DNA of 64,000 bases from Neocallimastix sp. 'constans' (Eukaryota): assembly GCA_050613775.1 (NCBI GenBank), contig JBODTK010000013.1, positions 1,116,001 to 1,180,000 of the forward strand, written 5' to 3'. Position 1 is the stretch's first letter. Every line of letters begins with the position of its first letter. The notes below the pieces were generated by a model, which had not been told where the DNA came from, did no database searches, and was given only the letters and a program-made list of their open reading frames with translations. Below are positions 1 through 64,000 of this stretch, in pieces. The translations under genes were made by a program, and so were the position numbers.

Positions 1-1029
1 ATTTTTATATTTTCTATATGTATATAATAATTATGTTTTATATTAATTCTTACTAACTAAAAACATTTGACCTTTTTTTAAATATTTTCAATTCAAAAAA
101 TATATAAATGCATTTTTTTAAAAAAAAAAAGTTTTCTTTGTATAAAAGATTTATTTTTAAGAAAAACATTTTATTTATATGTATTTTACAATATTTTATA
201 TTTTTAACAATATTGAATAACAATTAGAAAAAATAATATAAAAGAATAATACCAAAAACAATAATAACAATAATAAATGAATTAATATAAAATAAAATAA
301 TATAAAATAATGACTTAATAATGAAAAATCAAATAATAATAATATAATAATTATAATATGATTATCAAAATTATATATTTGTGAAACTCTAATATAAAAA
401 AATTGATTATTTTAATCTAACAGATATTATATATATGAAATTATTTAAAAAGAAATTAAATTTTTCTATAAAAAAAAATAAATAAATAAATAAATAGAAT
501 AAATAAATAGAATAAATAAATAGAATAAATAAATAGAATAAATAAATAAAGAATAATCATAATATATCATTTTTGAATATATCTTTAACGTTTCCAATTT
601 TCCAATAGAATTATTAAAATTAATATATTTAATTAAAAAATTGTATATAATTGGGAAAAAAATTATATTTTATGTATATAATTAAATAATATTTTAATAT
701 AAATAAGTTTTCATATATAATTTTTTTTATTGAAAATTTAGGAAAAAAACTTAACATAAAAAAAAAATTAATTTTATCTGTATAAAATAAAGTTTATTAA
801 ATTCTTAATAATTATATTTATTTAATATTTTCTATAGCCAAAGATTCAATATCTTATTTATTATTGTTCAAAGTGATTCTTTTGTTCATAATCAATTTGA
901 ATAGATTTTTATTATTATTATTTATATTCAAACAATAATATAACAGAAAATTATAAATCAAATTTATATTAATTTTAATATTAATTTTAAATTACTATAA
1001 TTATTGTTTATTTTATTCTATACTAAATC

Positions 1030-1515
1030 ACAACTATTTTATTTATTTTTTTTATTATATTTATCCGTTCATTTATTTATTATATTAATTTATTTATTTA
1101 CTTACTTTATCTATTTTATTTATTGTATTTATTTATTTATTTACTTATTTTATCTATTTTATTTATTTTATTTATTGTATTTATCTGTTCATTTATTTAT
1201 TTATTATATTTATTTATTTATTTATTTTATCATTATATTCCTTTTAAATTTTCTTTTTAATAAATATTTAATAAACTTAATGTGCTATTATTTCCACTAT
1301 ATACTAATTATTTTTTATTTTATTTATTATATTTATCTATTCATTTATTTATTATATTTATTTATTTATTTTATCTATTTATTTTATTTATTTATTTATT
1401 ATATTTATTTATTTATTATATTTATTTATTTATTTATTTTATCATTATATTTCTTTTAAATTTTTTTTTTATAAATATTAAATTTAATAAATTTAATATG
1501 CTATTATTTACACAC
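1030..1515. repeat. Low-complexity (TTTA)n-rich degenerate tandem repeat
   Basis: TTTA/TATT runs; the block ttttatcattatatt...taataaa(c/t)ttaat(g/a)tgctattattt occurs at ~1225 and ~1437. This explains the spurious F/Y/I/L ORFs. Confidence 0.7.
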
Positions 1516-1546
1516 TTTTTTAATTTTTAATTTGTTTATTAAAATT

Positions 1547-1600
1547 GGGAGTGTAGCATTTCACAAATTTGCATTTCAGAAAATGTGGGTTTCAAAATTT
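1547..1600. mobile_element. Degenerate single TIR fragment resembling the MITE at 17017
   Basis: gggagtgtagcatttcacaaatttgcatttcag resembles the MITE terminus gggagagttgaattttcccaaattgcatttcac; no partner TIR found. Confidence 0.35.
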
Positions 1601-3174
1601 AATAAATAAACAAATAAATTAATAAGTAAATAAATAAACAATTTTAATAAATAATGCCAAATTAGGGTTAAAGTTTTTTTTATTTTATTATTCTTTTAAT
1701 ATTTATTTAAAGAATATGAATTAATATTCTTTAGAAATTGAATATTTTTGAAATTTTCATTATATATATATTTAAAAAATTAATATATATACTTGAAATC
1801 TATAAAAAGTATTTAAAATAAAACAAAAAGAAGCGTTTAAAAATTAAAAAGGATTTATATTTTTAATATATATAAATATCTTTATATAAAATCTTTTCAT
1901 ATTCTTAAAAATAAGATATTATTCAAAAATAGAAAAAAAAATATTATTTGACAATAAAATATTATTTGAAAATAAAATATTTAAATACAAGTCTTAGAAA
2001 AAGAAGAAAAAAATTCATTTACTTTTTATATTTATTGATTGTTAGATTTAATTTTAAAAAATTTAAAAATTAGGATTATTATAACAATTTTCTAATATAA
2101 CAAATAATGCATCAGAGCCCTTCAATAATTTTTTAAATAGATTCTTTTTTTTTAAAAAAAAATATTCTAAAAATTTTACAGCATAATAGTATAATTCTTT
2201 TTTTTTTTTTTTAATAACTAATGCTCTTTTATAGTGCCAAATACAGTATTTAATATTTATATTAGGATATATTTTTTCTGTTGTATTAAATATGCCTTTC
2301 TCGAAATCACAGTGAAAATTTTTTGGAGTAATTATAGTATTATCGCTATATTTGTTAGAATTTTTTTTATTTATTCAAATAATATCTCATAAGTAGCTTG
2401 TTCTTTATTTTTAATATGGAAAAATGAAGTAGTATAAAAGCTATTTAATTATTTTATATAAGTTTTAGTAATTAACACTTGATAACTAAATTTAGGTGTA
2501 TCATCTATATACCTTTATTATATTTTATAAATAATTTTCTTGGGGATTGAAAGATTATTGAATTTGAATTTTTGAATATTGTAATTACTAATTATTTTAT
2601 TTATTTTTTATTATAAATCATAATATTTATTACAATAAAATATATATATAGATGTACATATTTTATTAAATTTTTTCATTTCTACATTTTTTCTTTATTT
2701 TTAGAAAATAAAAACCAACATATAAATAAGTAATTAAATAAATATTTAATTTTTTTTTTTATATAAATAAATATTTAATGTTTTATATAATTTTATATAA
2801 TTTATTAATACTTTGTGCATTTAATTTTAGCCAATTAAAATAGTATTTAATAATAAACTTTATTTACAAATTTAATATATATGATAGAGTTATTTATTCT
2901 CAAATATTGAATTATTTCATAAAACATTTAATATCATTTATTTAATAAAATATAAATATACTATTAAATCTTAAATTTAAAAAATAAAAATATTAAAAAT
3001 TCTATTATTTATGAATATTTTCATGTATAAAAATTATAGACTAAAAAATATTGTATAAATACCAGTAACTTTATCACTTTTCGTATTTTTCTTCAATTGC
3101 AAAAATCAAATTTTTATTTATACACAAGCATTAATTGAAAAAAAAATATTTTTTTTTTATAACCTAGATTATTT

Positions 3175-3209
<35 letters not shown>

Positions 3210-3405
3210 TATTATATTTAAAAAAAAAAAAAATTATAATAAAATAAAATAAAATAGAATATCAAATTGATATTATATCATTTATTAATTATTTTTTATT
3301 AAATATTAAATATTATTGGAATATATATTTAGCATTTTTTTAAATCAAATATATTTCATTAATATAATATATTTAAAATTATATCAAAAATTTATCTTAG
3401 GGAAA

Positions 3406-4697
3406 ATGTATAACAAATTATTTTTAGTCATTTTAATTAATATTTTAGTTTCTCAAACCTTCGGCATTCCATGTTGGGGATGGAATACTGGAAATAATTG
3501 GGGAAGGAACAAATGGAGTTGGAATAAACCATCTGTAGCTCCAAAGCCAACTACAACTATATCAAAACCAACTCAAGAAATTCCAGACTGTTCTGAACCA
3601 TGTAATAAACACTTACCAGAATGTGTCTAAAACCAAAGAATAAAAATTTACCTGAATGTTTTATTGATTGTACCAAACCAGAAAATAAGAATCTTGATTT
3701 TAGCAGTAATTATGATGAATCAAAATCAGATTGTTGCTTAGAAAAAAATAAAGACCTTGAAGAATGTAAGATTTATGATGGTGAAGATGAATCAATACCA
3801 GACTGTACCAAACCAGAAAATGAAGATCATGAAGAATGTAAGATTTATGATGGTGAAGATGAATCAATAATAGATTGTACCAAACCAGAAAATAAATATC
3901 TTGATATATGTAATGATAATGATGAATCAAAACCAGATTGTAATTTAGAAAAAAATAAAAACTTACCTGAATATGTTATTGATTGTTCAAAGCCAGAAAA
4001 AAATAGATTTTGAAGAATGTATTATGGATTGTACTAAACCAGAAAATAAAGATCTTGATGAATGCAAAATTTATGATGGTGAAGATAAATCAATACCAGA
4101 TTGTACTAAATCAGAAAATAAAGATCTTGAAGAATGTGTTATTGACTATTCAAAACAAGAAAATAAAGAACTTGAAGAATGTATTATTGTCTGTACTAAA
4201 CCAGAAAATAAGGATCTTGAAGAATGTAAGATTTATGATAGTGAAGATGAACCAATAACAGATTGTACCAAGCCAGAAAATAGAGATCTTGAAGAATGTA
4301 AGATTTATAATGGCGAAGATGAACCAATAATAGATTGTACCAAACCAGAAAATAAAGATCTTGACGTATGTAATAATAATGATGAATCAAAACCAGAATG
4401 TAGTTTAGAAAAGATTAAAAATTTACCAGAATGTGTTATTGATTGTGCTAAACCAGAAAATATGGACATTTCAGAATGTGTCAATGACAGTGATGTTGAA
4501 AATGAGAATGAGAATGATGACGATGAAACTAAAATTTAAGTAATAATGAAGTTGAAAATTTAAATGATAATGAATCTGAAAATTTAAGTGATAATGAAGT
4601 AGAGGAAGAGAAAGATCTTGAAGAAGCCAAAGAAGTACTATATGAAGCAAAGAAACAGCTTAAAGAAATGAAATATAAACATAGAAATAAATATTAA
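3406..4697 (+). pseudogene. Frameshifted paralogue of the secreted Cys-rich repeat protein at 7347
   Basis: ATG 3406 gives MYNKLFLVILINILVSQTFG.., nearly identical to the N-terminus of 7347. Homology is split over three ORFs (frameshifts ~3627, ~4005, ~4535) and ends in the same ..KEMKYKHRNKY* at 4697. About 600 bp of upstream DNA is co-duplicated (2810-3405 vs 6683-7346). Confidence 0.85.
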
Positions 4698-7346
4698 TTT
4701 CTTTTTTTCAATTTTACTATAACTTTAATTTATATATATGTACTTTTTATTTTTTTTATTTATGATTTTTTATTCATAAAAATTGAACAAAAAAAAATTT
4801 TTTTTTTCTTAACAGAAATAAAGATAAAATTTTATTGTAAATTAGAATTGTATATCACCAAAAAATTTTTTTAATAATGTATATAATTAAATAAAATAAA
4901 AACAAATACAATAAAATATAAGAAAATAAAAATTGATAAAATAAAATAAAATAAAATTTATCATTATGCTATTATAAATCAATAAATAAATAATATATAT
5001 TTTTTATATAATATATTATATTATAAATTTTGTTATTATGCTATTATATGCTAATAAATAATTAATATATTTTATTATATAATATAAAATATTATTTAAT
5101 CATAATAAAAATTCTTTTTAAATTTATTCAAATTTTCTAAGAATAAAAAAAAAAATAAAAATAAAAAAAGATGTAAATATAATGAAAAAAGTATTTAAAA
5201 ATTTAATATAGATATATTTTTTAACTAAATTCTAACACATATATTAATATGTGTTCTATAGTCTCTATTTATTTTTTCGTTTTATTTTTTATAATTATTT
5301 ATTATTATTATTATATTATTAATATAGTTTAAATATAATAAATATAATTTTTTTAAATTATATTCATTTCTTCATATATATAATGTTAGATTTTCAAACT
5401 AAAATTCCTTTCATCAAAATTGCAAAAAAATTTTTTTCGTACGAATGCATGAAATTATTATTACATAATCTTCAAAATCTTATCTAATATTAATTATATT
5501 AAATATTGATTTATATTAAATTAATTTAGTCTTTTAAAGAGCCCTTCCAATAAAAAGAAATAAACAGAAGAGTACGTTATATAACAATATTAACAAAAAA
5601 CGAAAACAAAAACAAAAACAAAAACAAAAAAAAACAAAAAAAAAAAAAAAAGGAAAAAAGTTAATTTTTATTTTTAATATAACTAGTAGGTGTTATATTT
5701 ATAATTATTGTTTTAGTAAGTAAAAAAGTAAACAAAATAAGTTTTTTTATTTCAGTGTAATTAAATTATTATAAATAATAAATTTTCTATTAAATAAAGT
5801 TTATATTAAAAAATTTTCGTACATCATTGAGCGTTATTAGTTGGTCTCCTTAAAATATAATACAATTGTATTATAATTTTATAAAGAAAAAAATTGTGTG
5901 AAATCTATCAAAATTGTACCTCCTAAATTCTTTGTACACAAAGAGAATTTTTTTTTTTTTTTTTTTTTTATAGCCGCAATTATTGAGAACTTTAATCTAT
6001 ATTTATATATTATTAATTACATGAATATTTTTTATTACCAAAAAACAAACAAACAAAAAAAAAAAAAAAAAAAAAAAAAAATAAATAAATATTATTTATC
6101 CAATTAGAACATAATAATATTTAATATAATAACGTGAACTAAAAAAAAGTAATATTCATAAAATAAAGTGTATAAATAAATTCGGAAAAACACATAGAGA
6201 ATGAATCAAGAAATTCTCCAATAACAAAAAATTCTACTAACTGTACCTCAAAAATGAATAAATTCAATATTAATGTTAAAAACATAAAATATAAATATAT
6301 ATATTAAAAATTAAACAACTAGAATTAATTTAATTATAAATAATAAATGAGAATTAATTTAATTATTTGTAAAAAATAATAAAAATAAAAATAAATAAAT
6401 AAAGATATAAATATATAAAATCATTATTAATTTGTTATTAACTATATCTCCTATTATTTTTTATTATTATTTTTTTTTATTGGAATATCGAAATAAAATA
6501 AAAAAAAAAAATAAAAATTCAAATATTGGAAAAAAAAAATAAATAAATAAAAAAGAAATAAAGAAACTTAATATTAAAAATTAAAAATTAATTATATTTA
6601 TATTGTATATTTATAATTATATTTTGTAAAAAGGACATCAATATTTATATTTATTTAATTTATTTAATTTATTTATTAAGATTTGGTACATTTAATTTTA
6701 GCCAATTAAAATAGTATTTAATAATAAATTTTATTTACAATTTTTAATATACGATAGAGTTATTTCATTTCTCAAATTGATATATTTCATATAACACTTA
6801 ATACCATTTATTTAATGAAATAAACATTCCATTAAATTATAATTAAATTTTAAAAAATATTAAAAATATAAATATTCTATTATTTATGAATATTCTAATG
6901 TTATAAAATTATGGACTAAAAAATATTGTATAAATACCTGTAACTTTATCACTTTTCGTATTTTTTTTTCAATTACAAAATCAAATTTTTATTCATACAC
7001 AAGCATTAATTAAAAAAAAAATCTTTTAACTTTGATTATTTTACTAAAAAAAAAAAAAAAAAAAAAAAAATTGTTTTATAAATTTAAAAAAAAAAAATTA
7101 TAATTAAATAAAATAGAATATCAAATTGATATTATATCATTTATTAATTATTTTTTATTAAATATTAAATATTATTGGAATATATATTTAGCATTTTTTT
7201 AAATCAAATATATTTCATTAATATAATATATTTTAATTATATCAAAACTATCAATATTTATCTTTGTTTTTATTATAAAATACATTAAAAAAAATTGTAT
7301 ATAATTTATAATTTTTAAAAAAAAATTTAAATTTATCTTATGGAAA

Positions 7347-9320
7347 ATGTATAGTAAATTATTTTTAGTCATGTTAATCAATACTTTAGTTTCTCAAACC
7401 TTCGGTATGCCATGTTGGGGATGGAATACTGGAAATAATTGGGGATGGAACAAATGGAATTGGAATAATTGGAGTTGGAATAAACCATCTGTAGCTCCAA
7501 AGCCAACTACAACTATATCAAAACCAACTCAAGAAATTCCAGATTGTTCTAAATCATGTAATAAACACTTACCAGAATGTGCTATTGATTGTTCTAAACC
7601 AAAGAATAAAAATTTACCTGAATGTATTATTGATTGTTCTAAACCATGTAATAAACATTTACCTGAATGTATTATTGATTGCTCTAAGCCAGAAAATAAG
7701 AATTTATCTGAATGTATTATTGATTGCTCTAAGCCAGAAAATAAGAATTTATCTGAATGTATTATTGATTGTACCAAACCAGAAAATAAAGATCTTGATG
7801 AATGCAAAATTTATGATGGTGAAGATGAACCAATACCAGATTGTACTAAACCAGAAAATAAAGATCTTGATGAATGCAAAATTTATGATGGTGAAGATGA
7901 ACCAATACCAGATTGTACTAAACCAGAAAATAAAGATCTTGATGAATGCAAAATTTATGAAGGTGAAGATGAACCAATACCAGATTGTACTAAACCAGAA
8001 AATAAAGATCTTGATGAATGCAAAATTTATGATGGTGAAGATGAACCAATACCAGATTGTACTAAGCCAGAAAATAAAGATCTTGAAGAATGTGTTATTG
8101 ACTGTTCTATACCAGAAAATAAGGATCTTGAAGAATGTAAGATTTATGATGGTGAAGATGAACCAATAACAAATTGTACTAAACCAGAAAAAAAAGATCT
8201 TGATGAATGCAAAATTTATGATGGTAAAGATGAACCAATTCCAGATTGTACTAAGCCGGAAAATAAAGATCTTGAAATTTGTAATGATAATGATAAATCA
8301 AAACCAGATTGTTCATTAGAAAAGAATAAAAATTTACCAGAATGTACTGTTGATTGTTCGAAACCAAAGAATAAAAATTTACCTGAATGTATTATTGATT
8401 GTACTAAACCAGAAAATAAGGATCTTGATGAATGCAAAATTTATGATGGTGAAGATGAACCAATACCAGATTGTACAAAATCAGAAAATAAAGATCTCGA
8501 CGTTTGTAATAATAATGATGAATCAAAACCAGACTGCAGTTTAGAAAAGAATAAAGATCTTGAAGAATGCATTATTGACTGTTCAAAACCAGAAAATAAG
8601 GATCTTGAAGAATGTAAGATTTATGATGGTGAAGATGAACCAGTAACAAATTGTACTAAACCAGAAAATAAAGATCTTGATGAATGTAAAAATTATGATG
8701 GTAAAGATGAGCCAATTCCAGATTGTACTAAGCCAGAAAATAAAGATCTTGATATTTGTAATAATAATGATGAATCAAAACCAGATTGTAGATTAGAAAA
8801 GAATAAAAATTTACCAGAATGTATTATTGACTGTTCTAAACCAGAAAATAAAGATCTTGAAGAATGTATTATGGATTGTGCTAAACCAGAAAATAAAGAT
8901 CTTGATGAATGCAAAATTTATGATGGTGAAGATGAACCAATACCAGATTGTACTAAGCCAGAAAATAAAGATCTTGAAGAATGTGTTATTGACTGTTCTA
9001 AACCAGAAAATAAAGACCTTGAAGAATGTAATATTTATGATAGTGAAGATGAATCAATACCAGATTGTACAAAACCAAAAAATATGGACCTTTCAGAATG
9101 TATTAATGACAGTGATATTGAAAATGAGAATGATAATGATGATGATGAAACAAAAAATTTAAGTGATAATGAAGTCGAAAATTTAAATGATAATGATACT
9201 GAAAATTTAAGTGATACTGAAGCCGAGGAAGAGAAAGATCTCGAAGAAGCCAAAACCATTCTTAAAGAAGCTAAGAAAATGCTTAAAGAAATGAAATATA
9301 AACATAGAAACAAATATTAA
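7347..9320 (+). CDS. Secreted acidic Cys-rich tandem-repeat protein (657 aa), function unknown
   Basis: Intronless ORF: signal peptide, W/N/G-rich motif, many DC(S/T)KPENK(D/N)LxEC modules joined by IID or KIYDGEDEPIP linkers, an acidic tract and a basic helical tail. Confidence 0.92.
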   Translation: MYSKLFLVMLINTLVSQTFGMPCWGWNTGNNWGWNKWNWNNWSWNKPSVAPKPTTTISKPTQEIPDCSKSCNKHLPECAIDCSKPKNKNLPECIIDCSKPCNKHLPECIIDCSKPENKNLSECIIDCSKPENKNLSECIIDCTKPENKDLDECKIYDGEDEPIPDCTKPENKDLDECKIYDGEDEPIPDCTKPENKDLDECKIYEGEDEPIPDCTKPENKDLDECKIYDGEDEPIPDCTKPENKDLEECVIDCSIPENKDLEECKIYDGEDEPITNCTKPEKKDLDECKIYDGKDEPIPDCTKPENKDLEICNDNDKSKPDCSLEKNKNLPECTVDCSKPKNKNLPECIIDCTKPENKDLDECKIYDGEDEPIPDCTKSENKDLDVCNNNDESKPDCSLEKNKDLEECIIDCSKPENKDLEECKIYDGEDEPVTNCTKPENKDLDECKNYDGKDEPIPDCTKPENKDLDICNNNDESKPDCRLEKNKNLPECIIDCSKPENKDLEECIMDCAKPENKDLDECKIYDGEDEPIPDCTKPENKDLEECVIDCSKPENKDLEECNIYDSEDESIPDCTKPKNMDLSECINDSDIENENDNDDDETKNLSDNEVENLNDNDTENLSDTEAEEEKDLEEAKTILKEAKKMLKEMKYKHRNKY

Positions 9321-9879
9321 ATTTTTTAATTTAAATTTAAATTTAAATTTTATTTTTTTTTTTTTTTTTTTTTATTTATTTATTTATTTATTTTTTTATT
9401 TATTTATTTTTAAATATATATAATTTTTCCTAACAAATATAGACATAATTATTTAATTGTAAATAATAATTGTTTAATATAAAACAAAATAAAAAATAAA
9501 AATAAAAATAAAAATGTTTATTATCATGTACATATATAATATTAAATAATAATAATAATAATAATAAATAAATAAAATATTAATGAAATAATAAAAAAAA
9601 AATAAAAAATAAATAAAAATGAAACTATTAAATGACGTGATTAAAAAAAATATATAAATTGTATATAATATTTTCTTTTTATAAAATTAATTTAAAGTAA
9701 CTATATAATCATAATTTTTTAAGATTTAAACAAAATTCTATGTAATATAAAAAAAATAATTAACATCAAACAAAAATTATATATATATATAAATATTAAA
9801 AGTTGTAATATACAAATTAACCAGTCAATAATTAATTATTTGGTTATTTATAATAAAGTTATATTTAAAAAACGTTGTT

Positions 9880-9911
<32 letters not shown>

Positions 9912-10099
9912 CCATATTATTATATAAATATATATTTATTTAATAAATTTTTTGAATATATATAAAAAAAAAAAAAAAACTTTTAAAAAAAATAATTTTA
10001 TGATGAGATAAAAATATATATATATATGTATATACATAAATATATAAAAATTTTTATTTTATATAATTAAACGGCTTAAATTAATATTTATTGTTTCTA

Positions 10100-10320
10100 T
10101 TATTATTATAATTATTATTATAATTATTATTAAAATTATTATTATAATTAATTATTATTATAATTATTATTAAAATTATTATTATAATTAATTATTATTA
10201 TAATTATTATTAAAATTATTATAATTAATTATTATTATAATTATTATTAAAATTATTATTATAATTAATTATTATTATAATTATTATTAAAGTTATTATT
10301 ATAATTAATTATTATAGTTA
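10100..10320. repeat. AT-only minisatellite
   Basis: Repeated attattattataattattattaaaattatt.. units. Confidence 0.75.
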
Positions 10321-10673
10321 TTATAATAGTTATTATTTCTTTTTTACAATATTTTCATCATTATTATTATTATTATTAGTTTTATTATTTTTATTATCAT
10401 TATTTTCATTATTATTATTAGTTTTATTATTATTATTATTATTATTAGTAGTATTTATTATTTTCATTATTATTTATTTATTATTTATTATTATATAAAT
10501 ATATATATATGTATAGAAATAAATATATATATTTATATTTTTTTTTTCTTCATTAATATTGTTTTTTAGGTAAAGTTTGTTAATTGATTAACCAATATTG
10601 GAAAAAGATTTCTTCTTAGTTTTCACTTTTTTTAGTATTTTCATCATTATCATTGTCACTATTAATTTCATCA

Positions 10674-10765
10674 CTATTCATCTTCATCTTCATTAGAAGT
10701 TAATGATAAAGATAATAACGTATTACTGTTATTATTACTATTATCCACTTTAATTAAAAATTAAT

Positions 10766-10796
<31 letters not shown>

Positions 10797-13766
10797 TAGT
10801 GAAAAAATTAATATTAATATTAATAAAAAAAAATTAACCAAATAATTTTAAAATTTTATATCAATAATAATAATATATATGTATATATTTTAAATATTAT
10901 AATAAAAAATAAAAAAATACCTTTACTTTTATCAGTATAATTTGAAAAATTCTCTTCTTCTTCTGTTTCATCTTCTGTTTCTTCTTCTGTTTCTTCTTCC
11001 ACTTCTTCCTCATCATTTTCATCTATTTTTTGAAGATGTTTATTTTTTCTTACAGAAACTTCGTAATTATCCAAAAAAATAGAATTAGTTATTAAATATT
11101 TCATAATTTGAGAACTATTTAAACCTAAACCTTTTATAAATAGGGAAGAAACACGTGCTGGTCTTTTTTTCAATACTCTCTTTTTTTTATTAGGATCTGA
11201 ACTATCCTTATCAGTATAATTATTAGCATAATTATTCAATACCCTTGAATAATCATTACTTGAATCATTATAAAGTTGAAAACTTCTACTCTTATATAAA
11301 TTTGACGTGTTATATTGAAATGAATTATCATTGCCACTACTAAATGAAGAAAAACTCCTATTATAATCTTTTTCTTTAAAGGTTTTTCTTGATTTTTTTA
11401 CTAAGAGACTAGAATTACGAGGAGGATGTAATATTGGTTTACGATGATCATCCTTACCTTTATTTTTATGATTAGAATCTACTATATCTATATGATGATT
11501 ATTATTTGAATGACTATTTTTTTTATCGGAGAAAGAACGATTAATTTCATTATTCTCATTATTATCTTTATAATTATCTTTATTATATAAAAATGAATTT
11601 GTAATATCTTCTGAGTTTTCAGATAAATCTAAATCTAAGAAACTCTGATTTGATAATTCATTAAATTCTTTTGAAATCGATAAATTTAGATCTTCATAAG
11701 ATTTATTCACTTCTCTATTTATATCTTCATCATTAATGTTGTTGTTTTTATTATTATTTTTATTTTCTTTATTATCATTACTATTATTATCATTATCATT
11801 ATTACTATCATTATTATTTCTATTATTATTATTGTTATTTTGGTGGCGGTGGTGGTGGTTAATTTTACTAGATAACTTATTAGTAGATGAATTATTGATT
11901 AAGGTTGTTTGAGACAATGATTGTTTAATAGGAGGCAAATTTCTAGCCTTACGCTCATTAAGTGATAAATTAATGGAATGACTTCTAGGTTGTATATTTG
12001 ATAAATGATTTGATACAATAGGTAAACGACGTGTTGATTTATCATTTTTATCTGATGAGCTGATGGACGATTTTTGTGGTACTGATGAAACAGTAGCCTT
12101 GTTGGCTAACTCTGATGAAATAAAAGATGGATTTTTTGGTACTGATGTAACAGAAACTCTCTTTGCTAATATTGGTGAATCAATTGGTGTTACATAATTT
12201 CTGTTGGTTATAGCAGGTGAAGCAACTGAATTATCCATTGAAAATGGAGGAATATATGAATTATGATGATTTATTATATTATTTATATTAATATTACTTC
12301 TATTGTTTTGAATATTATAATAACCATTATTAGTTCTATTATAATTATTATTAAGTTTATTTATATTATTTTTATTATTCATATTTTTCATATTATTTCT
12401 ATAAGTTATATTATTTTTATTATTAAAATTATTTCTACTATTTATATTATTTATATTATTTATATTATTTATATTATTTATATTATTTATATTATTTATA
12501 TTATTTATATTATTTATATTATTAAAATTATTTATACTCTTTCTATTTATATTATTCATATTATTTATATTATTTATATTATTTAAATTGTTCACATTAT
12601 TTAAATTGTTTATTTTATTTATTTTATTTGTACTATTCATATGATTGATATTATTTATTTTATTCATATTGTTTTTATAATTATTAACATGATTCAAATT
12701 ATTATTTAAGATGGAACCCTGTGTAGGTTTAGAAGAATTATAGAATGAAGGATTAGCATTGTTTTTTACGACAGGATTCAGGTAATTATTTGATTTAATA
12801 TTAATTGTTGTTTCAAAATTTTGTTTTGCTTTAAATTGATTATTAGAAGGTACGCTACGATTAGTAATAATATTTCTATTATTTTTATTTTCGGAATTCC
12901 GAAAAACTTTTATTAAAATGTTTGTCTTTTTTCTACGATGAATGACTGTACGTATAAAAATAGAAATAGCAATGATTAGAAGTCCTATAAAGGATAAAAT
13001 AATTAATACCGTGGTATAATTTTTATCTGTTTTATCATTTTCAAAATTTGTTTTATCATCAACTAAATTATGAATATAAAAATATAAACATATATTACAA
13101 TATAAAATAAATATATATTTTAATTAATAAATAAAAAGATAAAAAATAAAATTAGAAATAAAATTAGAAATAAAATTAGAAATAATAATAATTATGATAA
13201 TAATGATAATAAATATCTTACTTTTAAACATTTTTCCATCGGTAACAATAGCTTTTAAGCATTTTTCTGAGCATGTATAATAATCTTTATAATATTTTTC
13301 ACCTTTAACTTTTTCAAAAATAATATTTTTTCTTTGATTTGAATCCATTAAATCATAATTGTAAAATATAGGAAAATCAATATTTTTAATTCTATAGCAC
13401 TCGGTGGTCACACATTCTATATATATATATATAATATTAATAAAAATAATAATTAAGAAATGGATAGATACAATAATATCAAATAATAATATATATTAAT
13501 ATTCATAATTTTTTTTTTTTTTTGACTATTATTATTTCTTATTTTATTTTATTATATATATATATATATATATATATACCTGTAGGACAATCATACATAG
13601 AATTTACGTTAGTCATGCAACCCCATTGTGAGTTACACCATTGACAATCGTTATTTTTCTTACATTCTATTTCATCTTTGAAAGATTCACATTTTAATTG
13701 TTTGGAACAACTAGTTAATAATACATTCAAATACAATATAATTAAAATATAAACCAATATCACCAT
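10674..13766 (-). CDS. 4-exon type I membrane protein: signal peptide, Cys-rich (PSI-like) ectodomain, one TM helix, long Asn-rich disordered tail
   Basis: Exons 13766-13580, 13416-13222, 13062-10921 and 10747-10674 join in frame through phase-1 GT..AG introns. CxWC-containing Cys cluster; TM VLIILSFIGLLIIAISIFI followed by HRRKK; (INN)n tract. The last exon is the least certain. Confidence 0.8.
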
Positions 13767-14061
13767 TTGTATATTTTAAATATTATTATTTTTATTGAAA
13801 TATTAAGGACACTATTATTTTTATTTTATTTTATTTTTTTTTTGCTTATTTTAATTAATTAAATTTATTAATATAATGATAAAAAGATTAAATTTATTAT
13901 TATCTCGATATATTATTATTGATGTTACTATTCTTCGAAAATAAATATTTTCTTAAATATATATATATATATAATCTAAATTATGAACATTAATATGACA
14001 TTATAAATACAAAATAAAAAAAAAAATAGAATAGTTTAATTTTATTTAATTATTTAAAAAA

Positions 14062-14109
<48 letters not shown>

Positions 14110-14413
14110 ACTAAAAAAATATATATAGATATGTTATATCATACTTCTACCATACAATGAAATTAAATTAAGACCTCCTTAAAATTATTCATATATATAT
14201 ATTCGACATTAATATATTAACATAGTTGTTCTGATTTATATAATTCTAATAAAATAATATATTTTTATATAAATTTTAAATTTTAATATTAAAAGTCTTA
14301 TTTTATATAAAATATTAAATATTCATATTTATTTATTTATTTATTTATATTTCATACCTTTAATAAACATTGAAATTAAATTATATTAATAGTTCCTTTT
14401 TTTTCTTTTTTTC

Positions 14414-14476
<63 letters not shown>

Positions 14477-15909
14477 ACAGTGAAATTGTTTTGATTTATG
14501 TATCTATAATAAAATTATGAAAATATGAAAACTTTTTTTATTTTTTTTTAAAAAAATTTTAATATTAAATGAATTAAATAATATATTGAATTTAAAGTTA
14601 AAATAATATTTTATTGTTTAAAGTAAAGGTAAAATATGTACATATGTATGTTTTATTGTTCTTTCTATTTTTCCAAAGTATTTTTTTTTAAAAACTTCGG
14701 TATTTATATTTATGCATAACAAAATTTTTATAAAATAAATATATTATATAATCAATATTTTATATAATCAATATTTTATATAATAATTTATCAATAATAT
14801 ATAAATTTAATATTAATTTTGTTTTTTTTTTTATACTTTAAAAGTAATTTTTTTTTTTATAAACACTAGATCTGTACTTATTAGTAAATGAATTTTATAT
14901 ATATTTTATATATATTTTATATATGTTTATATATATTTATATTTTATGTATATTTATATATATATGTCATAGGTGAAATAAAAAATAAAAATTACCAAAT
15001 TTAGATATTTTGTGTTATAAACCTAAATTTTAAAGAAATATATTTAAAAAAAATGTTAATAATTAATAATAACAATAATAAATAAAAATATTTTTAAAGC
15101 ATAAACAACAATATATAATTAATAAATATTTAGTATGAAAAATAGTATTACTACTCTTAATATATAATAAATTATTTAATGCTTTTTAAGAAAAATATAT
15201 TATTTTTAATTAATTAATTCTTATATATCATAAAAACAATTAATTTTACCGTAGATCTCTCCTCAAATCTCAAATCTTTCAACTTTACACTTTATTATAA
15301 AAACTTCGGTGATCTTTTTTTTTCCTGCCTTAAAAAGAAATAATTTTTAAATCATTTTAACATAATTAAGAATTATTATACTAACATTAAAAATAAATGC
15401 AATATAAAAAAAAAAATTAATAATAATAATAAGATTAAATAAAAATAAAAAATAAAATAAAATAAAATATACATTAAACGACCTGAAATCTTTTTTTTTT
15501 TTATTTTCTTCTATTTTTATAATTGATTAAATTTATATTTAAATCATTAAATCTTTCAAATTTTTAAATAATGAAATTATTTATTATCATGTATTTATTA
15601 TTATCACTTATTATTATTATTATTATTATAAATATATATCTTTTAAAAAATTAATTACTATAAAACTATTTTCATTAGAAATAAAATATTTTGAAATACT
15701 TGGATACATAATCCATTCATTTATTAATTAATTACTTATAAAAAATTAAAAAATATAAAAAAAAGAAGTAAAAATAAAAACAAAATAAATAAAAACAAAA
15801 TAAATAAAAACTAAATAAATAAAAACAAAATAAGTAAAAACGAAATAAGTAATAACAAAAAAAATAAAAATAAATAAAAAATAAAAGATAATTCCTTTTT
15901 TAACATACT

Positions 15910-16139
15910 TACACTTTTATTCTATTTGCTATACTCATTGATTCTATATATTTTAGTTTAAATTTTAAAAATTAAAAAAAAAAATTATTTTTTCTTATCA
16001 GTATCAAATTATTTTAATTAAAAGTACACTTTTATTCTATTTGCTATACTCATTGATTCTATATATTTTAGTTTAAATTTTAAAAATTAAAAAAAAAATT
16101 ATTTTTTCTTATCAGTATCAAATTATTTTAATTAAAAGT
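15910..16139. repeat. Near-perfect tandem duplication, 2 x ~115 bp
   Basis: tacacttttattctatttgctatactcattg...aattaaaag starts at 15910 and again at 16025. Confidence 0.9.
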
Positions 16140-16654
16140 AAAGTTTAACATCATATTAAAACGATAAATAATAATTAATAAATAATAAATAATAATTCTT
16201 TTTTTCTAATTAAATAAATGAAATTGAAATCTTATTGGAGGAATTTAATATGATAAATAGAACACTTCATTATGGTAATACAAACCTTAAATATATATAA
16301 AAGCATGACAAAAATTAATAATAATTAAATCAAGTACAAAATAAAATAAAATAAATACTAATATAAATATCAAAATATTATTATAGTACAGATTGAATAA
16401 AATAAAATAAAATAAAATAAAATAAAATGAATAGTAGAATATTGAATATAAATAAAGGTCTTAAAATATTGTATTAATTAAAATATATATATATAAAATA
16501 TAAATATATATATAAAATTTAAATATATTTATTAAATAATAATAATATAAAATAAGATATTTTAAAGGAATTAACAATAATAATAATACACAAAAAGATA
16601 ATAATAATAATAAATTCTAAATAAAATATAAAATTATAGTATTAATAAAAAGTA

Positions 16655-16972
16655 TAATTTATATAATAATATAATATTCTTATTAATATTCTTGTATTGT
16701 GTAACTTTCTTTTTTTTTTTTTTTTAATTATAATTAATCTTAATTGTATTTTTTCTAGTTGGAAATTTCTTTTTATTTAAAAATAAAAAAAAAAAAATTT
16801 ATATTATGGAAAGTAATACCATAAAAATAATTATATAATAATATAATATTCTTATTAATATTCTAGTATTGTGTAACTTTCTTTTTTTTTTTTTTTTTTA
16901 ATTATAATTAATCTTAATTGTATTATTTCTAGTTGGAAATTTCTTTTATTTAAAAATAAAAAAAAAAAAAAA
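16655..16972. repeat. Direct duplication, period ~175 bp
   Basis: tatataataatataatattcttattaatattct..gtattgtgtaactttc..ctagttggaaatttc occurs twice. Confidence 0.85.
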
Positions 16973-17016
16973 GTTAATAGGTTATAATATTTTATTTTAT
17001 TTCATTTGTTTATAAT

Positions 17017-17161
17017 GGGAGAGTTGAATTTTCCCAAATTGCATTTCACCAGGTTACATTTCGACAAGTGGAGTATTGATATAAATAAATGAATAAATAA
17101 ATATTAATTCAAAATAATTTTCTTTAAAATTGCTTTTATTCAATATTAATAATATTTAATT

Positions 17162-17193
<32 letters not shown>

Positions 17194-17320
17194 TAATTTT
17201 CAACTTGGCGAATTGCAATTTGGCGAAATGCCATATTTTTTTTAATAAGCCACATGCCATCAAAAAAAATTGGCGAAATGCAACCTTGGAAATGCAATTT
17301 GATGAATTACCCCACTCGTG
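17017..17320. mobile_element. MITE-like non-autonomous DNA transposon (~300 bp)
   Basis: Imperfect ~50-bp TIRs (caaattgcatttcaccaggttacatttcgacaa vs reverse complement caaattgcatttccaaggttgcatttcgccaa), internal ttggcgaa(a/t)tgc repeats, and TTATAAT on both flanks as a likely TSD. Confidence 0.7.
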
Positions 17321-17478
17321 CTTATAATTTATAATTTTTTTATTTATTGATATTATTTATTTAAATTATTTAATTAATTCATTATTTATCCATTTTTATT
17401 ATTTAAATTACATACATATATCATAAAAATAATTCAAAAAAAAAAAAAAAAAATATTAATATTAAATAATATTTAATA

Positions 17479-17509
<31 letters not shown>

Positions 17510-17677
17510 TAAATTTTATTTTTATTTTTTAAATAGTATTCTTATTTTTTTTTTAATTATTTCATTATTTTTATTTTTAATTTTTTTTTAATTAATTATA
17601 TTAATTATTTAAAATGCTATAAATAATTTTATTCTTGATTTTAAATGTTAATTTTATATTTATACATGTAATGTAAT

Positions 17678-19078
17678 TTAAATACATTGAGAATAATAAT
17701 CATTTAATGGAACACATTTACTACCAGATTGACAACAGGTTGGACCATTGAAATTCTTTCCACCACATTGTTCATATTTTAATGCGCAATGGCTTAAATC
17801 TTCAGTAGGTGTAGGACTGGAATTACCAGTAACAGTAACAGTAATCTTTTCAATTTTTGTAATTGTTTCAACTTCAGTAACATACTTTGTCACAGGGACA
17901 CAACTACCTAATGGAAGAGTTTTGGTGGTAGTAGTAGTAGTTTTACCTGGAAGAGTTTTGGTGGTAGTTGTAGTAGTTTTACCTGGAAGAGTTTTAGTGG
18001 TAGTTGTAGTAGTTTTACCTGGAAGAGTTTTGGTAGTAGTAGTAGTAGTTTTACCTGGAAGAGTTTTGGTAGTAGTAGTAGTTGTTTTACCTGGAAGAGT
18101 TTTGGTAGTAGTAGTAGTAGTTTTACCTGGAAGAGTTTTGGTAGTAGTAGTAGTAGTTTTACCTGGAAGAGTTTTGGTGGTAGTAGTAGTAGTTTTACCT
18201 GGAAGAGTTTTGGTAGTAGTTGTAGTAGTTTTACCTGGAAGAGTTTTGGTAGTAGTAGTAGTAGTTTTACCTGGAAGAGTTTTGGTAGTAGTTGTAGTAG
18301 TTTTACCTGGAAGAGTTTTGGTAGTAGTAGTAGTTGTTTTACCTGGAAGAGTTTTGGTAGTAGTTGTAGTTGTTTTATCTGGAAGAGTTTTGGTGGTAGT
18401 AGTAGTAGTTTTACCTGGAAGAGTTTTGGTGGTAGTAGTAGTTGTTTTACCTGGAAGAGTTTTGGTAGTAGTTGTAGTAGTTTTACCTGGAAGAGTTTTG
18501 GTAGTAGTTGTAGTAGTTTTACCTGGAAGAGTTTTGGTAGTAGTAGTAGTTGTTTTACCTGGAAGAGTTTTGGTGGTAGTTGTAGTAGTTTTACCTGGAA
18601 GAGTTTTGGTGGTAGTTGTAGTAGTTTTACCTGGAAGAGTTTTGGTAGTAGTAGTACTTTTATCTGGAAGAGTTTTGCCAGTATTATAACTATAATATGT
18701 TTTGCCTTGATAGTCGTAGCCACAATCATTGTCATGATAAACAAAATCAAATTCCTGTCCTTTTTGAGATGAATAATAATAATTTTCATATAAACTATTA
18801 AAGTAACTAGGGCAAGAAATATCAAATTTACTACTACAATTCCATACATTACTACAATCTCTTGAATCAACATAATAAGAAAATCTACCATTTGCCTTAC
18901 TACAGGCTCCAAATAAAGTTTTACCAAAAGGATGAACAATTGTGAAACTTTTTGGTGTGCAAGTCTTGGTAGTAGTTCTTGGTGGAGCTTTAGTAGCTGG
19001 AATTGTTTTTGTAGTAACAGCAAAAGCTGTACTAAATAATGTTCCAATTAATAAAATAGTATATAAATAAAACTTCAT
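17678..19078 (-). CDS. Secreted non-catalytic CBM1 protein with long Thr-rich repeat linker (466 aa)
   Basis: Signal peptide, small Cys/Tyr-rich N-terminal region, ~21 x [12 protein letters not shown], and C-terminal [29 protein letters not shown] matching the fungal CBM1 pattern. Confidence 0.92.
17910..18680. repeat. 36-bp coding minisatellite (~21 copies)
   Basis: Unit ttttacctggaagagttttggtagtagtagtagtag with mostly synonymous variation. Confidence 0.95.
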
Positions 19079-20825
19079 TTTTTTTTCTTTATTTTATTTA
19101 TTTCTTAATTTTCTTCTTATCTTATTATTTTATTTTACTTATTTTCTTTAATTTTTTAAATTCAAAAAATTTTATAAATATATATATATTATTAATAATT
19201 TAAACTTCAACTTTCTTTTTCTTTTTTTTTTTAATTATTATTTATAATTTAATTATTATAAATTATAAATTTATTATTATATTATTTATGTAATAGTTAA
19301 AAAAAAATTATTAATTATGATTATTATTCTCTTTTTTTTTTGAATGATTTTTGTTTATGAAAAAAAAAAAAAAAAAAAAAAAAAATATTTTAAATACATT
19401 TAAAAATAATAATATTAATTTTTATTAATAAAATTTGATTTTATTTAAAAGTTTATTTATTAATTAAATTTAATAAAAAGGTAATTACAATGTTTTAACA
19501 TAAAATAAAGTCACGCTTTTTATATACATTTGAAATGTGGCGAATTAAATAAAACATTTTTCTATTACTAATGTATTACTAATATTTTGATCATGTGAGT
19601 AATAATGAATTATTCTAAAATTCTATGATTATTAATAATAAAACTAAAATTACTAATTAAATTATTTTCATATTTTAACATTTATTATTAATATTGCTAT
19701 ATATTTAAAGTTAATATTTTAATTTTCATATAAAACACTTTTTCATTATTATTATTATTGTTATTTTAATTTATTAATTAGATTATTTTTTTTTATTATT
19801 TATTAAAGTTTATGTTTTATTAAAAAAACTACCAAAAAAAAAAATTTTTTTTTTTGAGTAAAAATATATGAGCAAAAAAAAAAATAATACTAACGGGTAG
19901 AACATCAAAGGAATAAAAATAAATAAAAAATATAAAGATATATTAAAAAAAATTATTTATGTATAAAAATAAGTAAAAAAAAAAGTAAGAATAAAATATT
20001 ATAACATTATTTTGTTTTTATTATTATTGAAATATTACTATAAAAAAAAAAGGTGAAGCAATATTTCTATTCTTAAAATTCTCAATTAATACAGATATTT
20101 TAATAATGATTTATTTTATTTTTCATTTTTGGGATTAAAAAAAAAAAAAAAAAATTTAATTAAAAAAATTACATTTAAAAAATGATAATAATAATAATTT
20201 AAATTAATTTAATTTAAATTTATGTAAATCAAATACAAAATGTATTGAAATGGAAATTGAAAAATTAAATTGTTTAAAAGAAATAAACTTTTAATATTTA
20301 AAAAAGATAAAAAAAAAAAAAAAAAAAAAGAAAAAAATTAAAAAAATTAATAAATTTGAAATTTGAATATATTTTTTTATTTATTTATTGCTAAATAATT
20401 ATTGTTTTGTTTTGGTTTGATTACTAAAATAAATTATTGTTCTTTTTTTTTTTTTGGAGTTTTCTATATATATTTTATATATTAAAAAAAATAAGAAAAA
20501 AAAATTTAAATTAAAATATTTTTTTATTAAATAAAATCATGTTTTCATAAAATACATTAAAAAAAAACAATTATTTTTCTTTTATTGTTAAATTCTTTCT
20601 TTATAGTTATTCTACCAAGTAATAAAATAAAGAAGTATAATTACCATTAAATATAAAATAAAATTATTATTTTTCTATATTAAATCTATGAAAAATTAGT
20701 TTTATAATTGAAATTTTAAAAAATAGACTTTTTTTTAAAAAATATATATATATATATAATATATATATATATTCTCTTTATCTTAATTAAATTTCGTTTA
20801 TTTATAATTAACAATATTTTTTTTT

Positions 20826-21056
20826 ATAGACTGAATACTTATGTCTCCCACATATGTTAATATGGGTGTATGTTTAACTGCCATACCGTTACGGCGTCGA
20901 CACTCCCAACTCCCCATAAGCAAAGAAATTCCAGTATAGAAGCACTCTATGCGATCCTCAAGGGAAAGCAGAGCCCACTATAGGTGGCCTCTTTGCCATC
21001 CCAGAGGAGCTGGAAACTGTAATCCTCTCAGACAAAGCTTACGCAATGGGATTCTT
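20826..21056. other. GC-rich structured island: unidentified ncRNA or retroposon 3' UTR remnant
   Basis: About 230 bp of near-balanced composition in very AT-rich DNA, with several hairpins, no long ORF and a T-run on the left. Confidence 0.4.
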
Positions 21057-21647
21057 AAATTGTTAGAAATATAAATTTTTTTTCATGTGATAATAACATA
21101 ATTTTTTTTTTTTGTAATATAAAGAATTTTTAATAGAAGTTACAATTACAACAAATATACTATTAAATAATACTAATATCTTTCTCTGCATAATTTAAAT
21201 ACTTCACTCTCTAATTAATACAATATTATTATGGTAATCCTGTACAATAGATTATAATACTATAAAAAATTACAATAATAATAATAATAATATAAATATT
21301 TTATTTCATTCTGAATTTGGATTGACAAGTGACAATGACGGTGGCCTGTAGAATCTTATCTGAATGTATATATAAAAAGTAATAAATTAAAAATAAAAAA
21401 TTTATATAATAATAACTGATTATTATAATTATAAATATATATAAAATGAAAATTTATTTATCAAAAAGTTGATTAATAGTTAAGTATTCTTAATAATCTA
21501 TTTTTATATTTAATATTTATATATTTATATATTTATATATTTATATATATTTATGTCTATATTTAATATTTATATATTTATATATTCAGTTATATTTGTA
21601 CTTTTTTTTTTTTTTAATAAATATATATATGTATAAATATAAAACTT

Positions 21648-21780
21648 AATGAAAGTTTATTTCATTAATTACCAATTTTTTTTTATATAATGAAAGTTTA
21701 TTTCATTAATTACCAATTTTTTTTTTATATAATGAAAGTTTATTTCATTAATTACCAATTTTTTTTTTATATAAAGTTTA
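21648..21780. repeat. Tandem repeat, 3 x ~42 bp
   Basis: aatgaaagtttatttcattaattaccaattttttttatat three times. Confidence 0.9.
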
Positions 21781-22508
21781 ATTTTAGTTATTTATTTTAT
21801 TTATATTTTTATTTTATTTTATTTTAAATTATTGTTGAATATATTTGTAAAATATTTTTATAATCCATGTAATCGACAATATGGCTTGACCCATAGTGTA
21901 CCAAAATTATGTACTACTTGTGTAATTTATAATAAAGCTATTTTTGTAATTAATTAAAATGAGACTTAATAAAAGTAATATCAAATTGACCAAAATTCAT
22001 TTCCAAATAAATTTTTTTTATACTTTATTAAAGAATAATCACACAAAAATGGTTATATTTAATTTTTTTTTTTTTATTTTTAACTAATTTTAATTTTTTA
22101 TTGTATTTTTATTTTTATTTTTTAAATTATGATATATCAAAGAATATAATATACTGATATAGAATATAAATAAAAACTTTAATTAATATAAAAATTAATT
22201 TATTATAAACACATAAATATATTAAAAATTATGTTAATTGCAAATTGGTAAATTATTATAATTGTGGCTAGTGAAAATATCATTAGAATTTAGGAAATTA
22301 ATGATAACATAAAAATAAGAATTTCATTGTGTATTATTAATAATTTATTATATTAAATAACTTTTATTTTATTTCTAATATTTATTATATTTTATAACAT
22401 TTATGTATATATATTTTATTAAACTTTATATTTTATTATATGAAAACTTTATTATAAATTAGTATAAATGTAAATTATTTTATATTATGTAATTGTTAAG
22501 TTGTTAAC

Positions 22509-23283
22509 TGTAAAGAGTTCTATCAGAAACAGATTACAAATAACAAATTTTAACACCAAAATAAAAAAACACGTAATAAAAATTCGTTTTTTTAAATAAA
22601 ATAATCTTTATTAATTAAAAAATTAAATCTCTTTTTTGTTATTAACTATCATATAGTCAATAACTAATACATCGATTTAATTATAGAAATTTACATGTAT
22701 TTATATTTTTTCATTATTACATTATAATATATTATTTCTATCTAATTTACATATATTACTATTTATTTATAAACAAAATATTTATTAATAATTTTATTAA
22801 ATAATAATTAACTAAACTAAACAATAATTAATTCAATAAACTTTCAACTTATTTACAATAATAATTAAATTCAATAACAACTCATTTATTATATATTAAT
22901 TATATAAATATTATTAATACTAATGTTTATATATTTACAATTCAAAACTATTTTTATAAACTATTTAAACTAATTTTAACTGTTTAAAACTATTCCGAAA
23001 TTAATTTTAAAGTTTTTTAAACTAACTAAACTAAATTAACTAAATTAACTAAATTAAATAGAATAACTATTTTAAATAAACTAAACTAAATTAACTAACT
23101 TAAATAAATTATTTAGATTTAAGTTATTATCCAAAATTATTTAAATAATAATTTTTCCTTTATGAAAAGTTTACATAAATTTATAATTAATTTTCATATA
23201 CGTAAATCATAAATTTATGTAATTTTATTACATTAATTAATTATGTAATAATTAATTATTAAAGATTTTATTAAATATTTACA
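22509..23283 (-). mobile_element. Solo LTR M (775 bp, related to the element B LTR) inserted in the 5' LTR of A
   Basis: TGTAAAG..TTTACA with 5-bp TSD TTAAC (22504-08 / 23284-88); the reverse complement resembles the B LTR (aatcgatgta..gttatt, aataaagattatttt). Confidence 0.85.
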
Positions 23284-23384
23284 TTAACTAACTAATTATT
23301 ATTACTAAATAAATAAAAATAAATATTAAAAAGAATATAATCGCTTCTCCCAAAAAGTGGAAATTAGAATCGAGTTATATCAAT

Positions 23385-23399
23385 TGGTGGCGATATCGG
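23385..23399 (+). promoter_or_regulatory. Putative primer-binding site of A (tRNA not assigned)
   Basis: TGGTGGCGATATCGG begins 2 nt after the LTR-terminal CA. Confidence 0.55.
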
Positions 23400-23542
23400 T
23401 TCTTTTTGAGGAGGAAGGATATATTAAAATAAAGAATATTATTTTTTTTTGATTTTATTGTAATAGTTGGTTATTTATAAAATAAAAAAAAAATTTTTTT
23501 TTGAAGAAATCGAAGATTAAAAATATTAATTTATTCGTCAAA

Positions 23543-24344
23543 ATGGAAGAATTTATTAAGATGAATTTTCTATCTAGCATGCTTCAAAATATCATTCATA
23601 TCAATGATGAAAACCATGACATGGAGACATGGTATATTCAAATGAAAGCCTTCAAAGAAATGCACAATATAACTGAAGGTGAAGAGCTTTATAGATACTG
23701 TACCATGACTGTGCAAGGTAAAGAGTATCACTGACCATATTATTAGAGTCAGTGAAGATGAAATTACTTATCCAAGTTTAGAACAAATGAAGGAATATAT
23801 TTTGAAAGCCTACAACATGGACGTATCACCAGAAGATATCATTGACCAACTTAAGGATATGAAGATTTCAGTCGATGATAATCTCAAGGAGTTCAATTTA
23901 AAATATTTGGAACTTTATGACAAATTATCCATTTCAGAAAAATTAGCTATTACTTATAAGGACTATTTGAATTCCATTGAATACAAACATCAAGCTTATA
24001 AGGGTGTTTGGTTAGCTGGAAAAATGGAAATTCCAAAAGCCATGGAAATTGCAGAAAGACACGAAGATTTTGTTATTAAAAATAGATAAAAAATGGAAGT
24101 AAAAAGAAAATCTAATCCTAACCCTAGTAATCAAAAAAATTTTAATGGTCAATACAAAACGAAAAATTTTTCTACGAATCCATTGGAGACTAAACCAAAA
24201 ATTAAGGTTAATGCTTACTATTGTTGTGGGGAGTCTGGACATCTAAAAGCTGAATGTCCTGAATTCATTAGACAAGAATATTTAAGATATAAAGAGTTAG
24301 TGGAAAAATTAGATCAAAGTAAAAAGGATTCTTTAAACTTTTAA
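23543..24344 (+). pseudogene. gag: gag of A (disrupted)
   Basis: Three fragments homologous to the gag of C and F; degenerate zinc knuckle YYCCGESGHLKAEC; ends in SLNF* at a TTTAAAC slippery site. Confidence 0.8.
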
Positions 24345-27300
24345 ATGAGAGTTCGCGACCTCTCGTTAATCAAAACGCTCAAACATTTGTTGTAGACGCT
24401 ACGAAAAGAAAAAGACTTTCCCTAGAAGATTAAGATAAAATTTCAAATAAGAAATTAAATAGTAGACCATCCTCTCCTGATTTATTAAATGAAATAGATA
24501 ATAATAAATTGTATAATGTAAACAATAATAAAGAAATTAATAAAGATTATAATCAAAATTATATTAAAAGTTCCGATAGTGTCTATAAAAATTCATTGTT
24601 TATAAGTAATAATAATAAAAATGCACCTTCAATAAACAATTCAAATGTTGAAAATAATAATGGTAATATTAAGGAAATAAACAAAATAAATTCTAACTCC
24701 GAAAATTTATCAAATGAAATGTCAGGTGACCATCAAGAGATTTCTGATATTAATTTAAATACAAAAATGAAAGAGGTTACACAAAGCAAAAAGGTTACAT
24801 TTGTTGATGTCCCACATGGTAATACTAGAGTAGAAAAACATATCAATATGGTTCAAAAATTAAATATAAAACCATATAACCTAATAGAGGATATTGCTAA
24901 TACCAAATGTAACATAAATATGGGACAACTTTTAGATTTGGTTCCTAAAGCACGTAGTGACCTAACCAAGAGTCTACGTGCAGATAAAATTAAATTAGTG
25001 AGTTCCATTGATTTTTCGGAGGATTCAAATAAAATTCCTAACAAAGATGGAATAATTAAAGACGAAGATACCGGACTAGTCAAGTGCAAGGTAGATAATA
25101 CTCCAGGTAGACTTCTTATTGATTCTGGTAGTAATCTAAATCTGATATCTACATCTTACTTGAATAGTCTTCCAGGTCAATACGAGCAAGTGGGTTATTG
25201 TCGTGGACTTATTTATGAAGCCTTAGGTGATAATACGGTGGCAGATGCAATAGTTGTTCGTTTAACTTTACATATTAATAATTTTTCTTTTACCGCTAAT
25301 TTTTGTGTAGTGGAACACGATACTATGTATTTTGATTTATTAATTGGCCTTAAAACTATATTTTCAAACTCATTATTTATCCACCCCTTAATTAAGTGCC
25401 ACTCTTTGTCGATTCCTAGATAAAACCAAATTCGTAACTATTGCGCCTCTTATTAAAGAACAAGATGATGATATAATTATTTGTTTTCTTAGATGTAAAA
25501 GACATGAAAAATTGATAAATACTTTTAAACTTGAAGAATTAAGTGATAATGATGAATTCACTCCTACATTAAATTCTTCAAGGAAAGAGGGTGTTTTAAG
25601 TCCTATAGAATACATAAATTCACCACAATTTCTTTTATCTTTAGACAAAGATTGTAAAGAGGATATTATCAAGCTATTAAATTCTTATTTAGATATAATT
25701 GCTACATCATCCGAAGATTTGACCCCTTCAGATTTAGGTCCTCATCATATACAATTAGTAGAGGGTGCTAAACCTGTTAAAAGTAAATTTTATAAATTAA
25801 ATAAATTCAAATCAGATACTGTTAAAGAAGAAATTCTCAAACTTTGGGAAAATGGTTTAATTGCTCCTGCTAAATCTTCATGGTCCTCGCCCATTGTTCT
25901 AGCTCGTAAGAAAAACAGAAAATGGAGACTTTGTAGCGATTATAGAAAAGTTAATGATTTAACTGTCCCTGACGTTTATTCACTTCCAAATATAGAGGAA
26001 ATATTTGATAGCCTTGCTGGTGCGATAATTTTCTCAACTTTAGATCTTTTCTCAGGTTACCATCAAATTTTAATGGCTGAAGATTCCATTGATATTACAG
26101 GCTTCACTACAAAATTCGGTAATTTTGTGTACAAAGTCATGCCGTTTGGTCTTACTGGAGCCCCAGCGACCTTTCAAAGAGAGCTGAACTCCATTCTTAT
26201 TGAACTATTAGGAAAATCGGTTTTCGTTTTTCTTGATGATATTTTAATATTCTCTAAAAGTAAGGAAGAACACTTAACTCACCTTGAACGAGTTTTTAGT
26301 ATTTTCAGAAAACACAAAGTTAAACTCAACATTGGTAAATGTCACTTCTTTAAGGAAAGAGTTGAAGTTTTGGGTCATATGGTTACAAAGGATGGTTTAA
26401 CTACAATGGAAAGTAAGGTAGAGGCTGTTAAAAACTGTAATCGCCCTAGCAATATCAATGAAGTTCGTTCATTCTTCGGTACTGTTGGTTATTATAGAAA
26501 GTTTATTCCAAATTTTTCTAAGCTAGCTGCTCCCTTAACAATTCTTTTAAGAAAAAATTGTTCTTTCTTTTGGGGGGAAGAACAGCAGTTAGCGTTTGAT
26601 ATTTTAAAATCTGCTTTAATCAACGCTCCGATATTAAGATTCCCAGACTACAGTAAACAATTTATAATACGAACTGACGCTTGTGCTGAAGGAATTGGGG
26701 GTGTTTTACTACAGAAAGATGAAGAGGATGGAGTGGAATATCCTATTCATTATGTTAGTAGAACACTAACAAAGGCGGTGAGAAACTACAGCACCACAGA
26801 CCTTGAAGGCACTGCTGTATATTATTGCGCTGAAAAATTTAAACTCTATATTTCTGGAAACATGTATGAAACTTTATTATACACAGATCATAAACCACTG
26901 GTGGGATTATTTAAAAACAAGGAACCAAATAATTTGCGTCATATTAGATAGTGCATATTAATAAGTATGCTAAAGATAAAAATTTTATATGAACCAGGGA
27001 GAAAGAATTCCTTAGCTGATGCTCTATCCAGAATTAAAAGACAAAATGAGGGTATAAATAAAACAATTCATAATTTAATAAATATTGAACCAGGACAAAT
27101 GGAAGAAAACAAAAACAAAAATATAAAACAAGATCTAAAAGATAATATAGATATAAAAAGTAAAATAGAAGAGATCAATGAATTAGACGAATCTAAAAAG
27201 AAGGACTGTGATTCAAGAAATTATAAAAATTCCGCTATCAAAGAAAAAAATTTTTCTATAAAAAAATTTAAAAATTTTTCAGATGAAACTTCAAAAATTT

Positions 27301-29371
27301 CAAAAAATAAAAATATGAGGGAAAATTATGGGTATATAGAAAATTTTCAGGATTCTAAAAAGAAAAATGGAAACTTCGAAAATTTTTCGATTGGAGACAA
27401 TCATATTGATATCCTAAATACTACTGTTAATATATGTCCAAGTGAATTAAATAATATAGTTAGCAATATATTACAAGGTAATGATAAAATATATAGTCAT
27501 ATTAATCATAAAATTCATATATTTGAAATAAATGTAAATAAATGGAATAAAGAATTAAATCAATTGAATAAGTTAAAACAAATGGTACAAAATTATGTGA
27601 ATAATAAATTGGAAAATATAGAATCGTACATATTAGAATTTAATAAAAATAAATACAATGATAATACTATTACTGAATTAAAGGATTTTAAAGTTAAACT
27701 CTACCAACAAAGAAATAACATATTAGAATACATTAATAATATAGAACAAAAGAAAATAAATGAGAATTATAATTACAAAGTATCCATGGTGAATATGGAG
27801 AATGAAGAGGAACAATCCAAATTAAATGTAACGGAATTTATGGAGAAGTTTTTAGAGGAAAATATTGTCGAAGAAAATGGAGAAAAATATATTATCGATA
27901 ACGGTCAATATAGGAAAATCATTGAAAAAGAAGAAGATAAATTTAATTTAATTCTGAAATCACACTCAATAGGCCATGAAGGATTTGATAAAACATATGA
28001 GCGATTGAGGAGGACAAGTTATTGGAAAGGCATGACGAATGATATACGAAGATTTCTAAAGTTATGTACAATATGCCAATTAAAGAAAAAGAACGAAACA
28101 CCGAATCCTACAGAAAAATATTCTACGCAAGTGGAAGCGCCATTTACTCATCTTGGATTAGATATAATTGGTCCCTGCCTATCACTGAACGTAATAATCA
28201 ATATATTATAGTAGTCGTAGACTATTTCACTAAATGGGTTGAAGCAGAACCCACAGCAACAGTAACTGCAAAAGATGTAGTATATTTCTTAACCAAAGTT
28301 TTTGCTAGACATGGTACTCCAAGTGTTATTACTACGGATAATGGTACTCAATTCTCTGCAGATTATACAAAAATATTTTTAGATTTATATGACGTATATA
28401 TTAGATTTATCACAACATATCATCCAGAATCTAATGGGTTGACTGAAAATAGAAATAGAGATATTGGTAAATTATTAAGACTTCTTGGAGCTAAAGAAGA
28501 AAATTGGGACTTAATTTTATCTTCTGCTCTTTGGGCTTTAAGGGCTGCCAAAAATTCAGTAACGAAGTATTCTAGCTTTGAATTGCTTTATGGTCGTAAG
28601 GATTTACAACCATTTGAACTTGCTACTACGCTACCAACTTCAAATGTATTATAATCCAAAGATGAACAATTAATTTGTTAAAGTTTTTAGATAATTTGGT
28701 CTTAACGATTAGGTCAAGATGCCAAATTATAGTAATTAATTAATAATTAAATTTTATTCTTATTTAAAACATATTGTTATTAGTAAATTTTATAATTAAG
28801 TTTTTATCTAAAATATAAATTTTATTTAATCTTAATAATATTTTATTACATTATTATTTTATATAATTATTACTATAATTTAAATTACAATAATCCTACA
28901 AAGGATTAATCAAAGAATTTAAACATGTATTTATATAAAATAATTAATTATTAAAATATTAATTATTAATATGAATATGTAAATAATATTAATATAAGTT
29001 TGATATTGATAATATAAAGTTAGATAATAATATAAATATTTAATATAAATAAAATATAAGAATCAAATATTGCTAAATATTATATTTTATAATTAAAATA
29101 TAATATGTAGAAATTAATTTAATGACAATCACGTGTTTACATTATTTAATATATATTAAATTCAATATATTAATAATATTTAGTAATTAGTTGGCCTAGA
29201 CTAATTCCTAAATATTTTAATAAAGTTAATTTAATAATAATTATTATATTATTATTATTTATTAATATTGAAATTCAAATAACTGAATTATCGAAATTGA
29301 AATTGAATTGAAATTCAGCTATTATCTTAACATAATTGAGAAATTTATCGACCATCACAAATAGGTCTTAG
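24345..29371 (+). pseudogene. pol: pol of A (PR-RT-RH-IN, disrupted)
   Basis: ORFs 24509, 25512, 26967 and 28064. The IN reading continues DEQLI|EKFIDHHK*VL across solo LTR L, matching EEFLIRRFTTHYKWI in F. Confidence 0.9.
28676..29332 (-). mobile_element. Solo LTR L (657 bp, related to the element D LTR) inserted in the integrase of A
   Basis: TGTTAA..TTAACA with TSD TAATT (28671-75 / 29333-37); the reverse complement resembles the start of the D LTR and its ctttgta(a/g)g(g/a)ttattgta motif. Confidence 0.88.
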
Positions 29372-29375
29372 TGTA

Positions 29376-30317
29376 TGTAAAATAAAATAATAGCTTAGGT
29401 CGGCGAGGACAGACTATAATTTATTTTACACTATTTTATTATATCAACACTATAATTAATTATTAACTAAAACACTAAAACTAAAAAACTAATTTAATTT
29501 TTTGTTTTATAAAAAAAATCCTTTTATTAATATTTCTTATTTGTTGAATTTAACTATTCTAAAATCAACAATCACTTAACTGGGTACGGTAGGGTCCTTT
29601 ACCGGAAAGCCTACTAGCAGTTAAGATTTTAAAATAAAATTTAAAATAAAATTTGTTTTATAAAAGATAACTATTCTAATAATAGTTATAATACTAATTA
29701 ATAAAATATAAAATTTGTACTATCTATCTTATCTATAATATTTCCTATACTATTCTATTTTCTAACTAAACTATACTATTTTCTATACTATTTTCCAACT
29801 ATCGTTCAATAGTTGAAAATTAACTCTTTTTATACTTTTTGAAAATTAAAATTTAAATTGAATAGATTGTAATAAACTAACTAAAATATTATTATATATT
29901 TGTAATTACATTTAATAATAAATTACATGAATTTTTATGAGTTATTTTAATATAAAAACTATTTAAAACTATCTAATATTTCTAAAAATAAATAAACAAA
30001 ACGGCAAGTTTTTGTAAACAAACGGAAAAGGCAATTTTTCTTTGATTATTTTAATTTAACTAATTTATGACTAATTATTTTTAATTTACAAGTTTCATGA
30101 CTAATTATTTTTAATTTACAAAGTTTCATGATTCAAAGTGAGTAATAATGATGTAAATTCTCCAAATAATTTAGTCATACATTTTTGAGAAAATTAATTA
30201 AATTAATAATTTGGAATACATTTAAATTTATATTAAAAATTTGGAAAACATTTTTATCCACAATAATTTACATTACATTACATTTAAATACGTATTCAAA
30301 TTATTAAATATTTTACA
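29376..30317 (-). mobile_element. Solo LTR K (942 bp)
   Basis: Perfect terminal IR TGTAAAATA..TATTTTACA with TSD GTGTA (29371-75 / 30318-22); shares catgaaac/aattagtcatg motifs with the B LTR in reverse orientation. Confidence 0.85.
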
Positions 30318-31313
30318 GTGTAACGAAATCTTCAGTTGATAAGAAATTATTAATAACTTACTTTAGTTTATTAATAACTCTTTATCAAAGTTATAAATTT
30401 TAAGATAATTAAAATATATTTTATTATAAAACTTTTTAAAATTGATTTATTAGAAACAATGAAGTTATTTTAATACATAAATTTATTTAATTTTTAAATA
30501 TTAATTTTTATTAAATTTTAAATTTATAATATTAGATAAATGTAAAGATATTATTAATATCTTTATAAATTTTAATTAAATTTAATCATAAATTTAAGTA
30601 AAATTGAAATAAATCTATTAAAAATCACGTGTATAAAATTATTGCAAATAATTTTAAACAAAACTTCGACTTCTTCCCAATCATATTAATAAATTAAAAA
30701 TTTCTCTTGTGAACCTAGTAATTGAAAATCATTTCTTTTTATGTAATTTAATTTAAATAATAAGAGTTAAGGTTTTTTACAAGATAAATTAACAACATGA
30801 AACTATGCAATTAGTCATGTTGAAACTTGCGGCATTTTATGCTAAAATCATATTAAATAATTATGACAACTTTTATATTAATTTTAAATAGAAAATATAA
30901 TAAGAATTTATTAATAATATTTAAATAATAAATAAATAATAAATGAGCTCGATTGAAATTGTTTATATTTATTTTAGTTATTAATTATAATTCTCTTTAT
31001 TTAGTAATAGTTAATTATTTATTATTAGTTTAGGTTAGTATTGTTTTTAAATAAATAGTTAGATAATATAATTCAATAGGAATTATATATTCTAAATGTA
31101 ATAAGATAAAAATATAAATAGTTAACCAAATTTCATGTATTTTAATCGATGTAATTGTTATTAACGATTTATTGTTAATAACACTAATAATTAATAAAGA
31201 TTATTTTAAAATCTAAATATAATAAAACTTATTTGTTTATAGAACATTTTTGTGTTATTTAGTGTTATTATAATTTTTGACTTATAATCTATTTTTTAAA
31301 TCAAAACTTTATA

Positions 31314-31324
31314 ATAACAATTAC
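31314..31324 (+). promoter_or_regulatory. Self-priming PBS of B
   Basis: ATAACAATTAC directly after the 5' LTR is the exact complement of GTAATTGTTAT at 31151-31161, which lies ~30 nt after TATAAATA (31113). No TGG tRNA-type PBS. Confidence 0.85.
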
Positions 31325-31691
31325 CTTTTTCTCTCAATAAAATACGTTATAAGTCAAGATTATAACACGTGATACGTTAACAGTGGCTTGTGTGTGGCTT
31401 GATTCAAAATATTTTTTTACCAGTTTTAGATTATTGCTACCAGTTTCAGAATATTGCCACCAGCTCTATAATATTGCTACCGAAATTACAATTACACGTC
31501 TTAGAACAAGATTCAAAAAACCATAAACCTTAAATATTTTAATTTATAACGTTACGTTTACTCGACAGCACCGCTTCAAAGGATAGAGCTAGATCGACTA
31601 GATGAAAAAACGTTATAGTTTGAAATATTTATTTGTTTGATATTTTTGTTAAAGAAATTGCAAAAATTTAAGTCAATTTAAAATAATCAAA

Positions 31692-34600
31692 TTGGAGGGA
31701 TTTAACAACCTAATAAGAAGATTCGAAGACCTTAACCTGCAAGAAATGAATCAAGAGAATCATCAAGTTCTGCCCCGTAACAATCAAAAGATTGTTAACG
31801 AACCACCGCTATTTTCTGGAATCAAGAAGGACTTTGATGGCTTCCTTACAAGAGCTGAAATAGCTATGGAAGCCAATCCACAAGGTTTCAATAACGACCA
31901 TACAAAGGTCAGATTTATAATTTCTTATCTTGTCGGTGATCCCTTGATATGGGCCTCAAACTTGCGAAGAAATAATGATCCCCTGCTCAATGTTTATGAA
32001 GATTTTATTCAAGAATTAAGAAATCAATTTGGAGAGCAGGACATGAGCACAGTTGTCGCAAACGGTAAATTATGCAGCATCCGACAACATAAATTTGGTC
32101 ATGTTAGTGAGTATATAAATGAATTTAATAAAATCAGCAGACATTCAGATTTTAACGATTCTGCTAAGATTTATATGTTTGTAAAAGGACTTCACTACAA
32201 GATGAGGGAGCACCTTGCAGTGGTAAATCCAAATCCCAACAACTTAAGAAGACTTTTCACTGATGTCCTTAGTATCGAAAGCTTAACTAAGAGACATGAA
32301 ATAAATGAATTTTTCTATCATAATTATTACCATCGTAAGGAAATAAATAATAATAATCATGCGTCTACTAGTGACCCAATGGAAATAGATTTATACAGGA
32401 TTAAGAGAGGACAAACGAATACAAGTTACTTCCCTTCTAACCAGAAATTATATCAAGAAAACTCGAATTCAAGAGATGAAGAAAGAATGAAAGGATTGTG
32501 CTATTATTGTAAAAAACCAGGTCATCGCTATTTTAACTGTCCAAATAAGAAGAAACCTGCCGGAGTCAAGATTATCAGTAAACAAGAAAACACCGCTACC
32601 ACACCCTCAAGTAGTTTAAGAAGAATTAGAAGAATCAACAGTCAAGAAGATATTGTCAAAGTTAGAAAAATCGTGGAAGAACAAAACTCACTTTTGACAA
32701 AGAAAAGTAATATCATTGATTTCTATATTAAAACAAACGATACAGAAGAAGTAAAAGCAAGAGTTCTGATCGATTCTGGTTCTGATCTTAATTTTATCCA
32801 TCCTGAATTCGCTAAAGCCTTTGGAATTAAAACAAAAGAAATCGAAGAACCTTTCCGTGTTACTGGTCTTGGATATGGTGTTTCATCAGTAAAAAAGGAA
32901 ACTGAGAAATGCGTTCTTCGTTTAAGGAACCACTTGGAAACGATTCAACTCTATGTTCTCAGGATTCCTGATGTTGATATTATCTTGGGTTTACCATGGA
33001 TCAATAAGCACTCCCCCTACAACTACCATGACGCAAAGAAGATTTCTTTCGGATCCGGTTTCTGTGCAAGACATTGTAACAATGGTAAAAGAAAAAGGAA
33101 AAACAAGAACAAGAAAAGGAACAAAGGAAAAGAACCTGCTACCAACCTAGAAGAAAACAAAGTTATTATTGAAGAATCAAGAAAAAGAAAACCTCTCTTT
33201 GACTCTGATTCCGACTCTGACTCAGAAGAAGAAATTTCTATTCGTGGCCGCCGAACTCGTATTAGAACTTGCTCTGAATTTAATAATTATGATAGTGATA
33301 GTGATATTAATGATACTTTTATGTTAGATAATTTTAGTGATAGCATTAGTGATAGTGATAACTTTAGCGATAGTGATGATATTATTGTTATGAATTGTGA
33401 TAGTAAAATTAGTACTAATAGTTTAAGGATTTTAAAGAAAATTTGTGAATCTAGTAAATGTAAGAAATTAAATGTAATTGAAAAATGTAATGATGAAGAT
33501 AATAATTTAAATAAAGATGGTGAAAAGGTCGAAGTACCTGAAATCTATTTGATGTTTAAAGAAGTGTTTAATGAAAATAATTGTAATGTGTTACCTCCGC
33601 ATCGTAATTATGATTGTGAAATTAAATTAAAAGATAATTGTAGTCTATTTTATGGTCCGTTGTACCCTTTAACTGAAACGGAGAGAGAAGAATTAAAGAA
33701 ATATTTAGAAGAGAATTTAAAAAAGGGTTTTATTAGGAAATCTTCTTCTCCTGCTGGTGCACCTATTTTATTTGTTAGAAAAAAGGATGGTACTTATAGA
33801 CTAGTTATTGATTATAGAAAATTGAACGAAATGACCATCCGTAACTCTTATCCACTTCCTTTAATTAGTGAATTGTTGGATAGAGTTAAAGGTGCTAAAT
33901 ATTTTACTAAGTTAGATTTAAAATCTGCTTATAACTTAGTAAGAATTAAAGAAGGTGACGAGTACAAAACTGCCTTTCGTACAAGATACGGGCACTTTGA
34001 ATATCTCGTTATGCCTTTTGGGCTTAAGAATGCCCCTGCTACATTCCAACATTTTATAAATGATGTTCTCAGTGATTACTTAGATGATTTTGTAATCTCT
34101 TACATTGATGACATTTTAATTTATTCTAATACTTTAGAAGAACATCATGTACATGTTAAGAAAGTTTTAAGAAAATTGTTAGAGAATCATTTAGTTGTTA
34201 AATTAGAAAAGTGTGAATTTGATGTAACTGAAACTACCTTTCTTGGTTATGTTTTATCAAGAGATGGAATTAAAATGGATAAAGAAAAAGTTAAAGCAAT
34301 TTTAGATTGGCCTGTTCCAACAAACGTTAAAGAAATTCAATCGTTTATTGGACTTTGTAATTATTACAGAATTTTTATTAAAGACTTTGCGAAAATTGCA
34401 AATCCTCTCCACAAATTAACTAGAAAAAATGTTCCTTTTAATTGGAGTTCTGAACAACAAAAAGGGTTTGATACTTTAAAAGAATTATTTACTACTGCTC
34501 CTATTTTGAAACATCCTGATAGCAACAAACAATTCATTGTTGAAACTGATGCTAGTAATTTTGCTGTTGGTGCAATTCTTTCTCAGGAATTTGATGGGCA

Positions 34601-36512
34601 TTTGCATCCAATTGCTTTTATTTCTACTAGCTTAACTAAATCCCAAAGAAATTACCCTATCTATGACAAAGAACTTCTTGCTATTAAAGTTGCATTGGAA
34701 GGATGGAGACATTACTTAGAAGGAGCTCGCCATCAGTTTATTATTTATACTGATCATAAGAATTTAACTTTCCCTCGAAAACCTGAACTTCTTTCCCAAC
34801 GCCAAATTCGTTGGTATGAATTCTTATCTAGATTTGATTTTAAACTAATTTACAGAGCTGGTAAAAAGTCAGGTAAACCAGATATTTTATCAAGACGTAG
34901 TGATCATTTATTTGCTAGTGTTCGTCCTATTTCATGCGTTATTAATTCATGTAGTTTTAAGAATGATTCTTTAATCTCCTCTATTCATGATTCTCTAGCT
35001 AATGATGAATTCTATTGCAAAATAACTGAATTTCTTAAAAATGATAAATCAAAAGATCCCCCTTTTAGTAAAATCGATAAATTTTCTCTTGACAAAAATG
35101 GTTATTTACTTTTTGAAAATTTAATTTATGTTCCCAATAAAATTAGAATAAGAGTTTTAGAACTCCATCATGACTCTATTTCTGCTGGTCATTTTGGAAT
35201 TAATAAAACTATTGAACTTATTTCTCGTAATTTCTGGTGGCCTAAATTACAAAAAGATGTTAAAATGTTTATTAAATCTTGTGAAATTTGTTCAAAATCC
35301 AAAATCCCAAGACATAAGCCATATGGTTTACTTTCTCCACTTTCTACACCAAATAGAGCCTGGTCTGCTATCTCTATGGATTTTATTGTTGAACTTCCGA
35401 AATCCAAAGATATGACCACTATAATGGTTGTTGTGGATCGCTTAACTAAAATGGCTCATTTTATACCTTTTAGATGTCTTCCTACTGCTTCTATTGCTGC
35501 TGATTCTTTCATTGCTAATATTTTTAAACTTCATGGTTTCCCCGATTCTATTATTTCTGATCGTGGTTCTCAGTTTACCTCTGATTTTTGGAATCGTCTT
35601 TGCTCTCTTTTAAATATTAAGCATTCTTTTTCTACTGCTTATCACCCGCAGACCGATGGTCAAACGGAGAGGGTGAACTCGATATTGGAACAATATCTTC
35701 GTTGTTTCATCAATGAAAAGCAAAATAACTGGCTTGATTTATTACCTTTTGCAGAATTTTCCTATAATAATACTTTACAACAGTCAATAAATCAATCACC
35801 ATTTTTTGCAAATTATGGTTTTAATCCGAAATTTAATCCTGAAATTCCTTCAAATGAGAATCCGCATAGAGCTGAGAAAAGAATATTAAATATTAATGAA
35901 AACATTAAATTTTTAAAAGAAAACTTAGAGCAAGCAAAAAAGACTTATAAGAAATATGCAGATCTGAAAAGAATGGATTCTCCAGATTTTAAAGTAGGAA
36001 ATAAAGTTTATCTTTTAAAGGGTAATACAACAAAGAAAAATAAAAAATTATCTGATCAACTAATAGGACCCTTTGAAATCATTAGAAAAGTTAGTGATTT
36101 AGCGTATGAACTTAAACTTCCTAATAATATGCGCTGTCACCCTGTATTCCATGTTTCGCTCCTCGAACCTTACCATGAAAATGAATTCCCAAACAGAAGA
36201 AATACTCGTAGAAGAAATATTAATCTTAATACGGATACAATTAATAGAAGTCCTGAAAGAATAATTAAAATGAAAACTTTTAACAATAAAAATCGTTACT
36301 TGATTAAATGGAAAGGATGCGATTCTAATGAAAATACTTGGATCGATGAAGATCAAATTTTTGATAAACAATTAATACAAGAATACTATAGAAAAGAAAA
36401 GAAGAATAAATCTTCGAATATTAACAATGAATTTTGCCAACTACCTGAAGATTCGAACGAGTACTATGTTAGGCATAAATATCAACCTTTTGTGATCGAT
36501 CTTCCTTCCTAA
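31692..36512 (+). CDS. Gag-Pol polyprotein of B (CA, CCHC, PR, RT, RH, IN, chromodomain)
   Basis: CYYCKKPGHRYFNC, LIDSGS, YIDD, HHCC, SMDF/SDRG/TERVN, HPVFHVS and YLIKWKG..ENTW. The ORF opens with TTG; the first in-frame ATG is at 31746. Confidence 0.95.
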   Translation: MEGFNNLIRRFEDLNLQEMNQENHQVLPRNNQKIVNEPPLFSGIKKDFDGFLTRAEIAMEANPQGFNNDHTKVRFIISYLVGDPLIWASNLRRNNDPLLNVYEDFIQELRNQFGEQDMSTVVANGKLCSIRQHKFGHVSEYINEFNKISRHSDFNDSAKIYMFVKGLHYKMREHLAVVNPNPNNLRRLFTDVLSIESLTKRHEINEFFYHNYYHRKEINNNNHASTSDPMEIDLYRIKRGQTNTSYFPSNQKLYQENSNSRDEERMKGLCYYCKKPGHRYFNCPNKKKPAGVKIISKQENTATTPSSSLRRIRRINSQEDIVKVRKIVEEQNSLLTKKSNIIDFYIKTNDTEEVKARVLIDSGSDLNFIHPEFAKAFGIKTKEIEEPFRVTGLGYGVSSVKKETEKCVLRLRNHLETIQLYVLRIPDVDIILGLPWINKHSPYNYHDAKKISFGSGFCARHCNNGKRKRKNKNKKRNKGKEPATNLEENKVIIEESRKRKPLFDSDSDSDSEEEISIRGRRTRIRTCSEFNNYDSDSDINDTFMLDNFSDSISDSDNFSDSDDIIVMNCDSKISTNSLRILKKICESSKCKKLNVIEKCNDEDNNLNKDGEKVEVPEIYLMFKEVFNENNCNVLPPHRNYDCEIKLKDNCSLFYGPLYPLTETEREELKKYLEENLKKGFIRKSSSPAGAPILFVRKKDGTYRLVIDYRKLNEMTIRNSYPLPLISELLDRVKGAKYFTKLDLKSAYNLVRIKEGDEYKTAFRTRYGHFEYLVMPFGLKNAPATFQHFINDVLSDYLDDFVISYIDDILIYSNTLEEHHVHVKKVLRKLLENHLVVKLEKCEFDVTETTFLGYVLSRDGIKMDKEKVKAILDWPVPTNVKEIQSFIGLCNYYRIFIKDFAKIANPLHKLTRKNVPFNWSSEQQKGFDTLKELFTTAPILKHPDSNKQFIVETDASNFAVGAILSQEFDGHLHPIAFISTSLTKSQRNYPIYDKELLAIKVALEGWRHYLEGARHQFIIYTDHKNLTFPRKPELLSQRQIRWYEFLSRFDFKLIYRAGKKSGKPDILSRRSDHLFASVRPISCVINSCSFKNDSLISSIHDSLANDEFYCKITEFLKNDKSKDPPFSKIDKFSLDKNGYLLFENLIYVPNKIRIRVLELHHDSISAGHFGINKTIELISRNFWWPKLQKDVKMFIKSCEICSKSKIPRHKPYGLLSPLSTPNRAWSAISMDFIVELPKSKDMTTIMVVVDRLTKMAHFIPFRCLPTASIAADSFIANIFKLHGFPDSIISDRGSQFTSDFWNRLCSLLNIKHSFSTAYHPQTDGQTERVNSILEQYLRCFINEKQNNWLDLLPFAEFSYNNTLQQSINQSPFFANYGFNPKFNPEIPSNENPHRAEKRILNINENIKFLKENLEQAKKTYKKYADLKRMDSPDFKVGNKVYLLKGNTTKKNKKLSDQLIGPFEIIRKVSDLAYELKLPNNMRCHPVFHVSLLEPYHENEFPNRRNTRRRNINLNTDTINRSPERIIKMKTFNNKNRYLIKWKGCDSNENTWIDEDQIFDKQLIQEYYRKEKKNKSSNINNEFCQLPEDSNEYYVRHKYQPFVIDLPS

Positions 36513-37867
36513 AGTTAATCTCGCAGGAGCTCGACTTAAGGGGCGAGATTGTAAAGATATTATTAATATCTTTATAAATTTTAATTAAATTTAATCATAA
36601 ATTTAAGTAAAATTGAAATAAATCTATTAAAAATCACGTGTATAAAATTATTGCAAATAATTTTAAACAAAACTTCGACTTCTTCCCAATCATATTAATA
36701 AATTAAAAATTTCTCTTGTGAACCTAGTAATTGAAAATCATTTCTTTTTATGTAATTTAATTTAAATAATAAGAGTTAAGGTTTTTTACAAGATAAATTA
36801 ACAACATGAAACTATGCAATTAGTCATGTTGAAACTTGCGGTATTTTATGCTAAAATCATATTAAATAATTATGACAACTTTTATATTAATTTTAAATAG
36901 AAAATATAATAAGAATTTATTAATAATATTTAAATAATAAATAAATAATAAATGAGCTCGATTGAAATTGTTTATATTTATTTTAGTTATTAATTATAAT
37001 TCTCTTTATTTAGTAATAGTTAATTATTTATTATTAGTTTAGGTTAGTATTGTTTTTAAATAAATAGTTAGATAATATAATTCAATAGGAATTATATATT
37101 CTAAATGTAATAAGATAAAAATATAAATAGTTAACCAAATTTCATGTATTTTAATCGATGTAATTGTTATTAACGATTTATTGTTAATAACACTAATAAT
37201 TAATAAAGATTATTTTAAAATCTAAATATAATAAAACTTATTTGTTTATAGAACATTTTTGTGTTATTTAGTGTTATTATAATTTTTGACTTATAATCTA
37301 TTTTTTAAATCAAAACTTTATAATAAATACTTTTAAATTTAAATAAGATAAAATAAGTATTTATTGAACAAGTTTTGATAAACAAAAATGTTAACAAAAA
37401 TGTTGTTCTTTTAAATAAGAATTATTACATGTTTTTATAATTTTCGTTAAGATTAAACTATATAATTAACTATCTAATTTAATTACTATTTATATCTTTT
37501 AGAAATATTAAAAAAAGAAAAAGTATTACTATTTTAATTCTATTTAAAGTCTTATTTTCTATTTTAAAAAAAAAGAATTAGTTTTAAGTCTTTAAAATAA
37601 AATAACTATTTACTAATTATATCAAATAATAACAAATATTTATGTAATAAAATATATTTTACATAATAAAATTATTTAAATTTAATTTCTATATTAATTA
37701 TTTAAATTTACATTGTTCTTTTATTAATCTTAAAATTTTATTTGAAAATACTAACTTTTTATAATAATTATTTATAATTTTATAGTTTAGTAAATTATTA
37801 TTATAAATTATTAATTTTAGTTTATTAATTAATTTTAAATTATAAATTTCATCTTTTATCACAGTTA

Positions 37868-38880
37868 TGGTAGACTCGGGGTTGACACTTAGATATTTAA
37901 AATCAAGCAGGGGGGACGGGTATTACCCTGCTTTGATTTTAAAAAAAAAAAAATAATTCTTTATTAAAAGTTATTTATTTTTTTTATTAATATAAAATTT
38001 TATTATTTAAAGTACACATATTTAATTTTTAAGAAATTGTTACAATATTTATATTTTTTTATAAATTTAAAGTATAATTAATTGTTTATAATTTAAGTAA
38101 TTCTATAGAATTATTGAATTAATTTTATATCAATAATTCATTTTTGTTTTAATTTTTATAAATATAATAATATAATATTCAAATATAATTTAATTAAAAA
38201 TAATTATAAAATAAATATATAGAAAATAGTTTTTACTATTTTCTTTGATATTTTTAAGTTAAATAAATTGTTTTTAAAGATTAATATAATAAATTTAATA
38301 ATCTTTAATTATTTTAAATAATACTTGTAATTATTTTCAAAATAAAATAAAATTTTTATAATATTTAATTAATAAATTTGATAATATTTAAATAATAATT
38401 TTTATAATAAGTAAAAATTTTTAATAATAATTTTTAATAATAATTTTAATTAATAATCTTAATAATTTTATAATAATATTTAATAGTTATAATAAATAAA
38501 TTTTTATAATAATATTTAATAATTTTAATAATTTTATAATATTAATAATTTATAATAATTTTTAGAATAATATTTAATTAATAATTTTAATAATTTTATA
38601 ATAATTTTTATAATAATATTTAATTAATAGTTTTAATAATTTAGTATCTTAAAAGTATAATTTTAATATTTACAATTGTATTTTAATATACATATATTTA
38701 ATAATATAACAATAAAATAATTAATTAAAATTTATTTACATTATTTACAAGTTAAAATTAATTTATATCAAAATAAATTAAATTTTATTATTAAGTTTAG
38801 GTTATCAAGAATATAGGAAAGTACAATTTAGTAAAGAATTATTAATAATAAAATAAAGGTTATTAATTCATTCTTTACCA
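37868..38880. mobile_element. Solo LTR E' (1013 bp), queue member
   Basis: TGGTAG..TTACCA; near-identical to 55246-56320; left flank GTTA, right flank G. Confidence 0.85.
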
Positions 38881-38881
38881 G

Positions 38882-39553
38882 TGACAAATGTTGATTATTA
38901 TCTTAATTTAGAATTTACTTCTAAAAGTGATAATAATTTGTCAATTAAAAGGGTAGTTATTAACACAAAAATGTTAATTAAAACACTACAGTTTAAAATA
39001 AGAAAAGAATATTTGTTTTTTTTTTATAATAAAACTTTATTTATCAATATAAAATTGTACTTTTTATTATTTTGAATATTTATATTCTTAATAAAAAGTA
39101 TTTAAAATAAATGAGAATAAAAGAAAATAATTTATTAAAACTTAAATTTTAAATTTTTAATTCTTGAATTCTGATTTTTTTTATTTTTAAAGAAATATTT
39201 ACATGTTTTTATATTTTTCTTTTAAGTTTAAATTATTTAAAATAAAACTATATAATTATTTTAAGTAAACACTTTTAAGATAAAATAAACAATTTTGTTA
39301 TTATTAATAAGTTTCTTTTTAATTAATATTAATATCAATTTAAACTGAGATTTAATTTAAAATCGTTAAAGTAAAATAAAAGAATAATTTAATATAAAAT
39401 ACATTGTTCTTTAAATTAAAATAATATTTATTTAATAATTTTAAATCTTTTAATTTATTTTTATTAAAATATTATTTTATAATTATCTTTAATTAAGAGG
39501 GTTATTATTCCATTTTATTGATTTTTCTTAATTTATAATTTGGTTATTTATCA
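38882..39553. mobile_element. Solo LTR I (672 bp), queue member
   Basis: TGACAA..TTATCA flanked by CCAG (38878-81) and CCAG (39554-57). Confidence 0.75.
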
Positions 39554-40798
39554 CCAGTGATACGTTATTTTATTAATCTTTATTATTAATATTTTAGTAT
39601 CAATATTTTTGTGAGTTTGCAAGATAGTACAAAATTAAATAGTATATTCTAATATAGAAATATATAATTACTACACACTTTATTTTAAAACAGAATTTTA
39701 AGAATTATTTTTGTCGTTTTATTTTATTTTATTTAATTTATTATGTCGTAATACAATTTTATAATAAAGTATTATAAAAAAATCTTATTAACTATTTATT
39801 TCTAACTTATTACTACATTATATTTTATAAATAAATATATTCCCCGAATATATTTATCTTAACTAATGTATATCTATTTTCTCCAAAAAAAAAACCCCTT
39901 TAAAAAATTTATAATAATTTTTCTTTTTATACTTTTAATTTACTATAATTTAAATCCTATTGGCTGTTAATTAATTAAATAAATTTGAATAATTTTATAT
40001 TATTATTTATTATTGTGATATAATTAATTATTATATTTTATTACAATTTTATTGACAATTTTCATTTTTATTTAAATACTGTAGCAAAACGCCCCCACTT
40101 AGTATAGACTTCGTCCCTTGAAGTCCTCAAGTTTATATTATATATATAAATTTTTTTTTTTTTTTTTTTTTTTAGGTTAGTATACTAATATTATTATATA
40201 ATATTATTTTTTATTTATTCATTTCCTATATATATTTTTATTTATTTTTAATTTTGAAATTTCAAATTAGCAATTTGAGATTTTGAAATTGGAATAATTA
40301 TTTATTATTTACTAATCTATTTAAATATAATTATATTGTATATTTCTATCTATATATTAAAATATGTATACTGTAATGTTACATTTTTTTATTTTTATTA
40401 CTATTATTATTTATATTTTAACTCCATTGTAAATAAATCTAAAAAAAAATAAATTATAATTTATGATTAATATTGTAAATCTATTCTTCGGGTTCGTTAT
40501 TTGTAATTGTGTCCAGTATTCATTAAGTGTTTATCTTCCTTTTTTATTATTATAAATTATTATTGTATCTATCTATTATATTTATCTTTATGTATATTAT
40601 AATATTATTTTATACCTAATTATGTTAATTATAATTATATTTTTTTTAAACATTCATATTTCACTGATATATTTATTTATTATTATATTTATGTATTATT
40701 ATTTTATTATTATATTTATATAATATTATTGTATATTATTCTATTCATATATCTGTATTCTATATACTATTCTTATATTTTATTTTTATTTTTATTAT

Positions 40799-40840
<42 letters not shown>

Positions 40841-41014
40841 CTGTCTCTTATAACTATATTAATATTTTAGTTTATCATATATATGGATATATTATTAATA
40901 ATTGAACAATTTGAATTATTTTATTATTTTTTTTTTTTTTTTTTTATATATATATAATTATATTATATATATTATTATAATGTTTATTTATAACTATCGT
41001 TATAACTATCTGAT

Positions 41015-44000
41015 TTATTCTTCTTCTTCCAAATTTATTTCAGTGAAGTAAGGAATAACGTTTTTCAGATGAATATTACGATTGGCTATTTCTCCTGTAA
41101 TTGGATCGCATACTGTGACTGTATTCAATTCTTGTTTAACAATTTTTAACGGTCCAGTAAAAAAAGGATCCAACTTCCGTCTATTAAATACTTTTACTAA
41201 AACTAAATCTCCAGGTTTGTAGCAAGCCCGCAATCTTTTAATTTGTTTTCTACGATCTTCCCATAATTTGTTAGCTGTTTCTATATTGTTAATGGCTTCT
41301 TTGATCCATTTATCGTGAGTAATAAATTTTCTTAACCAATATTCTTCTTCACTTTCCATTTCATTTCTTCTTTCTATATTTAAAGTTAATTCAAAGGGTT
41401 GTAAGTCTCTTCTTCCATATAATAATTCAAAGCTACTATATTTTGTAACCTCATTCTTACAGGTTCTTAAAGCCCATAAAGCGCTGTATAGAGTTTCATC
41501 CAAAGTATCGGTAGATTTTCCAAGTAATCGTAGGTATTTACTTATCTCTTTATTTCGATTCTCTACTTCTCCATTTGATGCTGGATGGTAAGTTGTTATA
41601 TAATGTACATATATATCATGAAGGTCAAGAAAAGCTTTGGTTTTATCCGCGATGAATTGTGGACCATTATTTGTAATAAGTATTTCTGGTATTCCATGAC
41701 GAGAAAATACCGATTTTAAAAATTTTATAACATCTTCTGCTTCAACCGTTTTCAATGGTTCCGCTTCTACCCACTTTGTTAGATAATCTACTAATACGAT
41801 TATATATTTATTATTATTTCTTGTAGGTGGCAGTGGTCCAATGATATCTAACCCAACTCTAGAGAATGGATAACCAGGAGGTGTAGCGATACTTTCCACA
41901 TTTTTGTTAAGCGATTGAGGTCTGTATATTTGACAGCGATGACAGCTTTTAATAAAATTGTGCACATCATTCTTCATTGATTTCCAGTAATAATCACGTT
42001 TTAACCTATTGTATGTTCTATAAATACCTTCATGGCCAATTTGATGTGCATCTTTGATTAATTCAAACTGTTTTGTTTTATTCTTAATTATTTTCCTTAT
42101 ATTTTCTCCTTGCTTATAGTATTCAATACCATCAATATTTATAATTCTTTTATTTATAAATTCATTCATAAATTTATTTATACTGTCGTTATTATTATTG
42201 GAAGAAACGTTATTATTTACTAATGCATTTAATATTTCTTTATTTTCATTTATTTCTTTTGTAGGTAATCTGGATAAAGCATCGGCAATAACGTTCCTCT
42301 TCCCCTCTTGAAATTGAACTTTAACATTTAATATTGATAGTTCTGTAACCCATTTAAGGTGGCGATTATTTGACGGTTCTCTATTAGCAAATATACTAAC
42401 CAGGGGTTTATGGTCTGTATAAACAATAGTAGGAAAGGAGCTTCCACTAAAATAGGGTTTAAATTTTTTAACACAATGAAATATTGCTTTGCCTTCTAAA
42501 TCAGTAACACTATAGTTAGATTCTGAAGAAGAAAGAGTTCTACTCTCGAAATAAATAGGAACTTCTATAGAATTTTCTTTAACCTGCAATAATACTCCAC
42601 CCAAGCCATCTCTAGAAGCGTCAGTTCGAATAATAAAAGGTTTAGAATAATCAGGTGGAACAAGAATGGGAGCCATTGTTAATGTTTTCTTTAATTTTTC
42701 GAAAGCATAATTACAATCATTAGACCAAACATAACGAACATCTTTCTTTAATAAATTAAAAAGTGGTTTTGCAATTTGTGCGAAATTTTTCACAAACTTC
42801 CGGTAGTACCCAATAGCTCCAAGGAAGGATTTTAATTGAGTAATATTTTTCGGAGGGAGCCAATTCACAATAACTTTTACCTTATCTGGAATGGGTGAAA
42901 TACCTTGTGTCGATAAAGTGTGTCCGAGTAGCGTTTCCTTTGTTTTAAAAAATGAGCATTTCTCTAAATTTATCTTTAAACCATTATCAGCTAAAATTTG
43001 AAATACCATCGTGAGATGTTTAATGTGTGATTCAATAGAGTCTGAAAATATAACTAAATCATCAATGTAAACGAACAAACATACACCAATCAAATCAAAA
43101 AAAATCCGGTTCATTTCACGTTGAAAAGTAGCCGGTGCGTTACATAAACCGAACGGCATTACACAGAATTTGTAGTTTCCAAACATGGTAGTGAATGTTG
43201 TTTTATCTTTATCATCAGGATTCATTGGAACCTGATGATAACCAGAAAAAAGATCAATAGTAGAGAGTATTTTTGCGTTCTTTCCAATAAACATTAATAT
43301 GTCATCAATTAAGGGTAAAGCATATGAATCCTTAATAGTTATATTGTTTAAAGCTCTAAAGTCGACACACATTCTCCAGTCGCCGTTTTTCTTCGGAACT
43401 AGTACTACTGGAAATGCCCATGAAGAATAGGATGGTTCTATTAATTTGTTTTCTATTAGCTTAATCAAGATTTTCTTAAGAGCCTTTGTTTGTGCTTTAG
43501 ATAACCGGTAAGCTTTTAATTTTATCGGTGTAGACTGAGGAATTAAATCAATTTTATGAGGTAACAATTTTGATTTTCCTAAGTCATCTGTTTTGATTGC
43601 TATTACATTTTTAAATTTTGAAAATATTTTACTAATTTCATTTTTAAAATTATCAGGAACAGAAGATATTATTTCATTAATTAAATGTTCTTTCGTGTTA
43701 GGTAATTCATTAGTATTCGTAATTTCTTTATCATTGGTAACTGTAATTGTTAATAAGAAAGGTTCAGATTTGGTAGTTTGATGTTTTTCTATTTCTTCAT
43801 CATCCTTGTAAGTATTATTAAGATTAATGTCATAAAATAGATCTGCTAGTTTAATGTAATTATTATTTTCATCAATATAATATAAAGTATCATCTACTAA
43901 GTTAATATCAAATCTATTATTCTTTAGAGAATCAACACCAATCAAGATATCAAAAATATCATCTTTTTCGATTACCCTAAAATATTCATTAAAAGTTCTG

Positions 44001-45445
44001 CTACCAATAGAGACTTGTAAATCATAGATATCACTATCTATTGAGGAATTTGAGTACGCTTGAAATATTGTTTCAGAGATTCTACCAATAGAAGATTTGT
44101 TGATTTTTAATTTATTCAAAGCGGAACGTGTAATAACATTGACACTGGCGCAAGTATCTAAAAATATTTCACAATCATTATTCTCTACTTTTCCATTAAC
44201 TTTAATTATTTTATGTTTTGTAATAACTGTCATTACATTTGTTATTGTTTGTTTAGGTGTTAATTTTAAAGCTTTTAAGAATTCTGTTCGAAATTTTGGG
44301 AAGAGATCTAAAAGGTAGCCCAATTTTGTTATTACATCAGTTGATGCAATTTCTTTTATCAAATCTTGAATATAATAATCACCAAATTTCTCCATAAGTT
44401 TGATGTGTTTTTCAGGTTGTTTCATTGGAGTTTCACTTGTCTTGGTATTGGTATTCATTTCTTTCATTTTATTTTTTATATCTTTAATTCTCTCCTCTTT
44501 ATTTTTGTTTTTAACTTTTCTAATATTTTTTTCTGTGATAAAAGAAGGATCAAGATACTCTAGTTTTTGGGTATTACAATTTTTTTTATTAGGAGTTTCA
44601 TTCTTATTTGTATTATTTGCTCTAATGGAATTCTCTTCATTATCAGGTAAGGACTTATTATGATTTTTAATATTATTACTTTCATCAACATCAACATTGT
44701 TTTCATCATTTTCATATTCTTCTATCATGATTACATCTTCATTAGATTCTATACTTCCTGGTTCAACTGTTTGACTAGTGTTTATATTATTAGTAATATA
44801 ATCATCATTATTTATGTCAATATTTTCTTTAAAGGTATTATAAATATTATTTTCTTCATTATTATTGTCGTTATTATTGTCATTATTATTATCAATATTA
44901 TAATTAATTTTATTATTATTATTATTCATATTTTTATTTTCATGATCATTATTCCTATTATTATTATTATTATGATTATTAATATTGTTATAATTATTAT
45001 TAACATTTGTATTACTATAATTGGTATTATTTTTATTTTTAATATTATAATTATTAATACTATTATTATTCTTATTAATATTATTATGACTCATAGCTGC
45101 CGTTTGTATTGGTTTTGGATTGTCTTTTAAATTAAATCTCACTTCCTTTCTATTATATGGCTTTTCATTATATTTGCTAATATTATTTCTTGAATTTCGA
45201 GTAGCTGCTGCTACAATTTCAATTGGTCTATTTAATATATTTTGTGTAGTATTACTATTATTGTTTATATTAAGGTAATTACAATTTTGTTTTTCATTAA
45301 CACTATTATTAATTATAGGTAGTATTGTTTGATCATCTACCATTGTCATTATATTATTTTTATTGTTACATGAGTCATTATTTTTGAACATTATTTTTTT
45401 GGTTTGGTTAATGGAAGTTATCCTTCTCCCATTTATTGGTTTAAA
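41015..45445 (-). CDS. pol: Pol of C (PR-RT-RH-IN, no chromodomain), reached by -1 frameshift
   Basis: FLDTCAS, YIDD, RTDAS, GHEG, GLDII; the frame is open from TTTAAAC at 45445. The second IN catalytic Asp reads N (ITNNG). Confidence 0.93.
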   Translation of the reverse strand, partial: FKPINGRRITSINQTKKIMFKNNDSCNNKNNIMTMVDDQTILPIINNSVNEKQNCNYLNINNNSNTTQNILNRPIEIVAAATRNSRNNISKYNEKPYNRKEVRFNLKDNPKPIQTAAMSHNNINKNNNSINNYNIKNKNNTNYSNTNVNNNYNNINNHNNNNNRNNDHENKNMNNNNNKINYNIDNNNDNNNDNNNEENNIYNTFKENIDINNDDYITNNINTSQTVEPGSIESNEDVIMIEEYENDENNVDVDESNNIKNHNKSLPDNEENSIRANNTNKNETPNKKNCNTQKLEYLDPSFITEKNIRKVKNKNKEERIKDIKNKMKEMNTNTKTSETPMKQPEKHIKLMEKFGDYYIQDLIKEIASTDVITKLGYLLDLFPKFRTEFLKALKLTPKQTITNVMTVITKHKIIKVNGKVENNDCEIFLDTCASVNVITRSALNKLKINKSSIGRISETIFQAYSNSSIDSDIYDLQVSIGSRTFNEYFRVIEKDDIFDILIGVDSLKNNRFDINLVDDTLYYIDENNNYIKLADLFYDINLNNTYKDDEEIEKHQTTKSEPFLLTITVTNDKEITNTNELPNTKEHLINEIISSVPDNFKNEISKIFSKFKNVIAIKTDDLGKSKLLPHKIDLIPQSTPIKLKAYRLSKAQTKALKKILIKLIENKLIEPSYSSWAFPVVLVPKKNGDWRMCVDFRALNNITIKDSYALPLIDDILMFIGKNAKILSTIDLFSGYHQVPMNPDDKDKTTFTTMFGNYKFCVMPFGLCNAPATFQREMNRIFFDLIGVCLFVYIDDLVIFSDSIESHIKHLTMVFQILADNGLKINLEKCSFFKTKETLLGHTLSTQGISPIPDKVKVIVNWLPPKNITQLKSFLGAIGYYRKFVKNFAQIAKPLFNLLKKDVRYVWSNDCNYAFEKLKKTLTMAPILVPPDYSKPFIIRTDASRDGLGGVLLQVKENSIEVPIYFESRTLSSSESNYSVTDLEGKAIFHCVKKFKPYFSGSSFPTIVYTDHKPLVSIFANREPSNNRHLKWVTELSILNVKVQFQEGKRNVIADALSRLPTKEINENKEILNALVNNNVSSNNNNDSINKFMNEFINKRIINIDGIEYYKQGENIRKIIKNKTKQFELIKDAHQIGHEGIYRTYNRLKRDYYWKSMKNDVHNFIKSCHRCQIYRPQSLNKNVESIATPPGYPFSRVGLDIIGPLPPTRNNNKYIIVLVDYLTKWVEAEPLKTVEAEDVIKFLKSVFSRHGIPEILITNNGPQFIADKTKAFLDLHDIYVHYITTYHPASNGEVENRNKEISKYLRLLGKSTDTLDETLYSALWALRTCKNEVTKYSSFELLYGRRDLQPFELTLNIERRNEMESEEEYWLRKFITHDKWIKEAINNIETANKLWEDRRKQIKRLRACYKPGDLVLVKVFNRRKLDPFFTGPLKIVKQELNTVTVCDPITGEIANRNIHLKNVIPYFTEINLEEEE

Positions 45446-46758
45446 GGTTTATTAATCAAACCCTGTTCTTCCATTTCAGCCAATTGTTTAAATGTGTACG
45501 GACATTCTGAAGCTCTATGTCCCTCCATTGTACAACGATAACAATTCACATGATAATTGTTGTCATCATTAAATTTATTATTATTTTTGGTTACTAAGGT
45601 ATTAATGACATTGTTGTTTTCTGTTCTACTATGATATTTTTTCCTATTTTGGTAGCTAAAAGATTGAGTCATATTATTAGTGTTAATTGTGTTACCATTA
45701 GTCATTTGATTGTTATATTCTTTATTATTATTAGTCATCATATTATTATTTATATTTTTTAAATCAATATTATTTTGGTTATCTTCTCCTTCATTGAGTA
45801 ATTGATTATTACTCATTTTGTTCGTATTATTCATCATATTAAAATTCATATAATGATTGTTGATTTTGTTATTGTTCGAAAACCTATCATAATTGATTTT
45901 ATTATTATATCCATTTATTGAATTCCTTCTTGGCATTCTATTAACGTAATTATTACTGTTATTTGAATAATAATTCATATGATTTCTTAAATTTACCGCA
46001 TGATTCGAATAATTTGGATTCCTAGAGTTATTATTGTTCCATGAGCTAGCTCTAAAATTCCAATTGTTTTCTCCAATAAAGGTATTATTTCCATCTTGAT
46101 TCATTGGTAGTTGTCTTGAGTGAAGATTTTCGTAAAAAGAGTGATTCAATAATACATTATTATTAGTATGGTTTTGAGTAAACATGATGTTTGTTCCCAT
46201 ATTATTATTAATTTTGCTCCTTTGATTTGCATTGGATATTTCTTTTTCAGCTTCTTCAGCTACTTCAGCTATTTTAAATGCTTCATTTATTGTTTCACAT
46301 TCCGCTATCATAACTCTTGAACAGGGAAATACTCGAGAACTAATAGCATTTGTATAATCTTTGACCGAAATAAGTCTTCTATATTCCAAACTGAGTTTAT
46401 TATATAATTTTTTATATTTGTAATTAAACTTTTTTAACGACTCGTCTTCATTAATTTTTAAAGATTTAAGAACAGAACATTTATCATTCTCAGTTATATG
46501 TAAATGTTCTTCTATTGTATCTTGAATCTCCTTTAATGTAGGATATCTGATTGAGTCACCTCTTCCTTTTACTAATGAATTTAATGCGCCTTGAATATCT
46601 TCTTCCACGGCCTCTTTAGCCCATGTAAAAATGCGTCGAGGTTCCATTATATCATAAAGTTCCATCGTTTTGGAAAAATCTGTTATCCAACTTTCCACAT
46701 CTTTACCATAATTGATTAACAATGGTAAGATTCTTTGCAATTTAGCTGCATCAAACAT
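45433..46758 (-). CDS. gag: Gag of C
   Basis: 441 aa with an Asn-rich spacer and CYRCTMEGHRASEC knuckle. Confidence 0.9.
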   Translation of the reverse strand: MFDAAKLQRILPLLINYGKDVESWITDFSKTMELYDIMEPRRIFTWAKEAVEEDIQGALNSLVKGRGDSIRYPTLKEIQDTIEEHLHITENDKCSVLKSLKINEDESLKKFNYKYKKLYNKLSLEYRRLISVKDYTNAISSRVFPCSRVMIAECETINEAFKIAEVAEEAEKEISNANQRSKINNNMGTNIMFTQNHTNNNVLLNHSFYENLHSRQLPMNQDGNNTFIGENNWNFRASSWNNNNSRNPNYSNHAVNLRNHMNYYSNNSNNYVNRMPRRNSINGYNNKINYDRFSNNNKINNHYMNFNMMNNTNKMSNNQLLNEGEDNQNNIDLKNINNNMMTNNNKEYNNQMTNGNTINTNNMTQSFSYQNRKKYHSRTENNNVINTLVTKNNNKFNDDNNYHVNCYRCTMEGHRASECPYTFKQLAEMEEQGLINKPLNQ

Positions 46759-46892
46759 TTTAAGATTTTTGTAATTTTTAATGGTAATGATTATATAAAA
46801 AAAATTATAAAATTATGGTTTATTATTAAATAATTTATTTGTAATTATTATTTCCTTATTATTTTCATACTTCTTTATTAAATCTTGCTTTC

Positions 46893-46910
46893 CCCCCACG
46901 TTGGGCGCCA
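46893..46910 (-). promoter_or_regulatory. PBS of C, tRNA-Lys(CUU) type
   Basis: Minus strand reads TGGCGCCCAACGTGGGG, the well-known Lys1,2 PBS. Confidence 0.9.
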
Positions 46911-48135
46911 AAATTTTGATACGTTATTTTATTAATCTTTATTATTAATATTTTAGTATCAATATTTTTGTGAGTTTGCAAGATAGTACAAAATTAAATA
47001 GTATATTCTAATATAGAAATATATAATTACTACACACTTTATTTTAAAATAGAATTTTAAGAATTATTTTTGTCGTTTTATTTTATTTTATTTAATTTAT
47101 TATGTCGTAATACAATTTTATAATAAAGTATTATAAAAAAATCTTATTAACTATTTATTTCTAACTTATTACTATATTATATTTTATAAATAAATATATT
47201 CCCCGAATATATTTATCTTAACTAATGTATATCTATTTTCTCCAAAAAAAAAACCCCTTTAAAAAATTTATAATAATTTTTCTTTTTATACTTTTAATTT
47301 ACTATAATTTAAATCCTATTGGCTGTTAATTAATTAAATAAATTTGAATAATTTTATATTATTATTTATTATTGTGATATAATTAATTATTATATTTTAT
47401 GTTGAAATTATAACTGAATTGAAATCTCAATTTCAGTTATTTACATTTCAATAGTTAACAAATATTATTTATTTAATTATAAATAATATATATATTTAAA
47501 TAATTAATAATTAATATAAATTCTTATTTAATATTTAAGGAATTATCTTAGGCCTAATAATTCTGAGAATATTAGTAAATAAGATTTATATTAATAATTT
47601 CAATTATCTACATATGACGTCACATGTATTTATTTATATTATGTTTATATATATGTTTACATCATATATATTAACTACTATTTTTAATTATTCAAATTAA
47701 TTATATAATTATAAATTAAATTTATTTAGTTATATTAAATATTTTAAACATATCGATATTGTTATTATCTTAATATTTTATTAATATTCATATTACTATA
47801 TTATTAATATCTTATAATTAAATATTATTATTATGTAACTTACAAAGTATAAAAGAAAGATGTAAAAATCTATCTTTTATGTTCTTTGTAAGGTTATTGT
47901 ACTTACAATAATTATATACTAATAATTCAATAAATAAATATTTTCATAAATCCTTCAAAGAAATTATTATTTAAAATATTCTTAGATATTAAGTGTTTAA
48001 ATAACTTAACTATTTATCTTATATTATTTTTATATTATTATTAATTAATTATTGTTGGATTATTAATATATAATTCAACATATTAACCTAGTAACGTTAT
48101 TAATCATAAAACTATTTTATATCTTAATTTTAACA

Positions 48136-48145
48136 ATAACCTTAC
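48136..48145 (+). promoter_or_regulatory. Self-priming PBS of D
   Basis: ATAACCTTAC is complementary to GTAAGGTTAT at 47888-47897 (13 bp including the LTR end), downstream of TATAAAA at 47848. Confidence 0.85.
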
Positions 48146-48169
48146 CCTAGTTTTGGTTACTACTTTAAT

Positions 48170-49247
48170 ATGTCTTTTTACAATAATGTATGGGCTGACA
48201 TTGCTCCAATGTCAGAAGTTAATAAATTAAGGTCTGACGCCCAAGTTACTGTATCCGAATTGGCTTCTTCTGTTAATGATAGTTTTTTATTAAAAGAAGA
48301 TTTTAATGAATATAACAAGGACTTACAAAAAAAAACTTTATACACTTTACAAAGATAATAAAAATATTATTAATCAATTATCTAATTTAACAAAAATTTT
48401 AGATGAAAAGTTAAATATAAATATTGCTACAAATGATATTCCTTCTACTAGTCAAACACAAGAGGATAATGTATCTACCACTACTAGACGTGATGATGAC
48501 AATGATGTTATTATGAGGAATGCTTTTTCAAACCGTTTACAACAAGTTCCTGAACCTGGATTTTTCTCTGGAGATACTAAAGAAACTGATCTATTCTGTC
48601 AACTTTGTGAAGATACTTTTAAAACATATCCAAATTCAGAAGCTACAGAAGATATCAAAATTAACTTTATTAAATCCCGTTTGAGGGATGGCGCTCGTAA
48701 TTGGTATCTAGCTACGTACAAGGATACTAACCCAAAAACTCTTTCTGAATTGACTACTGAATTAAGAAAAGCATTTTCCAACGTTGCAAGCAAAAAATTA
48801 GCTAAGATTCAATTAATAAAATTGAAACATAATTATGGGAAAATAAATGATTATATTGAACAATTTAGAACTCTTTCGAATGGTCTTGGATTCAGTGAAG
48901 AAGCCTTAGTTTTAATTTTTTATAATGGGTTACATTCAAAATTCCAAGAAGTAATTGAAGAAATGGAAGAATTCCCTGTTGATCTTGGTACTATTTATAC
49001 TAAATGTATTTTACTTGAAAATACATTAAAAACAAAAAATCAAATAAAAACAAATAATGGTAATTCAAAACTTTTTAGAAGCAGTAATAATAAACATTCA
49101 AAACACGTTAGTACTCATATTAATCATGATAAAAATTATAATTCTAATAACAATTATAATAACAAAAGTAATTATAATAATAATTACAATAATAACAATT
49201 ATAATAGTAATAAAACTAGTAGCAATAATAATAAAACAAAAAACTAA
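48170..49247 (+). pseudogene. gag: gag of D, frameshifted in a poly-A run at ~48330
   Basis: Two overlapping ORFs; PEPGFFSG..RLRDGARNWY retrotransposon gag motifs; ends in AAAAAAC TAA. Confidence 0.8.
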
Positions 49248-52200
49248 ACAATGGACTTCAACAGAAGTCCAATATAATAAAAAACACAAGAATTCTTCAT
49301 TATAATTTTCCTACATTTAATAATGTAGTAAATAAAAAATTACCTTCAACTTTCCTTTTATTTGATACATATATTCCAACAACATTTTCAAATAATATAA
49401 AAAATATTAAAAATGATAATAATAAATTAAAAACTGAATCGATGTTAGATTCAGGCTCCTTCTGTAATTTTATTACAGAAGAATTAGTAAAAACATTAAA
49501 ATTGAAAAAATATAATTTAAAATCAAAAATTTTAGTCAAAGGAATTTCTGGTGATACAACCCAGATAAAGAATTATGTTTGGCTAAAATTTCAAATCAAA
49601 ATTAATGAAAATAAAAGAGTTTATTTTAAAAATTTCAGAGAAAAATTTTTAATTTCGAATTGTATCCCAACAAAACTACTTTTTGGAAACCAATTTATGA
49701 GGAAGTTTAATATTCATTATGACTATGATAAAAACTTCCTATATTCTTATTTAAATTCTCACTTTTATAACAAAATTAATAAAAATACTAATAAAAATCC
49801 ACAATATTATTCTCGGTTTAATTCAGTGATAAAAAGATTTTTAAAAAATTATTTTTTAAAACATAAATTCATAAAAAAAATTTAATTATACAAAAAATTC
49901 AAAAAATTTCAAAAATTTTAATCAAAATAAATTAAATTTTAAACTTAATAAATATAAAAAATTTCTTCATAAAAAATTTAATTTTTTAATCAAAAAAATA
50001 TTTTTTAAATTAAAAAACAATCACCAAAATAAAAAATATAAAATTAATAATAAATTTAACTATAATTATTTAATTTATTCATTTTTAACAAATAAAGAAA
50101 ATTATGAAGAAGATATTGAAGATATAAAAATCGAAAATATTCCGCTTCAATATCGAGATTTGGCTGTTGTATTTAGTAAGAAAGAAGCAGATAAACTACC
50201 GCCACATCGTTTAACTGACTGTAAAATAGTTTTAGAAAAGGATGCTTCTCTTCATTACGGACCTATCTACCCATTATCTGAAGAAGAAAATAAAGTTTTA
50301 AAAGAATATATAGAAGAAAATTTAAAGAAGGGATTTATTAGACCTTCTGAATCTCCAGCTGGTTATCCTGTCTTATTTCAAAAAAAGAAAGATGGTTCTT
50401 TAAGATTGTGTGTGGATTACAAAAAGTTAAACGCTGTTACCATTAGAAATTCATATCCTCTTCCACTTATTAATGATATTATTGAAAAGGTTAAAGGTGC
50501 AAAATATTTCACAAAATTAGATCTAAGATCTGCCTATAACCTAATTCGTATAAAAGAGGGGGATGAATATAAAACAGCTTTTCGAACTAAATATGGTCAT
50601 TACGAATATCTCGTAATACCTTTTGGGTTGAAAAATGCCCCAGCCACTTTTCAATCATTTATTAATTCTGTACTCAGACCTTATTTGGAAAAAAGTGTTA
50701 TTTTATATTTGGATGATATTTTAATTTATTCTGAGGATTTGGAAGAACATCACAAACAAGTAAGAAATGTATTACAAACTTTAATTAATAATAATTTATA
50801 CGCAAAATTAGAAAAATGTGAATTCGATAAAGAAAAAGTTGAATTCCTAGGTTACATTTTATCTGGTGATGGTGTATCTACTGACCCAAAGAAAATTAAA
50901 TCTATAGAAGAGTGGCCAACTCCGAAAAATATTAAAGAAGTACAACGATTTTTAGGCTTATGTAATTACTATAGGAGATTTGTAAAAAATTTTGCAAAAA
51001 TAGCTAAGCCTCTCCATAATTTAACAAGAAAAAATACAAAATTTATTTGGGATACAAATTGTGGAAATTCATTTAAATTATTAAAAAGTAAATTAACTAC
51101 TTCTCCAGTACTGCATCACCCAGATGTAACTAAACCATTCATAGTAGAATGTGATGCAAGTAACTATGCTATAGGTGCTGTTTTATCTCAGAAAGATGAA
51201 AATAATAAATTACATCCTGTTGCTTACTTTTCAAGAAGTTTACAAGGCTCCGAAATAAATTATACCATTACAGAAAAAGAGTTATTAGCTATTAGAGATT
51301 CTTTCTTAACTTGGCGACATCTTTTACTTGGTGCAAAACATAAAATTACTGTCTATACTGACCATAGAAATTTAATCTATACTTTAGGAGGAAAAGTTGG
51401 TAATCAAAGACAGCATAGATGGCACTTATTCTTTCAGGAATATGATTTCCAACTTATATATAGACAAGGAACAAAAAATGGGAAACCAGATAGTCTTTCA
51501 AGAAGACCTGACTATATGAAGAATAACGAAGATATTAAACCAGAAAATATATTAGATATTAAAAATGTAAAAGAAGTTCCCTGTTTTATAGGAATTATGA
51601 GTAATTTACTAGAAAAAATTATTGATGCTATTAAAGAAGATGCTACTGCTGAAGATATTAAATTATACTTTAGTGAAAACAATGTTAAAAATAATTATGC
51701 TTATAAACCATTTAGGAAAATGGAAAGATTTAAAATAAAAGATAATATTATATTATATAACAATTTAATTTATATTCCTGAATCACTTAGATTAGAAATT
51801 TTAGAAAAATATCATGAAAAACCCGCTTCTGGACATCTTGGTATAAGAAGAACTTTAGAACTAATTACAAGAAACTTTTGGTGGCCAAAAATACATGAAG
51901 ATGTTACAAGTTATGTTAATTCTTGTGAATGTTGTGCAAGAAACAAGGTTAATAGACATAGGAAATATGGTCTTTTACAACCTTTAGATACTCCCGATAG
52001 ACCTTGGAAGTCTATCGAAATTGATTTCCTATGTGGTCTTCCTTATTCTAAAGGATACACCATTATTATGGTAGTTGTTGATCGTTTCTCTAAGATGATA
52101 CATTTAATTCCATTTAAACAAATACCTGATGCCAAACAAACTGCCAAAGCTTTCATTACAAATATATTTAAACTACACGGATTGCCTTGTGATTTGTATA

Positions 52201-53071
52201 CAGATAGAGGATCTCAATTTACAAGCGCTCTTTGGAAAGAAGTAATGGAATATTTAAACATTAAATCAAAAATCGCTACAACTGACCATCATGAAACAGT
52301 TGGTCAAGTTGAAAGATGTAATTCTTTTATTGAACAATATTTAAGAGCTTACTCAAGATCATATTATCATGATGATTGGATTGAATGGATTCACCTTGCT
52401 GAATTTGTTTATAATAACTCCATTAATGAATCTACAAAAGAAACACCCTTCTTTATTAATTATGGGTTTCATCCATCTATGGATGAATTTTTCTTATTAC
52501 CTGATATTGATACTAATAATAAAATTATTAAGGACTTAAGTATGAACTTTAATCATATTAAAGATGTTTTATTAAGGTCAAAAGAACTATATAAAATACA
52601 CGCAGATAAAAAGAGAATGCCACCTCCAATATTTAAAGAAAATGATTTAGTTTGGATACAAGCTCCTCCATCACTAAATATCGAAGATAGTTCAAAGTTA
52701 GCTCCTTGTAAATATGGACCATATAAAGTAATAGATGTTCTGAATAATCATAATTATAAAATAGATATTAAAAGGTCACCTTTTCCAAAACATCATCCTA
52801 TATTCCATGTTTCGGAGTTAGAACCTTTTATTCCAACGCCTCAAAAGTTTTTAAAAAGAAGAACTCATGATGAATCTGTTAATGATATAATTGAAATCTC
52901 AGGATTTAGAACTAATTATAAAAAGAATCAATATGAATAAAGAATCAGGTATAAATATAGAACTGCTTACAATTGGGTTCCTTCAGACGAAGTTGAAAAT
53001 AACCCCCGAAATCAAAATATTTATTTACAATATTTACAAAATGGAAGAAAACCTATTTCAATAGCTTATAA
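49238..53071 (+). pseudogene. pol: pol of D (PR, RT, RH, IN, chromo-like tail) with frameshift near 49880 and stop at 52938
   Basis: MLDSGS, YLDD, ECDAS, TDRG, HPIFHVS; the reading continues YE*RIRYKYRTAYNWVPSDEV past the stop. Confidence 0.88.
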
Positions 53072-54455
53072 CTAAAATGATAATAATAATAATATTATTA
53101 TAAAAAAAAAAAAAAAAAATTTGGAAATTTTATTTTTATTAATTTGTTTTTAAATTTTATTTTATTATTATCAATTTTTCAGTCAAATTTCAATTTCAAA
53201 ATTTCGAAATTTTCAAAATTTTCAAAATTCAAAAACATAGCTATGTTACACTTACATCTATCAATTTATAATCTAATTTTATTCATAAATTCATTAATTA
53301 TTATAATTTTCAATTTTTAAAGTTAATGCATAAAATTAAAAAGTTAATTGAAATTAAAATTTCAAAATTTCAATTTCAAAAATTTTTAATCAAAAACATT
53401 TAAAAATGGTACCATCATATTCTTAAACATCAATTTTCATAATAAAATTTTAATTTTATTAAATTTTAGAGATTTCAAAATTTCAATGAAATGGCCACTT
53501 ATAAAGGGTTTCCTTTAAAAATTTAAAAGGACTCAAGTGACCTTCCTCTTTCATAAATTAAAAATTTTTAATTTAAGAAATTCCAAAAAATTTTTTAACA
53601 AAAATTTAATCCTCCTTATCGTTACACAAAAATCGTCTTGAATCCGATTTTTATGGGAGGGCATTGTTGAAATTATAACTGAATTGAAATCTCAATTTCA
53701 GTTATTTACATTTCAATAGTTAACAAATATTATTTATTTAATTATAAATAATATATATATTTAAATAATTAATAATTAATATAAATTCTTATTTAATATT
53801 TAAGGAATTATCTTAGGCCTAATAATTCTGAGAATATTAGTAAATAAGATTTATATTAATAATTTCAATTATCTACATATGACGTCACATGTATTTATTT
53901 ATATTATGTTTATATATATGTTTACATCATATATATTAACTACTATTTTTAATTATTCAAATTAATTATATAATTATAAATTAAATTTATTTAGTTATAT
54001 TAAATATTTTAAACATATCGATATTGTTATTATCTTAATATTTTATTAATATTCATATTACTATATTATTAATATCTTATAATTAAATATTATTATTATG
54101 TAACTTACAAAGTATAAAAGAAAGATGTAAAAATCTATCTTTTATGTTCTTTGTAAGGTTATTGTACTTACAATAATTATATACTAATAATTCAATAAAT
54201 AAATATTTTCATAAATCCTTCAAAGAAATTATTATTTAAAATATTCTTAGATATTAAGTGTTTAAATAACTTAACTATTTATCTTATATTATTTTTATAT
54301 TATTATTAATTAATTATTGTTGGATTATTAATATATAATTCAACATATTAACCTAGTAACGTTATTAATCATAAAACTATTTTATATCTTAATTTTAACA
54401 TTTTATTACAATTTTATTGACAATTTTCATTTTTATTTAAATACTGTAGCACCAG

Positions 54456-55241
54456 TGGTATGGTTCATATAATTTTAGGAATATAATAATAATTAACACA
54501 AATAATAAAATTACAATAAAAAAAATAATTTGTTTTAAAATCAATATTTATTTATTTAAATTTATAAAAGAAAAATAATAATATAATTATTTATTTAATA
54601 AAAGTAAGTTATTCATTATATTTTATTTCACTAAAATTACATGTATTTATATTTTTTTATCAAATTAAAATTTGTAAAGCCTAACTATTTTTTTAATAAA
54701 CTAATTACTAATTATTTTTATAAATAAAACATTTAAATTGAAATTGAATTATTATTTTAGTTAATAATATTATTGTTATAAATAGTAGTTATATATTATT
54801 GAATTATTAATTATTTAATAATAGTTTAATACTAATATATATAAAATAAAAATAAAGAGATTATACAGAATATTTTATTGTGGTTTAGTTAAATTTAGTA
54901 ATTAAAAATAAATTTAAATTGATAACGAAAATTTTAATAACTAATTAAATAGATTTGATTATTTTCAATATAACATAATACAAAAGAAATATAATATTAA
55001 TATATTAAGTGGGCAAGGACAATATTCTTGGCTAAAGATTTTTAATACATTATAATGGAATCGGATCGATAATTCAAAAAGGAATTATAAGTTAATTAGT
55101 GATTTATTAACTTAAGATTTCTATTTAGTAATATTTGAAGAATATTGGAAAGTTCCAATTATATAGAATAGAATAATCTATAAGGTTAGAATAATTTATA
55201 TTATTCTAGCACAATTAGTATTATTTGTTCATTCTGTATTA
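54456..55241. mobile_element. Solo LTR H (~786 bp), queue member
   Basis: Starts TGGTATGG after CCAG and ends ..GTATTA before CCAG (or ..TTACCA before G; ambiguous). Confidence 0.7.
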
Positions 55242-55245
55242 CCAG

Positions 55246-56320
55246 TGGTAGACTCGGGGTTGACACTTAGATATTTAAAATCAAGCAGGGGGGACGGGTA
55301 TTACCCTGCTTTGATTTTAAAAAAAAAAAAATAATTCTTTATTAAAAATTATTTATTTTTTTTTATTAATATAAAAGTTTTTTATTTAAAGTACACACAT
55401 TTAATTTTTAAGAAATTGTTACAATATTTATATTTTTTTATAAATTTAAAGTATAATTAATTGTTTATAATTTAAGTAATTTTATAGAATTATTGAATTA
55501 ATTTTATATCAATAATTCATTTTTGTTTTAATTTTTATAAATATAATAATATAATATTCAAATATAATTTAATTAAAAATAATTATAAAATAAATATATA
55601 GAAAATAGTTTTTACTATTTTCTTTGATATTTTTAAGTTAAATAAATTGTTTTTAAAGATTAATATAATAAATTTAATAATCTTTAATTATTTTAAATAA
55701 TACTTGTAATTATTTTCAAAATAAAATAAAATTTTTATAATATTTAATTAATAAATTTGATAATATTTAAATAATAATTTTTATAATAAGTAAAAATTTT
55801 TAATAATAATTTTTAATAATAAATTTAATTAATAATCTTAATAATTTTATAATAATATTTAATAGTTATAATAAATAAATTTTTATAATAATATTTAATA
55901 ATTTTAATAATTTTATAATATTAATAATTTATAATAATTTTTAGAATAATATTTAATTAATAATTTTAATAATTTTATAATATTAATAATTTATAATAAT
56001 TTTTAGAATAATATTTAATTAATAATTTTAATAATTTTATAATAATTTTTATAATAATATTTAATTAATAGTTTTAATAATTTAGTATCTTAAAAGTATA
56101 ATTTTAATATTTACAATTGTATTTTAATATACATATATTTAATAATATAACAATAAAATAATTAATTAAAATTTATTTACATTATTTACAAGTGTAAATT
56201 AATTTATATCAAAATAAATTAAATTTACAATGAGGTTTAGGTTATGAAGAATATAGGAAAGTACAATTTAGTAAAGAATTATTAATAATAAAATAAAGGT
56301 TATTAATTCATTCTTTACCA
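55246..56320. mobile_element. Solo LTR E (1075 bp), queue member
   Basis: TGGTAG..TTACCA with CCAG on both sides; same family as E', with an extra ~62-bp internal repeat. Confidence 0.88.
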
Positions 56321-57262
56321 CCAGTGGTACAGAACTGAAGAATTTTTATCATAAAATAATATATTCTAATAATTAAAGAAAATTTTAAATTCTATTCTAT
56401 TATTCTAATCTATTATTCTAATTTAAAAATCTAAATACTAAACAATTTAAACTAAAATAAATTATTCAAAATTAATATAACCTAATATAAATAATTTAAC
56501 TAACAACTATAATTATTAAAACTATTAACCAAACACTAAAAACCTTTAAACACTTAATACAAAACTTAAATTATTTTTAATTCTAACTTTATTTAAAATA
56601 AACTATTTTATTTTTATTATTTAATCTATTCTAACTTTATTATTTAAACTATACTAATTTATTATTTAAACTATTTAAATTTAATTATTTAAACTAATTT
56701 TATTTTAATTTAACTATCTAAATTTATCATTTAAACTCGAAAATATCAAAAGAATAATATAATAATAAAGTTGTAAGAAAAAGAGAGAGAACTAAAGTAT
56801 TGTACTACTTTGTTCTTTTTATACATTTAGAATAGTTATTTGATTGGATTAGAATAAAAATTTAATAATAAAAATTTAATAATAAAAATTTAATAATAAA
56901 AATTTAATAATAAAATATAATAATAAAATATAATAAACTATTAAAATATTATTAAGTATTACAATATTAAATAAAGATAATAATTAATACATTTTCTAAT
57001 TTATTATAACTAGATTTATAATTATTTTAATATTTTAATATTAATTATTTAATTCCACTAATATTAATAATTTTTAATCTTTAATAATTATATATAATTT
57101 TAATTATTTTATTTGTTCCGTAACATAATGCCACCCCTAAGCTCAGACTTCGTCCCCTGAAGTCTCGATTTCGCATAATTGATATGGAACAATATTTTTT
57201 AAGTGAACATTTCTATCGGCAATTTCGTTTGTTACTGGATCACAAAGTGTTACTGTGTTGAA

Positions 57263-60200
57263 TTATTTCTTAACGATTTTCATAGGGCCTAAAAAGAAAG
57301 GATCAAGTTTTCTTCTATTTATACACTTAATCATTACTAAATCTCCGGATTTATATTCAGCTTTAAGTCTTTTCATCTGTTTTCTTCTGTCTTCCCATAT
57401 TTTATTGGCAGTTTGAATATTATTGATTGCTTCCTTTATCCATTTATAATGGGTTGTAAATCTTCTTATTAAAAATTCTTCATTACTTTCGAAATCTTCT
57501 TTTTTGTCTAAGTTCAATACTAATTCGAATGGCTGGAGATCACGTCTACCATATAATAATTCGAAACTAGAAAATTTCGTTGTTTCATTTTTACTTGTAC
57601 GCAACGCCCATAAAGCACTTGGTAATATTTCATCCCACTGAGAAGTATTTTTATTACAAAGAAGTCTTAAATATTTCCCAATTTCTTTGTTGCGGTTTTC
57701 GACTTCTCCATTTGATTCTGGATGATAGGTTGCTATAAAATGAACATAAACACAATATAAGTCGAGGAATGCTTTTGTTTTATCGGAATTAAACTGGGGT
57801 CCATTGTCTGTTACAATTATTTCAGGAATACCGTGACGAGAAAAAACTTTGGATAAAAATCTTATAACATCATCAGATTCTATGTATTTAGTTGGCTCTG
57901 CTTCTACCCATTTTGTTAAGTAATCTACTAAAACAATTATATATTTATTTCCATTTTTTGTTGTGGGTAATGGGCCTATAATATCTAGACCAACTCTTGT
58001 GAATGGTAAACCTGGTTTTGTTGCTATATCTTCAGTTTGATAATTAAATGACTGAGGTCTAAAAAGCTGACATCTTTTGCAAGTTCTAACTATGTATTTC
58101 ACATCCAATATCATATTGGTCCAATAATAATCTCTTTTAAGTCGATTATAAGTTTTAAATACTCCTTCGTGACCAATTTTGTGAGCACTAAGTATAAGTT
58201 TAATTCTTTCTTTTTCATTATAAATAACTTTTCTTAATTTTCCATCATCCTTAAAAAATTTTTCACCATTAATGATTACAAATTTATCTTTAAAGCTTGA
58301 TAAAAGATTATTTTCGTTCATTTCAGAAGTTATTGTTGCAACTAATTCATCATTTTTCGTTTTTAACCTTGATAATGCATCAGCGATAACATTTTTCTTT
58401 CCTGGTTCGTATAAAACTTTAACATTAAGCATTGATAAAAGTAAGACCCATCTTGTTTGTCTTGAATTGTTTGTTTCTTTATTTTTAAATAATCCTACTA
58501 AAGGTTTGTGGTCCGTGTAAAGAAGCGTCGTATATTTGTTTCCAGAAATATATGATTTAAATTTTTTAAGGCAGTAAGTCGCGGCTGTTCCTTCCAGATC
58601 CGTAATTGCATAATTTCTTTCCGCCGGTTTTAAAGAGCGACTTACGAAGTGAATTGGTTTTTCATTGTTATTTTCATCCTTTTGAAGTAATACGCCACCT
58701 ATTCCGTCATAGGAAGCATCAGTTCTAATAATAAATTGTTTTTCGAAATCAGGCATAGTAAGTATTGGAGTTGAAACTAGTTTATTTTTTAATTCATTGA
58801 AACTTTCTTCTTGTTCATTTTCCCAAATAAATTTAACTCCCTTTTTTAAAAGTTTGAATAATGGTTTTGCAATATTCGCAAAGTTGAATATAAATTTACG
58901 ATAGTATCCAACTGCACCGAGAAATGATTGTAATTGTGTGATATTTTTGGGAGGTATCCATTCTAAAATAACTTTTATTTTATCTTGAATTGGAGAAATA
59001 CCATTAATCGACAATGTATGTCCTAATAGTTCTACTTTTTCTTTAAAGAAATTACATTTTTCTAAGTTAATCTTTAATCCATTTTCTTTTATAATTTCAA
59101 ATACTTTTTTAAGATCTTCAACATGTTGTTCTAAGGAAGGAGAGAATATTACTAAGTCATCAATATAAACAAACATACATACACCAATAAGAGGGAAAAA
59201 TATTCTGTTCATTTCTCTTTGGAAGGTACCTGGAGCATTACACAATCCAAAAGGCATAACTAAAAATTGATAATTACCGTACATTGTCGTGAAACTTGTT
59301 TTTGGAATATCTTCTTTATTCATGGGTATTTGGTGGAATCCAGAAAATAGGTCAATTGTTGTGAATATTTTTACTTGTTTACCAATAGAAAATAAAATTT
59401 CATCGATAAGAGGTAGCGCATAAGCGTCCTTGATTGTAACGTTATTCAATTTTCGGAAGTCAATACATAATCTCCATTTTTTATTTTTCTTGAGAACTAG
59501 GATAACCGGAGAAGACCAAGGAGAGTTCGAGGGTTCGATTAATTTGTTTTTAATAAGTTTTTCTAACTCCTTTTTAAGTGCTATAGCCTGAACTTTTGAA
59601 AGTCTATAACATTTTTGTTTTATTGGTTTAGTATTCATTTCAAGTTGAATGTTATGTGGAAGTAACTTGGTTGGTTTTAACTCATCAATTTTAGTAGCAA
59701 GAATAGAATGGAATTCATTAAAGATTTCTTTTATTTTATTTTTAAACTTATTCGGTACTCCATTAATTATTACTTCTATCATTTTATCCTTTTCGTTAAT
59801 TTCTTCCTTAAATTGTTTTTTTATTTTTTTATTTCCAGTTTCAAGATTTGAATTTTTTGTATTTATTTGTTCTTTTAGTATCGTATTATTTTTCTTACTA
59901 TTATCTTCCTTTATAAAGCAATATAAATAGGAATTATTATTAATATCAGAGTTTGTTTCATCATATATTATTATAGATTCAGCATCATCATCATTATTAT
60001 TAATAATATTTCCATTATTGCCTTTACCAAGTTTTATAATATATTCCCAAGAATCATCTTCTTTCATTAAACATAGATTATTGTTAAGAGGATTGATGAA
60101 TAAATTGTTTTCTTTAAGTGTTCTGTAGCCAATTAATATATCAAACAAATTTTGATCATTATCAATGACTCTGAAAATATCATGTATAACTAATTTTCCA

Positions 60201-61048
60201 ATTTTAATATTTAGTAAATAAATTTCAGTGTAAACGTTTTCTTTTGATAATACTTGTACAATGTTGTTCTTAACAAATCCTATAGGTTTAATTTTATTCA
60301 ATTTATTTAGGAAGTTTTTTGTGATAATGTTGATACTGGCACATGTATCTAAAAATGCTAAACCTTTAATATCATTAATAAAACATTCAACAGTTGCTAC
60401 ATCTTCTCTATGCATGGCAGACAGTACGATTTCTTCAGGTGATTCATTAAGAGTTTCAGGACTTTTGAGTTTTAATGCCTTAATAAAATCTGCACGAAGT
60501 TTTGGACTAACATCTAATAATTGTGGAACTGTAATATTAGCAAATTTTGAGCTTATATCCTTACAAATGTCATACTTTGGTTGTCCTTCCATAATTGTGA
60601 TTTGCTTATTAAAATTAGAGTTTTTAACTTTCTTTTCAGCTAACTCGATACTTGGAAGTTTAGCTTTTTCTTTGTGTTTATTCGTTTCTTTATTATTAAT
60701 GTTTAAAATTTCATTTTCTCTTTGTTTTCTTGCGTTCTTTTTTGCTTTATTAATTGATGGTTGACTTATTACAGAAACATCAATTTGGTTAAGTTTTTCT
60801 GTTTCCTTTGGATATATTTTGTCGATTGAAACTGCATCATCTTCGATTTTGATATTCTCATTGTTAGTTTTTGTATTAGAATCAATTTGATTATTTTGAT
60901 TAATTGTATTATTTTCTTTATTTTTCCTTTTGTTTTTTCCATATGGTTTTTCAATTAATAAATTTGTTTTTTTTCTAATAGCAGTAGCTACAATTTCTTC
61001 TTTGGTTTGATTAGTGGGAGTTTCCCTTCTCCCTTTTAGAAGTTTAAA
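57263..61048 (-). CDS. pol: Pol of F, reached by -1 frameshift; premature stop near the C-terminus
   Basis: Open from TTTAAAC (61048); FLDTCAS, YIDD, TDNG. After the TAA the homologous FNTVTLCDP..HLKNIVPY continues. Confidence 0.92.
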   Translation of the reverse strand, partial: FKLLKGRRETPTNQTKEEIVATAIRKKTNLLIEKPYGKNKRKNKENNTINQNNQIDSNTKTNNENIKIEDDAVSIDKIYPKETEKLNQIDVSVISQPSINKAKKNARKQRENEILNINNKETNKHKEKAKLPSIELAEKKVKNSNFNKQITIMEGQPKYDICKDISSKFANITVPQLLDVSPKLRADFIKALKLKSPETLNESPEEIVLSAMHREDVATVECFINDIKGLAFLDTCASINIITKNFLNKLNKIKPIGFVKNNIVQVLSKENVYTEIYLLNIKIGKLVIHDIFRVIDNDQNLFDILIGYRTLKENNLFINPLNNNLCLMKEDDSWEYIIKLGKGNNGNIINNNDDDAESIIIYDETNSDINNNSYLYCFIKEDNSKKNNTILKEQINTKNSNLETGNKKIKKQFKEEINEKDKMIEVIINGVPNKFKNKIKEIFNEFHSILATKIDELKPTKLLPHNIQLEMNTKPIKQKCYRLSKVQAIALKKELEKLIKNKLIEPSNSPWSSPVILVLKKNKKWRLCIDFRKLNNVTIKDAYALPLIDEILFSIGKQVKIFTTIDLFSGFHQIPMNKEDIPKTSFTTMYGNYQFLVMPFGLCNAPGTFQREMNRIFFPLIGVCMFVYIDDLVIFSPSLEQHVEDLKKVFEIIKENGLKINLEKCNFFKEKVELLGHTLSINGISPIQDKIKVILEWIPPKNITQLQSFLGAVGYYRKFIFNFANIAKPLFKLLKKGVKFIWENEQEESFNELKNKLVSTPILTMPDFEKQFIIRTDASYDGIGGVLLQKDENNNEKPIHFVSRSLKPAERNYAITDLEGTAATYCLKKFKSYISGNKYTTLLYTDHKPLVGLFKNKETNNSRQTRWVLLLSMLNVKVLYEPGKKNVIADALSRLKTKNDELVATITSEMNENNLLSSFKDKFVIINGEKFFKDDGKLRKVIYNEKERIKLILSAHKIGHEGVFKTYNRLKRDYYWTNMILDVKYIVRTCKRCQLFRPQSFNYQTEDIATKPGLPFTRVGLDIIGPLPTTKNGNKYIIVLVDYLTKWVEAEPTKYIESDDVIRFLSKVFSRHGIPEIIVTDNGPQFNSDKTKAFLDLYCVYVHFIATYHPESNGEVENRNKEIGKYLRLLCNKNTSQWDEILPSALWALRTSKNETTKFSSFELLYGRRDLQPFELVLNLDKKEDFESNEEFLIRRFTTHYKWIKEAINNIQTANKIWEDRRKQMKRLKAEYKSGDLVMIKCINRRKLDPFFLGPMKIVKK

Positions 61049-62091
61049 TGATCGTTAGAAGAGCCTTGATTTTGATTTTCGAATTCAGCAAGTTGTTTGA
61101 AAGAATATGGACAAGGTTTATAGTAATGTCCTTGTTGTCCACAACGATAGTATGTAATCGGTGATTTTTTGGTAATAATTTTCTTTCTATTCTGGTTAGT
61201 TTCATTATTCGTAAATTCATTATTAAGTCTTGTATCATCGAAATTTTGCTTAATATTCACTAGATTATTTTTTTGCTCGTATTCTTCTTGATTATAAGTT
61301 CTTTTATTATTGGCAATCTTTGGATTACTAAAACCATGCTGGAATTCATTAAATTCATTATAATTTTGATAATTTGGTTGATTCCTTTTATTGTATGAGT
61401 TGTATAATTGCTTTCTACTATAATTTTGATTGTGATTTTGGTTATAACTTTGATTATAATTCTTATTATAAATCGAAGAATTAAATTGTTTGAAAGGATG
61501 AACATTATTTCTGTAATAAAATGGTTGGGAATTAAAAACTGTTGTCATTACTGCTTCATTAGCGGCATCTCCAATTTCTTCGGCTCTTTCTGCCAATTCA
61601 GCTTCTTCGAATGCATCTTCTAAGTCGAAACATCGTTGGGTTATGACTTGAGATCTAGCATAAGGTCGATAGATTATTGAATCTGCGTAGTCTTCAACAG
61701 TAATAAATGTTTGGTAAATTTTCGGTAGATTATTATAAATTTTCTTGTATCTCCAATTAAAGTTCTTTATACTTTCTCCTCTTCTAATTTTCATTCTTTG
61801 TAACCTTTTACATTTCTCTTGGGGTGTTATCTCAAGTTCATTTTCTATTGCTTTTTTGATTTCTTCAATAGAAGGGTAGATATCATTTTCTTCTTCGTTC
61901 TTAGTGTGTAATTCTTGTAAAGTCCCTTTTAACTTTCCATCGACACATTCGATAGCCCATGTGAGTATATTTTTTGGATTATTTATATCTGCTAGAGACA
62001 TAATTCTTGTAAATTCTTCGCACCAAGAATCTATATCTCTTGCGTTTTCGTTGAGTCTTGGTAGAATTCTTTGTAGTTCTAATATTTTCAT
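61036..62091 (-). CDS. gag: Gag of F
   Basis: 351 aa homologous to the gag of C; knuckle YYRCGQQGHYYKPC lacks its first Cys. Confidence 0.9.
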   Translation of the reverse strand: MKILELQRILPRLNENARDIDSWCEEFTRIMSLADINNPKNILTWAIECVDGKLKGTLQELHTKNEEENDIYPSIEEIKKAIENELEITPQEKCKRLQRMKIRRGESIKNFNWRYKKIYNNLPKIYQTFITVEDYADSIIYRPYARSQVITQRCFDLEDAFEEAELAERAEEIGDAANEAVMTTVFNSQPFYYRNNVHPFKQFNSSIYNKNYNQSYNQNHNQNYSRKQLYNSYNKRNQPNYQNYNEFNEFQHGFSNPKIANNKRTYNQEEYEQKNNLVNIKQNFDDTRLNNEFTNNETNQNRKKIITKKSPITYYRCGQQGHYYKPCPYSFKQLAEFENQNQGSSNDHLNF

Positions 62092-63100
62092 TTTGGAATT
62101 TTATTTGAAATTATTAATTGATGTATGAATGGATGGGTTTTCTTTTTGATTATAAATTTTATTATCACTTCCTAATTTATTTCTTAATTTGATGGATGGA
62201 TTAATGAAATTTTATTTTATTTCTAATTTTATTATCGCTTGTTATATTATTTCTTAATTGATGGATTGATGAATGAAATTTTAATTTAATTATTAATTTT
62301 ATTGTCACTTTTTTATTTAAGATGATGGATGGATGTGTTGAGTATAATTTTTCAATTCTCTATTTGAATTAAATATTGAACTAATTGAATTTAAAAATAA
62401 CTGTTATTGGATTGAAATATTGTTTATTGAAATTTTCCATTGAATTTTATTAATGACAACTTTATTTTATATTCATATAATAATTCTAAAAAAAAAAACC
62501 TTATAACTTCGGTGAAATAAGTTCATTATTCGCCAGTGCTCGATCTTGTCCGGAAACCCTGCCAACACTCGAATAGTTAACAAACTACGGAGATGTGTCG
62601 TGGGGAGTATAAATTTATATTACTCCGGGACGGAAAACCGCACTCACAAAATCGACTAAAAACCTTAATTAATAATAAATTGGAATCACCCTAATTCGTT
62701 ATTAATTAATTTCCTTACGGTTTACACACTGTATATGAATTATTATATTTTTTGGTTTTGTTATCTTCTTTGAGTTAAAATAATAAATTAATATTAAATT
62801 ACTATTAATTATTATAATTATTATTTTTTTTTTTCTAACTCTAATTTTATTAAAATTTTTATATTATTTACTTATATTTTATTTTATTTATTTTATTTTA
62901 TTTTATTTTATTTTATTTTTTTTCTAATTAAAATTTTATACTATTTCCTAATTAACTAATTAATTATTTATTTTTTATTTATTATTATTTTTATTCTATC
63001 AATTAAAATTTTTTTTTTTTTTTTTTTTTTCTATTTCTAAACTTTATTAATTAATAAAATTTTTCTAAAATTATTATTTTCATATTATTTTATTTCTTCA

Positions 63101-63119
63101 GGTCCTGCATAGCTCGCCA
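63101..63119 (-). promoter_or_regulatory. PBS of F, probably tRNA-Arg(ACG) type
   Basis: Minus strand TGGCGAGCTATGCAGG resembles the Arg PBS TGGCGAGCCAGCCAGG. Confidence 0.6.
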
Positions 63120-63961
63120 AATCTTTATGGTACAGAACTGAAGAATTTTTATCATAAAATAATATATTCTAATAATTAAAGAAAATTTTAAATTCTATTC
63201 TATTATTCTAATCTATTATTCTAATTTAAAAATCTAAATACTAAACAATTTAAACTAAAATAAATTATTCAAAATTAATATAACCTAATATAAATAATTT
63301 AACTAACAACTATAATTATTAAAACTATTAACCAAACACTAAAAACCTTTAAACACTTAATACAAAACTTAAATTATTTTTAATTCTAACTTTATTTAAA
63401 ATAAACTATTTTATTTTTATTATTTAATCTATTCTAACTTTATTATTTAAACTATACTAATTTATTATTTAAACTATTTAAATTTAATTATTTAAACTAA
63501 TTTTATTTTAATTTAACTATCTAAATTCATCATTTAAACTCGAAAATATCAAAAGAATAATATAATAATAAAGTTGTAAGAAAAAGAGAGAGAACTAAAG
63601 TATTGTACTACTTTGTTCTTTTTATACATTTAGAATAGTTATTTGATTGGATTAGAATAAAAATTTAATAATAAAAATTTAATAATAAAAATTTAATAAT
63701 AAAAATTTAATAATAAAAATTTAATAATAAAAATTTAATAATAAAATATAATAATAAAATATAATAAACTATTAAAATATTATTAAGTATTACAATATTA
63801 AATAAAGATAATAATTAATACATTTTCTAATTTATTATAACTAGATTTATAATTATTTTAATATTTTAATATTAATTATTTAATTCCACTAATATTAATA
63901 ATTTTTAATCTTTAATAATTATATATAATTTTAATTATTTTATTTGTTCCGTAACACCAGT

Positions 63962-64000
63962 TGATACGTTATTTTTATAAGTATCAATGTTTTTGTGGTT
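63962..64000 (-). mobile_element. Start of LTR G (C-like), next queue member, running off the window
   Basis: TGATACGTTATTTT..AGTATCAAT.TTTTTGTG matches the left end of the C LTR; preceded by CCAGT. Confidence 0.75.

Follow-up and report, generated by a model that had tools for sequence, protein, structure and literature searches.

The closest described systems to the stack of LTR retroelements analyzed here are Ty3/gypsy elements that integrate at genes that RNA polymerase III (Pol III) transcribes. Ty3 of Saccharomyces cerevisiae was compared as a group with Ty3p, Tj1, Tyl3/Tyl6/Ylt1, and Tca8; in the available part of the source, Ty3 is placed 1 to 4 nt away from where Pol III starts transcription and Tj1 at 1 to 10 bp (PMC5911963). 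Ty3 duplicates 5 bp of its target (PMC6673722), and its integrase contacts Brf1 via a vestigial chromodomain (bioRxiv 10.1101/2021.07.27.453949). DGLT-A of Dictyostelium discoideum inserts 13 to 33 bp upstream of tRNA genes, as given in the available text of PMC5006619, and reaches this site through Tfc4 without a chromodomain (PMC6101501).

The stack occupies the right-hand part of a 64-kb window, the whole stretch of DNA that was analyzed. The clade of elements found in it resembles Ty3 in its Ty3/gypsy gene order and in a few-nucleotide integration window, and differs from it in (i) duplicating 4 bp rather than 5 bp; (ii) leaving no C-terminal room in the integrase for a vestigial chromodomain; and (iii) lying in one orientation in six of six assignable members, with numerous LTR families and copies in the hundreds. 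With DGLT-A it shares the Ty3/gypsy type, the GPY/F motif, the absence of a chromodomain, a primer site set off from the LTR by a few bases, and many solo LTRs, a likeness in described features. DGLT-A has one open reading frame, about 20 copies, and either orientation according to the available parts of PMC5911963 and PMC5006619, whereas the stack clade has gag and pol in separate frames, hundreds of copies, and stacks of up to eight.

Organization of the stack

Eight LTR members separated by seven spacers of 1 to 6 bases were found in the order J-CAGTTA-E'-G-I-CCAG-C-CCAG-H-CCAG-E-CCAG-F-CCAGT-G. An earlier, sequence-only reading had proposed this string, and each of the seven spacers lies where that reading placed it. 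On the plus strand these are CAGTTA (37862..37867), in which the right half of the target site survives; the single base G (38881..38881); the CCAG duplications at the I/C (39554..39557), C/H (54452..54455), H/E (55242..55245), and E/F (56321..56324) junctions; and CCAGT at the F/G junction (63957..63961). Together, the last bases of E', CCA, and the single G that follows them make up the first CCAG. Five of the seven spacers start with CCAG, for which a single chance occurrence in this non-coding DNA is expected at about 1.1e-4. The several LTR types are as unlike as had been claimed, with no mutual similarity except between E and E' (13 substitutions), and the orientation reported to be common to C, F, and G was borne out and extended to E, E', and H. 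The stack of LTR elements is genuine.

C and F, both on the minus strand, are full-length Ty3/gypsy LTR retrotransposons, in which gag and then protease-RT-RNase H-integrase lie between LTRs, accompanied by a primer site and a polypurine tract; gag and pol are in separate, overlapping frames, and the junctions of polypurine tract and LTR are intact. C (39558..54451) consists of a 3' LTR (39558-40086), pol (41018-45448), gag (45436-46812), a primer site separated from the LTR by a 6-nt gap, and a 5' LTR in two pieces (46917-47399 plus 54406-54451) split by a nested element; its LTR pair has 2 mismatches in 529, and its integrase core has N in place of the second catalytic D. F (56325..63956) consists of a 3' LTR (56325-57125), a pol that extends to 61054 and carries one stop close to where the integrase ends, gag (61039-62091), and a 5' LTR (63128-63956), with 1 mismatch in about 797 between its LTRs.

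The remaining members are solo or partial LTRs. E' (37868..38880) and E (55246..56320), both on the minus strand, are family E solo LTRs that match the 3' LTR of relative L011 at 95% and 97%, respectively. H (54456..55241, minus strand) matches the 3' LTR of relative L015 at 98.6%; its TA...CA ends are native, as the independent L015 copy starts with TAATAC directly after the polypurine tract. G (63962..64000, minus strand) is a C-type LTR of which the first 39 bases fall inside the window before its end truncates the element; it matches the L002 LTR end at 92% over 37 nt. I (38882..39553) and the leftmost member J (30319..37861), which has TG...CA ends and is split by a nested chromovirus, are solo LTRs tentatively assigned to the minus strand. 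Sequence comparison yielded no tie of I and J to the clade, and the motif TATAAA(A/T)ACATG common to I, J, and H was rejected as a clade marker, since it also occurs in two further solo LTRs that do not belong to the stack.

Two nested elements, both on the plus strand, lie outside the queue: a chromodomain Ty3/gypsy element in J (30541..37322; 1 mismatch in 774 between LTRs, 5-bp duplication ATAAA) and a chromovirus-type element lodged within C's 5' LTR (47400..54400; identical 736-bp LTRs, 5-bp duplication TTTTA). A Pfam chromodomain match was obtained for only the left of the two. These elements are likewise Ty3/gypsy and gather in repeat-rich DNA, but they differ from the stack clade in their 5-bp duplications, in their unrelated positions inside other elements, and in a separate RT branch.

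The two flanks of J disagree, TTAG on the left versus CAGT on the right, because the left flank is the integrase of another element, L, interrupted mid-codon where J begins. The left flank is not an intact target site but belongs to L (22155..29371, plus strand), a decayed clade member opposite in orientation to the stack, with its 5' LTR at 22155-23382 and its 3' end missing. Joins of an LTR to a primer site in relative contigs, for L, L004, L009, L014, and L083, were rejected as tandem arrays and treated as collapsed assemblies. Between L and J lies K (29376..30317, no strand assigned), a solo LTR; its inverted ends are 8 bp long, and its 5-bp duplication, GTGTA, overlaps the first four bases of J. 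K arrived later and is outside the 4-bp series; the length of its duplication led to its rejection as a ninth member of the queue.

A chromodomain-less Ty3/gypsy clade of gut fungi

Sequence comparison places C, F, E, E', H, and G in a single Ty3/gypsy clade that lacks a chromodomain and belongs to anaerobic gut fungi. Among 117 matches to the integrase, 113 were at 49-99% identity or were partial matches of the same group, beyond which identity dropped to about 30%; Pfam detected no chromodomain in the close matches or in C and F. In a quick RT-RH tree, in which L017 is a long, unreliable row, C, F, L, and 21 relatives split from 33 other rows with an SH-aLRT of 100. The 14 aligned integrases stop about 5 to 15 residues past the SH3-like domain. 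Judged by the separate RT branch of the quick tree, the 4-bp duplication, and the lack of a chromodomain, the clade appears not to be chromoviral.

The best PDB match of pol was Ty3 (E 9e-108). A structure model of the integrase was of moderate quality (pLDDT 66, pTM 0.37), a fold search gave integrases only, and Atlas matches were generic gypsy integrases and gags. The LTR-end patterns had no match in viral contigs or metagenome contigs, and a search of viral contigs with the clade integrase found no clade member; the primer-site pattern matched three viral loci. Three MAGs with clade contigs and 106 related genomes gave weak AT-rich matches or nothing.

A model of insertion registers measured from a fixed point

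A forward model with 4-bp duplications and a fixed point on the right was found to reproduce all seven spacers exactly, with registers of 4, 7, 7, 7, 7, 7, and 6 nt, as expected from the earlier proposal of repeated insertion at the same site with a 4-bp duplication. Register 4 belongs to E' (inferred duplication GTTA) and register 6 to the F/G junction (inferred duplication CAGT). At this locus the insertions are thus confined to a 4-nt window measured from the fixed point. The self-propagating CCAG arises once the terminal CCA of E' is joined by one G. The right-hand fixed point was favored, and the left-hand anchor rejected, at 0 versus 2 extra mismatches. That CCAG belongs to the LTR terminus, a condition that would have refuted the proposal, is contradicted, because elsewhere the same LTR ends precede the polypurine tract or other spacers.

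A strict chronology with the newest member at the right found no support in dating, which was not significant for divergence of C versus F (p=0.57) or E' versus E (p=0.58); on sequence alone, the five CCAG members could have arrived in any order. CRISPR and integron arrays grow in a polarized way beside a fixed point and duplicate a spacer. The stack is alike in geometry, as the sequence-only reading had suggested, but the analogy has no functional support: no array function, leader, or cassette expression was seen, and every unit carries its own integrase. A queue is the automatic outcome of any precise, anchor-measured integration.

Stacking at other loci

The H LTR is present at about 330 copies genome-wide (325-380 by depth in the independent runs X1 and X2), copy numbers from summed contig depth being rough estimates. 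H was found to adjoin related LTRs elsewhere via other 4-nt spacers. In these runs, AAAA lies between an H end and an H start at a depth of 135, about three copies; a 2-LTR circle was rejected as the origin of this joint, the letters being unlike the polypurine side and the depth that of about three genomic copies. One contig in each of the two runs links the end of a related LTR with an E-like start across a spacer that carries other letters at three positions; this spacer is probably CATA. Random abutment of LTRs, assuming 0.19 Gb and 3000 LTRs, is expected at most 0.02 times. Stacking is therefore a habit of the clade beyond one locus. Because the spacers vary between loci, a fixed target sequence is excluded; CCAG is a local duplication and not a recognition sequence, and specificity is by position.

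Nature of the anchor

The reading that we prefer, at a probability of roughly 0.65, is serial insertion in the manner of Ty3 and DGLT-A at a Pol III start site, that of a tRNA-type gene to the right of the window. The fixed anchor would lie beyond the window end and would most likely be a Pol III start site, of a tRNA gene or of another gene. With each insertion, the DNA would be cut 4 to 7 nt from the anchor with a 4-bp stagger, the staggered bases would be duplicated, and older members would be pushed away. E' would have landed nearest the anchor, and later cuts at the favored register would have copied CCAG because E' had put its own CCA end in place of the upstream bases. Most members would then likely have been shortened to solo LTRs through recombination, and the chromoviruses with 5-bp duplications nested into members independently. 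We infer the order of insertion, the tethering, and the identity of the anchor as likely parts of this scheme. Several results count against this reading. No anchor was found: tRNA and Rfam searches of the window, which ends inside G, gave no match; a tRNA search of 19 relative loci, which hold no true 5' flank, gave 0/19; and none was found 5' of the old, oppositely oriented L, the sole 5' flank at hand. L016 is flanked on its 3' side by a copia-like RT fragment. The clade integrase lacks the vestigial chromodomain used by Ty3 for Brf1. Dating gave no significant order, and I and J are untied to the clade.

It is unlikely, though worth weighing, that the integrase or an LTR-bound host protein targets the U3 end of resident clade LTRs, so that stacks self-grow without a host gene. 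All insertions lie -3 to +2 nt from the preceding LTR end, and the visible junctions at other loci are all LTR-to-LTR. Consistent with this, the searches of the window and of the 19 relative loci found no Pol III gene, and no tRNA lies 5' of L. Against targeting of LTR ends stand the dissimilarity of the LTR families, the uninterrupted U3 ends beside the polypurine tract in C, F, and the relative contigs (partly collapsed assemblies), and a register spread of 6 nt from LTR ends versus 4 nt from the fixed point. We know of no precedent for targeting of resident LTR ends.

That the host anchor is fixed but is not a Pol III gene, being instead a different factor bound to DNA or a motif that recurs, seems rather improbable: the register model requires just some fixed right-hand point and the clade integrase is without the Brf1-binding module of Ty3, but the Ty3/gypsy elements with nucleotide-level positioning covered in the available part of one review are tRNA-gene associated (PMC5911963), and DGLT-A, without a chromodomain, gets to such a site through Tfc4 (PMC6101501). 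Very improbable is an assembly artefact or recombination among abundant LTRs with CCAG belonging to LTR ends: H and E are very high-copy, the flank mismatch of J implies at least one rearrangement, and the window's own junctions other than F-G were not found bridged among the read-table matches listed, yet such events could not leave an identical 4-base spacer at five junctions between dissimilar LTRs, these LTR ends also precede a primer site elsewhere, and the drifted spacers CAGTTA, G, and CCAGT match one duplication model exactly.

Implications for gut-fungal genomes

If the anchor of the preferred reading is a Pol III gene, the clade would be one more lineage that targets tRNA genes precisely, and apparently one not yet described, operating in a large repeat-rich genome rather than a compact one and by an integrase without the Ty3 targeting module. 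If the LTR end itself is the target, it would represent a new targeting rule. More tentatively, and with the odds against it, more than 100 non-chromoviral gut-fungal families may follow one nucleotide-precise, orientation-fixed landing rule by means of a tether different from Ty3's, which may be the LTR ends of clade relatives, and so leave dozens of history-recording queues. Deep multi-family stacks would serve as an ordered record of element activity, would account for part of the repeat structure that fragments gut-fungus assemblies, and would hint at a native site-specific integrase for fungi that are short of good genetic tools.

Results

Direct re-reading of the junctions found the seven spacers between the eight stacked LTR elements (left to right J, E′, I, C, H, E, F, and G) to be exactly as first described in the sequence-only reading, including CCAG, which is expected by chance at ~1.1 × 10−4 per site in this DNA. 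Two members are full-length Ty3/gypsy elements without a chromodomain on the minus strand: (i) C (39558-54451), whose LTR pair differs at 2/529 positions and whose integrase has N as its second catalytic D; and (ii) F (56325-63956), whose LTR pair differs at 1/~797 and which has one stop near the integrase end. Two chromovirus-type elements with 5-bp duplications were nested in the stack, one in J and one in the 5′ LTR of C. When compared with related loci, the solo LTR E was found to be the 3′ LTR of L011 (97%; E′ is 95% to the same LTR) and H that of L015 (98.6%), which begins TAATAC, such that the TA end of H is native. The 39 bases present of G align with an LTR end of the C-like L002, while I and J had no significant match among the fetched LTRs. 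The orientation said to be shared by C, F, and G was upheld, with E, E′, and H pointing likewise by these matches; six of the eight members thus belong to one clade and have a common polarity, 5′ end rightward. Across clade elements, 1-9 nt separate the LTR from the primer site, which varies between subgroups and presumably matches tRNA-Lys in C and tRNA-Ala in E/H. In the C/F subgroup, a conserved DNA motif, GACTTC...GGGACGAAGTC, directly precedes the polypurine tract (window 57140-57165 and 40105-40130; L001-L005 and L017); it forms a 7-bp hairpin and reads TSRDEV as protein.

A forward model starting from the J end plus CAGTTA, into which E′, I, C, H, E, F, and G are inserted with 4-bp duplications at distances of 4, 7, 7, 7, 7, 7, and 6 nt from one fixed point on the right, reproduced all seven spacers, in agreement with the proposal of repeated hits on one CAGTTA site. 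In this model, CCAG was created where one G followed the terminal CCA of E′, and later insertions copied it; CAGTTA is predicted to the right of the last element. A left-hand anchor needed two extra mismatches and was rejected. The model allows the five CCAG members any order, and dating was only suggestive (C versus F LTR divergence, P = 0.57; 8 mismatches to L011 for E′ versus 5 for E, P = 0.58); thus, the strict chronology with the newest member rightmost counts as a possible order, while serial polarised insertion was retained. We are highly confident that the feature is real and that insertion was serial, polarised, and nucleotide-precise.

At the left end, the solo LTR K (29376-30317) is flanked by a 5-bp duplication, GTGTA, that extends into the first bases of J, and was on this basis ruled out as a member of the series. 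With K removed, J adjoins the integrase of L, a decayed plus-strand clade member, broken mid-codon when compared with L013. The flanks of J (TTAG versus CAGT) are unlike; therefore, deletion or recombination took the 3′ end of L and the original upstream flank. Two more solo LTRs are nested in L (28676-29332, with a 5-bp duplication TAATT, and ~22469-22955). Within K, a GC-rich hairpin (29565-29635, z −2.7) has arms TAACTG/CAGTTA, the latter identical to the site sequence of the stack, probably by chance.

The integrase search returned 117 proteins, of which 113, some of them partial, group together at 49-99% identity and have no listed chromodomain; below this group identity falls to ~30%, with six further rows listed at 28-38%. 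In a quick RT-RH tree (58 rows), C, F, L, and relatives split with SH-aLRT 100 from 33 other rows, among them the two nested window elements. Clade members made up 17/80 metagenome loci, and a set of 12 contigs taken from genome bins added two more. Such fungal-type retrotransposon contigs (L081-L084) occur in three prokaryotic genome bins, likely by contamination. Among PDB entries, Ty3 matched the pol protein best; however, 14 aligned clade integrases stop just past the GPY/F motif and SH3-like domain, and the clade is therefore neither chromovirus nor Ty3 proper. Some clade elements have GC-rich, possibly structured 5′ untranslated stretches (L006 390-520 and L008 600-730), and a ~270-280 bp repeating unit starting TGTAAAAGG begins directly past the 3′ LTR of L001 (5914-6251) and could represent a satellite or a further stack.

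The window has a GC content of 10-30%, its DNA is present in faeces and sheep-gut sequencing runs, and Orpinomyces gene models are among the close homologues of its retroelement proteins; the last two points suggest an anaerobic gut fungus as host. Other features include a ~200-nt GC-rich island amid AT-rich DNA (20835-21030), a candidate non-coding RNA by its two long minus-strand hairpins (z −3.3), which matched nothing in Rfam up to E = 1; a minus-strand gene (17681-19093) with 36-bp repeats, whose product carries a CBM1 cellulose-binding domain at its C terminus; and a tandem pair of related repeat-rich genes, ~75% alike (2767-5210 and 6637-9812), with no Pfam match.

Contigs of four runs were aligned to window 54390-55320. 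In run X1, difference-free H contigs reached a depth of 14,628 versus 31-49 for single junction contigs, or ~325 copies, and X2 gave ~350-380 copies by depth; X17 covered H partly at low depth and added no information. X1 joined an H end through AAAA to an H start (depth 135). One contig each in X1 and X2 ran from the end of a related LTR into an E-like start, the second to fourth bases of the spacer being A, T, and A (probably CATA); the total X1 depth there was 381 (~8 copies), though only one bridging contig per run was listed and E-like ends align there too. A mixed two-contig consensus placed an E-like end ahead of an H start. The further LTR-spacer-LTR stacks that had been suggested were thus found, and CCAG is not part of an LTR terminus, as H and C ends elsewhere run into the polypurine tract and an H end also into another spacer; primer sites likewise precede E and H starts. 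The window's own junctions were absent among the bridging pieces listed. Random insertion would give ≤0.02 abutments, assuming a 0.19-Gb genome and 3000 LTRs (X1 contigs sum to 165 million letters).

Discussion

A Pol III gene is the most likely anchor, and we give this overall reading a probability of about 0.65. The clade matches Ty3 and DGLT-A in insertion precision: insertions lie 1-4 nt from the start site of Pol III genes for Ty3, within 1-10 bp for Tj1, and 13-33 bp upstream of tRNAs, with no fixed orientation, for DGLT-A (PMC5911963; PMC5006619; PMC7175516), and Ty3 makes a 5-bp duplication (PMC6673722). No tRNA or Rfam match was found within the 64-kb window or in any of 19 relative loci, which cover element interiors, 3′ flanks, or collapsed LTR joins rather than true 5′ flanks; the 5′ flank of L, which is old and inverted, also had no tRNA gene. 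Insertion aimed at the ends of resident LTRs is unlikely. A different fixed anchor, which would also suit the register model, is somewhat less likely still.

The literature accessible to us, screened by listings and abstract openings, held no account of this clade or of multi-family gut-fungus stacks, and the available text of a fungal LTR survey does not mention Neocallimastigomycota (PMC3248453). Ty3 is described as binding Brf1 via a vestigial chromodomain past the integrase CTD (bioRxiv 10.1101/2021.07.27.453949), and the DGLT-A partner as Tfc4, not Brf1 (PMC6101501). In contrast to Ty3 proper, the clade integrases have no room for this chromodomain, and a different tether would therefore be needed. 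Since abutments with other spacers occur at other loci, beyond random expectation, CCAG is local and the rule positional. Judged from these contigs, stacking is general, beyond this locus.
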